Shown: in pieces, positions 1-64,000 of the stretch
Numbering within the stretch: the first letter of the stretch is position 1
How the letters are laid out: the number at the start of each line of letters is the position of its first letter
DNA from: Eledone cirrhosa
Taxonomy: Eukaryota
Direction: 5' to 3'
Length of the DNA: 64,000 nt
Assembly (NCBI GenBank): GCA_964016885.1
Contig: OZ024745.1
Coordinates: 86,986,001 to 87,050,000 of the forward strand
The notes under the pieces: generated by a model
What the model saw: the letters and a program-made list of their open reading frames with translations, nothing else
What the model was told of the DNA's origin: nothing
Database searches by the model: none
Program-made: the position numbers and the translations under genes

Positions 1-1471
1 GCTTTATCTTACATAATTACTTCACATAATATCGAATCTATAAGATTTTGATATTATTTATTTTGAGAACAATACCTGACCATCAGTATGAGTGGCTGGT
101 TACAGACGGTTTGAACAGAAAGAGGTGCGAGAATTCTGGCCGGTTACAGCCAGTTTAAATGCTAAAGGGTTGAATATATAAATAAACTGTAAAATCATGT
201 ATGTCGTTGGAAGTTGGTGTTGTTCTCTAATCACGAAAGAAGATTTTCCCTTTGTTTATAAGCGATTCGCTCCAGAACGACCTCCTAGAATAAAGACTAT
301 GGAGGATCCGAAAGACAATAAAAATGTTTCACTCGAAATTTTTTTGAAGGTGTTGGTACAGAGTTAGTTCAATCATGCATCTGCTTATTACTGGTTCATA
401 AAATATTTTCTTATTTTCTTAATTAAGTTGCGGTCACTATTATATAGAGAATCAACATCGTTGTAGTAAATTAAATAAACGGCAATACAAAATATATCTG
501 TGCAAGTTCATATGAGTTGCATGTCAAAAATATAGTTTCTCTTTCATACATTTGTTTAGATTGATAAATATATTGCAAAATACATGCACCCACGCATACA
601 TATTCTAGCAGAAAACCGCCCAGAGGAGGTATTTCTTCTAGTTATTTCATATTTGATCTTCCACCATAAATTACTTCTTTAATCCAATTCGTGTTAACTT
701 TTGTTTCAAAATGTAGTTTTTAAGGTATCTTTAAGGATTTTATAGTTCCCATTTAAGGGATTAAAACATGTCTTTTAAAAAATAGGAAAGAAATTTTTGA
801 CTTCATGATGAAATCGCAGCTTAGGGACAATCAAAATATAATTAAAAATACAAGAAAAAAAGAGAGAAAGTGATATTGCATTAATCCTTGTACACATAAT
901 GATTCGCTCAGATCTAATGAAGAGGTTGAGTAATCAGAAAAAATTAGTCAAGCAGAAGTTGTTTTTATTAGAAATGGAAGAGCTACAAAATTAGTATCCG
1001 ATATGATAAAGTAGCGCATTGCTTCTTTGAATCACTACAAACAAGGTATGATTGTGTTGTTAAGAGGTTCTCTCTGTGAGTGTGTATATGACTATGTATA
1101 TGTGTGTCTATGTGTGTGAGGTTAAGCGTGTGTGTGTGTTTCTATGTGTGTATGTAGGAGTCTTTGATAACGGACGCTCTTTAAACTTCTATTGTTCAGT
1201 GATATCAAACAGTGGTTATATAGCGACTGAAGAATTGTGAGAGGATTTTACGAACCAATCCAATGTCAATACTAATGCTTTGTACTTTGCCCTGTGGTGA
1301 TGAAATAAAATTTCCTTGTCGTTTTTGTCAAATGCAATTTCTTAAATGGTTAATTGCTATCACATAACGTTGGTTAGTTATAGTTTCGTCTGCATTGATA
1401 TCTTCTAGGGTCGAAATAAAACACCCACTATCACATTGAATCAAACTATTTGTCATTATTGGCTTCGAGTG

Positions 1472-1686
1472 AGGGCGGTGGATTGGCAGTATCGGTGGAG
1501 CGTCGGACACCATGCTTTGCAGCATACAGTTACGCCCCTGTACGGTCTGAGTTCAAATCCAGCCGAGGTTAGCTTTGCCTTTCATCCTTACGGGATCTAT
1601 AAAATAAAGCACCCGTAATGCACTGGGGTCGATTTAATCGACTTCCCTAACCCAAAATTACTGGCCTTGTGCTTAAATGGGAAACA
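1472..1686 (+). mobile_element. tRNA-derived SINE (family repeated about 10 times in window)
   Basis: A-box-like TGGCAGTATCGG, B-box GAGTTCAAATCC, body GCCTTTCATCCTTACGGG; 17-bp TSD ATTATTGGCTTCGAGTG at 1455-1471 and 1687-1703. Confidence 0.9.
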
Positions 1687-2597
1687 ATTATTGGCTTCGA
1701 GTGTGGATGGAGATCATTTAACTAGCTACTCTCTTGACTCTTTATTTGTTAGTTCATACTCAGAAAACTATCGTCAGTAATAACTCCAGTGGAAAAGAAA
1801 TTGAGGATCAATGTCGAAAACGTAAATGAAGAAATTGCAAAACTTAAAACTATTTTGTAAAGAAACACAATTGTCAAAGACAATTGTCTTTTGACATTTC
1901 ACGCACGTGGCTGTCGCTAACCAGCACGCTACTCTATATCGCTCTATAATGGATGTTGGAATTTAATGTCCGGATAAAGGTTTTAGGAACTACCACTGTT
2001 ACTATCGGGATCCTCTCGCTATGGGACTTGGAGACTAGAGCCGAATGTTACCATTCTATTATACAACGATGTGAGACTGCTTTTTCTAATAACCAATTTT
2101 TCATTATCTTATTAATTTGCGTTTGAGACACGTTGGCAGAGTGCTTATGACGGAAGCGGAAATATTTGTTTTCTAAACTCCTGCCATCACGTAAATTTAT
2201 AAATCGGTGGCCGATCGGGGGACAGCATTGTATCAGATTCCAGTTGCTAATCACTTTACTGTGACGGCCTTCACAAGCAGTCGTAGCCGGCATCGACTGG
2301 AGTCGAATTCTGTCGATCGATTGGTTATTGATTAGGCGATACCGCTGATGAAGCGACATGTGCCGATTATGCATTGTTGCATAACATATACAGACAGAGG
2401 GTGCAGTGCACCCTACTGCGGCATTAAGTGTGGCAGAAACTCGAGTTCGGGAACGAATATAGGTACTCGTTTACATGTGTTGTATTGAAGCGTATAACTA
2501 TGTGCATACTCTGGGAATGTGTTTTATATTACCTATTGAGTACGCTGAGATGCAACCGGTCCTGGCATTGATAATTATGCTGGGTCCGTCAATCTCT

Positions 2598-4701
<2,104 letters not shown>

Positions 4702-4759
4702 ATATATATATATATATATAAGTATGTATACGTACAAAACATATATATATATATATATA

Positions 4760-5575
4760 TGTACGTATGGGTTTACCGAACATTTATTATAATGCTCGGG
4801 TTGTTTGTAAACAAACAGCCCGAATTATCAGCCGTATAGTGTTCGGCAACCATCGTTGCCATTTTGTTCAACACTGACAAAGGAACGACGAACTAGTTTC
4901 TAGCTTATTAGCTGTCGTCAGCACCGTATATCTTCCTGTCAGTCGATTGAACGTTTGAAAGTATATACTTTCTTTATGTATATTAACAGCTGAGCAGCCT
5001 AATTTGCATATCGAGTGAGCTTGTCGGCCGGGCGTACCGAAAACGATATATGGAAAAATGAAATTTCATTTCTCATTCTTAGTACGGCTGATACTTAAAT
5101 ATAAGTATGTATACGTACATACATATATGTATACAGACGTACAGTAGTATGTATATATATGCATGCATGCACACATATAAATATGTACGTAAGGGTTTAC
5201 CGAACATTTATTATAATGCTCGCATTCTTTGTAAACAAACAGTCCGAATTATTAGCCGTGCAGTGTTCGGCAACCATCGTTGCCATTTTGTTCAACATGG
5301 ACAAAGGAACGATGAACTATTTTCTCGCTTATTAGCTGTCATCAGCACCGTATACCTTCCCGTATGGCTAATAATTCGGACTGTTTGTTTACAGACAAAC
5401 CAAGCATTATAATAAATGTTCGGTAAACCCATACGTACATATATATATGTGTGCATGTATGTATATACATACTACTGTACGTCTGTATACATATATGTAT
5501 GTACGTATACATACTTATATTTAAGTATCAGCCGTACTAAGAGTGAGAAATGAAATTTCATTTTTTCCATTTATA
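4760..5575 (-). repeat. Tandem plus inverted copies of a ~430-bp hammerhead-bearing repeat (Penelope pLTR/retrozyme-like)
   Basis: Unit at ~4760-5185 followed by a partial second copy to ~5365, then an inverted partial copy at 5365-5575; same family at 54657-55070 and 62684-64000. Confidence 0.75.
4886..4926 (-). ncRNA. Minimal type I hammerhead ribozyme motif
   Basis: Minus strand reads cggtg-CTGACGA-c agct aata agct a-GAAA-ctag-TT-cgtcg; a degenerate second copy lies at 5310-5350. Confidence 0.6.
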
Positions 5576-5949
5576 TACATATACATGTAAACGCATGCGC
5601 AGAGAAGAAGACAAAAATAAATAAACGGATTAAATAAAGATGGCGTAGACATACAATACAACAGGAGGAAACATAATAGCACAACTGACGATGTTGCAGA
5701 TGTGCAACGAAAGAAGTTTGTTAGACTATATATATGTGTTTGTGTCTATATTATATCTGTAATTTTGACCGTTGGTCAGTCAATGGTAACATTGAGGACA
5801 GAATGAATTAAATTAACTGCTATAAAAGATACAGAAGCGAAAACCAACCAAACTGAGTGTGTTCTGTTATTAATTCTGGCAATATTATTACACAAATATG
5901 ACCCTCCCTAAGTATAACAATATATATATATATATATGAAAAGGTATAA

Positions 5950-6024
5950 CCCACTTTACTACCCTAAGTATTGAGTACTCTGGTGCGTTATGGTCCACCT
6001 GGTTCCTTACCACACTTCCTTCGT

Positions 6025-6025
<1 letters not shown>
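5950..6025 (-). repeat. 76-bp dispersed repeat, inverted partner at 9788-9863
   Basis: Reverse complement matches AACGAAGGAAATGTGGTAAGGAACCAG...CTTAGGGTAGTAGAGTGGG at 9788-9863. Confidence 0.7.
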
Positions 6026-6055
<30 letters not shown>

Positions 6056-6061
6056 ATATAT

Positions 6062-8640
6062 ACTGTGATAGGAAAACTCCAAGATAGAAAACACCAGGAA
6101 GAGACATGATTGTCGACCACTGGTACAAACAACTGATATTCTATCGGAGGTATCTTACTGACCTCTACCAACAAGCTCTTAAGGGAGATACACTTATACC
6201 AGAATGGTTGACATTAGCACAAACATTACTGGTTCCCAAGAACAAAGACACCCACTTGGCAAAAAACTACCGACTCATTGCATGCCAGAACCTGATGTAT
6301 AAATGTATACAGCCAGCCTGAACCTATTCCTCCAAGATCACTGTGAAAATAATAACATCATCACAGATGAACAAGCAGCTGGAAAGAAAGGGGTTTGGGG
6401 ATGTGCTGCACAACTACTAATCAACAAAACTGCGATGTCGGAGGTGCGACAATTTAGGAGGAATATATTGCTACAGTCTGGCTGGACAACAGGAAAGCTT
6501 TCGATTCTGTTACCCACTCTTGGATGATAGAGGCCCTTCGACTTGCTAAACTCCCAGACATTATTATCAGAGCCATAGAGAAGCTGTCTTCTTCTTGGGT
6601 TACTATCCTAAAGTATAAGACAAAGAAGGAGGACCTATTTTCACTGATAAAATAAAATATCGCAGAGGTATATTTCAGGGAGACAGTCTCTGTGTGATAT
6701 TATTCATCCTGTCATTAAACGCCCTGTCCTTTCTGCTCAAGAAATGTGAAGGACACATCATTGGTTCACAAGAGGACAGAAATACGAACCTAACCCCTAA
6801 TTTCTTTGTGGATGATCTGAAACTGTATGCCAAGAACATGGATGGGATGAAGAAAAATATTGACCTGGTTACAACATTATCAAAGGATATAGGAATGGAG
6901 TTTGGCCAAGATAAATGTTCATATATGACTGTAAAGCGGGGAAAAACAACAACCCAATCTAGCAAAATTTGTATCAATGGCCTAACTGTTTCACCAATAT
7001 CTGATGCGGACTGGGGATACCTGGGGATAGATGAGAACATATCCTATAATGGTATCTGTAATAAGGAACGCGTAACCAGGTAATACTACACCCGATTAAG
7101 AAAGATATGGTCATCGGAACTCTCTGCGCAAAACAAAACAGTGGTTCACAATGTGTTTGCTGTGCCTGTGCTAACACAAACGTTTGGAATATTCAATTGG
7201 ACGATAGACGACATCCGAGCAATTGATGTTAGAACTCGAAAAATACTAAACAACACCGGAAACTTCCACATCAACAATAACATAGACCGCCTTTACTTGA
7301 AACGTAAGCAGGGAGGCAGAGGCCTAACATCAGTCCAGACAGCATTTGAATGTCGCATCATATCCCTACGACAAGATCTACGAACCTCATAGCGTAAAAG
7401 CCCGTCTCTCGAGCAAGTCTATCTTCATGAAACAGATAAGATCATGAGAGTTGGGAAGGAACTCCTCGAGAGATATTGCCTGTGTGATAATCAAAAACTC
7501 ACACCTAGGGAAGTCGCTCAGCAGTATCGCCGTGAATCCATGGATGAAAAACTGCATGCTTATCAGCAAAAAATCATGCATGGATATGTTGCCAGGAAGC
7601 TCCAGAGTGAGAGTAATATAGATAAAGATAGTAGTCTATCTTGGACCAACAACCGCTATATTGGCTCCCACTTTGAAGGATAGGCTTTTGCAATCCAAGA
7701 ACAGGAAATCACACGAATTACCTGATTCACAAAAGAGATAGGCATGCAGGCAAAACACCTAGATGTGATAACAAGTGCAGACTCTGCAGAATTAACATCG
7801 AAGATGTCACCCATGTCATAATCAGCTGTCCAAAGATGTCATCACGGTACTATCTACCTATGAAGCATGATGTAGTGGCCAAAACACTGTACAATGCAAT
7901 CCGTAGAAAAGATAATAAACACATTAAAAGCTACAACAATGTGGAAGACATCCATTTATATAATATGAAAGAGTACTGTGGAATGTTTGTTCCAGTAAAA
8001 TCCCCAATAAAATGCAGGCATAACAGACCAGATATTATGATATGGGACAGGGAAAAGAAGGCATGCACAGTAGTGGCAGTTAACTGCCCAGCAGATGCCA
8101 ATATAATATCAAAGATTAGCGAAAAGGAGAATATTTATGCAGAACTGATGAGAAATCTTCAGATACTCCACCCTGATTATACCTTCAGATTTATGCCTGT
8201 GATTATTGGGGCACTGGGATATGTTAGTAACTGCCTCAATACAAATCTTGAGAAGCTGGGCTTCACAGGAACAGAAGGAATACAACTGGTTAGGAAATTA
8301 CAAGTACAATCCATTAATGGATCAGTAAAAATATGTAAAACATTCCAAAGGTTTTGCATCTAATAACTGTATATACACATGTACAGATACAAAGCATATA
8401 CACATGCACACATACAACTCAAAACATCCACATCCACACATACAATAACATCCATATCTACACATGCATGCAAGCAGGCATTCATACATATCTACCTAGT
8501 TGATGTTGTGTAAATTCCAATGAGAGAGTCTTGTGTCTATGTTAGAAACCGACTCTCTCTCTCTATTGGCAAAAATTTGTGAAATTATAAAACCAGAAGA
8601 ACATACATACATACATTCATACATATATAATAAATAAACA
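6062..8640 (+). mobile_element. 5'-truncated, frameshifted RLE-type non-LTR retrotransposon (R4/Dong-like)
   Basis: RT motifs NYRLIACQNLMYK, EQAAGKKG, RKAFDSV, RGIFQGDSL, FFVDDLKLY; C-terminal CRLC..H..C knuckle, KHD, and RPDIMIWD..CPAD..KENIY restriction-like endonuclease ending at 8363; multiple stops and frameshifts. Confidence 0.88.
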
Positions 8641-8715
8641 ACAATATACAGTCACTGTTTATTTTAGAAAATATCATATATTTTCACTAGCTCTGACAGT
8701 CGGCAGGTGTACAGT

Positions 8716-8765
8716 GAACTGCACTGATGAAGGGTAATACCCAGAAACATTAGTGTCTACAGTTC
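8716..8765 (+). ncRNA. Minimal type I hammerhead ribozyme motif (Penelope-type)
   Basis: gaactgca-CTGATGA-a ggg taata ccc a-GAAA-cattagtg-TC-tacagttc; stem I 7/8 paired, near-palindromic stem III, GUC cleavage triplet ending at 8757. Confidence 0.65.
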
Positions 8766-9633
8766 TGTTTACATTCCAACACAAGAGCAAGAATGAGGGG
8801 CTCATTCTACTGACCTGGCTCATCATAATTGCAAACGAATCGAATATTATTATTAATATTCGAAAAACTCAGATTACATTTATATATATATATATATATA
8901 AAGCAAGTTTATTTTGAAACAGCGAGTGAAGTTTGAAATTTGTTAGAAATAGAAACTTTCGCGGTATTTTGTCTGATAGTGAGGTTTAAAAACCCTCCAA
9001 ACATGTAAAAAGATGACTATTGATATATATATATGTTTCTGTGGAGGACAGCTGATTCAACATGGATTTCGAGACTAGAAATAGGTATTAATTAACCTCT
9101 ACAATGCTAGTCGATACATCGATCTCCACCGATCAATCGATCCTCTAAAACGATCGTAATGCAATGATCTATCTACAAACTATAAACACCACCGACTGAA
9201 GCACCAAACAACGATGTTTAAAATGCGTTTCGATTTTAAAGTCTTTCTTCTGAGTTCCAGCAGAATATTTGAGCAGAGATATCAAATACATTTGAGATTG
9301 GTTTATCTTTAAAAACTTATTACTATAGAAAATGTTATACATTTACTAGAATACATAAAGGCTCTCCATTGCCTAACTCATTCTTCAAAAAACCTTTCTA
9401 TTGAATTAAAGTTTTACGTGGGGCTTTATTCAGATGAAGAAACCAGACATATACTATTGAATTTCATATAATTAAATCCCAATATTTGCGTAGGATTTTG
9501 TTGCATTTTTTCTAGAATTATATTCCTTTGTTTAGAAGTTATAAACTATTTATATAAGTTGCAGGACTTCATATCAGACGTGAATTGATATATGTGTGAG
9601 GCATTATGTACATATATATATATGTATATGTAT

Positions 9634-9717
<84 letters not shown>

Positions 9718-9746
9718 ATATTTTTATATGTATGTATATATATGTA

Positions 9747-9789
<43 letters not shown>

Positions 9790-10965
9790 CGAAGGAAATG
9801 TGGTAAGGAACCAGATGGACCATAACGCACCAAAGTACTCAATACTTAGGGTAGTAGAGTGGGTAATAGGAACGAGTAGGACCCCGACGGCTGAGCTCAA
9901 GCCGTTTCGACGGCTAATTCTGGACTAAATGCATCTAAGAAGGTAGGTATACAATGTGTTCGTGTCAGTGTGAATGCATCTAAGAAGGTAGGTATGCACT
10001 TCAATAAAGGAACAATAGATACGACGACGAAGACGACGACCAGGACGACGATGATGACAATAATAAAGACCTCGAGTATAACAAACAAAACACGAACTTC
10101 CCTATTGCCTGTGTAAATCTGCAACAGAATATTATTCACTGTCATCGTGTAGACAATCTATAGAACACTTTCTACTCTCTATTCAATTTCAGGTGATTTA
10201 CTGTATATGTCTATTTACATAACAACGTTAGTCAACTTCTGAAGTTGGTGGAGAGGCAGAAATTCTGGAGAAACATTTCATCCTAAGATCAAATTTCCCC
10301 ATTGTCGATAAAAGTGTTTTTTTTTTGTATTGCACATGAGTTTAGCTGGTCTCGTTTGGGGATCCAGCCGAATTAGTTCGTGACGCTTGCTTCTGATAGG
10401 ACCCGCTGGAAGGATGTTTGAATACCCCCCCCCCCCCACATACACATGCATTCTGTATCACTGTGTACAATCTGCAGTCGCCCGCTACAACGCCTGTGCG
10501 TTGAAACACAAGGTAGCACAATATTTGTTACATATACGTATTATAATATCTATCTATCTGTCTATATATTACTAAAACTCTGTGATTGTGTGCTTTGGTG
10601 TAATCTAATACAGCTAAAACGGCGCATAATGGGGAAACTACTTTGAAAGGAAGTTACCCCTTAAATAGGAATACAAATAGAATAAAACAAGTTTCGCGTA
10701 AATCGGAGCATACTGGGTTTTCCGGGTACCTTCATAAATAGAGAGAGAAAGATACAGAGAAAGAGATAGTGGTTGTAAGAGAGTAGATTGGAAGAGAGAG
10801 AGAAAGAGAGAGAGAAAAGAGAGAGAGAAAAGGAGAGAAACAGAGAGAGAGAAAGAGAGAGCTGGTGGTGTTGAATGAAATTATAACAAGTGACTTGTGT
10901 GTGTGCGTGTGTGTCTATGTATGTGTGTCTGTGACCATGTGTATAGGTCACAGAACCCCACCCCT

Positions 10966-11005
<40 letters not shown>

Positions 11006-11712
11006 GTTCACACACATACATATATATATAAACACACACATACACTCACACTCACACACACACACTTATATATAGACCTTCCAATTTCATTTTGCATTAT
11101 ATACATGTCTGTGTATAGTTTAATTATTTAAAAATTATTTTTAAGTGAACGTGACCCAATAGCTCACGGGTGGTCCAGTATAGATATATATATATATATA
11201 TATACGAATTATAATATATATGTATATATATATATATATATATTTATACTATCAATTAAATTGGGTGGAAAATCCCCTAAAATATATGACCTTTATATCA
11301 CAGATTAAAACATTAATTGTGTTATCCTGTGTATGAGAGTATATATGTTTGTACAGCTGTGCGAATAAGTCTTTTATCGTCACTTTACATTCATTACTAA
11401 CTAACAGTTATTTGAAGTAATTTTTCTTGGTTACCGGTCATAAGTTCCTGTCTTCCATATCAACCATATTATAGACATACATGAGTCTCGCTCTGAGTGT
11501 TTTAAGCTATGATCACGCCACAGTTATCTCAGTATGACAACGAATTATTTTTTGTTATTGATTTATATAAAAGAAATATCCTTTCAGTTTGAGGATTTCA
11601 GATCAATAAATGTCTTGAAAATTATTTAGGAAAAAAGAAATTCTCTTTAACTGAACATCAGTCGAACACATTCCCAGTACAATGGACTGTTTTCGCTGTA
11701 TTCAAGAGTTGT

Positions 11713-11915
11713 TTGCAGTATCGGTAGAGCATCGGATACCATGTTCATGACATAGAGTTACGTCCCTTTACATTTAAAGTTCAAATCCCACAGAGGTTAA
11801 CTTTGCCTTTCATCCTTCCGTGGTTGATAAATTAAAGTACCAGTATCGATTTAATCAACTTTCCCCTCCCCACAAATTGTTGGCCTTATGCCTAAATAAG
11901 AAATCATTATTATTA
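11713..11915 (+). mobile_element. tRNA-derived SINE, 5'-eroded
   Basis: GCAGTATCGGTAGAG...AGTTCAAATCCC...GCCTTTCATCCTT...TGGCCTTATGCCTAAA, (TTA)n tail. Confidence 0.8.
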
Positions 11916-11922
11916 TCAAAAA

Positions 11923-12586
11923 GGCGGTGGATTGTCACTATCGGTAGAGCGTCGGACAACATACGTTGCGGCATATAGTTATGACCCTTTCCGTTCTGAG
12001 TTCAAAACCCTCCGATGTTAGCTTTGTTTTTCATCCTTTGAAGGCGCATGGCTTAGTGGTTAGAGAATTGGGTTTGCAATCGAAAGGTTATGAGTTCGAT
12101 TCTCGAACCGAATGATGTGTTGTGTCCTTGAGCAAGACACTTTATTTCACGTTGCTCCAGTTTACTCAGCTGTAGAAATAAGTTGCGATCCTACCAAATC
12201 AATGGGTGGCAGTAGTTCCAGCTGCACGCATGGAAAGACTGGTGTAGTGGTTCTGAGAACAATGCAGCTTTGCAAATGATCAATGCAAATTGAGAATGGA
12301 AAGGCGCTCCCGCTCGAGTTAGAAGAGAACGATTGACCTTCAGGAGAAGCAACGACTCCTGATTGTATTCAGCAACCGAAACAAATATGAAGTACACCAA
12401 ATCCAATGTTCCTAGGGGCGCCCCTGGTTCTTCTTATTTGCGAGTGTAAACTCGGCCAGATTAGATTAGATTCATCCTTCCGAGGTCGATAAATTAAAGA
12501 AACAGTATCGCACTGGAGTAGATTTAATCGACTTTCCCTTCCTCCAAAATTGTTGGCCTTGTGCCTAAATCAGAAATAATTATTAT
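11923..12586 (+). mobile_element. tRNA-derived SINE interrupted by a second SINE
   Basis: 5' half 11923-12038 and 3' half 12471-12586 rejoin into a normal family member. Confidence 0.8.
12039..12470 (+). mobile_element. CORE-like tRNA SINE nested in another SINE
   Basis: A box TGGCTTAGTGG, B box GAGTTCGATTC, MIR-core-like TGTGTCCTTGAGCAAGACACTT, (AGATT)n tail, 9-bp TSD TTCATCCTT at 12030-12038 and 12471-12479. Confidence 0.8.
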
Positions 12587-13730
12587 CAATAAAATATAGC
12601 TATTAAGTATAATTAACCTTGGAGTTAAAATTTATCGAATATGTATTAGTTAATATTGTAAAATTCCAATATCTTATCTAAATTTTAATTGGCAATAAAA
12701 TAACTTTCAGCTGACGCATAATTCAAGAGCAGCACCAAAGCACTGGTGTAGCCATTTGAAATAAACTGCAATTATTTATCATTAAATCGGCATTATTTCC
12801 GTAGTGTATGGTATAACTTATTTGTCTCTGTCGACTTGTTCACCACAGTTTACGAAATATTGACTAATGTTTCATTAATTATCATTTCTAAGCTAAAATG
12901 TTCCCTCGCCTATATTTTGGATGCGGTGGATGATATGATCGCATCCTTCTTAACACTAGTACTGCACTAATGAGATAGAGTAAAAAAAAAAAAAAGATAT
13001 TATCGCATAGGAATCCATGAAAGAAGACAGAGAAAGAGAGAATCAGTTTTGGGGATAAGGAATACAGTGAATGATGGAAAACTGATCAAGCGATGAACTA
13101 GCACGATTTTCTGTTTATTCCAAATGCAGTTGAAACAAACATCATCTGTTGGTATTCTTCGGTTGACTGGTCGAAACCAGTGGTATGTAACCATTTGTGA
13201 TTTGACTTCAAATGAAAGAATTTAGAGTTTTTGTATCATTGATTTTTCGAGAGATTTACTTATCTGTTTAAAGATAGAGTCACCCACAACCAGCAAATGT
13301 TACAGATTCAAACACTTGGCGAACCAAGTGTTTAACATTTATTCAACGATAATGTCCAACTTAGAATATGAATGTTGCCACAGAAAGATCAGAAACGTCT
13401 GTATTTGTCTTGTTGGTTTTCATTTTGTTTCGTATTTGTTTGTCCTTTGTTTTTAGCTTTTTGTTATATTTTTGTTTTTACTTACATATATATTTTGATG
13501 ACGTAATAATTTCGTTATAGAGATCCCGAATGAGAAAATAACTGGTCAGGACAAGTAATTAAAGAAGTGCAAACAAGGTAGGTCAGGTAAGATTACTGTG
13601 ATGTTAGTGAAGCGGTAACTACAGAGAGAACAGGTGTCACGTTCTAGTTTAGGTGCAGTTTACCTTTGGTATTAACTAAAGGAGTAAATGTTGACCAGAT
13701 AAAAAAGAAAAGTAATGAAGAGGGAAGAGG

Positions 13731-13767
<37 letters not shown>

Positions 13768-14248
13768 CAAGAGAGAGAGAGAGAGAGGGGAAAGAAAGAA
13801 ATCAATAGGTTGTTAGAGGAAGGTCTTCAGAGAGAGCCATGATCAGAGAGAAAGAGATGAGAGAGAGTGAGAGAGAGATAGAGCATGGTAACAGGCAGAG
13901 AGAGAGGGAGAGAGAGGGGGAGATAGAGACGTATAGAACATGTAATGTACGGGCGCGAATGTGTGCGTGTGAATATGTGGGTCCATGTGTATGCGTATAT
14001 ATGAATGTGTGGGCGTGTGCACACGGGGGCAGGTATAGGAAAAGATATATATTAGCGTGTGTGAATGTGTAAACGTAAGAGATTATATCTCAATGTATCT
14101 GAATATATGAGCGTAAGAGTATGTGTGTGTGTGTGTTTGTGTGTGTATACATACATGTATGCATATGCACGTATAAGTATATCATCCTGTTTGTTTGCTC
14201 ATGTCTCAATCATTTTGTATATCTGGCTGTATGTTTGTCTATCTATCT

Positions 14249-14361
14249 ATGGGACATTACAAGACGTGACGGCGGGCGTTTTACATTATTAACGATTTTA
14301 TGTAAAACCCCCGCCGTCACCTCTTGTAATGTCCCATTTTTGTGCGCCCTTATGGCAAATA
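14249..14361 (+). mobile_element. Fold-back mini-element derived from the Tx1-like 3' end (copy 1)
   Basis: 38-bp inverted arms 14249-14286 / 14300-14337, then TTTTGTGCGCCCTTATGGCAAATA and (CTAT)n. Confidence 0.8.
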
Positions 14362-14379
14362 TCTATCTATCTATCTATC

Positions 14380-17300
14380 ACCTCTGCCACACACACCTTT
14401 TTCCCTACATACATGGGAAAAAGAACACAAAGAATAAACATCACCAATATACCACCCAACATTAACATCTAGTGGATTCTGGCAGGGTTCTTGGAGGAAG
14501 ATGAAGACACAATACTGTCGATTCAAAAATCCATAAGAAACACCTGGAACGGCACAAGCTTGGAAATGTTGGTCCAAATGAAACCGACAGAATTTCCAAG
14601 ATACCAGAAAGGGTGCCAGTAGACAATACAAACTATATACAGATTTCGGCAGAAGCAGGGAGGCGACATTGTTTTAAATGCGCGAGCACATCGCATTTAA
14701 AGGCCTCCTGTCCCCTCTTACGAACAAACACCACCACTCCCAAAAAGTACTTTTACCAACACCAACTCCCAAACCACAACAACAACAACACACAAAACAA
14801 GCAAACACACAAAAACAAACAACAGAAAAAACACAAACAATTCCCCTGAAAAACACAGTCCCACCCCATCCGACTCCATCCAACACTACCACAATCACAC
14901 TCACAAACACACCATCACCACACAACATACCCCTCCCACACGCCCATGGTGACGATTCATCACCAGACGAGGCTACTTCTCCATCCCCAAGTGAAGATGA
15001 AGGAGGGCCTCGTAAATCAAAAAAACAAATAAAGAGACACCACAAAGCCACAAAACAACAATCACCAACACAAACACACAACCACCAACACAAATAACAA
15101 CACAAACACCACCATAATACCCCCCCCTACTAGCAAAACAAACACCAACACCAACCCAAATACAAATGCCCACCATAAAAAAAACCTACAAAATGAACAA
15201 CAAACCTCCCGTCCCGAAAACAAACCACGACATCACTCCAAACACATACACCTACTACAAAACGAAAGCTCACACAAGAACAACAGACAAAAACCAACAC
15301 AACACAACAAGAACATTACACATACATAAACAGTGAAAACAAAACTTTAATGGAGGTCAACTCCCACGACGCTTCGGTGAAAACCGACGGAAAAAATTTT
15401 TCGAACTGTGAAGACAGACCTAATTTAAAGATGATTAGGGTCCCTACGGACACCTATAAGTCTTTAAAGGAAAACTTTAAAACACCCTCACCCCAGACAC
15501 CCCGCCCCATCAGACACCCCTCCGCACCAAATATCTCCGTCCCCACCCCACCGGAAACCACCACCCACCCAGACAACCCCTCCAACACCCCCATGGAAAT
15601 CGTGCAGCCTGGTCCCCAGGAGACGAAGGGTGAGTGATTTCTTTTCCTCTTCTTTTAACTGTTCAGCACCAACATGGCCAATATAAGAGTTGGGTGTGTG
15701 AATGTACGCAGCCTGGGGATGCCCTGGAAACAGAGAAAACTCTTAAACGACCTCAGGTCGCAAAGTATGGATGTAGCAGCCACTTGCGAGTCCAGGATCC
15801 ACAGCGAGCGACAGCTGGCCCCCATTTTCGACGACTTTGAGATCTACGCATATCTCTGTCAGCCGGGAGGTGGGGCGGGGTTGCCGTTTTGCTGCGGAAA
15901 CACCTGGACCTCGTAATACAGACGATAAATCTGGACGCGGAGAATCGACTGGTGGTCCTAGACATTGACGGTAGTGAAGGTGGAGCCTTCAGGCTGGTGG
16001 CCGCATATGCCCCATCCGGGACACCACGGCCAGACTTCTTCAAACGTCTAGAGACTTTTCTGGGAACGTCCTTCTCCTTGCTTTTAGTGGGGGACTGGAA
16101 TGGAATCCTAGATGCACGTTGGGACTATGGGGGAGCATGTCCCGATAAAAGGGGGTGTAACAGCCTCAAACAGTTAATCGGCCGATTTGACCTGGCCAAT
16201 AGATATCGACTAGATTTTCCGACTGTGCCACTGTGGACGTGGACTAATCGCAGCGGAACATCTAGATCGTACCTAGATAGGGTTCTAGTTAGAAATAAGG
16301 ATAGGGACATGTTAAGCTGTCCACAAATGTTCATGGTTGCCTATTCAGATCACAAACTAGTGACTTCATGCTCAACATTGAACCCATAGACAAGGACCCG
16401 GCTACTGGAAGCTGAACTTGTCGTTACCAACATGCAAAGCCTACAGTAGACGGATTAGCACTTTAGTTAAACAGCATTTGACAGGAGCCATTGTCGACAA
16501 CAGATGGTGGTATTCTCTCAAGAAGGCAGTTAGATTAGACTCGTTAATTTTTAGTAAAGAATTAGCGTTAAATAGAAATATGACCAAGAAGGAACTGATA
16601 GATAAAGTAGAAGAGGCAATTAGAAGTTTCAACGTAGCCAGCGTGCTAGCAACGAGAACGGCCTTGGACCAGTTCTTCGACGCAAAGCACAAGAGCTGCG
16701 TTGTCAGAAACAAAATACGGGCTCTGGGTAACGAGGGAGCCAAAGCTGTTAGCTGGGCCCGGGTGACGGAGGCAAAAAGTGGCAACAAGTCCACGATTCG
16801 GTCTTTGAAGGACCAAGACGCACGCGTAATACGTGAGCCGAAGCAGATGTGCGTGGCCTTTCAACGGCACTTTGCTCAGCTGTTCGGGCAGGGCGCCGCG
16901 CCAGGAGGGGCTATGGATTTCGGTCCATACCTCGACGGCCTACCGCGACTCTCGGACAGCGAGGCGAAGTTCTGCGAAAAGCCAATTTCAGCCGCTGAGA
17001 TAGAGGGGATGCGCTAAACCAATGCGGCAAACGCAAATCTCCAGGTCTCGACGGTCTACCCTACGAATTTTACGTAGCAATGCCAGACTTGTTCTCCGGT
17101 TTTCTGGAAGCGGACTACTGAAACTGGCAGCAGAACGGGAGAATTCCCAGTTCTGTGTCCAGGGGCGTAGTCACACTAGTCAGGAAGGACGAGAATAAGG
17201 GGGATGACATAGGCAACTTCCGGCTCATAACTCTGCTAAACAAAGAGTTACAGATTTTGGCCAAGGTGTTGGCAAAGTGGCTGGCGTTTGTCGTGTATGG

Positions 17301-18990
17301 ACCTGGTGGGAGAAGCGCAGACATGCGCAATCCCGACCAGGTCCATACACGACAACCTCCACCTCATGCGATACATCATAGAGAGGGTAGGGTGTAAACC
17401 CGGCTTCGGTGGGGACCTGATCAACTTGGATCAGATAAGGCTTTCGATAGGGTTGACCATCGTTACCTGGATGCAGTGCTTGAGGCGGCAGGCTTCGGAC
17501 CCGTGTTCAGGGGCTGGATTGCTGCAATGCACAACAGCAACATCTGCTCAAGGGTCAAGGTGAACGGCTACCTCTCGGAGCCGTTCCATATCACGCGAAC
17601 CATTCGACAGAGATGCCCTCTCTCCTCCCTTCTGTACGTACTGACTCTCGAGCCATTTCTGCGGAAGTTGGAGCTATTGCAGGGCATCTCTCTGGAACCG
17701 GGACTGCGGAAAGCGGCGTCGGCCTACGCCGACGACGTTACAGTAATGGTGTCGAGCACCTCGCAAATCGAGGAAGTTGGCACCTTCTGAAGGAATATGA
17801 ATGGTTCACAGGAGCGAAGCTGATCCGGGACAAGTCCATCGGTTTGTAACTCGGATCGTGGAAAGGCAAACCGATGCCTTCCGATGGCGTCGTCGGACGC
17901 TGGACGGAAGGACTGGTAAAGCTGCTCGGGTTCTGGTTTGGTCGGGACTTCCAGGTGGAGCAGAACTGGAACGAGGTGACGGCCAAGGTGTTTGCACTCA
18001 CCCGTGGAAGTGGACCGAGTGCAAACTATCCTTGAAAGGTCGAGCGGAGGTGGCGAACACTTTTATAGCCTCCGTCATCTACTACTGCATGACCGTCGTG
18101 CCTTTTCCAGCTAAAACGCTTACCAAAATGGAGCGCGCGCTCTTCCAATTCTTCGCAGCAAGTGCGACGACGCGCTCGGAGAAGCTCTAGGCGTAGAGGA
18201 AGACGAACTGGCCAGACTGTTCGGTAGGACTTTTCGCCCAGGACCGATGGACAACTTCCAAAAGTCCCTGGCCTGGCAGTGCTACTGAGCTCTAGCAGTT
18301 CAAGACAAGCTCTACAGACACGGGCGCCTTCGAAAAAGATCTGTCCGAGATGGGTGCGAGACGAAAAAACCGTCGCGCATGCATCCGTACACTGCCCGGG
18401 CGTTACCGACCTGTGGAGCTGTGTAGAACGACTATAGTCGCGGGTGGGACCAATCCGGTTGACCACCGAGTCCATTGTCATGATCAAACCTCAACCCTCC
18501 TTAAAAAACGAATGAGAGGCGGTTTTCCTTTGTGTGATAGCGAAAGAGGTTGTATGGTAGACAAGGTTAAAAGGGCTGAGGTCAGACACCTTTCTCTCCG
18601 GCCAACAACTAATTCTTTTTTTCAAATACCACTTTGGAAGAACAATCAGGATGGAAAGAGAGGTGTTGTACCCCAGCAATTTTTATGAAAGATGGGTGAA
18701 AGTGGCGAGAATGGCCTGAGTGAATGGGCCTTCGCTATATCAGCCTGTAGGTTGAGGAAAAAGAGGAAGAGAGGAAAGGGGTACAATCTCTTCGTACTCC
18801 TGGAGATGAGGGTTGCACATTTTTTTCGGGGGTGTGTGTTACCCATATGAAATGTCTCCCCCTATTGGGAAAATCGATTAACTTTTAAATTGCATTTGTG
18901 ATAATATTTTACACGTTTTTATTGTATGTAAACTTCCCCCTTTGAATTTTTGTCCCCTTCTTTTGTTCCCCTGTGGCTAATAAAGAAACA
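14380..18990 (+). pseudogene. Tx1-like unit E1: 5'-truncated, decayed; family C-like ORF1 middle with family A ORF2
   Basis: FFPTYMGK, CFKC..H..C knuckle; ORF2 from 15674 (MANIRVGCVNV) to 18750 with many frameshifts and a ~330-bp deletion at ~18153. Confidence 0.9.
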
Positions 18991-19011
18991 TATCTATCTA
19001 TCTATCTATCT

Positions 19012-21133
19012 GGAGGTGGCGAACACTTTTATAGCGTCCGTCATCTACTACCGCTTGACCGTCGTGCCATGTCCAGCCAAAACGCTCACAAAAATGGAGC
19101 GCGCGTCTCCCAATTCCTTTGGGAAACGGACTCCTTTGGTGAGAAGATCCATCTGCTGCCAACCCCCTTCAAACGGAGGGCTGGGGATGCCGTGTCTGAC
19201 GATGCGCAAACACGCGCTCAGGCTACGGCACCTCCACGTATTCCTCATCGGACAACCGGTGTTGGCCCCGTTCCTGAGGCGAGCCTTCCCACGACTCGTC
19301 TCGCTGACCGAGCTGCAGTCCTGGGTCAAGCAAAGACCGAGGAAAATGGGTACATCGAATGTGCTCAGGCGCTCACAGTCCCTCTATAGAGGGTTGGTCC
19401 GCAGCAAGTGCGACGACGCGCTCTGAGCCGTTCGCAATCACGCGTTCCATTCGACATGGGTGCCCTCCCTCCCCCATTCTGTATGTATTGACTCTAGAGC
19501 CACTACTGCGGAAACTGGCGCTAGAACCGGAACTGCGCAAAGTGGCATCGGCTTATGCCGACGACGTGACGGTAGTAGTGTCGAACACCTCGGAAATGGG
19601 GGTGATCGGCAACTTACTGAAAGAATGCGAAACGCTGACGGGAGCAAAACTAAACCCGGACAAGTCTGTCGGTTTCAACTCGGTACGTGGAGAGACAAAC
19701 CGATGACGTTCGACAGCGTCGTTGGACGCTGGACGGACGGACCAGTGAAATTGCTCGGGGTCTGTTTCGGTCCAGACCTCCAGGTGAAGAAAAACTGGAA
19801 CGAGGTCACGGCCAATGTGTTTGAGCTCACTCAGAACTGGGCAGAGTACAAACTGTCCTTGTAGGGTCGAGCGGAGGTGGCGAACGCTTTCATAGCGTCC
19901 GTCATCTACTACCGCTTGTCTGTCGTGCCTTGTCCCCGTGAACACCTCGCCAAGATGGAACGCATGCTCTTCCAGTTTCTGTGGAAGAAGCAAGCTCCAC
20001 TGGTGAGGAGATCCGTCTGCTGTGAGCACCCTTCAAACTACGGAATGCCGTGGTTGATGATGCACAAACATGCGCTGTGGCTGCGGCATCTCCAGGTATT
20101 CCTCACCGACCCCTAACCGGTGTGGGCACCGTTTGTCAGATAGGCTTTACCGCAGCCGTCTTGCTGACGGAGCTGCAGTCCTGGGTAAAACAAAGACCGG
20201 AAACGATGGGCGCCTGACACATTGAATGCGCTCAGGCGCTCACAATCCTCTGGCAAGCGGGCACAGCAATCAGTGGAGACTCCACTTCGACATTCTATAG
20301 TGGGATTGTACGTTACAAGGGCGATGACGTGCTCGGAGAGACTCTGAGCGTCGAAGACGATGAGCTCACTAGTCTGTTTGTTAGGACTTTCCGCCCGGGA
20401 CCTATGGACAACTTCCAGAAGTCCCTGGCCTGGCAGTGCTACGGAAGAGCTCTATCAGTTCGTGACAAGATCTACAGACACGGACGCCCCGGCAGGTATC
20501 CTTCCAAGAGGACGTGTCCAAGATGCGCGCAGGACATTGAAACAGCCCTGCACGCAATTGTACACTGCCCGGGCGTAACCGACCTGTGGAACTATGCAGA
20601 ACAACTGCTGTCGCGTATGGGACAAATCCAGTTGACTGCCGAGTCCATAGTAAGGATCAAACCGCCAGCCACTTTCAGCGGTTTTCCTCTGTACAGTGGC
20701 TATGGTGAAAGAGGTTATATGGTGGACGAGATTAAGAGGACTGAGGACAGATGCCTTTCTCTCCGGACAACAATTGATTCCCTTCTTTAAGTATCACTTT
20801 AGAAGGAGAATAAGAGTGGAGAGAGAGGCACTGCACCCCAGGGTGAATGAAGCGAAAATGGCCCGAGTGATTGGGCCTTCTCTGTTTATAAGCCTACAGG
20901 TTAAGGAAGAGAGCAAAAGGAAGAAGAGAGCACTTACACAACGCACTCCTGAAGTTAAGCGTTGTTCCATCGACGGGTATTAAACAACCCATTTGTGGCG
21001 CTTCCCCTCTATTGGGGATTTCTATTGTTATAATTGTTTGTTTTATATTTTTTACACGACTGTATGTAAAAGCCCCGGCATCTGTCTTTGTATTGTTCCC
21101 TTTTCTTGTGCGCCCTTGTGGCATATGATGAAA
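19012..21133 (+). pseudogene. Tx1-like unit E2: chimeric 3' fragment (family A piece fused to family C RT/3' end)
   Basis: 19012-19423 matches family A late ORF2; from 19424 it restarts upstream at EPF..RHGCP..YADD and ends with a 3' UTR like E6. Confidence 0.88.
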
Positions 21134-21146
21134 TCTATCTATCTAT

Positions 21147-24100
21147 AACTCACCAAAAATATTGAAAGTCGGACGGTCGTTTTCCGCACCATCAACAACA
21201 TCTCAAAAAAGCCACAACAACCAACACAAGCAGAAATTAAAGCGGTACTTAGAGAAGTACTTAATGAATCCACTTTCATAAGAAGAGACAGGCTCTATGG
21301 AAGCCTTGCCATTATTATGAAGAACGAATCGGCGGCAAAAAAATATGCTTTGTCGCCGAATCGTTCGACAAATTTTACCTTTTATCCATCTTATATGGGT
21401 AAAAGAACTCAGCGCATATGGCTGGATGCGATGATGCCAGATATGGACTACTGCTGGCTCATAGCTGGCTTCATTGATCCAGCGAATGACAACGTGATTT
21501 CCATTGGGAAAACCACAGGCAATGCGTTCAGTGGAACAGGTATAGAACTTGTAGTGCAAATGAAGCCTGAACGCATTGCCCAAATACCCGACAGAATCCT
21601 ATTAGAGGGCCACGGGTATATAAACATTAGCGTGGAGGGGAGAATGCCGTCCTGTCATATCTGTGCAGGCAGAGGGCACCTGAAGGCGGCTTGTCCCCAA
21701 CTCAACAAGAAGAAAACCCTGCTACCAACACCAGCTCCACCACCACCACAACAGATAAACAAACAACAAAACTCAGTCCTACCCAACCCGTCCGTCAGTA
21801 AAACTACACCACCACCACAGCACAAACAGACACAACACATTACCCAAAAACAAAACACAGTCCCACCCAACCCCTCACTCAATAAAACAACACAACCACC
21901 GCAGCCACAACACACAACACAGTCTAACATAGTGACACCCATCTCCTCCACAAAGAAAACTAACACGGAAACATTACCAGCAAACATACCTCTTCGCTCC
22001 AACACTGAAGATAACCCAACGAATTCGGAGGAAGAAACGGAGTCCTTCAGACAGATAAAAAGGAAAAAAAGAAAACATGTGCAAAACACACAAGGCCAAA
22101 CAGCCCCTACCCAAATGTCAACACAATTCAACAAAACACAAAACACCCCTCCAGCAACAAACAAAACCAAACCTGCCCCTCCCCTCTTCGAAACACTCAC
22201 ACCATCCGAAAAAATGACATTACACTATACTTACATCAACAGAAACAATAATAAATTAAATGAACTCATAAACAATAACCCTTCGGTACAAACCGAAGGG
22301 GTAAACTTTGTTACTTCAGAAAACTACCCACATTTAAAATTAATAAAGATCCCAATGAACCTCTACCAAAAAGTAAAAAAGGATTTTAAGGAGGACGTAG
22401 GACCACCCTCTGTCAAACCCATAAACCGCGTCCTCCTAAAAAGCTTTCCCCCACCCCTTTCCCTCCCCAACACAACTCCAAACACCCCAACCCCACCACA
22501 GACTGACGACCCCACACCACCACAAGACACCCCTTCACCCAACACCCCCGACCCCATGGAAGTCGTGCGACCCGAACCCCGGGAAGGAGAAAGGTAGGTC
22601 TCTACACTCTCCTTTGGTTTTGTCGCCCACATGGATGTGTTAAGAGTAGGATGTTTGAATGCACGTGGCCTGGGCTCAACTTGGAAGCAAGCAAAGAAAA
22701 CTAACACGGAAACATTACCAGCAAACATACCTCTTCGCTCCAACACTGAAGATAACCCAACGAATTCGGAGGAAGAAACGGAGTCCTTCAGACAGATTAA
22801 AAGGGAAAAAAGAAAACATGTGCAAAACACACAAGGCCAAACAGCCCCTACCCAAATGTCAACACAATTCAACAAAACACAAAACACCCCTCCAGCAACA
22901 AACAAAACCAAACCTGCCCCTCCCCTCTTCGAAACAGGTCACGTGGTATAAATGTAATGGTTATCTGTGAGACTCGGATCAGCGTCGTGCGGCAGCTGGC
23001 CCCTACCTTCGATGACTTTGAGGTGCACGCATCTCTCTGTCAACCTGGTGGTGGGGGTGGGGTTGTCGTACTGCTGGAAAAACACCTGGGTCTCGCCGTA
23101 CAGGTTGTTCACTCGGACCCGGAAGGTCGTTTGTTGGTGCTAGACGTTGGCAGTAGTGGAGGTGCGGCCTTGAGACTGGTCGCCGTATACTCCCCTTTCG
23201 GAGCTGAACGACCCGACTTCTTCCAGCGTCTGGAGACTTTTCTGGGAACGTCGCATTCCCTGCTTCTAGCGGGGGACTGGAATGACATCCTAGATGCACG
23301 TTGGGACTATGCAGGAGCATGTCATAATAGAGGGGGGGGGGTGTAACAGCCTCAAGGGTTTACTCGACCCTTTTAACTTGGTCGATAGATATCGACTAGA
23401 TTTTCCAACTGTGCCAACCTGGACTTGGACGAACCATAGTGGTCAATCTAGATCGTACTTAGATAGATTCTTAGTTAGAAGTAAGGATAGGGACATATTA
23501 AGCTGTCCAGAAATGCTCACGGTTAGCCAACCGTGAGCATTTCTGGACAGCTTAATATGTCCCTATACAGATCACAAATTAGTGACCTGCGTAGTCAACC
23601 TCGAGAGAACACATAGACAGGGTCCCGGTTACTGGAAACTTAATTTGTCTTTACCGGCAAAAGAGGCTTACAGAGACCGAATTAACAGATTAGTTAAGGA
23701 GAGGTTGACGGGTGCAATCGTCAACAACCGATGGTGGGCATCTCTCAAAAGAGAGATTAGAACAGAATAAATAAGTTATAGCAATATGTTAGCTGCCGAT
23801 AGGAATAGGAACGAGAAAGAATTAACAGGTAAATTAGAAGAGGCAATCAAGAGCGAAGATGTGGCCAGAGTGCTGGCATCGAGGACGGCCTTGAGCCAGT
23901 TTTTCGATGCAAAGCACGAAGGCTGCATCATTCGAAGTAAAATACGTGCTCTAGGTAATGAGGGGGCCAAAGAAGTTGGCTGGGCCCGCGTGACAGAAGC
24001 TAAGAGTGGAAATCGATCCACCATCCGGTCTTTGCAAGACGAGGATGGACGGGTGATCCGGGAGCCTAAGCAGATGTGCGAGGCCTTTCAAAGGCACTTT

Positions 24101-26506
24101 GCCCGATTGTTCGGGGGAGGCGAGGTTCCGGGCGGGAACGTGGATTTCGGTCCATACCTCGACGGCCTGCCGCGTTTCTCGAGCGAAGAGGCAGAGTCCT
24201 ACGAGGGACCAATCTTGGCTGATGAGATCGGGGATGCGCTGAGCCAATGCAGCAGACGCAAATCTCCAGGTCTCGATGGTATACCTTACGAACTTTATTT
24301 AGCAATGCCGGTCTTCTTCTCCGAACACCTCGAAGCAGTCTACTGCAATTGGCAGCAGAACGGGAGAATTCCTTGTTCTGTAGCCAAGGGCGTAGTCTCG
24401 CTGGTGAGGAAGGACGAGAACAAGGGGGGTAGTATAAATAATTTTCGACCCATAACCCTGCTAAACACAGAGTTAAAGATTTTGGCCAAGGTGTTAGCAA
24501 AGAGGTTGGCGTTTGTCGTGGGTGGCCTGGTCCATTCACGACAACCTCCACCTCATGCGATACATCATAGAGAGGGTTGGGAACAAACCCGGCTTCGGTG
24601 GGGCCCTGATCAACTTGGATCAGTCTAAGGCATTCGATAGGGTCGACCATGGTTACCTGGATGCGTTGCTAGCGGCGGCTGGGTTCGGTCCTGTTTTCAG
24701 AGGCTGGATCATGCCTTACATAGCAACCACATCTGATCTAGGATCAAGGTGAACGGCTACTTTCGAAGCCGTTCGAAATCACACGATCCATTCGACAGGG
24801 GTGCCCTCTCTCCGCCCTTCTGTACGTATTGACTCTTGAGCCTTTACTGAGGAAGTTGGAGTTGTTGCAGGGTATCCGCTGGAACCAGGATTGAGCAAAG
24901 CGGTGTCAGCCTACGCCGATGACGTAACAGTAATGGTATCGACCGACTCGGAGATCGAGGCGATCGGTACCTTACTGGAGGAATACGAAAGGTTGTCAGA
25001 AGCGAAACTGAACCGGGAAAAATCCATCGGGCTGCAACTCGGAACGTGGAGAGGCAAACCGATGCCCCCGACGGTGTCGTCGGGCACTGGACGGAGGGCC
25101 CGGTGAAGTTGCTTGGGGTCTGCTTTGGACCGGACCTCCAGGTGGAAAAGAACTGGGGCGAGGTTACGACAAGGTGTTTGCACTGACCCAGAAATGGGCC
25201 AAGTGTAAGCTGTCCCTGAAAGGTCGGGCGGAGGTGGCGAACATTTACATAGCGTCCGTCACCTACTACCGCCTGACTGTCGTGCCTTGCCCTAAGGAAA
25301 CACTCACCACCATGGAACGCATGCTCTTTCAATTTCTTTGGAAGAAGCGCCCTCTCATGGTGAGAAGATCCATCTGCTGCCAACAACCTTCGAAAGGAGG
25401 GCTGGGGATGCCGTGGTTGATGATGCGTAGGCACGCATTAAGGCTACGGCACCTACAGGTATTCCTCACTGGTCAACCGGTGTGGGTTCCCTTCGTGAGA
25501 CGAGCCTTTTCGAGACTCGTCTCGCTCACCGAGCTGCAATCCTGGGTCAAGCAAAGATCCGGAAAACTGGGCGACTGGCACACTGAGTGTGCCCAGGCGC
25601 TCAGGGCTCTATGGCAAGCGGACCCGGCCATCGGTGGAGAATCCACCTCGTCATTCTATAGAGGGCTGGTGGCTAGCAGGGGCGATGACGCCCTTGGAGA
25701 GTCGCTGGACATGGAAGAGGACGAACTGGCCAGCCTGTTCGGTAGGACTTTCGGCCCGGGACCAATGGACAACTTCCAGAAGTCACTGGCCTGGCAGTGC
25801 TACCGGGGGCTCTACCCGTTCGAGAAAAGCCCTACAGACACGGGCGCCCGGGCAGGGATCCCTCGAAAAAGATTTTCCCTAGATGCGTGCGTCACGAAGA
25901 AACCGTTGCGCACGCATTGGTGCACTGTCCGGGCGTGGCTGATCTGTGGGGCTACGCCGAACGACTGCTGTCGCGGGTGGCGCCCATTCGATTGACCGCC
26001 GAGTCCGTGATGACAATCAAGCCGCCTCCCCTCTTCACAAAGGAAGCAAAGGCGGTTTTTCTGTGCGTAATAGCCATGTTGAAAGAGGTTGTTTGGTGGA
26101 CACGATTGAAAGGTCTGAGGTCAGGCAACTTCCTCTCTGGCCATAGTCTGGTCTACTTCTTCCGATATCACTTTGGAAGAAGGATAAGAATGGAGAGAGA
26201 GGTGCTTGGCCACAGGCAGTTTTATGAAAGGTGGGTGATAGTGGCGAGAATGGCTCGTGTAAATGGGCCTTCTCTGTATACCATCCTGTAGGTAAAGAAG
26301 TGTGAAGGAGAAGAGAGAACCTTCTCCATGTGCTCCCCGGGCAACGGATTGCACACTTTTTCGGGGGTGTGTGCAACCCCATCACGTCCCCTCCCTTTTG
26401 AGGTTGTTTTTGATTATTTTCATTTTATACCCTTTTTACTCGGTTTTATGTAAACTCCCCTTTTGTATTTGTCACTTCTTTTTATAACTTTATGGTAAAT
26501 AAAGAA

Positions 26507-26507
<1 letters not shown>
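21147..26507 (+). pseudogene. Tx1-like unit E3 (family B): 5'-truncated, ORF2 disrupted
   Basis: ORF2 starts 22631 (MDVLRVGCLNARGLG) and ends 26291; APE GDWN, RT FRPITLLN/YADD; frameshifts and a 245-bp templated insertion. Confidence 0.9.
21317..22597 (+). CDS. Family B ORF1 (gag-like), N-terminally truncated
   Basis: 426-aa open frame with FYPSYMGKRTQ, CHICAGRGHLKAAC CCHC knuckle, Pro/Thr/Gln linker; homologous to ORF1 at 26796. Confidence 0.8.
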   Translation: MKNESAAKKYALSPNRSTNFTFYPSYMGKRTQRIWLDAMMPDMDYCWLIAGFIDPANDNVISIGKTTGNAFSGTGIELVVQMKPERIAQIPDRILLEGHGYINISVEGRMPSCHICAGRGHLKAACPQLNKKKTLLPTPAPPPPQQINKQQNSVLPNPSVSKTTPPPQHKQTQHITQKQNTVPPNPSLNKTTQPPQPQHTTQSNIVTPISSTKKTNTETLPANIPLRSNTEDNPTNSEEETESFRQIKRKKRKHVQNTQGQTAPTQMSTQFNKTQNTPPATNKTKPAPPLFETLTPSEKMTLHYTYINRNNNKLNELINNNPSVQTEGVNFVTSENYPHLKLIKIPMNLYQKVKKDFKEDVGPPSVKPINRVLLKSFPPPLSLPNTTPNTPTPPQTDDPTPPQDTPSPNTPDPMEVVRPEPREGER

Positions 26508-26566
<59 letters not shown>

Positions 26567-26795
26567 CTCTCTCTATCAGTCGTGTGTCACTTCGCGGAGA
26601 AGTTTCCGTTAATTTATGTAAGAAAAAAAACGTGAGTTTTTAGTTCAATTTTATATCATTGTGTAACTTGACCACCCGTCTGGACCTTCAGGTGGTGGGT
26701 CAACTCATTTTCGCCCCTTCAGGGGCGGAATATCCATTTAAAAAATTTTTCTCCATCGAATCTTGGAAAAAATATTGTAAAATTTTGATTACGTT

Positions 26796-28712
26796 ATGAA
26801 CGCTGCGTCCAACGATAATGGTGGTGGAGAGGCGGTAAGACTACAAAGCTCGCAGTCAACAACGTCTTCTTCACTAGATACTATAGAGATGGAAAGACAA
26901 AATGAAAATAAAAAAACGAATTCACATCCAAACAACACAAATGACACCAAACAGCTCAATGACAACAAAAATAACAGCAAAACCAATAATGATGATAAAA
27001 GCAACAATGATAACAACAACAAAGAAAAAAATAAAGACAACGCCAATAACACCAGCATCAAAGACAACAACAACACCAAGGAAAATACGGATGATACCAA
27101 CATCGGTGACAACAAGAATAACAACAACAATAACAACAATAATGACAACACCACCAATACGGATTCCACAAAGAAACCAAAAATCTCCTTTGCGGAGAAA
27201 GTTCAAAAGAAAGAACAATTGATATATCTCGACATAACAAATGCTGAACACCTTTTAAAGGACGCTAAGAGATATGTCACCTTCGAAAAAAATGGTGCTT
27301 TCAGCATCAATTCTCCGGTAGAAATTCGCAAGGAAACTGCTCTCAAAACGATAGTTTTTAGGACAGTTTCCAATTCTACCCGAAAACCAGTCCAATTGTC
27401 ACAGAAAGATATTGAACTGGTTTTCAAAGATTCAATGAATGATATTGCATTCATTCAAAGAAGCAAACTTTTTGGGAGTATTTCGGTACTGATGAAGGAT
27501 CAATTGACGGCTCAAAATTACTCTGTGTCGCCAATTGTATCCAACCTGTACACCTTTTTCCCTACATACATGGGAAAAAGGACACAAAAGATCAGAATCA
27601 CAAGTGTCACACCAAAGGTGAACATATGGTGGATACTGTGCGGCTTCATCAATTTTGATGAAGACAGAATACTGTCAGTAGGCAAGTCCCCCAGAGATGT
27701 ATTCAATGGGACTAGCATTGAAGTTCTGGTGCAAATGAGCCCAGAGCGAATAGCTATGATCCCACAGCGTGTACTCCTGGACGGACTTACCTACATAAAC
27801 CTTTCGGTTGAGGGTAGGCGGCCTTCATGTTACCATTGCTTTAGCAGGGGTCACCTGAGGGCTTCCTGTCCTAAACTAATGAACCAAAAAAAGGCTCTTC
27901 TACCGACACCCATCAAAACAACACAACCACCAACACCACCACTACAACAACAACACCAACACACAAAAATAACCACAACAAACACAGTCCCACCCAACCT
28001 CACTCCACCTAAAACCACTGCAAAATCACATACAGACACAACAGCTCCCCAAGACATACCCCTCCCCAATCACACAGACGATACAACAGATGAGGCTATC
28101 TCGCCATCACCCAGTGAAGACGAGGGAGAACCCCATCGCTCGAAAAGAAAGAAAAGACATCACAAAAGCAAAAAACCAGCAAACACTACCACAAACATAC
28201 AACCACCAACACAAACAACAAAAATATCACAAACAAAACCCCCACCTCCTGAAAACAAAATACCTACAACAAAACGAAAGCACACACAAGAACTACAGAC
28301 AAAAACAAACACAACACAAGAAAATTACACTTACACTTACATAAACACTGAAAACAAAACACTAATGGAGACCATTACGAACGACCCTTCGGTTTTCACC
28401 GAAGGGAAAACTTTCGCCCACTCTATAAAAAATAGCAAAAAAATGAACCTAAAACTGATTAGGGTCCCTATACAAACTTATAGGTCCCTAAAAGAAACAT
28501 TTGAGAAGGATGTGGGGAATTCCTGCGTGAAACCACTCAACCGCGTCCTTCTCAAATGCCTCCCCACCCCAGACACCCCCATCCCACCAGACCCCACCCC
28601 ACCAAACATCTGCGTCCCCACCCCGCCGGAAACCACCACCCATCCAGACAACCCCTCCAACACCCCCATGGAAATCGTGCGGCCTGGTCCCCAGGAGGCG
28701 AAGGGTGAGTGA
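26796..28712 (+). CDS. ORF1p, gag-like RNA-binding protein (638 aa)
   Basis: Asn-rich N-terminus, globular middle (RRM-like, inferred), CYHCFSRGHLRASC (CX2CX4HX4C), Pro/Thr/Lys-rich linker. Confidence 0.93.
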   Translation: MNAASNDNGGGEAVRLQSSQSTTSSSLDTIEMERQNENKKTNSHPNNTNDTKQLNDNKNNSKTNNDDKSNNDNNNKEKNKDNANNTSIKDNNNTKENTDDTNIGDNKNNNNNNNNNDNTTNTDSTKKPKISFAEKVQKKEQLIYLDITNAEHLLKDAKRYVTFEKNGAFSINSPVEIRKETALKTIVFRTVSNSTRKPVQLSQKDIELVFKDSMNDIAFIQRSKLFGSISVLMKDQLTAQNYSVSPIVSNLYTFFPTYMGKRTQKIRITSVTPKVNIWWILCGFINFDEDRILSVGKSPRDVFNGTSIEVLVQMSPERIAMIPQRVLLDGLTYINLSVEGRRPSCYHCFSRGHLRASCPKLMNQKKALLPTPIKTTQPPTPPLQQQHQHTKITTTNTVPPNLTPPKTTAKSHTDTTAPQDIPLPNHTDDTTDEAISPSPSEDEGEPHRSKRKKRHHKSKKPANTTTNIQPPTQTTKISQTKPPPPENKIPTTKRKHTQELQTKTNTTQENYTYTYINTENKTLMETITNDPSVFTEGKTFAHSIKNSKKMNLKLIRVPIQTYRSLKETFEKDVGNSCVKPLNRVLLKCLPTPDTPIPPDPTPPNICVPTPPETTTHPDNPSNTPMEIVRPGPQEAKGE

Positions 28713-28746
28713 TCTCTTTTTCCTCTTTTAACTTTTCAGCACCAGC

Positions 28747-31700
28747 ATGGCCAATATAAGAGTTGGATGTGTGAACGTACGCGGCCTGGGGATGCCCTGG
28801 AAACAGGGCAAACTCTTAAACGACCTCAGGTCGCACAGTTTGGATGTGGTAGCCATTTGCGAGTCCAGGATCCACGGCGAGCGACAGCTGGCCCCCATCT
28901 TCGATGACTTTGAGATCTACGCATCTCTCTGTCAACCGGGGGGTGGGGGCGGAGTTGCCGTTTTGCTGCGGAAACACCTGGGCCTCGTAACACAGACGGT
29001 ACATCTGGACCCGGAGGGTCGACTGGTGGTCCTAGACGTTGACGGTAGTGAAGGTGGAGCGTTCAGGCTGGTGGCCGCATATGCCCCATCCGGGACACCG
29101 CGGCCAGACTTCTTCAAACGTCTAGAGACTTTTCTGGGAACGTCCCGCTCCTTGCTTTTAGTGGGGGACTGGAATGGAATCCTAGATGCACGTTGGGACT
29201 ATGTGGGAGCATGTCCCGATAAAGGGGGGTGTAACAGCCTCAAACAGTTAATCGACCGATTTGACCTGGCCGATAGATATCGACTAGATTTTCCGACTGC
29301 GCCACTGTGGACGTGGAGTAATCGTAGCGGAACATCTAGATCGTACCTAGATAGGGTTCTAGTTAGAAATAAGGATAGGGACATGTTAAGCTGTCCACAA
29401 ATGTTCATGGTTGCCTATTCAGATCACAAACTAGTGACCTGCATGGCCAACCTTGATAGAACCCATAGACAAGGACCCGGCTACTGGAAGCTGAACTTGT
29501 CGTTACCGACAAGCAAAGCCTACAGTAGACGGATTAGCACTTTAGTTAAACAGCACTTGACAGGGGCCATTGTCAACAACAGATGGTGGTACTCTCTCAA
29601 GAGGGCAGTTAGATTAGACTCGATAGTTTTTAGTAAAGAATTAGCGTTAGATAGAAATAGAACCGAGAAGGAACTGGTAGATAAAGTAGAAGAGGCTATT
29701 AGAAGTGGCAACGTAGCCAGCGTGCTAGCAACGAGAACGGCCTTGGACCAGTTCTTCGACGCAAAGCACGAGGGCTGCGTTGTCAGAAGCAAAATACGTG
29801 CTCTGGGAAACGAGGGAGCCAAAGCTGTTAGCTGGGCCCGAGTGACGGAGGCAAAAAGTGGCAACAAGTCCACGATTCGGTCTTTGAAGGACCAAAACGG
29901 ACGCGTGATACGTGAGCCGAAGCAGATGTGTGCGGCTTTTCAGCGGCACTTTGCTCGGCTGTTCGGGGGGAGCGGCGCGCCGGGAGAGGCTATGGATTTC
30001 GGTCCATACCTCGACGGCCTACCGCGACTCTCGGACAGCGAGGCGAAGTTCTGCGAAAAGCCGATTTCAGCCACTGAGATAGGGGACGCGCTGAGCCAAT
30101 GCGGCAAACGCAAATCTCCAGGTCTCGACGGTCTACCCTACGAATTTTACGTAGCAATGCCGGACTTATTCTCCGGTCTCCTGGAAGCGGTCTACTGCAA
30201 CTGGCAACAGAACGGGAGAATTCCCAGTTCTGTAACCGGGGGCGTGGTCACACTAATCAGGAAGGACGAGAATAAGGGGGATGACATAGGCAACTTATGG
30301 CCCATAACTCTGCTAAACACAGAGTTACAGATTTTGGCCAAGGTGTTGGCAAAGAGGCTGGCGCTTGTCGTCGAGAACCTGGTGGGAGAAGCGCAGACAT
30401 GCGCGATCCCGACCAGGTCCATACACGACAACCTCCACCTCATGCGATACATCATAGAGAGGGTAGGGTGTAAACCCGGCTTCGGTGGGGCCCTGATCAA
30501 CTTGGATCAGTCTAAGGCTTTCGATAGGGTTGACCATCGTTACCTGGATGCGGTGCTCGAGGCGGCAGGCTTCGGACCCGTGTTCAGGAGCTGGATTGCT
30601 GCAATGCACAACAGCAACATCTGCTCAAGGGTCAAGGTGAACGGTTACCTCTCGGAGCCGTTCCATATTACGCGATCCATTCGACAGGGATGCCCTCTCT
30701 CCTCCCTTCTGTACGTACTGACTCTCGAGCCACTACTGCGGAAGCTCGAGCTATTGCAGGGCATCCCTCTGGAACCGGGACTGCGGAAAGCGGCGTCAGC
30801 CTACGCCGACGACGTGACAGTAATGGTGTCGAGCGCCTCGCAAATCGAGGAAGTCGGCACCTTACTAAAGGAATACGAAAGTCTCACAGGAGCGAAGCTG
30901 AACCGGGACAAGTCCATCGGTTTGCAACTCGGATCGTGGAGAGGCAGACCGATGCCTTCCGATGGCGTCGTCGGACGCTGGACGGAAGGACCGGTAAAGC
31001 TGCTCGGGGTCTGGTTTGGTCCGGACCTCCAGGTGGAGAAGAACTGGAACGAAGTGACGGCCAAGGTGTTTGCACTCACCCAGAAGTGGGCCGAGTGCAA
31101 ACTATCCTTGAAAGGTCGAGCGGAGGTGGCGAACACTTTTATAGCGTCCGCCATCTACTACCGCTTGACCGTCGTGCCTTGTCCAGCCAAAACGCTCGCC
31201 AAAATGGAGCGCGCCCTCTTCCGATTCCTTTGGAAGAGGCGGGCTCCTTTGGTAAGAAGATCCATCTGCTGCCAACACCCTTCTAACGGAGGGCTGGGGA
31301 TGCCGTGGTTGACGATGCGCAAACACGCGCTCAGGCTGCGGCATCTCTACGTATTCCTCACCGGACAACCGGTGTGGGCCCCGTTCGTGAGGCGAGCCTT
31401 CCCACGACTCGTCTCGCTGACCGAGCTGCAGTCCTGGGTCAAGCAGAGACCGAGGAAAATGGGCGACTGGCACATCGAATGTGCTCAGGCGCTCACAGCC
31501 CTCTGGCAGGCGGACCCGGCGATCAGTGGAGACTCCACTTCGTCATTCTATAGAGGGTTGGTCCGCAGCAAGTGCGACGACGCGCTCGGTGAAACTCTAG
31601 GCGTGGAGGAAGATGAACTGGCCAGTCTGTTCGGTAGGACCTTCCGCCCGGGACCGATGGACAACTTCCAAAAGTCCCTGGCCTGGCAGTGCTACCGAGG

Positions 31701-32184
31701 AGCTCTACCAGTTCGAGACAAGCTCTACAGACATGGGCGCCCGGGCAGGGACCCTGCAAAAAAGATCTGTCCGAGGTGCGTGCGAGACGAAGAAACCGTC
31801 GCGCACGCATTCATACACTGCCCGGGCGTCACTGACCTGTGGGGCTATGTAGAACGACTATTGTCGCGGGTGGGACCAATCCGGTTGACCACCGAGTCCA
31901 TTGTCATGATCAAACCGCCACCCTCCTTCAAAAACGAAGGAGAGGCGGTTTTCCTTTGTGTGATAGCTATGGCGAAAGAGGTTGTATGGTGGACAAGGTT
32001 GAAAGGGCTGAGGTCAGACACCTTTCTCTCCGGCCAACAACTGATTCTTTTTTTCAAATACCACTTTGGAAGAAGAATCAGGATGGAGAGAGAGGTGCTG
32101 TACCCCAGCAAGTTTTATGAAAGGTGGGTGAAAGTGGCGAGAATGGCCCGAGTGAATGGGCCTTCTCTCTATATCAGCCTGTAG
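28747..32184 (+). CDS. ORF2p, AP-endonuclease / reverse transcriptase (1145 aa)
   Basis: NVRGL, GDWN, YLDR, SDH (APE); KSPGLDG, DQSKAFD, RQGCPLS, YADD (RT); CPRC..H...HC zinc finger; carries LWPI instead of FRPI. Confidence 0.97.
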   Translation: MANIRVGCVNVRGLGMPWKQGKLLNDLRSHSLDVVAICESRIHGERQLAPIFDDFEIYASLCQPGGGGGVAVLLRKHLGLVTQTVHLDPEGRLVVLDVDGSEGGAFRLVAAYAPSGTPRPDFFKRLETFLGTSRSLLLVGDWNGILDARWDYVGACPDKGGCNSLKQLIDRFDLADRYRLDFPTAPLWTWSNRSGTSRSYLDRVLVRNKDRDMLSCPQMFMVAYSDHKLVTCMANLDRTHRQGPGYWKLNLSLPTSKAYSRRISTLVKQHLTGAIVNNRWWYSLKRAVRLDSIVFSKELALDRNRTEKELVDKVEEAIRSGNVASVLATRTALDQFFDAKHEGCVVRSKIRALGNEGAKAVSWARVTEAKSGNKSTIRSLKDQNGRVIREPKQMCAAFQRHFARLFGGSGAPGEAMDFGPYLDGLPRLSDSEAKFCEKPISATEIGDALSQCGKRKSPGLDGLPYEFYVAMPDLFSGLLEAVYCNWQQNGRIPSSVTGGVVTLIRKDENKGDDIGNLWPITLLNTELQILAKVLAKRLALVVENLVGEAQTCAIPTRSIHDNLHLMRYIIERVGCKPGFGGALINLDQSKAFDRVDHRYLDAVLEAAGFGPVFRSWIAAMHNSNICSRVKVNGYLSEPFHITRSIRQGCPLSSLLYVLTLEPLLRKLELLQGIPLEPGLRKAASAYADDVTVMVSSASQIEEVGTLLKEYESLTGAKLNRDKSIGLQLGSWRGRPMPSDGVVGRWTEGPVKLLGVWFGPDLQVEKNWNEVTAKVFALTQKWAECKLSLKGRAEVANTFIASAIYYRLTVVPCPAKTLAKMERALFRFLWKRRAPLVRRSICCQHPSNGGLGMPWLTMRKHALRLRHLYVFLTGQPVWAPFVRRAFPRLVSLTELQSWVKQRPRKMGDWHIECAQALTALWQADPAISGDSTSSFYRGLVRSKCDDALGETLGVEEDELASLFGRTFRPGPMDNFQKSLAWQCYRGALPVRDKLYRHGRPGRDPAKKICPRCVRDEETVAHAFIHCPGVTDLWGYVERLLSRVGPIRLTTESIVMIKPPPSFKNEGEAVFLCVIAMAKEVVWWTRLKGLRSDTFLSGQQLILFFKYHFGRRIRMEREVLYPSKFYERWVKVARMARVNGPSLYISL

Positions 32185-32423
32185 GTTGAGGAAAAGGAGG
32201 AGGAGAGGAAAGGAGTACAAGCTCTTCGTACTCCTGGAGATGAGGGTTGCACATTTTTTTCGGGGGTCTGTGTTACCCATATAAACTGTCTCCCTCTATT
32301 GGGGAAAATCGACTAACTTTTAAATTCCATCTGTGATAACATTTTACACGTTTTTATTGTATGTAAACTTCCCCCTTTGTATTTGTCCCCTTCTTTTGTG
32401 CCCCTGTGGCTAATAAAGAAATA

Positions 32424-32472
<49 letters not shown>

Positions 32473-32697
32473 CTCTATCAGACGTGTGTCACTTCGCGGA
32501 GAAGTTTCCGTTAATTTATGTAAGGAAAAAACGTGAGTTTTTAGTTCAATTTTATATCATTGTGTAACTTGACCACCCGTCTGGACCTTCAGGTGGTGGG
32601 TCAACTCATTTTCGCCCCTACAGGGGCGGAATATCCATTTAAAAAATTTTTCTCCATCGAATCTTGGAAAAAAATATTGTAAAATTTTGATTACGTT

Positions 32698-34614
32698 ATG
32701 AACGCTGCGTCCAACGATAATGGTGGTGGAGAGGCGGTAAGACTACAAAGCTCGCAGTCAACAACGTCTTCTTCACTAGATACTATAGAGATGGAAAGAC
32801 AAAATGAAAATAAAAAAACGAATACACATCCAAACAACACAAATGACACCAAACAGCTCAATGACAACAAAAATAACAGCAAAACCAATAATGATGATAA
32901 AAGCAACAATGATAACAACAACAAAGAAAAAAATAAAGACAACGCCAATAACACCAGCATCAAAGACAACAACAACACCAAGGAAAATACGGATGATACC
33001 AACATCGGTGACAACAAGAATAAAAACAAGAATAACAACAATAATGACAACACCACCAATACGGATTCCACAAAGAAACCAAAAATCTCCTTTGCGGAGA
33101 AAGTTCAAAAGAAAGAACAATTGATATATCTCGACATAACAAATGCTGAACACCTTTTAAAGGACGCTAAGAGATATGTCACCTTCGAAAAAAATGGTGC
33201 TTTCAGCATCAATTCTCCGGTAGAAATTCGCAAGGAAACTGCTCTCAAAACGATAGTTTTTAGGACAGTATCCAATTCTACCCGAAAACCAGTCCAATTG
33301 TCACAGAAAGATATTGAACTGGTTTTCAAAGATTCAATGAATGATATTGCATTCATTCAAAGAAGCAAACTTTTTGGGAGTATTTCGGTACTGATGAAGG
33401 ATCAATTGACGGCCCAAAATTACTCTGTGTCGCCAATTGTATCCAACCTGTACACCTTTTTCCCTACATACATGGGAAAAAGGACACAAAAGATCAGAAT
33501 CACAAGTGTCACACCAAAGGTGAACATATGGTGGATACTGTGCGGCTTCATCAATTTTGATGAAGACAGAATACTGTCAGTAGGCAAGTCCCCCAGAGAT
33601 GTATTCAATGGGACTAGCATTGAAGTTCTGGTGCAAATGAGCCCAGAGCGAATAGCTATGATCCCACAGCGTGTACTCCTGGACGGACTTACCTACATAA
33701 ACCTTTCAGTTGAGGGTAGGCGGCCTTCATGTTACCATTGCTTTAGCAGGGGTCACCTGAGGGCTTCCTGTCCTAAACTAATGAACCAAAAAAAGGCTCT
33801 TCTGCCAACACCCATCAAAACAACACAACCACCAACACCACCACTACAACAACAACACCAACACACAAAAATAACCACAACAAACACAGTCCCACCCAAC
33901 CTCACTCCACCTAAAACCACTGCAAAATCACATACAGACACAACAGCTCCCCAAGACATACCCCTCCCCAATCACACAGACGATACAACAGATGAGGCTA
34001 TCTCGCCATCACCCAGTGAAGACGAGGGAGAACCCCATCGCTCGAAAAGAAAGAAAAGACATCACAAAAGCAAAAAACCAGCAAACACTACCACAAACAT
34101 ACAACCACCAACACAAACAACAAAAATATCACAAACAAAACCCCCACCTCCTGAAAACAAAATACCTACAACAAAACGAAAGCACACACAAGAACTACAG
34201 ACAAAAACAAACACAACACAAGAAAATTACACTTACACTTACATAAACACTGAAAACAAAACACTAATGGAGACCATTACGAACGACCCTTCGGCTTTCA
34301 CCGAAGGGAAAACTTTCGCCCACTCTATAAAAAATAGCAAAAAAATGAACCTAAAACTGATTAGGGTCCCTATACAAACTTATAGGTCCCTAAAAGAAAC
34401 ATTTGAGAAGGATGTGGGGAATTCCTGCGTGAAACCACTCAACCGCGTCCTTCTCAAATGCCTCCCCACCCCAGACACCCCCATCCCACCAGACCCCACC
34501 CCACCAAACATCTGCGTCCCCACCCCGCCGGAAACCACCACCCATCCAGACAACCCCTCCAACACCCCCATGGAAATCGTGCGGCCTGGTCCCCAGGAGG
34601 CGAAGGGTGAGTGA
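32698..34614 (+). CDS. ORF1p, gag-like (638 aa)
   Basis: Same as 26796-28712 except 4 amino-acid differences seen. Confidence 0.93.
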   Translation: MNAASNDNGGGEAVRLQSSQSTTSSSLDTIEMERQNENKKTNTHPNNTNDTKQLNDNKNNSKTNNDDKSNNDNNNKEKNKDNANNTSIKDNNNTKENTDDTNIGDNKNKNKNNNNNDNTTNTDSTKKPKISFAEKVQKKEQLIYLDITNAEHLLKDAKRYVTFEKNGAFSINSPVEIRKETALKTIVFRTVSNSTRKPVQLSQKDIELVFKDSMNDIAFIQRSKLFGSISVLMKDQLTAQNYSVSPIVSNLYTFFPTYMGKRTQKIRITSVTPKVNIWWILCGFINFDEDRILSVGKSPRDVFNGTSIEVLVQMSPERIAMIPQRVLLDGLTYINLSVEGRRPSCYHCFSRGHLRASCPKLMNQKKALLPTPIKTTQPPTPPLQQQHQHTKITTTNTVPPNLTPPKTTAKSHTDTTAPQDIPLPNHTDDTTDEAISPSPSEDEGEPHRSKRKKRHHKSKKPANTTTNIQPPTQTTKISQTKPPPPENKIPTTKRKHTQELQTKTNTTQENYTYTYINTENKTLMETITNDPSAFTEGKTFAHSIKNSKKMNLKLIRVPIQTYRSLKETFEKDVGNSCVKPLNRVLLKCLPTPDTPIPPDPTPPNICVPTPPETTTHPDNPSNTPMEIVRPGPQEAKGE

Positions 34615-34647
34615 TCTCTTTTCCTCTTTTAACTTTTCAGCACCAAC

Positions 34648-37600
34648 ATGGCCAATATAAGAGTTGGATGTGTGAACGTACGCGGCCTGGGGATGCCCTG
34701 GAAACAGGGCAAACTCTTAAACGACCTCAGGTCGCACAGTTTGGATGTGGTAGCCATTTGCGAGTCCAGGATCCACGGCGAGCGACAGCTGGCCCCCATC
34801 TTCGATGACTTTGAGATCTACGCATCTCTCTGTCAACCGGGGGGTGGGGGCGGAGTTGCCGTTTTGCTGCGGAAACACCTGGGCCTCGTAACACAGACGG
34901 TACATCTGGACCCGGAGGGTCGACTGGTGGTCCTAGACGTTGACGGTAGTGAAGGTGGAGCGTTCAGGCTGGTGGCCGCATATGCCCCATCCGGGACACC
35001 GCGGCCAGACTTCTTCAAACGTCTAGAGACTTTTCTGGGAACGTCCCGCTCCTTGCTTTTAGTGGGGGACTGGAATGGAATCCTAGATGCACGTTGGGAC
35101 TATGTGGGAGCATGTCCCGATAAAGGGGGGTGTAACAGCCTCAAACAGTTAATCGACCGATTTGACCTGGCCGATAGATATCGACTAGATTTTCCGACTG
35201 CGCCACTGTGGACGTGGAGTAATCGTAGCGGAACATCTAGATCGTACCTAGATAGGGTTCTAGTTAGAAATAAGGATAGGGACATGTTAAGCTGTCCACA
35301 AATGTTCATGGTTGCCTATTCGGATCACAAACTAGTGACCTGCATGGCCAACCTTGATAGAACCCATAGACAAGGACCCGGCTACTGGAAGCTGAACTTG
35401 TCGTTACCGACAAGCAAAGCCTACAGTAGACGGATTAGCACTTTAGTTAAACAGCACTTGACAGGGGCCATTGTCAACAACAGATGGTGGTACTCTCTCA
35501 AGAGGGCAGTTAGATTAGACTCGATAGTTTTTAGTAAAGAATTAGCGTTAGATAGAAATAGAACCGAGAAGGAACTGGTAGATAAAGTAGAAGAGGCTAT
35601 TAGAAGTGGCAACGTAGCCAGCGTGCTAGCAACGAGAACGGCCTTGGACCAGTTCTTCGACGCAAAGCACGAGGGCTGCGTTGTCAGAAGCAAAATACGT
35701 GCTCTGGGAAACGAGGGAGCCAAAGCTGTTAGCTGGGCCCGAGTGACGGAGGCAAAAAGTGGCAACAAGTCCACGATTCGGTCTTTGAAGGACCAAAACG
35801 GACGCGTGATACGTGAGCCGAAGCAGATGTGTGCGGCTTTTCAGCGGCACTTTGCTCGGCTGTTCGGGGGGAGCGGCGCGCCGGGAGAGGCTATGGATTT
35901 CGGTCCATACCTCGACGGCCTACCGCGACTCTCGGACAGCGAGGCGAAGTTCTGCGAAAAGCCGATTTCAGCCACTGAGATAGGGGACGCGCTGAGCCAA
36001 TGCGGCAAACGCAAATCTCCAGGTCTCGACGGTCTACCCTACGAATTTTACGTAGCAATGCCGGACTTATTCTCCGGTCTCCTGGAAGCGGTCTACTGCA
36101 ACTGGCAACAGAACGGGAGAATTCCCAGTTCTGTAACCGGGGGCGTGGTCACACTAATCAGGAAGGACGAGAATAAGGGGGATGACATAGGCAACTTCCG
36201 GCCCATAACTCTGCTAAACACAGAGTTACAGATTTTGGCCAAGGTGTTGGCAAAGAGGCTGGCGCTTGTCGTCGAGAACCTGGTGGGAGAAGCGCAGACA
36301 TGCGCGATCCCGACCAGGTCCATACACGACAACCTCCACCTCATGCGATACATCATAGAGAGGGTAGGGTGTAAACCCGGCTTCGGTGGGGCCCTGATCA
36401 ACTTGGATCAGTCTAAGGCTTTCGATAGGGTTGACCATCGTTACCTGGATGCGGTGCTCGAGGCGGCAGGCTTCGGACCCGTGTTCAGGGGCTGGATTGC
36501 TGCAATGCACAACAGCAACATCTGCTCAAGGGTCAAGGTGAACGGTTACCTCTCGGAGCCGTTCCATATTACGCGATCCATTCGACAGGGATGCCCTCTC
36601 TCCTCCCTTCTGTACGTACTGACTCTCGAGCCACTACTGCGGAAGCTGGAGCTATTGCAGGGCATCCCTCTGGAACCGGGACTGCGGAAAGCGGCGTCGG
36701 CCTACGCCGACGACGTGACAGTAATGGTGTCGAGCGCCTCGCAAATCGAGAAAGTCGGCACCTTACTAAAGGAATACGAAAGTCTCACAGGAGCGAAGCT
36801 GAACCGGGACAAGTCCATCGGTTTGCAACTCGGATCGTGGAGAGGCAGACCGATGCCTTCCGATGGCGTCGTCGGACGCTGGACGGAAGGACCGGTAAAG
36901 CTGCTCGGGGTCTGGTTTGGTCCGGACCTCCAGGTGGAGAAGAACTGGAACGAAGTGACGGCCAAGGTGTTTGCACTCACCCAGAAGTGGGCCGAGTGCA
37001 AACTATCCTTGAAAGGTCGAGCGGAGGTGGCGAACACTTTTATAGCGTCCGCCATCTACTACCGCTTGACCGTCGTGCCTTGTCCAGCCAAAACGCTCGC
37101 CAAAATGGAGCGCGCCCTCTTCCGATTCCTTTGGAAGAGGCGGGCTCCTTTGGTAAGAAGATCCATCTGCTGCCAACACCCTTCTAACGGAGGGCTGGGG
37201 ATGCCGTGGTTGACGATGCGCAAACACGCGCTCAGGCTGCGGCATCTCTACGTATTCCTCACCGGACAACCGGTGTGGGCCCCGTTCGTGAGGCGAGCCT
37301 TCCCACGACTCGTCTCACTGACCGAGCTGCAGTCCTGGGTCAAGCAGAGACCGAGGAAAATGGGCGACTGGCACATCGAATGTGCTCAGGCGCTCACAGC
37401 CCTCTGGCAGGCGGACCCGGCGATCAGTGGAGACTCCACTTCGTCATTCTATAGAGGGTTGGTCCGCAGCAAGTGCGACGACGCGCTCGGTGAAACTCTA
37501 GGCGTGGAGGAAGATGAACTGGCCAGTCTGTTCGGTAGGACCTTCCGCCCGGGACCGATGGACAACTTCCAAAAGTCCCTGGCCTGGCAGTGCTACCGAG

Positions 37601-38085
37601 GAGCTCTACCAGTTCGAGACAAGCTCTACAGACATGGGCGCCCGGGCAGGGACCCTGCAAAAAAGATCTGTCCGAGGTGCGTGCGAGACGAAGAAACCGT
37701 CGCGCACGCATTCATACACTGCCCGGGCGTCACTGACCTGTGGGGATATGTAGAACGACTATTGTCGCGGGTGGGACCAATCCAGTTGACCACCGAGTCC
37801 ATTGTCATGATCAAACCGCCACCCTCCTTCAAAAACGAAGGAGAGGCGGTTTTCCTTTGTGTGATAGCTATGGCGAAAGAGGTTGTATGGTGGACAAGGT
37901 TGAAAGGGCTGAGGTCAGACACCTTTCTCTCCGGCCAACAACTGATTCTTTTTTTCAAATACCACTTTGGAAGAAGAATCAGGATGGAGAGAGAGGTGCT
38001 GTACCGCAGCAAGTTTTATGAAAGGTGGGTGAAAGTGGCGAGAATGGCCCGAGTGAATGGGCCTTCTCTCTATATCAGCCTGTAG
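34648..38085 (+). CDS. ORF2p, AP-endonuclease / reverse transcriptase (1145 aa)
   Basis: All APE, RT (FRPITLLN, QGCPLS, YADD) and C-terminal CCHC motifs intact. Confidence 0.97.
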   Translation: MANIRVGCVNVRGLGMPWKQGKLLNDLRSHSLDVVAICESRIHGERQLAPIFDDFEIYASLCQPGGGGGVAVLLRKHLGLVTQTVHLDPEGRLVVLDVDGSEGGAFRLVAAYAPSGTPRPDFFKRLETFLGTSRSLLLVGDWNGILDARWDYVGACPDKGGCNSLKQLIDRFDLADRYRLDFPTAPLWTWSNRSGTSRSYLDRVLVRNKDRDMLSCPQMFMVAYSDHKLVTCMANLDRTHRQGPGYWKLNLSLPTSKAYSRRISTLVKQHLTGAIVNNRWWYSLKRAVRLDSIVFSKELALDRNRTEKELVDKVEEAIRSGNVASVLATRTALDQFFDAKHEGCVVRSKIRALGNEGAKAVSWARVTEAKSGNKSTIRSLKDQNGRVIREPKQMCAAFQRHFARLFGGSGAPGEAMDFGPYLDGLPRLSDSEAKFCEKPISATEIGDALSQCGKRKSPGLDGLPYEFYVAMPDLFSGLLEAVYCNWQQNGRIPSSVTGGVVTLIRKDENKGDDIGNFRPITLLNTELQILAKVLAKRLALVVENLVGEAQTCAIPTRSIHDNLHLMRYIIERVGCKPGFGGALINLDQSKAFDRVDHRYLDAVLEAAGFGPVFRGWIAAMHNSNICSRVKVNGYLSEPFHITRSIRQGCPLSSLLYVLTLEPLLRKLELLQGIPLEPGLRKAASAYADDVTVMVSSASQIEKVGTLLKEYESLTGAKLNRDKSIGLQLGSWRGRPMPSDGVVGRWTEGPVKLLGVWFGPDLQVEKNWNEVTAKVFALTQKWAECKLSLKGRAEVANTFIASAIYYRLTVVPCPAKTLAKMERALFRFLWKRRAPLVRRSICCQHPSNGGLGMPWLTMRKHALRLRHLYVFLTGQPVWAPFVRRAFPRLVSLTELQSWVKQRPRKMGDWHIECAQALTALWQADPAISGDSTSSFYRGLVRSKCDDALGETLGVEEDELASLFGRTFRPGPMDNFQKSLAWQCYRGALPVRDKLYRHGRPGRDPAKKICPRCVRDEETVAHAFIHCPGVTDLWGYVERLLSRVGPIQLTTESIVMIKPPPSFKNEGEAVFLCVIAMAKEVVWWTRLKGLRSDTFLSGQQLILFFKYHFGRRIRMEREVLYRSKFYERWVKVARMARVNGPSLYISL

Positions 38086-38323
38086 ATTGAGGAAAAGGAG
38101 GAGGAGAGGAAAGGAGTACAAGCTCTTCGTACTCCTGGAGATGAGGGTTGCACATTTTTTCGGGGGTATGTGTTACCCATATAAACTGTCTCCCTCTATT
38201 GGGGAAAATCGACTAACTTTTAAATTCCATCTGTGATAACATTTTACACGTTTTTATTGTATGTAAACTTCCCCCTTTGTATTTGTCCCCTTCTTTTGTG
38301 CCCCTGTGGCTAATAAAGAAATA

Positions 38324-38381
<58 letters not shown>

Positions 38382-38426
38382 GCTATCTAGCTATCTATCT
38401 ATCTATCTATCTATGTCTCTTTCTGT

Positions 38427-41400
38427 CTGACGCGTGAAACATCGCCGGTAAGATTTTTTGTAAATTTATATACGAAAATCAGAACAAATTGTTTGAAAAA
38501 ACATATTATTTTGTAGATTAACCCCCAAGCTGAATTGTCAGCTGAGTAGTAATCCCATTTTTTGCCCCTTTAGAGGCAAAAGTTTAATTTAAAAATTGTT
38601 TTAAAATATCAAATTTTGCCAACAATAAAACATGAATAACACGAAGGGAACGCTGGAGAACGTCAATAGAGAAAATAGAGAGAAAGAGGCAGATTTCAAC
38701 GTTATATCTGCTTCTGCTACTATGGACGTCGCCATAGATACGACTGTCAACAAAGAGGAACAAATATTACCACTCGAAAATTGTACGATTTCTACCGTCG
38801 AAGCGGAGAAAAATAACACTAACTCACATGAATGAAAACAAAGAAATTAAACCTACTAACATACATACACATGAAAAGGACATCAACGACTCCATAAATA
38901 CATCTACACATAAGGTTTCACCTCGTCAAGGAACTGAGATTTCCAACACCGGGGCTAACAACGATAACAACAGCAACAACAACAGCAACATCACACAAAA
39001 AAAGAAAATGTCTTTCGCTAAAACAGTGAACAAAAAACAAGATTTTATAAATCTTGACATCTCCAATGCAAGAGATATGCTCCAGCAAGGGAGAAAATTT
39101 GTAACTTCGAAGAGAAAGGTGGATTTAGAATTAACTCACCCCTTGAAATAAAGCAAGACACAGTTCGAAGATCAGTCACCTTTAGGACTGTGTCCAATTC
39201 CACGAGAAAGCCGATATTTGTTAGTCAAGCAGATATAGAAGCTAGTTTCAAGGAAATTCTAGCAAATATCGATTTTCTCCAACGAGGAAAACAGTACGGA
39301 AGTGTTTCCGTACTGTTTAAAAGCGAGGCACTCGCCCTAAAATATTCTGTGACACCAATGGTGTCAAAAGCATTCAGCTTTTTCCCTACATACATGGGAA
39401 AAAAGGATACAAAAAAATATATATATACCCCCAAACATTAACATCTGGTGGATCTTGGCTGGCTTCGAAGAGCCAGAAACTGATATGATTCTTTCGATAC
39501 GAAAGTCTATTCGACAAAGGTGGGCGGGTACTGATTTGGAGATTCTATTGCAAATGAGCCCGGAGAGAATCTCAAAAATACCCGAAAGAGTCGTCATCGA
39601 TGATAACAACAAAATAAACATTTCGGTAGAAGGACGAACATTTCATTGCTTTCGCTGTGGTAGCACAGCACACCTAAAAAACACTACAAAAACACCAACA
39701 CAAAAACAACCACCACCACCACCACAAGTACAACGACAGATGAAACGAGCAATCACACCAAAACAAACAGACACTCAACCACAACAGAAAAAACAGAGAC
39801 AACACCCCTGAAGAACACAGCCCCACCCCATCCCACTACATCAAACACTACCACAAACACACACACCGAAACACCACCACCACCACACAACATACCCTAC
39901 CCCACACACCTGACGATGATTATTCATCGACGGATGAAGCTGCTTCTCCTTCTTTAAGTGAAGAAGAGGGAGAGCCGCGGAAATCTAAAAAACAAAAAAA
40001 GAGACACCACAAAACCCCCAAAACTACAATCACCAACACCAACACACAACCACAGACACAAACAACAACAGTCAAATATTCCCCTATCAGCAAAAACAAC
40101 ACCAACACCACCCCAAACACAAGCACCCTCCATAAAAAGAAAACTCCCGGACGAACAACAAACTAAAATAACACAACAAAAACACAAACAACAATACGCA
40201 TACATCAACACAAACAACAAGAATTTGATGGATGTCATCACCCCAAACCCCAAGGTGGAGACGGAGGGCAAAACTTTCGTCAAGGCAGAATCGTCTCCAC
40301 ACCTTAAACTTATAAGGGTTTCTATGGAAACCTATAATGACCTGAAAAATAAATTTTCACAGGACGTGGGCAACCCCTGCCAGAAACCCATCAACCGCGT
40401 CCTGTTAAAATGTTTCCCCACTCCACCCAATACCCCCTCCAGCACCCAAATGGAGATCGAACAACCCGATCTCCAGGAAACGAAAAGATAAGTGCACCTT
40501 TTCGTTCTTTTTCTCCAACTCATCTTCACCCACATGGCTAGTTTACGAGTTGGAAGTGTGAATGTTCGTGTCCTAGGGATACCCTGGAAACAGGGCCCAC
40601 TTTTAAACGACCTTAAGTCACACGGTATGGATGTGATAGCCATCACCGAGTCCAGAATCCACAACAGGCAGCAACTAACCACCATCTTCGACGACTTTGA
40701 GATCTACGCATCGCTCTGTCAGCCAGGATGTGGTGGGGGAGTGGCTGTCATGTTTCGGAAGAACCTGGACGTCGAAGTACAGACAGTACACTTGGATCCG
40801 GAGGTAGACTGGTAGTCCTAGACGTGAACAGTATTGGAGGTGGAGCTTCAGACTGGTGGCCGTTTATGCCCCGACCGGGCAATCGCAATCACGGCCAGAC
40901 TTCTTTAAGCGTCTAGAGTCTTTTCTGGGAACGTCCCGCTCCTTACTTTTAGTGGGGGACTGGAATGGTATCCTAGATGCACGATGGCACTATGTGGGAA
41001 CATGTCCCAGTAAAGGGGGGTGCAACAGCCTCTAAACTTTAATCGGCCAATTCCAACTGGCCTATAGGTATCGACTGGATTTCCCGACTGCACCACAGTG
41101 GACGTGTACAAGCCATAGCGTGACATCTAGATCGTATTTAGATAGGTTCTTCATTAGAGAAAGGGACAAGGAGATGTTAAGCTATCCACGAATGGAAATG
41201 GTTGTCTATTCAGATCACAAATTAGTCGTCTGCATAGTCAACCGTGACAGAACACATAAACAGTGGAAGCTGAACGTGTCGTTGCCGACACGCAAAGCTT
41301 ACAGTGAACGGATAAGTAGACTAGTCAAGCAACAGTTAACAGGAGCCATCGTCAACAATAGATGGTGGTACTCTCTCAAGAAAGCAATTAGAGTAGAATC

Positions 41401-43379
41401 GATAGGGTTTAGCAGAGAGTTAGCCTTAGAGCAAAACACAATATAAAGAGAACTAGTAGCCAAGGTAGAGGAGGCACTTAGAAGTGGCAATGCGGCTAGA
41501 GTGTTAGCGTCGAGAACGGCACTGGACCAGTTCTTCGATGCGAAACATGAAGGCTGCGTGGTCAGAAGCAAAACACGTGCTCTAGGAAATGAAGGAGCGA
41601 AAGCTGTCAGCTGGGCCTGAGTGGCGGAGGCAAAAAGTGGCAACAAGTCCACGATTCGGTCTTTGAAAGATCAAAACGGGCGCGTGCTACTTGAGCCCAA
41701 GCAAATGTGTGCGGCCTTTCAGCAGCATTTTGCGCGACTGTTTGACCAGAACGATGATGAGCCGAACGAGGCAATGGACTTTGGTTCATACCTCGACGGC
41801 AGGCCGTCGAGGTATGCGAACACGGACGGCGAGTTTTGCGATAGACCAATCACGGACACTGGGCCGCTGCGGGAAACGCAAGTCACCCGGTCTAAATGGT
41901 CTACCTTATGAGTTTTAAATAGGCATGCCGGACGGAAGCTGGACGGACGTACCCGTGAAATTGCTCGGGGTCTGGTTCGGGCCAGACCTCCAGGTGGAGA
42001 AAAAGTGGAACGAGGTCACGGACAAGTGGTTTGCACTCACCCAGAAGTGGGCAGAATGCAAACTGTATTTGAAAGGTCGAGCGGAGCTGGCGAACACTTT
42101 CATAGCGTCCGTCAACTACTACCGCTTGACTGTGGTGCCTTGTCCCCGTGAACACCTCGCCAAGATGGAACGCATGCTCTTCCAGTTTCTGTCGAAGAAG
42201 CAGGCTCCGCTGGTGAGGAGATACGTCTGCTGTCAGGACTCTTCTAACGGAGGGTTGAGAATGCCGTGGCTGATGATGCGCAAACATGCGCTGAGGCTGC
42301 GGCATCTCCAGGTATTCCTCACCGACCCCCAACCGGTGTGGGCACCGTTTGTGAGACAGGCTGTCCCATAGCTCGTCTCGCTGACGGAGCTGCAGTCCTG
42401 GGTCAAGAAAAGACCGAAAACGATGGGCGCCTGGCACATTGAATGCGCTCAGGCGCTCACAGTCCTCTGGCAAGCGGACCAGGCGATCAGTGGAGACTCC
42501 ACTTCGACATTCTATAGAGGGATTGTACGTTACAAGGGCGAAGACGTGCTCGGAGAGACTCTAGGCGTCGACGACAATGAGCTCACCCGTCTGTTTGGTA
42601 GGACTTTACGCCCGGAACCTATGGACAACTTCCTGAGGTCCCTGGCCTGGCAGTGCTACCGGGTAGATTTACCGGTTCGTAACAAGATCTACAGGCACGG
42701 ACGCCCCGACAGGGATCCTTCCAAGAGGACGTGTCCAAGATCCGCGCAGGACATTTAAACAGTCCTGCACGCAAGTGTACACTGCCCGTGCGTAACCGAC
42801 CTGTGGAACTATGCAGAACAACTGCTGTCGCGTATGGGACAAATCCAGTTGACCGCCGAGTCCATAGTAAGGATCAAACCGCCAGCCTCTTTCAAAAACG
42901 AAAGAGAGGCCTTTTCCTCTGTACGGTGGCTATGGTGAAATAAGTTATATGGTGGACGAGATTGAGAGGTCTGAGGACAGATGCCTTTCTCTCCCGACAA
43001 CAATTGATTTCCTTCTTTAAGTATCACTTTAGAAGGAGAATCAAAGTGGAGAGAGAGGCACTGCACCCCAGTAAATTTACTGAAAGGTGGGTGAATGAAG
43101 CGAAAATGGCTCGAGTGATTGAGTGTTCACTGTTGATAAGCCTGTAGGTTGAATAAGAGAGCAAAAGGAAGAAAGGAGCACTTGCACAACACGCTCCTAG
43201 AGTTGAGGGGTGTTCTATCGACGGGGTATTAAACAACCCATTTGTGGCGATTCCCCCTGTTGGGGATTTCGATTGTTGTAATTGTTTGTTTTTATATTTT
43301 TTAGACGACTGTATGTAAAATCACCGGCATGTCTTTGTATTGTCACATTTTCTTGTGCGCCCTTGTGGCAAATAAAGGA

Positions 43380-43380
<1 letters not shown>
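38427..43380 (+). pseudogene. Tx1-like unit E6 (family C): 5' end present, decayed, RT core deleted
   Basis: ORF1 remnants 38632-40491, ORF2 ATG at 40534 (MASLRVGSVNV) to 43147; ~800 bp including YADD missing at ~41933. Confidence 0.9.
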
Positions 43381-43452
<72 letters not shown>

Positions 43453-43453
43453 C

Positions 43454-46400
43454 CAGACGTGTGCAACTTCGCGGAGAAGTTTCCGTTAATTTATGTAAGA
43501 AAGAAACGTGAGTTTTCAGTTATATTTTATATTATTGTGTAACTTGACCCCCCGTCTGGACCTTCAGGTGGTGGGTCAACTCATTTTCGCCCCTACAGGG
43601 CAGAAATATTCGTTTGAAAATTTTTTTCTACATCGAATTTGGGAAAAAATATCGTAAGAAGTTTGATTACATTATGAACGCTACGTTCGACAATAATGTT
43701 GGTGGATAGTCGGTAAGACTACATAGCTCGCAGTCAACATCGTCTTCTTCCCATTGCTTCTCAATAGATACTATGGAGATGGAAAGACGAAATGAAATTG
43801 TAAAAACAAATTCATATCCAAACAACACAAATGACACTAAACAGTACAATGACAACAAAAATAACAACAACACCAATAATTATGATAAAAACAACAATGA
43901 CAACAACAACAAAGAAAAAAATAAAGACAACACCAATAATACCAGCATCAAAGACAACAACAACACCAAGGAAAATACGAACAATATCAACATCAGTGAC
44001 AACAAGAATAACAACAACAATAACAACAATAATGACAACACCACCAACACGGATAATTCCACAAAGAAACCAAAAATCTCCTTTGCACAGACAGTTCAGA
44101 AAAAGGAGGAACTGACAAATCTCGACATAACAAATGCCGAACAACTTTTAAAGGACGCTGGGAGATATGTTACTTTCGAAAAGAATGGTGCTTTCAGCAT
44201 CAATTCTCCGGTAGAAATTCGCAAGGAAACTGCTCTCAAACGATAGTTTTTAGGACAGTTTCCAATTCTACCCGAAAACCAGTCCAATTGTCACAGAAAG
44301 AAATTGAACTGGTTTTCAAAAATTCAATGAATGACATTTCATTCATTCAAAGAAGCAAACTCTTTGGGAGTATTTCGGTACTCATGAAGGATCAATTGAC
44401 GGCCCAAACTTACTCTGTATCGCCAATTATATCCAAACTGTATACCTTTTCCCCTACATACATGGGAAAAGGACACAAAAGATTAGAATCACGAGTGTCA
44501 CACCAAAGGTAAACATATGGTGGATACTGTGCGGCTTCATCAATTTTGATGAAGACAGAATACTTTCTGTAGGAAAGTCCCCCAGAGTGTATTCAATGGG
44601 ACTAGCGTTGAAGTTCTGGTGCAAATGAGCCCAGAGCGAATAGCTATGATCCCACAACGTGTACTCCTGGACGGACTTAACTACATACACTTTTCGGTTG
44701 AGGGTAGCCGGCTTTCATGTTACCACTGCTTTAGCAGGGGTCACCTGAGGTCTTCCTGTCCTAAATTAATGAGTAAAAAAAGGGCGATGGATTGGCAGTA
44801 TCGGTAGAGGGTCGGACGCCATGCTTTCCAGCATAGTTACGTCCCTTTACGATCTGAGTTCAAATCCCGCCGAGGTTGACTTTGCCTTTCATCCTTACGG
44901 GGTCGATAAAATAAAGTACCAGTAATGCACTGGGTAATTGCTGGCCTTGTGCCAAAAGTAGAAACAATTAATGAGTAAAAAAAGACTCTTCTGCCGACAC
45001 CCATCAAAATAACACAACCACCAACACCACCACCACAACAAAAACACCAACACACAAAAATAACCACACAAACACAGTCCCACCCAACCCCACTCCACCT
45101 AAAACCACTGCAAAATCACATACAGACACAACAGCTCCCCAAGACATACCCCTCCCCAATCACACAGACGATACAACAGATGAGGCTATCTCGCCATCAC
45201 CTAGTGAAGACGAGGGAGAACCCCATCGCTCGAAAAGAAAGAAAAGACATCACAAAAGCAAAAAACTAGCAAACACTACCACAAACATACAACCACCAAC
45301 ACAAACAACAAAAACATCACAAACAAAACCCCCACCTCCTGAAAACAAAATATCTACAACAAAACGAAAGCACACACAAGAACTACAGACAAAAACAAAC
45401 ACAGCACAAGAAAATTACACTTACATAAACTGAAAACAAAACACTAATGGAACACATCTCAAAGAACAATTCGGTGAAAACCGAAGGGAAAACTTTCGCC
45501 CACTCTATTAAAAATAACAAAAAACTGAACCTAAAATTGATTACAAACTTATAGGTCCCCAAAAGAAACATTTGAAAAGGATGTGGGGAATTCCTGCGTG
45601 AAACCACTTAACCACGTCCTTCTCAAATGTCTCCCCACATCAGACACCCTCATCCCACCAGTCCCCACCCCACCAAACATCTCCGTCCCCACCCCACCGG
45701 AAACCACCACCCACCCAGACAACCCCTCCAACACCCGCATGGAAATTGTGCAGCCTGGTCCCCAGGAGACGAAGGGTGAGTGATTTGGTTTCCTCTTTTA
45801 ACTTTTCAGCACCAACATGGCCAGTATAAGAGTTGGATGTGTGAACGTACGCGGCCTGGGGATGCCCTGGAAACAGGGCAAACACTTAAACGACCTCAGG
45901 TCGCACAGTATGGATGTAGTAGCCATTTGCGAGTCCAGGATCCACAGCGAGCGACAGCTAGCCCCCATATTCGATGACTTTGAGATCTACGCATCACTCT
46001 GTCGGCCGGGGGGTGGGGGCGGGGTTGCCGTTTTGCTGCGCAAACACCTGGGCCTCTTAACACAGACGGTACATCTAGACCCGGAGGGTCGACTGGTGGT
46101 CCTAGACGTAGACGGTAGTGAAGGTGGAGCCTTCAGGCTGGTGCCTGCATATGCCCCATCCGGGACACCGCGGCCAGACTTCTTCAAACGTCTAGACTTT
46201 TCTGGGAACGTCCCGCTCCTTGATTTTAGTGGGGGACTGGAATGGATTCCTAGATTCACGTTGGGACTATGTGGGAGCATGCCCCGATAAAGGGGTGTGT
46301 AACAGCCTCAAACAGTTAATCGACCGATTTGACCTGGCCGATAGATATCGACTAGATTTTCCGACTGTGCCACTGTGGACGTGGACTAATCGCTGCGGAA

Positions 46401-49335
46401 CATCTAGATCATACCTAGATAGGGTTCTAGTTAGAAATAAGGATAGGGACATGTTAAGATGTCCACAAATGTTCATGGTTGCCTATTCAAAACACAAACT
46501 AGTGACCTGCATGGCCAACCTTCATATAACACATAGACAAGGACCCGGCTACTGGAAGCTGAACTTGTCATTACCGTCATGCAAAGCCTACAGTAGACGG
46601 ATTATCACTTTAGTTAAACAGCACCTGCCAGGGGCCATTGTCAACAACACATGGTGGTACTCTCTCAAGAGGGCAGTTAGATTAGACTCGTTAGTTTTTA
46701 GTAAAGAATTAGCCTTAGAGAGAAATAGAACCGAGAAGGAACTGGTAGATAAAGTAGAAGAGGCAATTAGAAGTGGAAACGTAGCCAGCGTGCTAGCAAC
46801 GGGAACGGCCTTGGACCAGTTCTTCGACGCAAAGCACGAGGGCTGCGTTGTCAGAAGCAAAATACGTGATATGGGAAACGAGGGAGCCAAAGCTGTTAGC
46901 TGGGCCCGAGTGACGGAGGCAAAAAGTGGCAACAAGTCCACGATTCGGTCTTTGAAGGACCAAGACACACGCGCGATACGTGAGCCGAAGCAGATGTGTG
47001 CGGCCTTTCAGCGGCACTTTGCTCAACTGTTCGGGCAGGGCGGCGCGCCGGGAGGGTCTATGGATTTCGGTCCATACCTCGACGGCCTACCGCGACTCTC
47101 GGACAGCGAGGCGAAGTTCTGCGAAAAGCCGATTTCAGCCGCTGAGATAGGGGACGCGCTGAGCCAATGCGGCAAACGCAAATCTCCAGGTCTCGACGGT
47201 CTACCCTACGAATTTTACGTAGCAATGCCGGACTTATTCTACGGTCTCCTGGAAGCGGTCTACTGCAACTAGCAACAGAACGGGAGAATTCCCAGTTCTG
47301 TGACCGGGGGCGTAGTCACACTAGTCAGGAAGGGCGAGAATAAGGGGGATGACATAGGCAACATCCGGCCCATAACTCTGCTAAACACAGAGTTACAGAT
47401 TTTGGCCAAGGTGTTGGGAAAGAGGCTGGCGTTTGACGTCGAGAACCTGGTGGGAGAAGCGCAGACATGCGCAATCCCGACCAGGTCCATACACGACAAC
47501 CTCCATCTTATGCGCTACATCATAGAGAGGGTAGGGTGTTAACCCGGCTTCGATGGGGCCCTGTTCAACTTGGATCAGTCTAAGGCTTTCGATAAGGTTG
47601 ACCATCGTTACCTGGATGCGGTGCTCGAGGCGGCAGGCTTCGGACCCGTGTTCAGGGCTGGATTGCTGCAATGCACAACAGCAACATCTGCTCAAGGGTC
47701 AAGGTGAACGGCTACTTCTCGGAGCCGTTCCATTTCACGCGATCTATTCGACAGGGATGCCCTCTTTCCTTCCTTCTGTACGTACTGACTCTCGAGCCAC
47801 TACTGCGGAAGTTGGAGCTATTGCAGAGCATCCCTCTGGAACCGGGACTACGGAAAACAGTTATGGTGTCGAGCGCCACGCAAATCGAGGAAGTCGGCAC
47901 CTTACTGAAGGAATACGAAAGTTTCACAGGAGCGAAGCTCAACCGGGATAAGTCCATCGGTTTGCAACTCGGATCGTGGAGAGGCAAACCGATGCCTTCC
48001 GATGGCGTCGTCGGACGCTGGACGGAAGGACTGGTAATGCTGCTTGGGGTCTGGTTTGGTCCGGACCTCCAGGTGGTGAAGAACTTTTATAGCGTCCGCC
48101 ATCTACTACCACTTGACCGTCGTGCCTTGCCCTGCTAAAACGCTCACCAAAATGGAGCGCGCGCTCTTCCAATTCCTTTGGCTCCTTTGGTGGGAAGATC
48201 CATCTGCTGCCAACACCCTTCCAACGGAGGGCTGGGGTTGCCAGGCTGACGATGCGCAAACCAGCGCTCAGGCTGCGGCATTTCTACGTATTCCCCACCG
48301 GACAACCGGTGTGGGCCTCGTTCGTGAGGCGAGCCTTCCCACGACTCATCTCGCTGACCGAGCTGCAGTCCTGGTCAAGCATAGACCGAGGAAAATGGGC
48401 GACTAGCACATCGAATGTGCTCAGGCGCTCACAGCTCTCTGGCAGGCGGACCAGGCGATCAGTGGAGACTCCACTTCGTCATTCTATAGACGGTTGATCC
48501 GCAGCAAGTGTGACGACGCGCTCGGAGAAGCTCTAGGCGTAGAGGAAGATGAACTGGCCAGTCTATTCGGTAGGACCTTCCGCCCGGGACCGATGGACAA
48601 CTTCCAAAAGTCCCTGGCCTGGCAGTGCTACCGAGGAGCTCTACCAGTTCGAGACAAACTCTACAGACATGGGCGCCCGGGCAGGGACCCTGCAAAAAAA
48701 TTCTGCCCGAGGTGCGTGCGAGACGAAGATACCGTCGCGCACGCATTCATACACTGCTCGGGCGTCACTGACCTGTGGGGCTATGTAGAACGACTATTGT
48801 CGCGGGTGGGAACAATCCGGTTGACCACCGAGTCCATTGTCATGATCAAACCGCCACCCTCCTTCAAAAACGAGGGAGAGGCGGTTTTCCTTTGTGTGAT
48901 AGCTATGGCGAAAGAGGTTGTATGGTGGATAAGGTTGAAAGGGCTGAGGTCAGACACCTTTCTCTCCGGCCAACAACTGATTCTTTTGAATCAGGATGGT
49001 GAGAGAGGTGCTGTACCCCAGGAAGTTTTATGAAAGGTGGGTGAAAGTGGTGAGAATGGCCCGAGTGAATAGGCCTTCTCTCTACATCAGCCTGTAAGTT
49101 GAGGAAAAGGAGGAGGAGAGGAAAGGAGTACAAACTCCTCGTACTCCTGGAGATGAGGGTTGCACATTTTTTCGGGAGTACGTGTTACCCATATGAACTG
49201 TCTCCACCTATTGTGGAAAATCGACTAATTTTTAAATTGCATTTGTGCTAATATTTTACACGTTTTTATTGTATGTAAACTTCCCGCTTTGTATTTGTCC
49301 TCTTCTTTTGTGCCCCTGTGGCTAATAAAGGAACA
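43454..49335 (+). pseudogene. Tx1-like unit E7 (family A), full-length but decayed
   Basis: Same 5' end CAGACGTGTG; ORF1 43674-45783 and ORF2 45817-49097 with stops and frameshifts; SINE insertion in ORF1. Confidence 0.93.
44783..44965 (+). mobile_element. tRNA-derived SINE (short subfamily) inserted in E7 ORF1
   Basis: 19-bp TSD AATTAATGAGTAAAAAAAG at 44764-44782 and 44966-44984; nearly identical to the copy at 56873-57053. Confidence 0.93.
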
Positions 49336-49358
49336 TATCTATCTATCTATCTATCTAT

Positions 49359-49534
49359 TTGAGGTTTGTTCTATCTACGGGGTATAAAGCAAACCATTTG
49401 TAACGCCTCCCCCCTATTGGGGATTTCCATTGTTATATTTTCATGTTAAAACCTTTTTACACGTCTGCATGTAAAATCCCCGCCATATGTCTTTGTATTG
49501 TCCCCTTTTCTTGTGCACCCTTGTGGCAAAGAAA
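49359..49534 (+). mobile_element. Tx1-like unit E8: 3' UTR-only insertion (C/D-like)
   Basis: CCCCTATTGGGG, ATGTAAAATCCCCG, CCCTTGTGGCAAAGAAA, between (CTAT)n tracts. Confidence 0.82.
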
Positions 49535-49561
49535 TCTATCTATCTATTTATCTATCTATCT

Positions 49562-49679
49562 ATGGGATATTACAAGACGTGACGGCGGGAGTTTTACATT
49601 GTTAAAGAATTATGTAAAACCCCCGTCGTCACGTCTTGTAATGTCCCATTTTTGTACGCCCTTGTGGCAAATAAAGAAA
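49562..49679 (+). mobile_element. Fold-back mini-element derived from the Tx1-like 3' end (copy 2)
   Basis: 38-bp inverted arms 49562-49599 / 49612-49649, then CCCTTGTGGCAAATAAAGAAA and (CTAT)n. Confidence 0.8.
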
Positions 49680-49692
49680 TCTATCTATCTAT

Positions 49693-52640
49693 AGGGATCC
49701 AAAGCTGTTAGCTGGGCCGGAGTGACAGAGGCGAAAAGTGGCAACAAATCCAGAATTCGGTCTTTGCAAGACATGGACAGATTCTACTTGAATCTGCCCT
49801 TCCAGCAGCATTTTGCACAATTGTTCGGGCAAAGCGGTACGTCGGGTGAAATAGAAGATGTCTTAAGCCGCTGCGGGAAACGCAAATCACCCGGTTTAGA
49901 TGGTCTACCCTATGATTTTTACATAAGCATGCCAGACATGTTATCTGGCGTCCTCGAAGCCGTCTACTGCAACTGGCAGCAGAACGGGAGGATTTCCAGT
50001 TCTGTAGGCAGAGGTGTAGTAACGCTGATCAGGAAAGATGAGAACAAGGGGGATCAGATAAGCAATTTCAGGCCCATAACTCTGCTCAACACAGAGTTAA
50101 AGATTTTGGCCAAGGTGTTAGCAACAAGACTGACACTAGTCTTCGAGAACCTGATAGGGGAAGCGCAAACGTGTGCAATCCCGAGCAGGTCCATACACGA
50201 CAACCTCCACCTCATGCGATACATCTTAGAGAGGGTAGGATGTAAACCTGGCTTCGGTGGGCTCTGATCAATTTAGATCAGTCTAAGGCATTTGGTAGGG
50301 TCGACCATCAATACTTGGAAGCGGTTCTCAAGGCGGTCAGCTTCGGTCCCGTTTTCAGAGGCTGGATAGCTGCCATACACACCAGTATCTGCTCGGCAGT
50401 CAAGGTGGATGGTACCTATCGGAGCCATTCGAAATTATGCGTTCCATCCGTCAGGGATGCCCCCTCTCCTCCATTCTGTATGTACTAAATCTCGAGCCAT
50501 TACTGCGGAAGTTGGAGTTATAGCAGGGCATCCCGATCGAACCAGGACTGCGGAAAGCAGCATCGGCCTATGCCGACGACGATATAACCTTAATGGTGTC
50601 GAACACCTCGGAAATCGGGGTAATCGGCAACCTATTACAGGAATACGAAATGTTGACAGGAGCAAGACTAAACCCAAACAAGTCTGTCGGTTTGCAACTC
50701 GGCACATGGAGAGGCAAACCCATACCTTCCGACAGTGTCGTTGGACTCTGGACGGAAGGGCCGGTGAAATTACTCGGGGTCTGGTCTGGTCCAGACCTCC
50801 AGGTGGACAAGAACTGGAACGAGGTCATGGCGAAGGTGTTTACACTCATCCAGAAGGGGGCTGAGTGCAAACTCTCACTGAATGGTCGAGCGGAGATGGC
50901 GGACACTTACATAGCTCCGTCATCTACTACCGCTTGACAGTCGTGCCTTGTCCCCGCGAATACCTCACCAAAATGGAACGCCTACTCTTCAAGTTCCTCT
51001 GGAAGAAACAGGCTCCATTGGTGAGGAGCTCCATCTGCTGTCAACACCCTTCTAACGGAGGGCTGGGTATGCCGTGGCTGATGATGTGCAAACACGCGCT
51101 AAGGCTACGCCATCTCCAGGTATTCCTGACCGGTGAACCGGTGTGGCTGTCGTTTGTGAGACAAGCTCTTCCACAACTCGTCTCACTAACAGAGCTGCAG
51201 TCCTGGGTCAAGCGAAGACCGAAAATGGGTGCCTGGCACCTCGAGTGCTTTCAGGCGCTCACAGCTCTCGACCAAGCGGAAACGGCAATCAGCGGAGACT
51301 CCTCTTCGACATTCTATAGGGGATTAGTGGAGGATAAGTGCGACGACGTTCTCGGGGAAACTCTGGGCACCGAGGAGGACGAACTGACCAGTCTGTTCGG
51401 GAAGACTTTGTGTCCAGGGCCTTTGGATAACTTCCAGAGGTCTCTGGCCTGGCAGTGCTACCGAGGAGCTCTACCAGTTCTAGACAAAATCTACAGGCAC
51501 GGACGCCCTGGCAGAGATCCTGCCAAAAGGACCTGTCCAAGATGCGAGCAGGACATCGAAACCGTTCTGTACACAATTGTTCAGTGCCCAGGGGTGACCG
51601 ACCTGTGGAATTATGTTGAACAGCTACTGTCACGTGTGGGACGCATCCAGTTGTCAGCCGAGTCCATCATGAGGATCAATCCGCCCTCTTCATTTAAGAA
51701 TGAAGGAGAGGCGGTTTTCCTCTGTTTGGTGTCTAGGGCGAAAGATGTTATATGGTGGACGAGCTTAAAAGGACTGAGGGCAAACACCTTTCTCTCCGGA
51801 CAATAACTTATCCCCTTCTTTAAGTACCACTTCAGAAGGAAGGTGAGAGTGGAGAGAGAAGTGCTACACGCCAGTAAATTAGCTGAAAGGTCGGTGAATG
51901 TGGCGAAAATGGCCCGAGAGAATGGGCCTTCTCTGTATATAAACCTGCAAGTTGAGGAAGATAAACAGAGGGAAGACGGGAACACCTACAAAACGTGTTC
52001 CTGGTGTTGAGGGTTGTTCTATCCACGGGGTGTAAAACTACCCTGCAGTAACTTTCCCCCCTATTGGGGATTTCAATTTTTATTTTATTATATACGAGAA
52101 CAAAAGTTACTATTTTACAGCTTAGTATTGTAGAAAACTGACTGTTTTCAAACTTTATACATGTAATACTTATGTTTCGAATTTCAAATTTTCAATGCCC
52201 TAGGGACCGCATTAGGCGATTTAGCGATCTCTCTCCGTAATGCAGACAGTCAGACATACAGACAGATATTATAAGGGCCGACGTTATATGTATGTATCTA
52301 TCTAAAAAGAGAAAGACTAAGAATTATAGAGAGAGATCGCTAAATCCCCTAATGCGGACCCTAGGGCATTGAAAATTTGAAATTTCTTTTGCTCAGAACA
52401 CTCCCTGAAACATAAGTATTACATGTGTAAAGTCTGAAAACAGTCGGTTGGGTGCTTCTTGAGGTTTAGGGATTCAAACTCACACACACACAGACAGACA
52501 TCCTCAGTTTTATATATATAATAATATAGTTTATTGTTATTTATTAATGTTAAAGTTATATGATTTTTATGTAAAACCCCCGCCGTCACGTCTTGTAATG
52601 TCCCATTTTTGTACGCCCCTGTGGCAAATAAAGAAAGGTA
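49693..52640 (+). pseudogene. Tx1-like unit E10 (family D): 5'-truncated ORF2, 3' UTR interrupted
   Basis: KSPGLDG, FRPITLLN, YADD, CPRC; stops and frameshifts; 3' end GTGGCAAATAAAG followed by a degenerate (CTAT/CTGT)n tail. Confidence 0.9.
52088..52530 (-). mobile_element. Insertion in E10 3' UTR, possibly a non-autonomous Helitron-like element with internal inversion
   Basis: Minus-strand end TATATATAAAACTGAGGATGTCTGTCTG matches TCTATATATATAAAACTGAGGTTGTCTGTCTG at ~62558; inverted segments ~52140-52235 / 52329-52446; boundaries approximate. Confidence 0.45.
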
Positions 52641-52849
52641 TCTATCTATCTATATACCTGTCTGTCTATCTATCTGTCTGTCTGTCTATCTATCTGTCTG
52701 TCTATCTGTCTGTCTGTTTGTCTACCTGTCTATCCATCTCTCTCACTACAACACATAATTCAATCCAAAATTGACATTTGACTGATCGTTGTAGTAGTAG
52801 TAGGTGTTGTTTGACTATTAACATTTCAATTCAGTTTAATTTCAATTTA

Positions 52850-52892
52850 ACATGTTTGCTGTAGTAGTAGTAGCAGCAGCAGCAGCAGTAAC

Positions 52893-52937
<45 letters not shown>

Positions 52938-53352
52938 TGTTGTTGTTGCTGTAGTTGTAGTAGTAGTTGTTGTTGCTATCGTAGTTGATGTAGTTGTTGT
53001 TGTTGCAGTTGTAGTAGTAGTTCTTGTTGTTGCAGTGGTAGTAGTAGTTGTTGTTGTTGTTCTTGCTGTTGCTACCATTGCTGCTACTACTGCCACTATT
53101 GGTGCAACTATTATTGTAGTTCTCGGTACACAATTGGTGGCTTTGATACTACATATATAGCGTTGTGATCAACATCATCAACATCAACATCTACATCCTT
53201 TTAATCATCATCACCATAATCATCATCATCACCATAATCAACATCATTATCATCACCACCATAATCATCATCATCACCATCATCATTATCGTCATCACCA
53301 CCATAATAATAATAATAATCATCATCATCATGAACATCATCATCTCTCTGTT

Positions 53353-53401
<49 letters not shown>

Positions 53402-53568
53402 GTCTCTCTCTCTCTCTCTCTATATATATATAGCTTTGTGCGTACATATATACATACGAATGTATGTATATGTATATGTGTGTGTATATATACATGTATA
53501 TATAGACATGTATGCCTATGTCTGTGTACACAGACACACACACATACATAAATGTATATATGTATAGG

Positions 53569-53617
<49 letters not shown>

Positions 53618-53625
53618 ATACCTAT
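52850..53625. repeat. Compound microsatellite block (GTA/GTT)n, (CAT)n, (CT)n, (TA/CA)n
   Basis: Direct inspection. Confidence 0.95.
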
Positions 53626-54052
53626 ATACGTACGTCCGTTTGCACATGTTAAAAAAATAAATAAGTTTAAATATCTTACAAGTTGATATTAAAATAAGAC
53701 AAATCTTTTCGTCGTGCTTTTAGATTAGCCAAAGGTGAATTACACATTGCTATATCATCGCCAAGTAATTATCTTGGCTCTAGAAGGTACACACAGTGAA
53801 GGAGCTTTAAAACCTGGTACTGATGGGTTTGTGTATTTTTGTTATTGGGATATCGGGTTCTTTTGTCTTATAATTGTTTTACTATATTAATAATTTAATA
53901 CTTTGTTTCAATGTTAATTCATGTTTAAAGATTTTCTTTGATTTATCTATAATCTATAATCCTTGAGGCTAGTCTATTACATATACACATACACATACAA
54001 ATACACACATATATATGTTTGAATATGTGTGTGCGTGAATATACATATACAT

Positions 54053-54140
<88 letters not shown>

Positions 54141-54146
<6 letters not shown>

Positions 54147-54380
54147 TATGAAGAGAGAAGATTGGGATTCTTTCTCACGTCGTGTAGACGCGTTCTTGAG
54201 ACTAGTAAAATGAGGTATCCTCTTGATAAGTCGGCAGACCTCGCAAGGACTCTATATCTTTGATATATTGTTTTTGTTTATGCCACGAAACTACGTAGTC
54301 GAGGAATTTAGGAACAGTTTAGGTATGATACATTTTATTACTAATTATATCTAAATGTTTCTTCTCTCTTCATAATGTAT
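54141..54380 (+). repeat. Short element with 21-bp terminal inverted repeats and a degenerate hammerhead
   Basis: ATACATTATGAAGAGAGAAGA 54141-54161 / 54360-54380; tcctc-TTGATAA-gtcggca..tgccac-GAAA-ctacgtag-TC-gagga at 54218-54305. Confidence 0.55.
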
Positions 54381-54614
54381 TTTTAACTCTGATACTGGTT
54401 CAGTCTGGTTCAAACTGAATTGGTCTGTCCCAGTCATTCATTGAGCAACATCGGTGAAGTTGGCACCCTTAACTCACAGTTGGGTGCGGATGCATTCATG
54501 TATATATGTGTGTGTCCGCATGTATCTGTGTGTTTCTAAATATATTATATATATATATATATATATATACAAAGACCAAAATCCAAAGAGGACTCGATAA
54601 GCTTTGTGTGTTTT

Positions 54615-54656
<42 letters not shown>

Positions 54657-54659
<3 letters not shown>

Positions 54660-55070
54660 AAAAAATGAAATTTCATTTCTCACTCTTAGTACGGCTGATA
54701 CTTAAATATAAGCATTATACGTACATACATATATGTATACAGACGTACAGTAGTATGTATATACATACATACGTGCACAGATATATATATATATGTACGT
54801 ATGGGTTGACCGAACATTTATTATAATGCTCGGTTTGTTTGTAAACAAACAGCCCGAATTATTAGCTGTACATCGTTGCCATTTTGTTCAACACTGACAA
54901 AGGAACGATGAACTAGTTTCTAGCTTATTAGCTGTCATCAGCACCGTATACCTTCCTGTCAGATGATTGAACGTTTGAAAGTATATACTTTCCTCATGCA
55001 TATTAACGGCTGAGTAGCCTAATTTGCATATCGAGTGAGTTAGTCGGCCTGGCGTATCGAAAACGATATA
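54657..55070 (-). repeat. Single unit of the hammerhead-bearing repeat
   Basis: Homologous to 4760-5185; minus-strand cggtg-CTGATGA..GAAA-ctag-TT-catcg at 54906-54946. Confidence 0.75.
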
Positions 55071-55345
55071 TGTAAGCGGACGGTACTTGATTTAGGAGCC
55101 GCAGAAACCCATATACTGGATTTTACCAACTTTCCAGGGGCCCGGGTAAATTTTCAATACCCGAATTACTTGATCGTTTTTTTTTTGGCTATGCGAATGA
55201 TTGTTTAACCATCGTCTCAGTGTTTGGCCTTTAACGTTTGTTATAGCTCTGGTTCTTCTGAATCATTGAGCACTTGCCGCACATCTCGGAGGTTGTTTTT
55301 CGTTATTTCGTGGGCCGAAATGCGAATCTCGATAATTTATGTTTG

Positions 55346-55397
<52 letters not shown>

Positions 55398-55956
55398 GAG
55401 CAAATATTTATTATTAGTACAAATTAAAGGTTTAAACAAAATATTTCCACTTTCAGATAATCTCGCCTAACTAAGCAGAGACATTTTGCTTAAAATTTTA
55501 ATCTATATAATAATATATATATTCGTTAAAGATTATTATAGAAAAAAAACATTTAATGGACTTAGGGACGTTTCACTAGGCTAATAGAAATGAAGAGTTC
55601 ATTACCGTAAGAATAACTCATCAAGGTCGATCAGATACAAATAATTTACCTCACATGCTTTAATATAACAGTGGGAGAAATAAGCGACTCTGACGAGCTA
55701 TTCTTATTGGAATGAAGTCTTCATTCCTGTTAGTGAAGCGAAACGTTCGTAAATCCATTAAATGTTTTAATTATAATCCTTGTCTAATCTTTCGTTTTTA
55801 TATATTTGCTCTGCGAAATCATAACCCTACCGTGATTCGAATTTTACCTTTTGAATTAAATTTGGGACTGTTTAATGTCCATCCTATGGAATATAAAATC
55901 ATAGTGAGATTGAAATTTTCTTTGCCATATGTACCGTTGTATTATCAACTCATTCG

Positions 55957-56028
<72 letters not shown>

Positions 56029-56647
56029 CTCTTAATTTCTTCATAATATGCTTTAGGTAATATTTTTAATATTTTGCTTTTAGCTTAACTTTTCAAGTGA
56101 ATACATCGATGTAAAAAATATATATGTATGTATGTATGTACGCATGGGTGTGTATGTGTGTGTGTGTGTATGTGGGTGGGTGTATGTGTGTGTGTGTATG
56201 TGTGTGTGTGTTTCTGCATTATTAACCCTACTTGCCTAAACAGAATTTGGAATGTGTTTGTCTTTTCCAAAGACATTATTGGTCTAATTATACAGATATA
56301 ATAATTTCATCACACTAGAGTCATTTTATAAACAGATACACCATTATACACTATTTTATATTACTTTTTAATAATATATATTTTCAAGTATTAATGTCTT
56401 TCGTTGCACACCTATAACCTGTTCACTGATATTATAATCAACTCTAATGTACATGCTTCTCTCATAAAGATAGTGAATGGCTAAATCTACAGAGTACTGG
56501 GTCAAATATTTCCAGGATTTAATTACATATCTTTCCGTTAGTTTTTCATATTGGGGTCAATGTATTCGACTATATCATCCCCTCAGCTTAAGTCACAAAT
56601 TATTATTAATATAATAAAAAATATTATTATTTTTATGGAATCAATGA

Positions 56648-57207
56648 TGGATTGGCAGGCTCGGTATGAAACTATTATTATTTTTTCATTGGCAGTATCG
56701 GTAGAGGGTCGGACGCCATGCTTTGACACATAAAGTTACGCCCCTTGCCATTCTGAGTTCAAATCCCACCGAGGTTAACTTTGCCTTTCATCCTTATGGG
56801 GTCGATAAAATAAAGTACCACTAATGTACTGAGTATTTGTGCCAAAAGTAGAAACAACTATTTAACGTGTCGTGGATTGGCAGTATCGGTAGAGGGTCGG
56901 ACGCCATGCTTTCCAGCATAGTTACGTCCCTTTACGATCTGAGTTCAAATCCCGCCGAGGTTGACTTTGCCTTTCATCCTTACGGGGTCGATAAAATAAA
57001 ATACCAGTAATGCACTGGGTAATTGCTGGCCTTGTGCCTAAAGTAGAAACAATTTTTTCATATCCCGCCGAGATTAACTTTACCTATCATCCTTACGGGG
57101 TCGATAAAAGAAAGTACCAGTAACGTACTGGGTCGATTTAATCGACCTCCGCCCACCCACTCTCTAAAACAATGGTTGGCTTTATGCCTAAATCATTAAC
57201 CATTATT
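56648..57207 (+). mobile_element. Cluster of three tandem tRNA-derived SINE copies
   Basis: Copies at ~56688-56860, 56873-57053 and a 3' half at 57062-57207. Confidence 0.85.
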
Positions 57208-57546
57208 TTATAGAATTGTTAGTCTCATGAGCCTTAGGTTCTTAGGAGACGGTAAACACTTCGCCCTTCATTAAGAGTATTTAAGTCACGTCAACATCGT
57301 TGAACTTGTTCCCCTACTTTTATTTATCGGTGGGCGAATGCTGACAATTAATTTAATAATCTCATAAATATCTCATTAATTACAATACTAAAATATATTC
57401 TATATTGTATCTACATACAACTAGACTGATTTGGTTCGTTATAAGATTAATAGAAGTTTATTTAAGATTGATCACAGACAAGCGAAACCTTTCAATCAAT
57501 TCAGACATTCTTACCATATATGGAAATGCAGCCATTTTGCAATACC

Positions 57547-57819
57547 TTCTTCTTCTTCTTCTTCTTCTTCTTCTTCTTCTTCTTCTTCTTCTTCTTCTTC
57601 TTCTTCTTCTTCTTCTTCTTCTTCCCGAGAGGGTCGTGGGAAGCAGAGGCCTCGAACAATCTTTCCAGTAGGTCCTTTCAGAAACAACCGATCCGGCAGG
57701 ATTCCCAAGCAAGACCAGCCAAGCTGATGGACGTTACCCAACCAGCTTGCTCGGGGTCTACCTCTGGGTTTCCTACCATTTGGTTTTGCCCGTAAAATCT
57801 GTCCAGCTATCTGATCTGT
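57547..57819 (-). mobile_element. 5'-truncated RTE-like LINE 3' end with (GAA)n tail
   Basis: Minus-strand GRKPRGRPRASW motif typical of RTE C-termini; (TTC)n 57547-57624; TSD AATACC at 57541-57546 and 57820-57825; older copy at ~59245-59530. Confidence 0.7.
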
Positions 57820-58856
57820 AATACCAACCACTAAATATAAAATCAGTCGTGCTGGTTAGAGACAGTGTACATAGCCAAGTTAATGCCCAGAGCCCATTAC
57901 ATTCTCTCCATCCCCCTTATTTTCTTCTGTGGCCCTAGAGTCCTTGTTTTTTCCCCTCCTTTTCCTCCCACCTAAGGCTTTTATAGTCATTTCCTTTACG
58001 TTCCCATACAGATAGATCTGCCCTCCTTTACCCCTTCCCGATTTGTAATGTTATTTATACAATTGTAAATGAAACCAAAGAATCAGCCGAGAAATTGGTT
58101 ATTTGGTTTGAATGTGATACAGTTGACCAAAAGGAGTTACGTAACCCTCAACCACTGCATTCAATAAGTAACAGAATAGTTTATTTCACTACATGACTCA
58201 GCACCAGCACTGCAAAATTGACAAGAGTGTTACCATTAGTTTCGGCGTTCAAACGGTCTTCGCAGTAATAACCTCTCAAGTGTATTCCCTTCTCGAATCA
58301 CCCAATGAATCACCTAACTCTTTATTGTTGCATATCTAAAATATTTAAAGGACAGCTCTCACTGTGAGAAGTCGGCGTTAATATCGTAACCAGTATTTTA
58401 CACTGGATACGCTTTAAACTAAAGCGGTCATTTCTCAGATTCACTTAATAAACCTGCTAATACCAAGGTGCATAATTATCCTATTTAAGACAAATCGACC
58501 ATATTGATTCTATTCAATTAGATTAAAACAAATCAACCCAATTTCGTAAGTGATAAATTATAGTAATGTGACAGAAGTCTGTCGCGGCACTTCAAACGAC
58601 TTTCTTGGTTACCTTCTAGATTCTAAGTGTTCTTATATAACATTCTAACACCTCTGTCTGGTTCTCCTACAGAAATATAATTAATATAAATTTTTATTTT
58701 ATTTGGTCACTCTTTTTTATAATGAAACGCTATAGTATCACACTTCAGTGTATTATTGGTGTAACAGAATAGTTTATTTCGCTACATTACTCAGCACCAG
58801 CACTGCTAAATTGACAAATGTGTTACCATTAGTTTCGGAGTTCAAACATTCTTGTA

Positions 58857-59048
58857 GGGCGGTGGATTGGCAGTATCGGTAGAGGGTCTGACACCATGCT
58901 TTGCAGCAAAGAGTTACGGCCCTTTATGGTCTAAGCTCAAATCCCGCTGAGGTTAACTTTGCCTTTCATCCTTACGGGGTCGATAAAATAAAGTACTAGT
59001 AATACACTGGAGTAATTACTGCCCTTGTACCAAAAGTAGAAACAATTA
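58857..59048 (+). mobile_element. tRNA-derived SINE
   Basis: GGGCGGTGGATTGGCAGTATCGG...CAAAAGTAGAAACAATTA. Confidence 0.85.
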
Positions 59049-59601
59049 TTGATGTATATTTTATCGATTTTTGAGGGAGTGAAAATAAAAAATTTGAATT
59101 TAATTTGAACGTTGAGATCGAGAGTAAGACTAGAGGGCAATTTAACTATAAACTCATCTGCTATTTCTGCCACTTAAATCATGCAATTTTATATGAGCTT
59201 ATTTTATTCAAATACAAGGCCTAACTTTATGTTGCAAATGATATACTTCTTTGCCTCCTTATTCCTGAGAGGGTCATACGGGCAGAGTCCTCAAAAACTC
59301 CTTCCTTTCAGAAGCAACCGTCTCCAACTGATCCGGCTGATCCAAACGAGACCAGCCGATCTCATGGATGTTACCCAACTATCTTAATCGGGGTCTACTC
59401 CCTACTCCCGGGTCTCCTACCTGTTGGTTTTGCACATAAAATCTGTCCAGCGATACTTTCCTCAGACATTCTAACCCCATGGGAATATCTTTCAGATGTA
59501 GAGTATACACTGGGCCAGGCAGTTTGACTAGCATGGATATATGTGTATTTATTTATATTCATATGCGTGTGTGTGTGTCTGAATGTGTGTGTGAGTATGT
59601 A

Positions 59602-59675
<74 letters not shown>

Positions 59676-59959
59676 CTGACCAAACTAGATCTTACTTTGA
59701 AAACTACCATTAAATTAATTTGTATCACATTGCTGCACATCCACCTTGCTCTATTAAAATAAACAAAAAGCGTGTTTTTAATTCCTAGATATCTATACGT
59801 GCATACTCACGCAACTGCACACACTGGCACACACATACACACACACACACTGGCACACACACAGAAATACACACACACACTGGCAAACACACACACACAC
59901 ACTGGCACACATATATATAGAGAGAGACAGAAGATGTATATATATATATATATATAAAT

Positions 59960-59992
<33 letters not shown>

Positions 59993-60564
59993 CACATAGA
60001 CAGATAGATGTATATATATATAATCGTGTGTGTGTATGAGCGTGAATGTGCGAGTGTTTATGTGTATGTGCATGTATATGTGTATATGTGGATACCCAGA
60101 TATTTAAACTGCTTAAAAATATGTCAAAATATGTTTGTTATTTCTTCATCAGGTCATAACTCGATCAGAAATTAGCCACCATTTTACTGCCTCGATCGGA
60201 GAAGTCCTCCTTGGAGATATATCTGTAGGTGAATTTCATCTACTTTAACTTCCTTCATCTTAGAATAACATGGACGTGAAGTAAGTCTCGCTTTTTAATT
60301 AAATATACTTACAACACATACACATAAATATATATATAAACATACACATTCACGTTTATATAGTACATTTATGTAAATATATATACACATATTTATATAT
60401 GTGTACTCATACATATTTATATATATGTACACACACGTACACACACACACACACACACACACAGAGAGAGAGACACACACAATAGCTTTCACCGTATTTT
60501 TGACTAAAGGAATTTTAGCCTGATAAATGGAATTTTAGCCAGATAAATGGAAAAAGATGAGTAT

Positions 60565-60635
60565 TGACGTACATGGGAGTCGAACCCACATTTTTGGTTA
60601 TCGCGACCACTGTGCTACCTTTACACCAACACATC
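60565..60635 (-). pseudogene. tRNA-like cloverleaf (non-canonical anticodon loop) inside a fold-back repeat
   Basis: GATGTGT/GTACGTC acceptor, GTGT/GCAC D stem, TGGT/ACCA anticodon stem with loop CGCGATA, GTGGG-TTCGACT-CCCAT T arm. Confidence 0.55.
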
Positions 60636-60802
60636 ACCCATGTACATCAATACTCATCTTTTTCCATTTATCTGAGGGTTCTAAACCCCATTATCAGGCT
60701 AAAATTCCTTTAGTCAAAAATACGGTGAAAGCTATTCTATTTTCTAATTTCAAACCTGCTCACTGTTTCAAAACATACTTACTTGATATATATATATATA
60801 TA

Positions 60803-60993
60803 CACTATGAAATTCCATTATAACGAAATTCACGGGGTATATAAAAAAAATTCGTTATAACGAAGAATTCTCTATAATGAGATCGACCGTAACAAATCGA
60901 GCGTTAGTTTGTTATTACCTAGGACATTGAAGACAATTTCGTTATACTGAAAAATTCGTTATAATCGTATCCTTTATCACGGAATTTTACCTG
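60803..60993. mobile_element. MITE, Tc1/mariner-pogo-like
   Basis: Imperfect TIRs CACTATGAAATTCCATTATAA / TTATCACGGAATTTTACCTG, internal TTCGTTATA repeats, TA flanks. Confidence 0.55.
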
Positions 60994-61048
<55 letters not shown>

Positions 61049-61304
61049 CGAATATAGAAAAGTAACACACGAGTTGATATATATGAAGACAAATATTAGA
61101 AAGGAAAAAATAATTTTTCAGTAGAAAATGCTGAAGGGATTTTTTCAGTGCAATATTAAAATATTTATTTATTTATAAAGAGGATATATATATATATATA
61201 TATATAATTACACACACACGCGTAGAGAGTAAGAGAAAAAGAGAGCAAATGGGAAAGACAAGCAAGAATATATGTACCTCTCAGGTACATATATTGCGTG
61301 CGTG

Positions 61305-61343
<39 letters not shown>

Positions 61344-61425
61344 TCTTTATGAATAAATAAATGTTTTGAAACAAAGAATCTCTTCAGCATTTTCTACTGA
61401 AAAATCTTTTTCCTTTCTACTATTT

Positions 61426-61521
<96 letters not shown>

Positions 61522-61734
61522 GTGTGTGTGTGTGTGTGTATGTGTGTGTGCGCGTGTGTGTATGTGTGCAAACATACATACTACATATGTAAAAATGTCA
61601 GAAATCACTTTCCACGACGCAATTTATAATGTTCACAAATTTTACAAACTCTCTCTCTTTAGCAATCTAGTTTATTTTAAATTCCTTTTGGTTTTCCTTT
61701 CCTGCTCATGTTACGCGACAAATGCAATAAACGA

Positions 61735-62050
61735 AATCATTGTTTCTACTTTTGGCACAAGGCCAGCAATTACCCAGTGTGTTACTGGTACTTTATTTTA
61801 TCGACCCCGTAGGGATGAAAGGCAAAGTTAACCTCGGCGGGATTTGAACTCAGAATGGCAATAAACGAAATAATTGTTTCTACTTTTGGCACAAGGCCAG
61901 CAATTACCCAGTGCATTACTGGTACTTTATTTTATCGACCCCGTAAGGATGAAAGGCAAAGTTAACCTCGGCGGGATTTGAACTCAGAATGGCAAGGGCC
62001 GTAACTCTATACGTCAAAGCATGGCGTCCAACCCTCTACCGATACTGCCA
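61735..62050 (-). mobile_element. tRNA-derived SINE with tandem duplication of its 3' part
   Basis: Reverse-complement SINE at 61868-62050 plus a partial copy at 61735-61860. Confidence 0.85.
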
Positions 62051-62683
62051 CGAAATAATGACATCAGAACAACAACACTACAGTTAAAAATAACATTATA
62101 ATAATAATGTTAATGATGAGAATGTATAAATAATCTGACAAATTTATCGTTTATATAGATATCAATTCTCAATGAATGAGGTAGAAATTGTGAACAACCA
62201 TCTATTTATGTTGTCAATATAAATATTTATATATATGTTATATTTTGGAAGGATAATTTTGCCCGTGACAATATATCTACGCCAATTATAAAGTTTAAAG
62301 ACATGAAAATAATAAGTACCGTGTAAGGAGAGAAAACCAAAGAGCATCCCTATTTCATTATTTTCTTATGTAGGCTTAAAAAGCTATTCAATATTCTAAG
62401 ACATTTTACTATGTACTTATTACAGTCTTTCTTGAAAATATTTAAATTTTATATCACTATATTCTTTTTCCTTTCTCTTTTGCATTTCATTATAAATTTT
62501 AATTTGTCTTTAAATGTCAAGAAATGACACATTGGACAAAAGACGAGATAATATACATCTATATATATAAAACTGAGGTTGTCTGTCTGTCTACTAAAAC
62601 GGTCGGCACACATCTCCTCCTAAACCGGTGAAATTGGTACACTTATAGATGAAGGTCCGGCGGAGACATCGGTCAACACATTT

Positions 62684-63430
62684 TCCGTACAGTGTTCGGC
62701 AACCATCGTCGCCCTTTTGTTGAACAGTGACAAAGGAACGATGAACTAGTTTCAAGCTTATTAGCTATCGTCAGCATCGTATACCTTCCTGTCAGCTGAT
62801 TGAACGTTTGAAAGTATATACTTTCCTTATGCATATTAACGGCTGAGCAGCCTAATTTGCATATCGAGTGAGTGTGTTTGTAAACAAACATCCCGAATAC
62901 TAGGAAAGTATATATTTTCAGACGTTCAATCATCTGGCAGGAAGGTATACGTTGCTGACGATAGCTAATAAGCTTGAAACTAGTACAGCGTTCCTTTGTC
63001 AGTGTTGAACAAATGAGCATGTATGTATATATATATACATACTACCGTCCGTCTGTATACATATATGTATGTACGTATAGATACTTATATTTAAGTAACA
63101 GCCGTACTAAGAGTGAGTACTGAAATTTCGTTTCATTTTTTCCGTTAACCGTTTTCGGTGCGTTCGGCCGATTAACTCACTCGATATGCAAATTAGGCTG
63201 CTCAGCCGTTAATATGCATAAGGAAAGTATATACTTTCAGACGTTCAATCATCTGGCAGGAAGATATACGTTGCTGACGATAGCTAATAAGCTTGAAACT
63301 AGTACAGCGCTCCTTTGTCAGTGTTGAACAAATGAGCAACGATGGTTGCTAGACACTGTACGGCTTAATTCGGGATGTTTGTTTCCAAACACACCGAGCA
63401 TTATAATAAATGTTCGGTCAATCCATACGT

Positions 63431-63507
<77 letters not shown>

Positions 63508-64000
63508 CGTGTATGTATATATACATACTACTGTCCCTCTGAATACATATATGTATGTACGTATACATACTTATATTTAAGTAACAACGTACTAAGAGTG
63601 AGAAATGAAATTTCGTTTCATTTTTTCTGTTTATCGTTTTCGGTGCGCCCGGTCGATTAACTCACTCGATATGCAAATTAGGCTGCTCAGCCGTTAATAT
63701 GCATAAGGAGAGTATAAACTTTCAGACGTTCAATCATCTGGCAGGAAGATATACGTTGCTGACGATAGCTAATAAGCTTGAAACTAGTACAGCGCTCCTT
63801 TGTCAGTGTTGAACAAATGTGCAACGATGGTTGCTCGACACTGTACGGCTTAATTCGGGATGTTTGTTTAGAAACACACCCAGCATTATAATACATTTCG
63901 GTGAATCCATACGTACATATATATATGTGTGCATGTATGTATATATACATACTACTGTACGTCTGTATGCATATATGTATGTACCTATACATACTTATAT
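62684..64000 (+). repeat. Inverted plus tandem copies of the hammerhead-bearing repeat (runs off window)
   Basis: One minus-strand copy (motif 62739-62779), then plus-strand copies with motifs at 62950-62990, 63269-63309, 63754-63794. Confidence 0.78.
63269..63309 (+). ncRNA. Minimal type I hammerhead ribozyme motif
   Basis: cgttg-CTGACGA-t agct aata agct t-GAAA-ctag-TA-cagcg; identical at 62950-62990 and 63754-63794. Confidence 0.68.

What the first reader, a model, noticed from the sequence alone, without database searches (positions are those of the whole stretch)
14237..52745. 38-kb self-perpetuating array of (CTAT)n/GATA-targeting Tx1-like retrotransposons
Seen: ~11 units from at least 4 divergent families and of different ages, all in one orientation. 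Both full-length and variably 5'-truncated units begin directly after a (CTAT)n tract and end in (CTAT)n rather than poly(A). No Tx1 unit sits inside another as a clean insertion. Established: the Tx1 clade includes sequence-specific members (Xenopus Tx1L; Kibi and Koshi in TC/TTC microsatellites; Keno in U2 snRNA genes). Inference: this lineage's APE targets (CTAT)n, each insertion regenerates a target, and one microsatellite grows into a multi-family landing pad. The youngest copies are central, so growth is internal, not polar. I do not know of a described GATA-specific lineage, but could not check.
Basis: partly seen in the sequence, partly recalled or inferred. Interest (0 to 1): 0.85.

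Follow-up and report, generated by a model that had tools for sequence, protein, structure and literature searches.

The report
Stacked LINEs that target GATA repeats
Eleven pieces of four related jumping-gene (LINE) families sit head to tail in one GATA repeat; elsewhere in this genome about three in four of their truncated copies also follow a GATA repeat, so they likely aim at it and re-create a target with each landing, a known habit with a target I did not find described.

Summary
Confirmed. Twelve (CTAT)n tracts separate eleven co-oriented units of four L1/Tx1-type LINE families (73-81% alike) over 38.5 kb; two central units are intact. Corrections: (1) the tract is mostly duplicated target, not an encoded tail. 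Elements stop at AATAAAGAAA plus 0-2 bases, followed by 10-23 bp duplications that mostly start at C^TATCT. (2) The array is not exceptional: 19 of 20 sampled young copies have a same-strand neighbour, and one lies in an array of about 48 kb. (3) Growth is not by insertion alone: a fold-back mini-unit found at three places in the genome occurs twice here. Endonuclease specificity, empty sites and strict Tx1-clade placement were not shown. Microsatellite-targeting Tx1 elements and stacking at regenerated target duplications are in print; ten searches found no GATA target. The scan already noted this lineage on other DNA (e1-9510316, e1-9514738). New variant of a known kind.

The parts
14238..14251 (+). 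Left-most CTAT tract (T0)
14252..14359 (+). U1: fold-back mini-unit made of a family D 3' end with an inverted copy in front; 90.7% identical to U10
14380..18990 (+). U2: 5'-truncated recombinant unit (ORF1 part of another family joined to an A-like body; the joint recurs at about five other loci); internal deletion
19011..21132 (+). U3: A-like ORF2 piece (to about 19425) joined without a tract to a 5'-truncated C-like unit
21147..26506 (+). U4: family B, 5'-truncated by about 700 bp, 245-bp internal duplication of ORF1 sequence
26567..32423 (+). U5: full-length young family A unit
26781..28712 (+). U5 ORF1, stop-to-stop frame of 643 aa, one CCHC knuckle (Pfam zf-CCHC E 0.24, below cut-off)
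28732..32184 (+). U5 ORF2, stop-to-stop frame of 1150 aa: APE endonuclease, reverse transcriptase, zf-RVT
32472..38323 (+). U6: full-length young family A unit, both ORFs intact; 28 differences from U5, an independent insertion
38415..43379 (+). U7: full-length family C unit, decayed, about 800-bp internal deletion
43452..49335 (+). U8: full-length older A-type unit, frameshifted, with a SINE-like insert at 44783-44965 (19-bp duplication)
49359..49533 (+). U9: 175-bp 3' end of a C-like unit
49564..49678 (+). U10: second copy of the fold-back mini-unit
49693..52638 (+). U11: 5'-truncated family D unit with an inverted-repeat element in its 3' UTR (about 52085-52520)
52639..52743 (+). Right-most tract (T11), degenerate CTAT/CTGT

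Best explanation
This is a head-to-tail stack of four related L1/Tx1-type LINE families that likely insert by target-primed reverse transcription at C^TATCT sites in (CTAT)n/(GATA)n repeats and so likely leave a fresh target on each side of every new copy. Shown: the CTAT bias of 5' flanks genome-wide, the single orientation, 10-23 bp target duplications, no poly(A) and no obligatory CTAT tail. Inferred: the APE endonuclease nicks the GATA strand; reverse transcription starts just past AATAAAGAAA on an RNA whose next bases (family-specific TA, CA or GA, then UAUCU) can pair with the nicked target; any tract of the stack can take the next copy, so ages are mixed. A smaller share of growth comes from duplication inside the stack: U1 and U10 likely stem from one event, copied either as an unusually long (about 130 bp) target duplication between two tracts or by unequal exchange.
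For: 5' flank with two or more tandem CTAT units in 26 of 30 independent truncated family A copies, 15 of them with no element tail upstream; 4 of 5 for B; 11 of 16, 10 of 14, 10 of 13, 17 of 22 and 7 of 10 for the sets found with U7, U8, U2, U11 and U3; total 85 of 110 against 118 of 57,000 background positions. (AT)n tracts outnumber CTAT tracts 259 to 3 in the background, yet 1 of 30 A copies sits in (TA)n. Duplications holding unique sequence at L009, L070, L146, L153, L157, L160, L215, L004 and at full-length B copies such as L193, L197, L200, L202, L207 (read by eye). Poly(A) of 8 or more after AATAAA in 1 of 246 distinct 3' ends, TATCT/TCTAT/ATCTA within 4 nt of GAAA in 223 of 246. U5 and U6 are each closer to copies elsewhere than to each other. 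Fold-back pattern at 3 places genome-wide, 2 in this array.
Against: 25 of 110 truncated copies lack a CTAT 5' flank, among them (TA)n, (CA)n and (TTTC)n sites, so the preference is not strict. No empty site was seen, so 'pre-existing tract' is inferred from duplications. The start of the duplication at TATCT is partly built into my search, which began at the 3' junction; only 27 of 109 copies gave a duplication not explained by a pure tract, and many of these are impure tracts. Each genome search scored only its 40 best candidates. Flanks cannot separate endonuclease choice from RNA-target pairing.
Confidence: 0.8

Rival explanations
1. The endonuclease is loose and the target is chosen by pairing of the RNA 3' end (UAUAUCU, read through from the donor's own tract) with whatever nick exposes a GATA end. 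The array would grow the same way; only the source of specificity differs.
For: No poly(A) is copied and the start point on the RNA is fixed right at TATCT, after a family-specific dinucleotide. An off-target site in (TA)n can pair with UAUAU (L004). Pairing of RNA with the nicked target is proposed for SART1Bm and R1Bm (PMC7265360, passages).
Against: The base before the duplication is C in 20 of 27 cases, and most targets carry further CTAT units upstream of the duplication, which pairing of the primer alone does not require. PMC4494074 states that target choice is mainly set by the endonuclease (passages).
Confidence: 0.25
2. The array was built mainly by unequal exchange or tandem duplication of one or two insertions, as a satellite is.
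For: U1/U10 duplication; a 7.3-kb block repeated at 99.5% about 15.8 kb apart in the C1:134.0 Mb array; a run of 587-bp pieces sharing one breakpoint at L005.
Against: The units here belong to four families with different 5' breakpoints and ages; U5 and U6 carry variants of different sublineages; apart from U5/U6, U1/U10 and the 245-bp repeat inside U4, long alignments between units reach 94% at most.
Confidence: 0.07
3. The 5' tracts are made by the element itself (template jumps to CTAT-bearing RNA, or slippage), so there is a tail but no targeting.
For: Full-length A copies carry their own CTATCT(CT)nATCAG start even where no tract precedes it (L059). For that reason full-length copies were left out of the count.
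Against: At sites with unique target duplications the CTAT units lie upstream of, and in phase with, duplicated host sequence, and at off-target sites no tract is added on either side (L004, L193).
Confidence: 0.05
4. Assembly artefact (expanded or mis-joined repeats).
For: Two adjacent units are 99.5% alike.
Against: Their 28 differences include variants shared with other loci; all other units are distinct; like arrays occur on other contigs.
Confidence: 0.01

Closest known systems
Kibi (TC)n, Koshi (TTC)n and crocodilian Tx1 families in (TTCC)n/(TTTC)n (PMC4494074, passages; PMC3812793, passages)
   Same: APE-type LINEs of the L1/Tx1 group that insert into a microsatellite; PMC4494074 calls a family target-specific from 20% of flanks, and these families reach 69-87%.
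   Different: Target is (CTAT)n/(GATA)n, absent from the targets named in the passages read (ACAY, AC, TC, TTC, TAA, TTCC, TTTC); host likely an octopod (nearest named protein Argonauta hians, 67% over the RT region); kinship with the fish group unresolved. Figure 3 and the supplements of PMC4494074, Repbase and Dfam were not seen.
Tandem TEs by double insertion at a regenerated target (R1 array, jockey, P element; PMC5932611, passages)
   Same: [quoted passage not shown]
   Different: Here four families share one landing site over a span of ages, and stacking is the usual state (19 of 20 sampled copies).
SART1Bm and R1Bm (PMC7265360, abstract and passages)
   Same: APE LINEs aimed at a short repeat or fixed site; RNA-target pairing proposed to set the start of reverse transcription.
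   Different: R1 clade; SART1Bm needs and copies a poly(A) tail, whereas these copies show poly(A) in 1 of 246 ends; target is an interstitial microsatellite, not the telomere or rDNA.
Mammalian L1
   Same: Best solved-structure match for ORF2 (E 7e-50, against 7e-20 for R2); target duplications, 5' truncations, occasional 5' inversions.
   Different: L1 has a weak TTAAAA preference (PMC3812793, passage) and a poly(A) tail; ORF1 here has a CCHC knuckle, which mammalian L1 ORF1 lacks (recalled).

Membership tests
APE-type non-LTR retrotransposon, L1 group (L1 plus Tx1) | ORF2 with N-terminal APE endonuclease, RT and C-terminal zinc motif, preceded by ORF1; no LTRs | tested here: met
   Pfam Exo_endo_phos 27-232, RVT_1 517-760, zf-RVT 981-1037; one alignment over residues 5-861 to human L1 ORF2p
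APE-type non-LTR retrotransposon, L1 group (L1 plus Tx1) | Marks of target-primed reverse transcription: 5' truncation, target duplications | tested here: met
Tx1 clade | Groups with Tx1L, Kibi, Koshi, Keno on an RT tree | tested here: inconclusive
   Quick IQ-TREE, 70 rows, no outgroup: window families plus P0003 and Argonauta P0157 form a clade (100), sister to unnamed proteins at about 50% (100); the branch that places them against the fish group holding BAC82621 and BAD04856, and against the group holding L1-like P0070, has support 68. That those two accessions are Tx1-clade deposits is recalled; no call names them so.
Tx1 clade | ORF1 with gag-like CCHC knuckle (recalled) | tested here: inconclusive
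   CX2CX4HX4C at 350-363 in P0001, Pfam zf-CCHC E 0.24; no match to the ZCCHC3-type RNA-binding domains that the fish relative P0044 carries
Microsatellite-specific LINEs (Kibi/Koshi type) | One repeat type in more than 20% of flanks (rule in PMC4494074) | tested here: met
   85 of 110 truncated copies; background 0.21%
Microsatellite-specific LINEs (Kibi/Koshi type) | [quoted passage not shown] | not testable with these tools
   Needs a nicking assay; only the junction pattern C^TATCT was seen
Tandem TE array by repeated insertion | Independent 5' breakpoints and target sequence at each joint | tested here: met
   exceptions are the U1/U10 pair and the tract-less joint in U3
Telomere-type polar array (HeT-A/TART, SART/TRAS) | Chromosome end and age gradient | tested here: not met
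   Array lies at 87.0 Mb of a 134.7-Mb contig; ages are not graded

The most novel reading that the evidence does not exclude
An octopod LINE lineage has a GATA-specific endonuclease and primes without poly(A) on read-through target RNA; its multi-family stacks of 20-50 kb act as nurseries where neighbouring families swap ORF1 and launch recombinant families such as the one U2 belongs to, and the young intact family offers a ready site-directed insertion tool for cephalopods.
Probability: 0.25. Interest if true: 0.6.

Novelty: new variant of a known kind. Interest (0 to 1): 0.38.

Why it matters
It adds a tetranucleotide, GATA, to the short list of repeats aimed at by APE-type LINEs, in a mollusc, with intact and very young copies (0.0-0.2% from their nearest relatives) that can be assayed at once. 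The mechanism by which these elements pick microsatellites is called poorly understood in PMC3812793; a tail-less family with a sharp start point separates endonuclease choice from RNA-target pairing more cleanly than poly(A) elements do. For genome work it explains long LINE pile-ups and unstable GATA markers in such genomes. It does not change the known picture of how tandem TE arrays arise.

Tried and rejected
Empty-site search: Logan contigs laid on the array's left edge and on solo copy L027 gave no contig bridging an empty site; no verdict. RNA: no RNA holder listed. Conservation of the target in distant relatives: a metagenome scan with P0007 found nothing; the alignment scan gave 73 loci, best segments 21-49% identical, none with three or more CTAT units, but most are short contigs of other lineages, and no DNA was available for the unnamed group at about 50%. 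Flank tally for the 29 other loci found with U10 was dropped because the pairwise method ran into tracts. Rows left out of the 85-of-110 count: 72 copies whose 5' end lay outside the first-fetched DNA (24 B, 12, 14, 6, 7, 9), 2 with 5' inversions, 4 A copies repeating another's breakpoint, 6 full-length A copies; 20 of the 24 B copies were then fetched and most proved full length. ESM Atlas gave only generic APE-RT clusters. Folding of three 3' ends gave no unusual stability (z -0.7 to +1.1). The careful tree did not finish; U4's long branch comes from frameshifts. Literature: ten searches showed no GATA- or TATC-specific LINE; the supplements of PMC4494074 could not be read, and Kojima and Fujiwara 2004, Repbase and Dfam were not seen, so a named family there is not excluded.

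Full report
Observation. Twelve CTAT tracts between 14238 and 52743 bound eleven units, all on the + strand. U5 (26567-32423) and U6 (32472-38323) have intact ORF1 and ORF2; ORF2 has APE, RT and zf-RVT domains and its best solved relative is human L1 ORF2p, E 7e-50, far ahead of R2. The units fall into four families 73-81% alike. U5-U8 are full length; U2, U3, U4, U9 and U11 are 5'-truncated; U1 and U10 are about 110-bp fold-backs of a family D 3' end. The window lies at 87.0 Mb of contig C5 in a 3.0-Gb genome; the nearest named protein is from Argonauta hians, so the host is likely an octopod.

Targeting test. Full-length A copies carry a CTAT-like start of their own (L059), so only 5'-truncated copies were counted. 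Searches with six 3' ends and one stretch near the 3' end of U11 each scored their 40 best candidates out of 721 to 4375; I took all 40 for A and the top 19 or 29 non-self loci for the others. A flank counted if two tandem CTAT units lay within 30 nt upstream of the junction (or ran up to a few nt into it). Family A: 40 hits, 36 independent, 30 truncated, 26 positive, 15 of them with no element tail upstream. B: 4 of 5. Sets found with U7, U8, U2, U11, U3: 11 of 16, 10 of 14, 10 of 13, 17 of 22, 7 of 10. Total 85 of 110; the rows left out are listed under Tried and rejected. In 20 arbitrarily placed 10-kb stretches the rule (30 nt upstream) fired at 118 of 57,000 positions, and CTAT tracts were rare (3, against 259 AT and 30 AC tracts). 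The misses are real: (TA)n at L004, (CA)n at L068, (TTTC)n at L135, unique DNA at L030 and L072.

What the tract is. Where the site is not a pure tract, the element ends at AATAAAGAAA plus a family-specific dinucleotide or none, and host sequence seen on the 5' side follows at once: 18 bp at L009, about 23 at L070, 17 at L157, 14 at L160, 10 at L146, and 15-20 bp at several full-length B copies (by eye). 27 of 109 copies gave such a duplication; the base before it was C in 20, and it began TAT in most, the latter partly by design of the search. No tract is added at L004 or L193. A poly(A) run followed AATAAA in 1 of 246 distinct 3' ends. So the tracts are mostly duplicated target, the step that lets one site take copy after copy. 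Whether the endonuclease, RNA-target pairing or both pick the site cannot be told from flanks; pairing is proposed for SART1Bm and R1Bm (PMC7265360, abstract and passages).

How this array grew. U5 and U6 differ at 28 sites, and U6 shares several with a copy on C1, so they are separate insertions. Lowest mismatch to any other fetched copy is 3.9% (U2), 4.4 (U3), 1.7 (U4), 0.0 (U5), 0.1 (U6), 5.3 (U7), 2.2 (U8), 9.3 (U9), 5.1 (U11), from best segments of up to a few kb, so rough. The youngest are central, but an old unit sits beside them: no polarity, insertion at any tract. Young A copies lie in longer pure tracts (12 of 40 with eight or more 3' units) than older sets (0 to 3 of 19-29), which fits either decay of tracts or a taste for long ones. 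The exact fold-back pattern occurs at three places in the genome, two of them U1 and U10, with the same start; one event was therefore likely copied within the array, either as a long duplication between two tracts, in which case U2-U9 grew between the two copies, or by unequal exchange. U2's mosaic of one family's ORF1 and an A-like body recurs at about five of 39 other loci, while most others stop at the joint, so it moved as a recombinant family.

How unusual. Of 20 A copies (every second hit), 19 had a neighbouring unit by a lenient rule that allows 1.3-kb gaps and probably overcounts by one or two; matches were nearly all on the same strand, and 4 ran to the edge of the 10 kb fetched. Followed further, these gave stacks of roughly 13, 21, 24 and 48 kb; the last holds a 7.3-kb block repeated at 99.5%. 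The 38-kb array is thus a large but ordinary member of its kind.

Against the known. PMC4494074 (passages) names Tx1L, Keno, Kibi (TC)n, Koshi (TTC)n and crocodilian families in (TTCC)n/(TTTC)n, and has no GATA or TATC in its main text; PMC3812793 (passages) lists ACAY, AC, TC, TTC and TAA; PMC4640811 (passages) adds (TG)n for another clade. Two octopus repeat papers mention L1-Tx1 only as a class (PMC13282606, PMC8967140; passages). PMC5932611 (passages) describes tandems made by repeated insertion at regenerated target duplications and later unequal exchange. PMC4889948 (one passage) lists BAD04856 without a family name. Ten searches found no GATA-specific LINE, but Repbase, Dfam, Kojima and Fujiwara 2004 and the figures and supplements of PMC4494074 were not seen. 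The tree places these families with Argonauta and an unnamed group at about 50% identity, and does not resolve them against fish Tx1-like or L1-like proteins. Earlier notes of this scan describe the same lineage in this genome and another; my reading was written before I saw them, and they are not independent support.

Verdict. Real and well supported as a GATA-preferring LINE lineage whose copies stack; the novelty is the target and the tail-less 3' end, not the array. New variant of a known kind, interest 0.38.

Noticed in passing
window 28705-28745: Intron-like GTGAGT, pyrimidine run and CAG between the end of ORF1 and the start of ORF2; earlier notes of the scan discuss it.
   Followed up: no
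window about 32396-32412 and all 3' ends: A GCC-N5-GGY three-pair hairpin sits just before AATAAA in most of 246 ends; the regex that collected the ends fixed one pair, so this is partly circular.
   Followed up: partly
L005/L006, G000:C2:142.86 Mb: At least five 587-bp 3' pieces with one shared breakpoint in tandem, one followed by a 33-A run: local amplification after insertion.
   Followed up: partly
G000:C1:134.02-134.07 Mb (L400, L420, L432-L434): Array of about 48 kb with block duplications, and a 99.5% family A stretch that continues an older, 83% unit without a tract between.
   Followed up: partly
L014, L015, L065, L094, L212, L300: A recurring downstream sequence after a short tract (beginning CTTGATAGAGTAAG) is probably the 5' end of a further family not present in this window.
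   Followed up: no
window 44783-44965; also about 1472-1629, 11712-12038, 56688-57059, 58856-59052, 61733-62059: Abundant SINE-like repeat; the copy in U8 has a perfect 19-bp A-rich duplication.
   Followed up: partly
window 52085-52520: Inverted-repeat element (62- and 43-nt arms) in the 3' UTR of U11, MITE-like.
   Followed up: partly
window 6619-8363: Decayed, unrelated RT-bearing element on the + strand (RVT_1 E 2.7e-7; weak zf-RVT).
   Followed up: no
window 2601-3954: About 590-bp inverted repeat (94%) bounded by (TA)n tracts, likely a fold-back DNA transposon.
   Followed up: no
L084 (C5:89.87 Mb) and L450 (C2:204.10 Mb): Other fold-backs of the family D 3' end with longer arms than U1/U10.
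   Followed up: partly
L179 (G000:C2:150.00 Mb): A distant relative (about 72% to family A) on the - strand in one of the 20 background stretches; its flanks were not read.
   Followed up: no

Follow-up and report, generated by a model that had tools for sequence, protein, structure and literature searches.

A conserved 5' splice-site motif where ORF1 ends in tandem L1/Tx1-type LINEs, and a possible ORF1-only message

LINEs need many ORF1 proteins for every ORF2 protein, a requirement that has been explained via translation (PMC3894237). A tandem cluster of elements in the window, that is, the whole stretch of 64,000 nt that we analysed, raises the question of whether RNA processing could contribute to the same end. 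An earlier note on this DNA had proposed that ORF2 behaves as one spliceable intron, with a donor at the ORF1 stop, an acceptor at the ORF2 stop and stops matched in phase, and that these elements set their ORF1:ORF2 ratio by splicing ORF2 out. Here, we evaluate the two splice sites separately, in the window and in related elements, and weigh the splicing hypothesis against three alternatives.

The tandem cluster and its open reading frames

The cluster, probably octopod in origin, consists of two-ORF LINEs of the L1/Tx1 type that end in (TATC)n. In the list, as throughout, a slash marks the putative exon–intron border.

14367-19011, + strand: E1, family A, decayed, start approximate; donor GT at 15630; TAG ending at 18750
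19012-21146, + strand: 5'-truncated chimera of a family A fragment (19012-19423) and E2 (family C; CAG ending at 20899)
21147-26506, + strand: E3, family B, 5'-truncated; donor AAG/GTAGGT at 22594, phase 2; TAG ending at 26291
26578-32423, + strand: E4, family A, full-length, both ORFs open
32480-38323, + strand: E5, family A, 99% identical to E4; donor GT at 34607; TAG/A ending at 38085
38428-43379, + strand: E6, family C, with an internal ORF2 deletion; AAG/ATAAGT at 40488, phase 2 as read; TAG ending at 43147
43453-49358, + strand: E7, family A, decayed; donor GT at 45776; TAA ending at 49097
49693-52100, + strand: E10, family D, 5'-truncated; CAA ending at 51950; 3' end interrupted, end approximate

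E2 and E6 belong to a single family C (91.5% identity), a grouping that the earlier note had missed. Seven of the eight aligned 3' ends enter (TATC)n, the exception being the interrupted end of E10, and 5'-truncated copies with intact 3' ends are represented by E2, E3 and short fragments. The parts of E4 are as follows.

26796-28712, + strand: ORF1, 638 aa, with low-complexity arms and a core predicted to hold two RRM-like domains and a CCHC knuckle
28702-28710, + strand: donor motif AGG/GTGAGT, GT at 28705, phase 1, sharing bases with the final codons of ORF1
28713-28746, + strand: pyrimidine-rich spacer between the ORFs
28747-32184, + strand: ORF2, 1145 aa, with AP endonuclease, reverse transcriptase and zf-RVT
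32121-32129, + strand: competing 8/9 donor AAG/GTGGGT (GT at 32124)
32160-32184, + strand: candidate acceptor, consisting of pyrimidine-rich codons, CAG ending at 32177 and then TAG (the ORF2 stop) ending at 32184
32188-32217, + strand: purine-rich tract (97% purine) that opens the 3' UTR
32412-32479, + strand: AATAAA, then the (TATC)n tail/target

ORF2 carries the Pfam domains Exo_endo_phos, RVT_1 and zf-RVT, and its best PDB match is human L1 ORF2p (E 1e-109). ORF1 has no match in Pfam; a CCHC motif is visible in its sequence, and the model of its core (pLDDT 92.6) finds RRM proteins as fold matches (E 3e-5, at a low TM of 0.24-0.31), so that ORF1 appears to be the separate upstream frame for an RNA-binding protein that typifies L1/Tx1-type elements. 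This frame, the ORF2 domain set and the 5' truncation with intact 3' ends place the elements in the L1/Tx1 type. Tx1-clade LINEs that target microsatellites include Kibi, inserted in (TC)n, Koshi, in (TTC)n, and crocodilian families in (TTCC)n/(TTTC)n (PMC4494074). The window elements resemble that clade in their two ORFs, AP endonuclease and reverse transcriptase, clustering in a simple repeat and 5' truncation; unlike those families, they use a different repeated target, (TATC)n, and splice-based expression is not described in the accessible part of that source. Judged from domains and target, the elements may belong to the Tx1 clade; the tree that was built covered relatives without family names. 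Rfam returned nothing for the window elements or for eight related loci.

The donor motif at the ORF1 stop

The donor of E4 sits a few bases at most from the ORF1 stop and matches the consensus 5' splice site at 8/9 positions; the sites reported in the earlier note (GT at 28705 and 34607, AAG/GTAGGT at 22594) are correctly placed. Ranked by U1-pairing energy, the motif comes first in 4/4 family A copies (among 223 GT sites in E1, 277 in E4, 274 in E5 and 283 in E7) and second of 266 in family B (E3), and the family C site is one substitution short of a perfect motif (E6, AG/ATAAGT at 40488). Elsewhere in the window, a donor of 8/9 or better lies close to just 9 of 1530 stop triplets.

Such a motif might be a by-product of the encoded protein. 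Lys, Arg and Gly codons followed by a stop would produce AG-GTA, the TAG of ORF2 together with hydrophobic codons would mimic an acceptor, the purine tract would supply a stop, and all of this would be shared by descent. The window itself lends this explanation some weight: when the terminal residues are held fixed, an 8/9 donor arises with P 0.35 in family A and 0.07 in family B, and the equally strong donor at 32124, 61 nt before the ORF2 stop, is an artefact of conserved R-W-V codons, indicating that 8/9 motifs can stem from coding constraint. The relative M1 (ORF2 41-42% identical to that of the window elements, ORF1 homologous) speaks against it. There, TAA G/GTAAGT places the putative border one base past the ORF1 stop in 61/61 de-duplicated units, so that a perfect GTAAGT lies wholly after the stop in a non-coding spacer of 13 nt, in which the seven donor bases are invariant and three of the six others vary. 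The M1 site ranks first, first and third among 372-376 GT sites, and 9 and 5 of 239 stop triplets in the two relatives, true sites included, have such a donor nearby. The motif does not extend to every relative: M2 (three units, 40% identity) has no donor at the end of ORF1, carrying instead CCT/GTAATG with a TAATG stop-start overlap, and an 8/9 donor was found at 0/7 more distant ORF1 stops. The metagenome loci served as distant controls, most of them with a best-segment identity of 23-37%. Of seven distant ORF1 proteins judged by eye to be complete, two finish in GK-stop and GKS-stop, the endings that G/GTAAGT would give at the protein level. The top ranks in the window and the recurrence at this degree of divergence support a reading of this donor as a conserved 5' splice site, beyond chance, and we regard a mere coding by-product as improbable.

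Candidate acceptors

Finding a partner for this donor is less straightforward. In the window, the strongest acceptor candidate common to families A, B and C is the TAG that terminates ORF2, and its use in E4 would define a putative intron of 3480 nt (28705-32184). The motifs listed in the earlier note are in place (CCTGTAG ending at 32184 and 26291; CAG ending at 20899 in E2), and among YAG sites they rank 2/154 in E4, 2/139 in E3, 3/41 in E2 and 8/132 in E1, with E6 outside the top 10 of 139. YAG is present at 6/8 3' ends, the exceptions being TAA in E7 and CAA in E10, and YAG/G at 5/8, E5 having TAG/A; together with the ATAAGT donor of E6, the TAA of E7 and the CAA of E10 are the misfits that the note had itself conceded. 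The acceptor argument is nevertheless weak, because the YAG is the ORF2 stop codon and the tract before it is no richer in pyrimidines than the encoded residues predict (synonymous resampling of the same ten residues, P 0.35, 0.21, 0.98, 0.81 and 0.60). In line with a coding by-product, the TAG/TAA and CAG/CAA variants at this site are synonymous. Across proteins of 42-71% identity (P0001, P0002, P0004), ORF2 stops in the same alignment column, and no clear branch-point motif was seen by eye upstream of the acceptor. The relatives, moreover, have a poor acceptor or none at this place (rank 64-88 of 166-207; TCG in 7/59).

The purine-rich tract after ORF2 that the note had described is real, with 77-97% purine in all seven 3' ends scored. 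A polypurine motif is also known from the human L1 3' UTR (PMC5860796), in keeping with a by-product, and ahead of such a tract a stop follows almost automatically (stop after T, P 0.48-0.74). On paper, the joins would terminate ORF1 at once with G-stop in family A, D-stop in E5 and R-stop in family B, but family C is mismatched as read: its only visible donor (E6) is in phase 2 and its acceptor stop in phase 1, so that the join would add 28 aa (E6) or 76 aa (E2). The proposed phase matching thus holds in two of three families and carries little information. One contig variant, TAG/GTGA, retains a phase-2 stop; another, TAG/ACAG (three contigs, agreement 0.66), offers neither the G nor a stop. 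In family A, the CAG at 32177 directly follows the pyrimidine tract, 7 nt before the TAG, and a join to it would add 35 residues; family B has no such CAG. The earlier note had overlooked this CAG, as well as the 8/9 donor at 32124 and a stronger family A acceptor at 28739. The exact join from 28705 to 32184 is accordingly a tentative proposal, which we consider rather doubtful.

Other splice signals in the elements suggest more local uses of the donor, namely a short spacer intron, an ORF1-ORF2 fusion or, with a donor in the 5' UTR and an acceptor at 28739, an ORF2-only mRNA like human SpORF2, for which there is a precedent (PMC2896524). The family A spacer ends in TTTAAC-TTTTCAG, with the AG ending at 28739, 35 nt from the donor; this YAG outscores the one at the ORF2 stop, being the best in E1, E4 and E5 and the second best in E7, and the family A 5' UTR carries an 8/9 donor at 26632. 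In families B and C, introns of 51 and 54 nt that end at AGs near the beginning of ORF2 would give an in-frame ORF1-ORF2 fusion. Each variant meets an obstacle. The interval 28705-28739 spans no more than 35 nt, and ORF2 would not be read in frame after the join, which adds APAWPI-stop; the spacers of B and C lack an AG; the 5' UTR donor is absent in family C; and fusion is forbidden by phase in family A, whereas in M1 the donor follows the stop. These local uses seem to us the least probable of the alternatives. An acceptor-like motif at 26722 in the 5' UTR was set aside, as it lies within hairpins common to A and C.

Putative U1 sites in the relatives and the fate of ORF2

Immediately downstream of ORF2, the relatives carry a second donor of top rank (GTRAGT in 59/59 M1 units, CAG/GTAAGT in 3/3 M2 units). 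In M1 it is constant except at the R position and on its exon side, a pattern that again does not fit a coding by-product. The best acceptor candidate in M1 lies within the 3' UTR, a polypyrimidine-TAG 239-278 nt from its start. An invariant cluster of AGs some 50 nt downstream of ORF2 in M1 was rejected, since long-range pairing is predicted there in most UTRs tested.

These sites raise the possibility that U1 binds without splicing, suppressing early 3'-end formation or otherwise steering RNA processing, while the protein ratio depends on reinitiation of translation, as it does for other LINEs. In both relatives, two poly(A) signals (+436 to +470 and +685 to +728) follow the post-ORF2 donor, and genomic copies end at the distal signal and keep the intervening sequence; in M1, the second donor and the whole 3' UTR are kept in 50/50 unit readings, implying that this donor, at least, was unspliced in the RNA copied back. 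U1 suppression of early termination is, furthermore, documented for EVD (PMC5580714). At the ORF1 stop, by contrast, ORF2 of E4, E6 and M1 contains no AATAAA or ATTAAA, so that a U1 site acting without splicing would have hardly anything to suppress, although decayed E3 has two, and the window families have only a weak donor-like motif at the ORF2 stop (5-7/9, weak U1 pairing). We regard U1 binding without splicing as unlikely, if the most plausible of the alternatives.

The explanation that we prefer, at somewhat less than even confidence, is that the conserved 5' splice site yields an ORF1-only mRNA by removal of ORF2. U1 would bind the donor at the end of ORF1, part of the transcripts would be spliced and thereby lose ORF2, and the resulting message would provide excess RNA-binding protein, whereas transcripts left unspliced would continue to serve as ORF2 message and as the template for retrotransposition. 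Nonsense-mediated decay follows a 50-55 nt rule, and a junction so near the stop would escape it. What the sequence shows is the motif, its rank, its position and its recurrence in M1; U1 binding and splicing are likely, and the protein ratio may be affected. Of the earlier proposal that splicing of ORF2 sets the ratio, the donor is thus upheld, the acceptor finds no independent support and control of the ratio is an inference.

Direct traces of spliced products were sought in several ways, and none was observed. HAL1-like copies (ORF1 and tail, without ORF2), which the earlier note had suggested looking for, were found at 0/6 ORF1 ends in the window and 0/61 in M1. Internal deletions of window copies were rejected as spliced retrocopies, with GT-AG ends in 0/9. 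Among the 15 joints listed, of 342, in contigs from four of six runs (type unrecorded), none connects 28704 to 32185, contigs being able to show presence, not absence. ORF1 protein queries matched no annotated protein ending in the spliced form, and viral contig collections gave no match. In the literature searched, which excluded most subscription papers and Repbase Reports, we found no LINE described as having an intron across ORF2.

The closest parallel, by analogy only, is the shGAG strategy of the Arabidopsis Ty1/copia element EVD, for which RNA data exist, splicing has been proposed to give excess structural protein and a conserved U1 site similarly lies near the end of the structural gene (PMC5580714). 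EVD differs in being an LTR element with one ORF, a short intron around the protease and premature polyadenylation (PMC5580714), whereas the window elements are non-LTR elements, outside the gag-pol LTR class, with a putative 3.5-kb intron predicted from sequence. In the shGAG strategy, splicing leaves the structural protein terminated at once; on paper, the proposed joins would do so in families A and B, not in C as read, and in M1, where the donor follows the stop, this is needless. Human L1 transcripts also contain splice sites, the SpIREs and SpORF2 events removing 5' UTR or ORF1 sequence and giving dead ends or ORF2-only messages; none of the events described in the accessible parts of these sources starts from an ORF1-stop donor and takes out ORF2 (PMC5860796, PMC2896524). 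HAL1 (half-L1) elements are non-autonomous genomic copies with ORF1 only (PMC5753468); the proposed message would likewise be an ORF1-only product of an L1-type element, with the difference that no such genomic copy was found among the ORF1 ends compared here.

More speculatively, and with less confidence than we place in an ORF1-only message itself, a broad clade of animal L1/Tx1-type LINEs may treat ORF2 as a retained intron between the ORF1-stop donor and a 3' acceptor. In the relatives, the second U1 site after ORF2 would repress the proximal poly(A) signal in unspliced RNA only, so that the spliced message would end early and not be copied back, and the logic of copia shGAG would have evolved independently in non-LTR elements. 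If true, an ORF2-spanning intron would constitute a second route, through RNA processing, to the ORF1:ORF2 ratio, parallel to that of copia elements; it would also be a short route by which HAL1-like elements with ORF1 only could arise, and splicing would become a point at which hosts could act on retrotransposition.

A cluster of L1/Tx1-type elements

The window is AT-rich eukaryotic DNA, full of microsatellites, and contains related non-LTR retrotransposons clustered head to tail (~14.3-52.1 kb, all on the + strand). The copies fall into four families, which are 71-82% identical at the 3' end of ORF2 and 47-65% identical in the 3' UTR.

Copies and families of the cluster
E4: 26578-32423, + strand, ORF1 and ORF2 both open
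E5: 32480-38323, + strand, 99% identical to E4, ORF1 and ORF2 both open
Family A: E1, E4, E5, E7
Family B: E3
Family C: E2, E6
Family D: E10

ORF2 encodes AP endonuclease, RT and zf-RVT domains, its best solved-structure match being human L1 ORF2p, and the core of ORF1 is predicted to consist of a pair of RRM-like domains and a CCHC knuckle. Seven of the eight aligned 3' ends adjoin (TATC)n, resembling microsatellite-targeting Tx1 families (PMC4494074). The closest named match is a protein of Argonauta hians (61% across the region searched), which makes an octopod the probable host, and the recently active elements of Octopus vulgaris include L1-Tx1 families (PMC13282606, in part). This is a new family of the L1/Tx1 type, and an ordinary one.

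Other features in and around the cluster
14249-14366 and 49562-49680: ~120-nt palindromic mini-element, two copies 87% alike
1472-1629, 44781-44974, 56688-57058, 58856-59052 and 61868-62059: ~180-nt interspersed repeat, probably a SINE
2601-3954: inverted repeat (~595 nt, 94% identity) with (TA)n on its flanks
6619-7083: part of an RT from a different retroelement, outside the cluster
60564-60636, - strand: sequence resembling tRNA-Ser(CGA) (38.5 bits in Rfam), either a gene or the head of a SINE

The mini-element lies between (TATC)n runs and folds with z scores of -11.2 and -12.6; its 3' arm resembles the LINE tail, the 5' arm being the reverse complement, and it may be a family of non-autonomous hairpins that these LINEs carry. 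The ~180-nt repeat is inserted once within ORF1 of E7. A family A fragment (19012-19423) is fused to the 5' end of E2 and, because it overlaps a segment absent from the neighbouring E1, suggests a template switch or local rearrangement. In E3, 245 nt of ORF1 (21951-22195) are duplicated into the start of ORF2 (22692-22936) with 99% identity. Two 5' UTR hairpins are common to families A and C (26668-26730; 38505-38595 in E6), with both sides changed in 2 of 23 predicted pairs.

The splice-donor motif at the end of ORF1

The earlier note had proposed that these LINEs set their ORF1:ORF2 ratio by splicing out ORF2, and every splice motif that it described was recovered in place. When all GT sites of each copy were ranked by pairing energy with the 5' end of U1, the GT at the ORF1 end came first in E1, E4, E5 and E7, which have 223-283 sites each; in E3 it was second among 266. 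E6 carries AAG/ATAAGT, one change off the perfect donor motif. The window has 1530 other stop triplets, and an 8/9 donor lies close to just 9 of them. With the last six ORF1 residues held fixed, an 8/9 motif is expected by chance with P 0.35 (A) and 0.07 (B), a null which presumes that the motif had no part in shaping these residues. Within the window, the donor pattern could still be descent plus codons.

Relatives, which provided an independent test, were sought in 40 loci, of which 39 were used, L066 being set aside as distant. These lie on many contigs filed under one bacterial metagenome-assembled genome (G001; L032-L071 except L066; 88 ORF2 matches), where eukaryotic-type LINEs form mostly intact tandem arrays; they look like eukaryotic host DNA, likely binned with the bacterial genome. 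They form two families, M1 and M2, with ORF2 41-42% and 40% identical to that of E4, respectively, and the M1 ORF1 is homologous to that of the window (probability 99.7). G/GTAAGT directly follows the ORF1 stop in 61/61 de-duplicated M1 units, which are a single lineage rather than 61 independent tests. This 9/9 match lies wholly within a 13-nt non-coding spacer, where the donor motif is invariant and three of the six remaining bases vary, and its rank is 1, 1 and 3 in three subfamilies that have 372-376 GT sites. The three M2 units lack an ORF1-end donor and have a TAATG stop-start overlap instead; none of seven more distant ORF1 stops reaches 8/9. Overall, the donor is present in one of two close outgroups and at one of nine outgroup stops (background 0.6-4% per stop), a recurrence that gives moderate rather than overwhelming support to a conserved donor. 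This conserved ORF1-end donor is genuine and, it seems, has not been described before.

The putative acceptor and the phase of the proposed join

The proposed acceptor is the TAG stop of ORF2, which occupies the same aligned column in three related proteins (P0001, P0002 and P0004, 42-71% identical). In its favour, it is the best YAG common to families A, B and C; by a crude pyrimidine score, the acceptor YAG ranks 2-3 in E2-E5, 8 in E1 and below the top ten in E6. In family A, a CAG ending at 32177 follows the tract ahead of this TAG, and its use would add 35 residues. The triplets TAA (in E7) and CAA (in E10) differ from TAG and CAG only synonymously, and contig ends of related copies yielded one further TAG/GTGA and one TAG/ACAG variant. 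The purine tract 3' of the acceptor in the window, missing from M1 and M2 (37-47% purine there), also counts in its favour; however, a polypurine motif occurs in the human L1 3' UTR too (PMC5860796, in part). Against the acceptor, the M1 ORF2-stop TAG ranks 64-88 of 166-207 and reads TCG in 7 of 59 units, M2 ORF2 ends in TAA, and the pyrimidine tract, which encodes a hydrophobic terminal segment of ORF2, shows no pyrimidine excess over synonymous resampling (P 0.21-0.98). The resampling values, together with the codon-conditioned donor null, favour viewing the motifs as a by-product of codons and descent, which we consider improbable. The acceptor case is weak and should not be cited as support.

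An immediate, phase-matched stop after the join is obtained on paper in two families, A in phase 1 and B in phase 2. Because T followed by the purine tract often gives a stop anyway (P 0.48-0.74), the phase match is the sole informative part of this argument. Family C, as read, is mismatched (E6 donor phase 2, acceptor stop phase 1), the join adding 28 aa (E6) or 76 aa (E2) on paper; a one-base slip in E6 is possible, since this copy is decayed. The phase argument, likewise, should not be cited as support.

Search for spliced products, and the 3' UTR of relatives

The proposed splicing would work like the shGAG splicing of copia, although the element is not copia. Known L1 splicing removes the 5' UTR or ORF1 (PMC5860796; PMC2896524), whereas here ORF2 would be removed; the literature searched, which took in a minority of subscription papers, contained no report of an ORF2-spanning intron in a LINE. 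Unlike HAL1, which has genomic ORF1-only copies (PMC5753468, in part), no such retrotransposed copies were found: ORF2 follows 6/6 ORF1 ends in the window and 61/61 in M1, and 0/9 internal deletions have GT-AG ends. This is mild evidence, since the cis preference of ORF2p (PMC5860796, in part) would make such copies rare anyway.

In the relatives, a second, top-ranked donor follows ORF2: GTRAGT, whose exon side varies, just 3' of the stop in 59/59 M1 units, and CAG/GTAAGT at +41 in 3/3 M2 units.

Second donor sites, upstream of two poly(A) signals
L039: 10486
L048: 10486
L032: 13056

The 3' UTRs of M1 and M2 (~720 nt) carry two poly(A) signals and a strong polypyrimidine-TAG at +239 to +278 in six M1 subtypes and +185 in M2. 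Pairing of ~+45 with +600 to +650, predicted without shuffle control in L039, L048, L037, L033 and L032, involves sequences that differ between M1 and M2. An 18-nt pyrimidine-rich word is identical in the family A tail (32382-32399) and the M2 3' UTR (L032, 6593), despite 40% protein identity; it is of low complexity and may be due to chance.

Copies end at the distal poly(A) signal, and the second-donor region is retained undeleted in 50/50 M1 readings; therefore, this donor stays unspliced in the RNA that gets copied back. U1 binding without splicing thus has to be taken seriously, even though we hold that alternative to be unlikely. Local splicing appears the least probable of all the readings.

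The most likely reading, which we favour tentatively, is that U1 would bind the ORF1-end site and a fraction of transcripts would be spliced from this donor to an acceptor on the 3' side, so that an ORF1-only mRNA results; that the join falls exactly at 32184 is doubtful. An mRNA with its junction near the stop escapes decay, and the junction here would be close enough for the ORF1-only mRNA to do so, while unspliced RNA would provide ORF2p and the template. In EVD, U1 serves both roles, with and without splicing (PMC5580714, in part). By analogy, the relatives suggest an EVD-like arrangement, whereby splicing at the ORF1 end would take out the second U1 site, freeing the proximal poly(A) signal.
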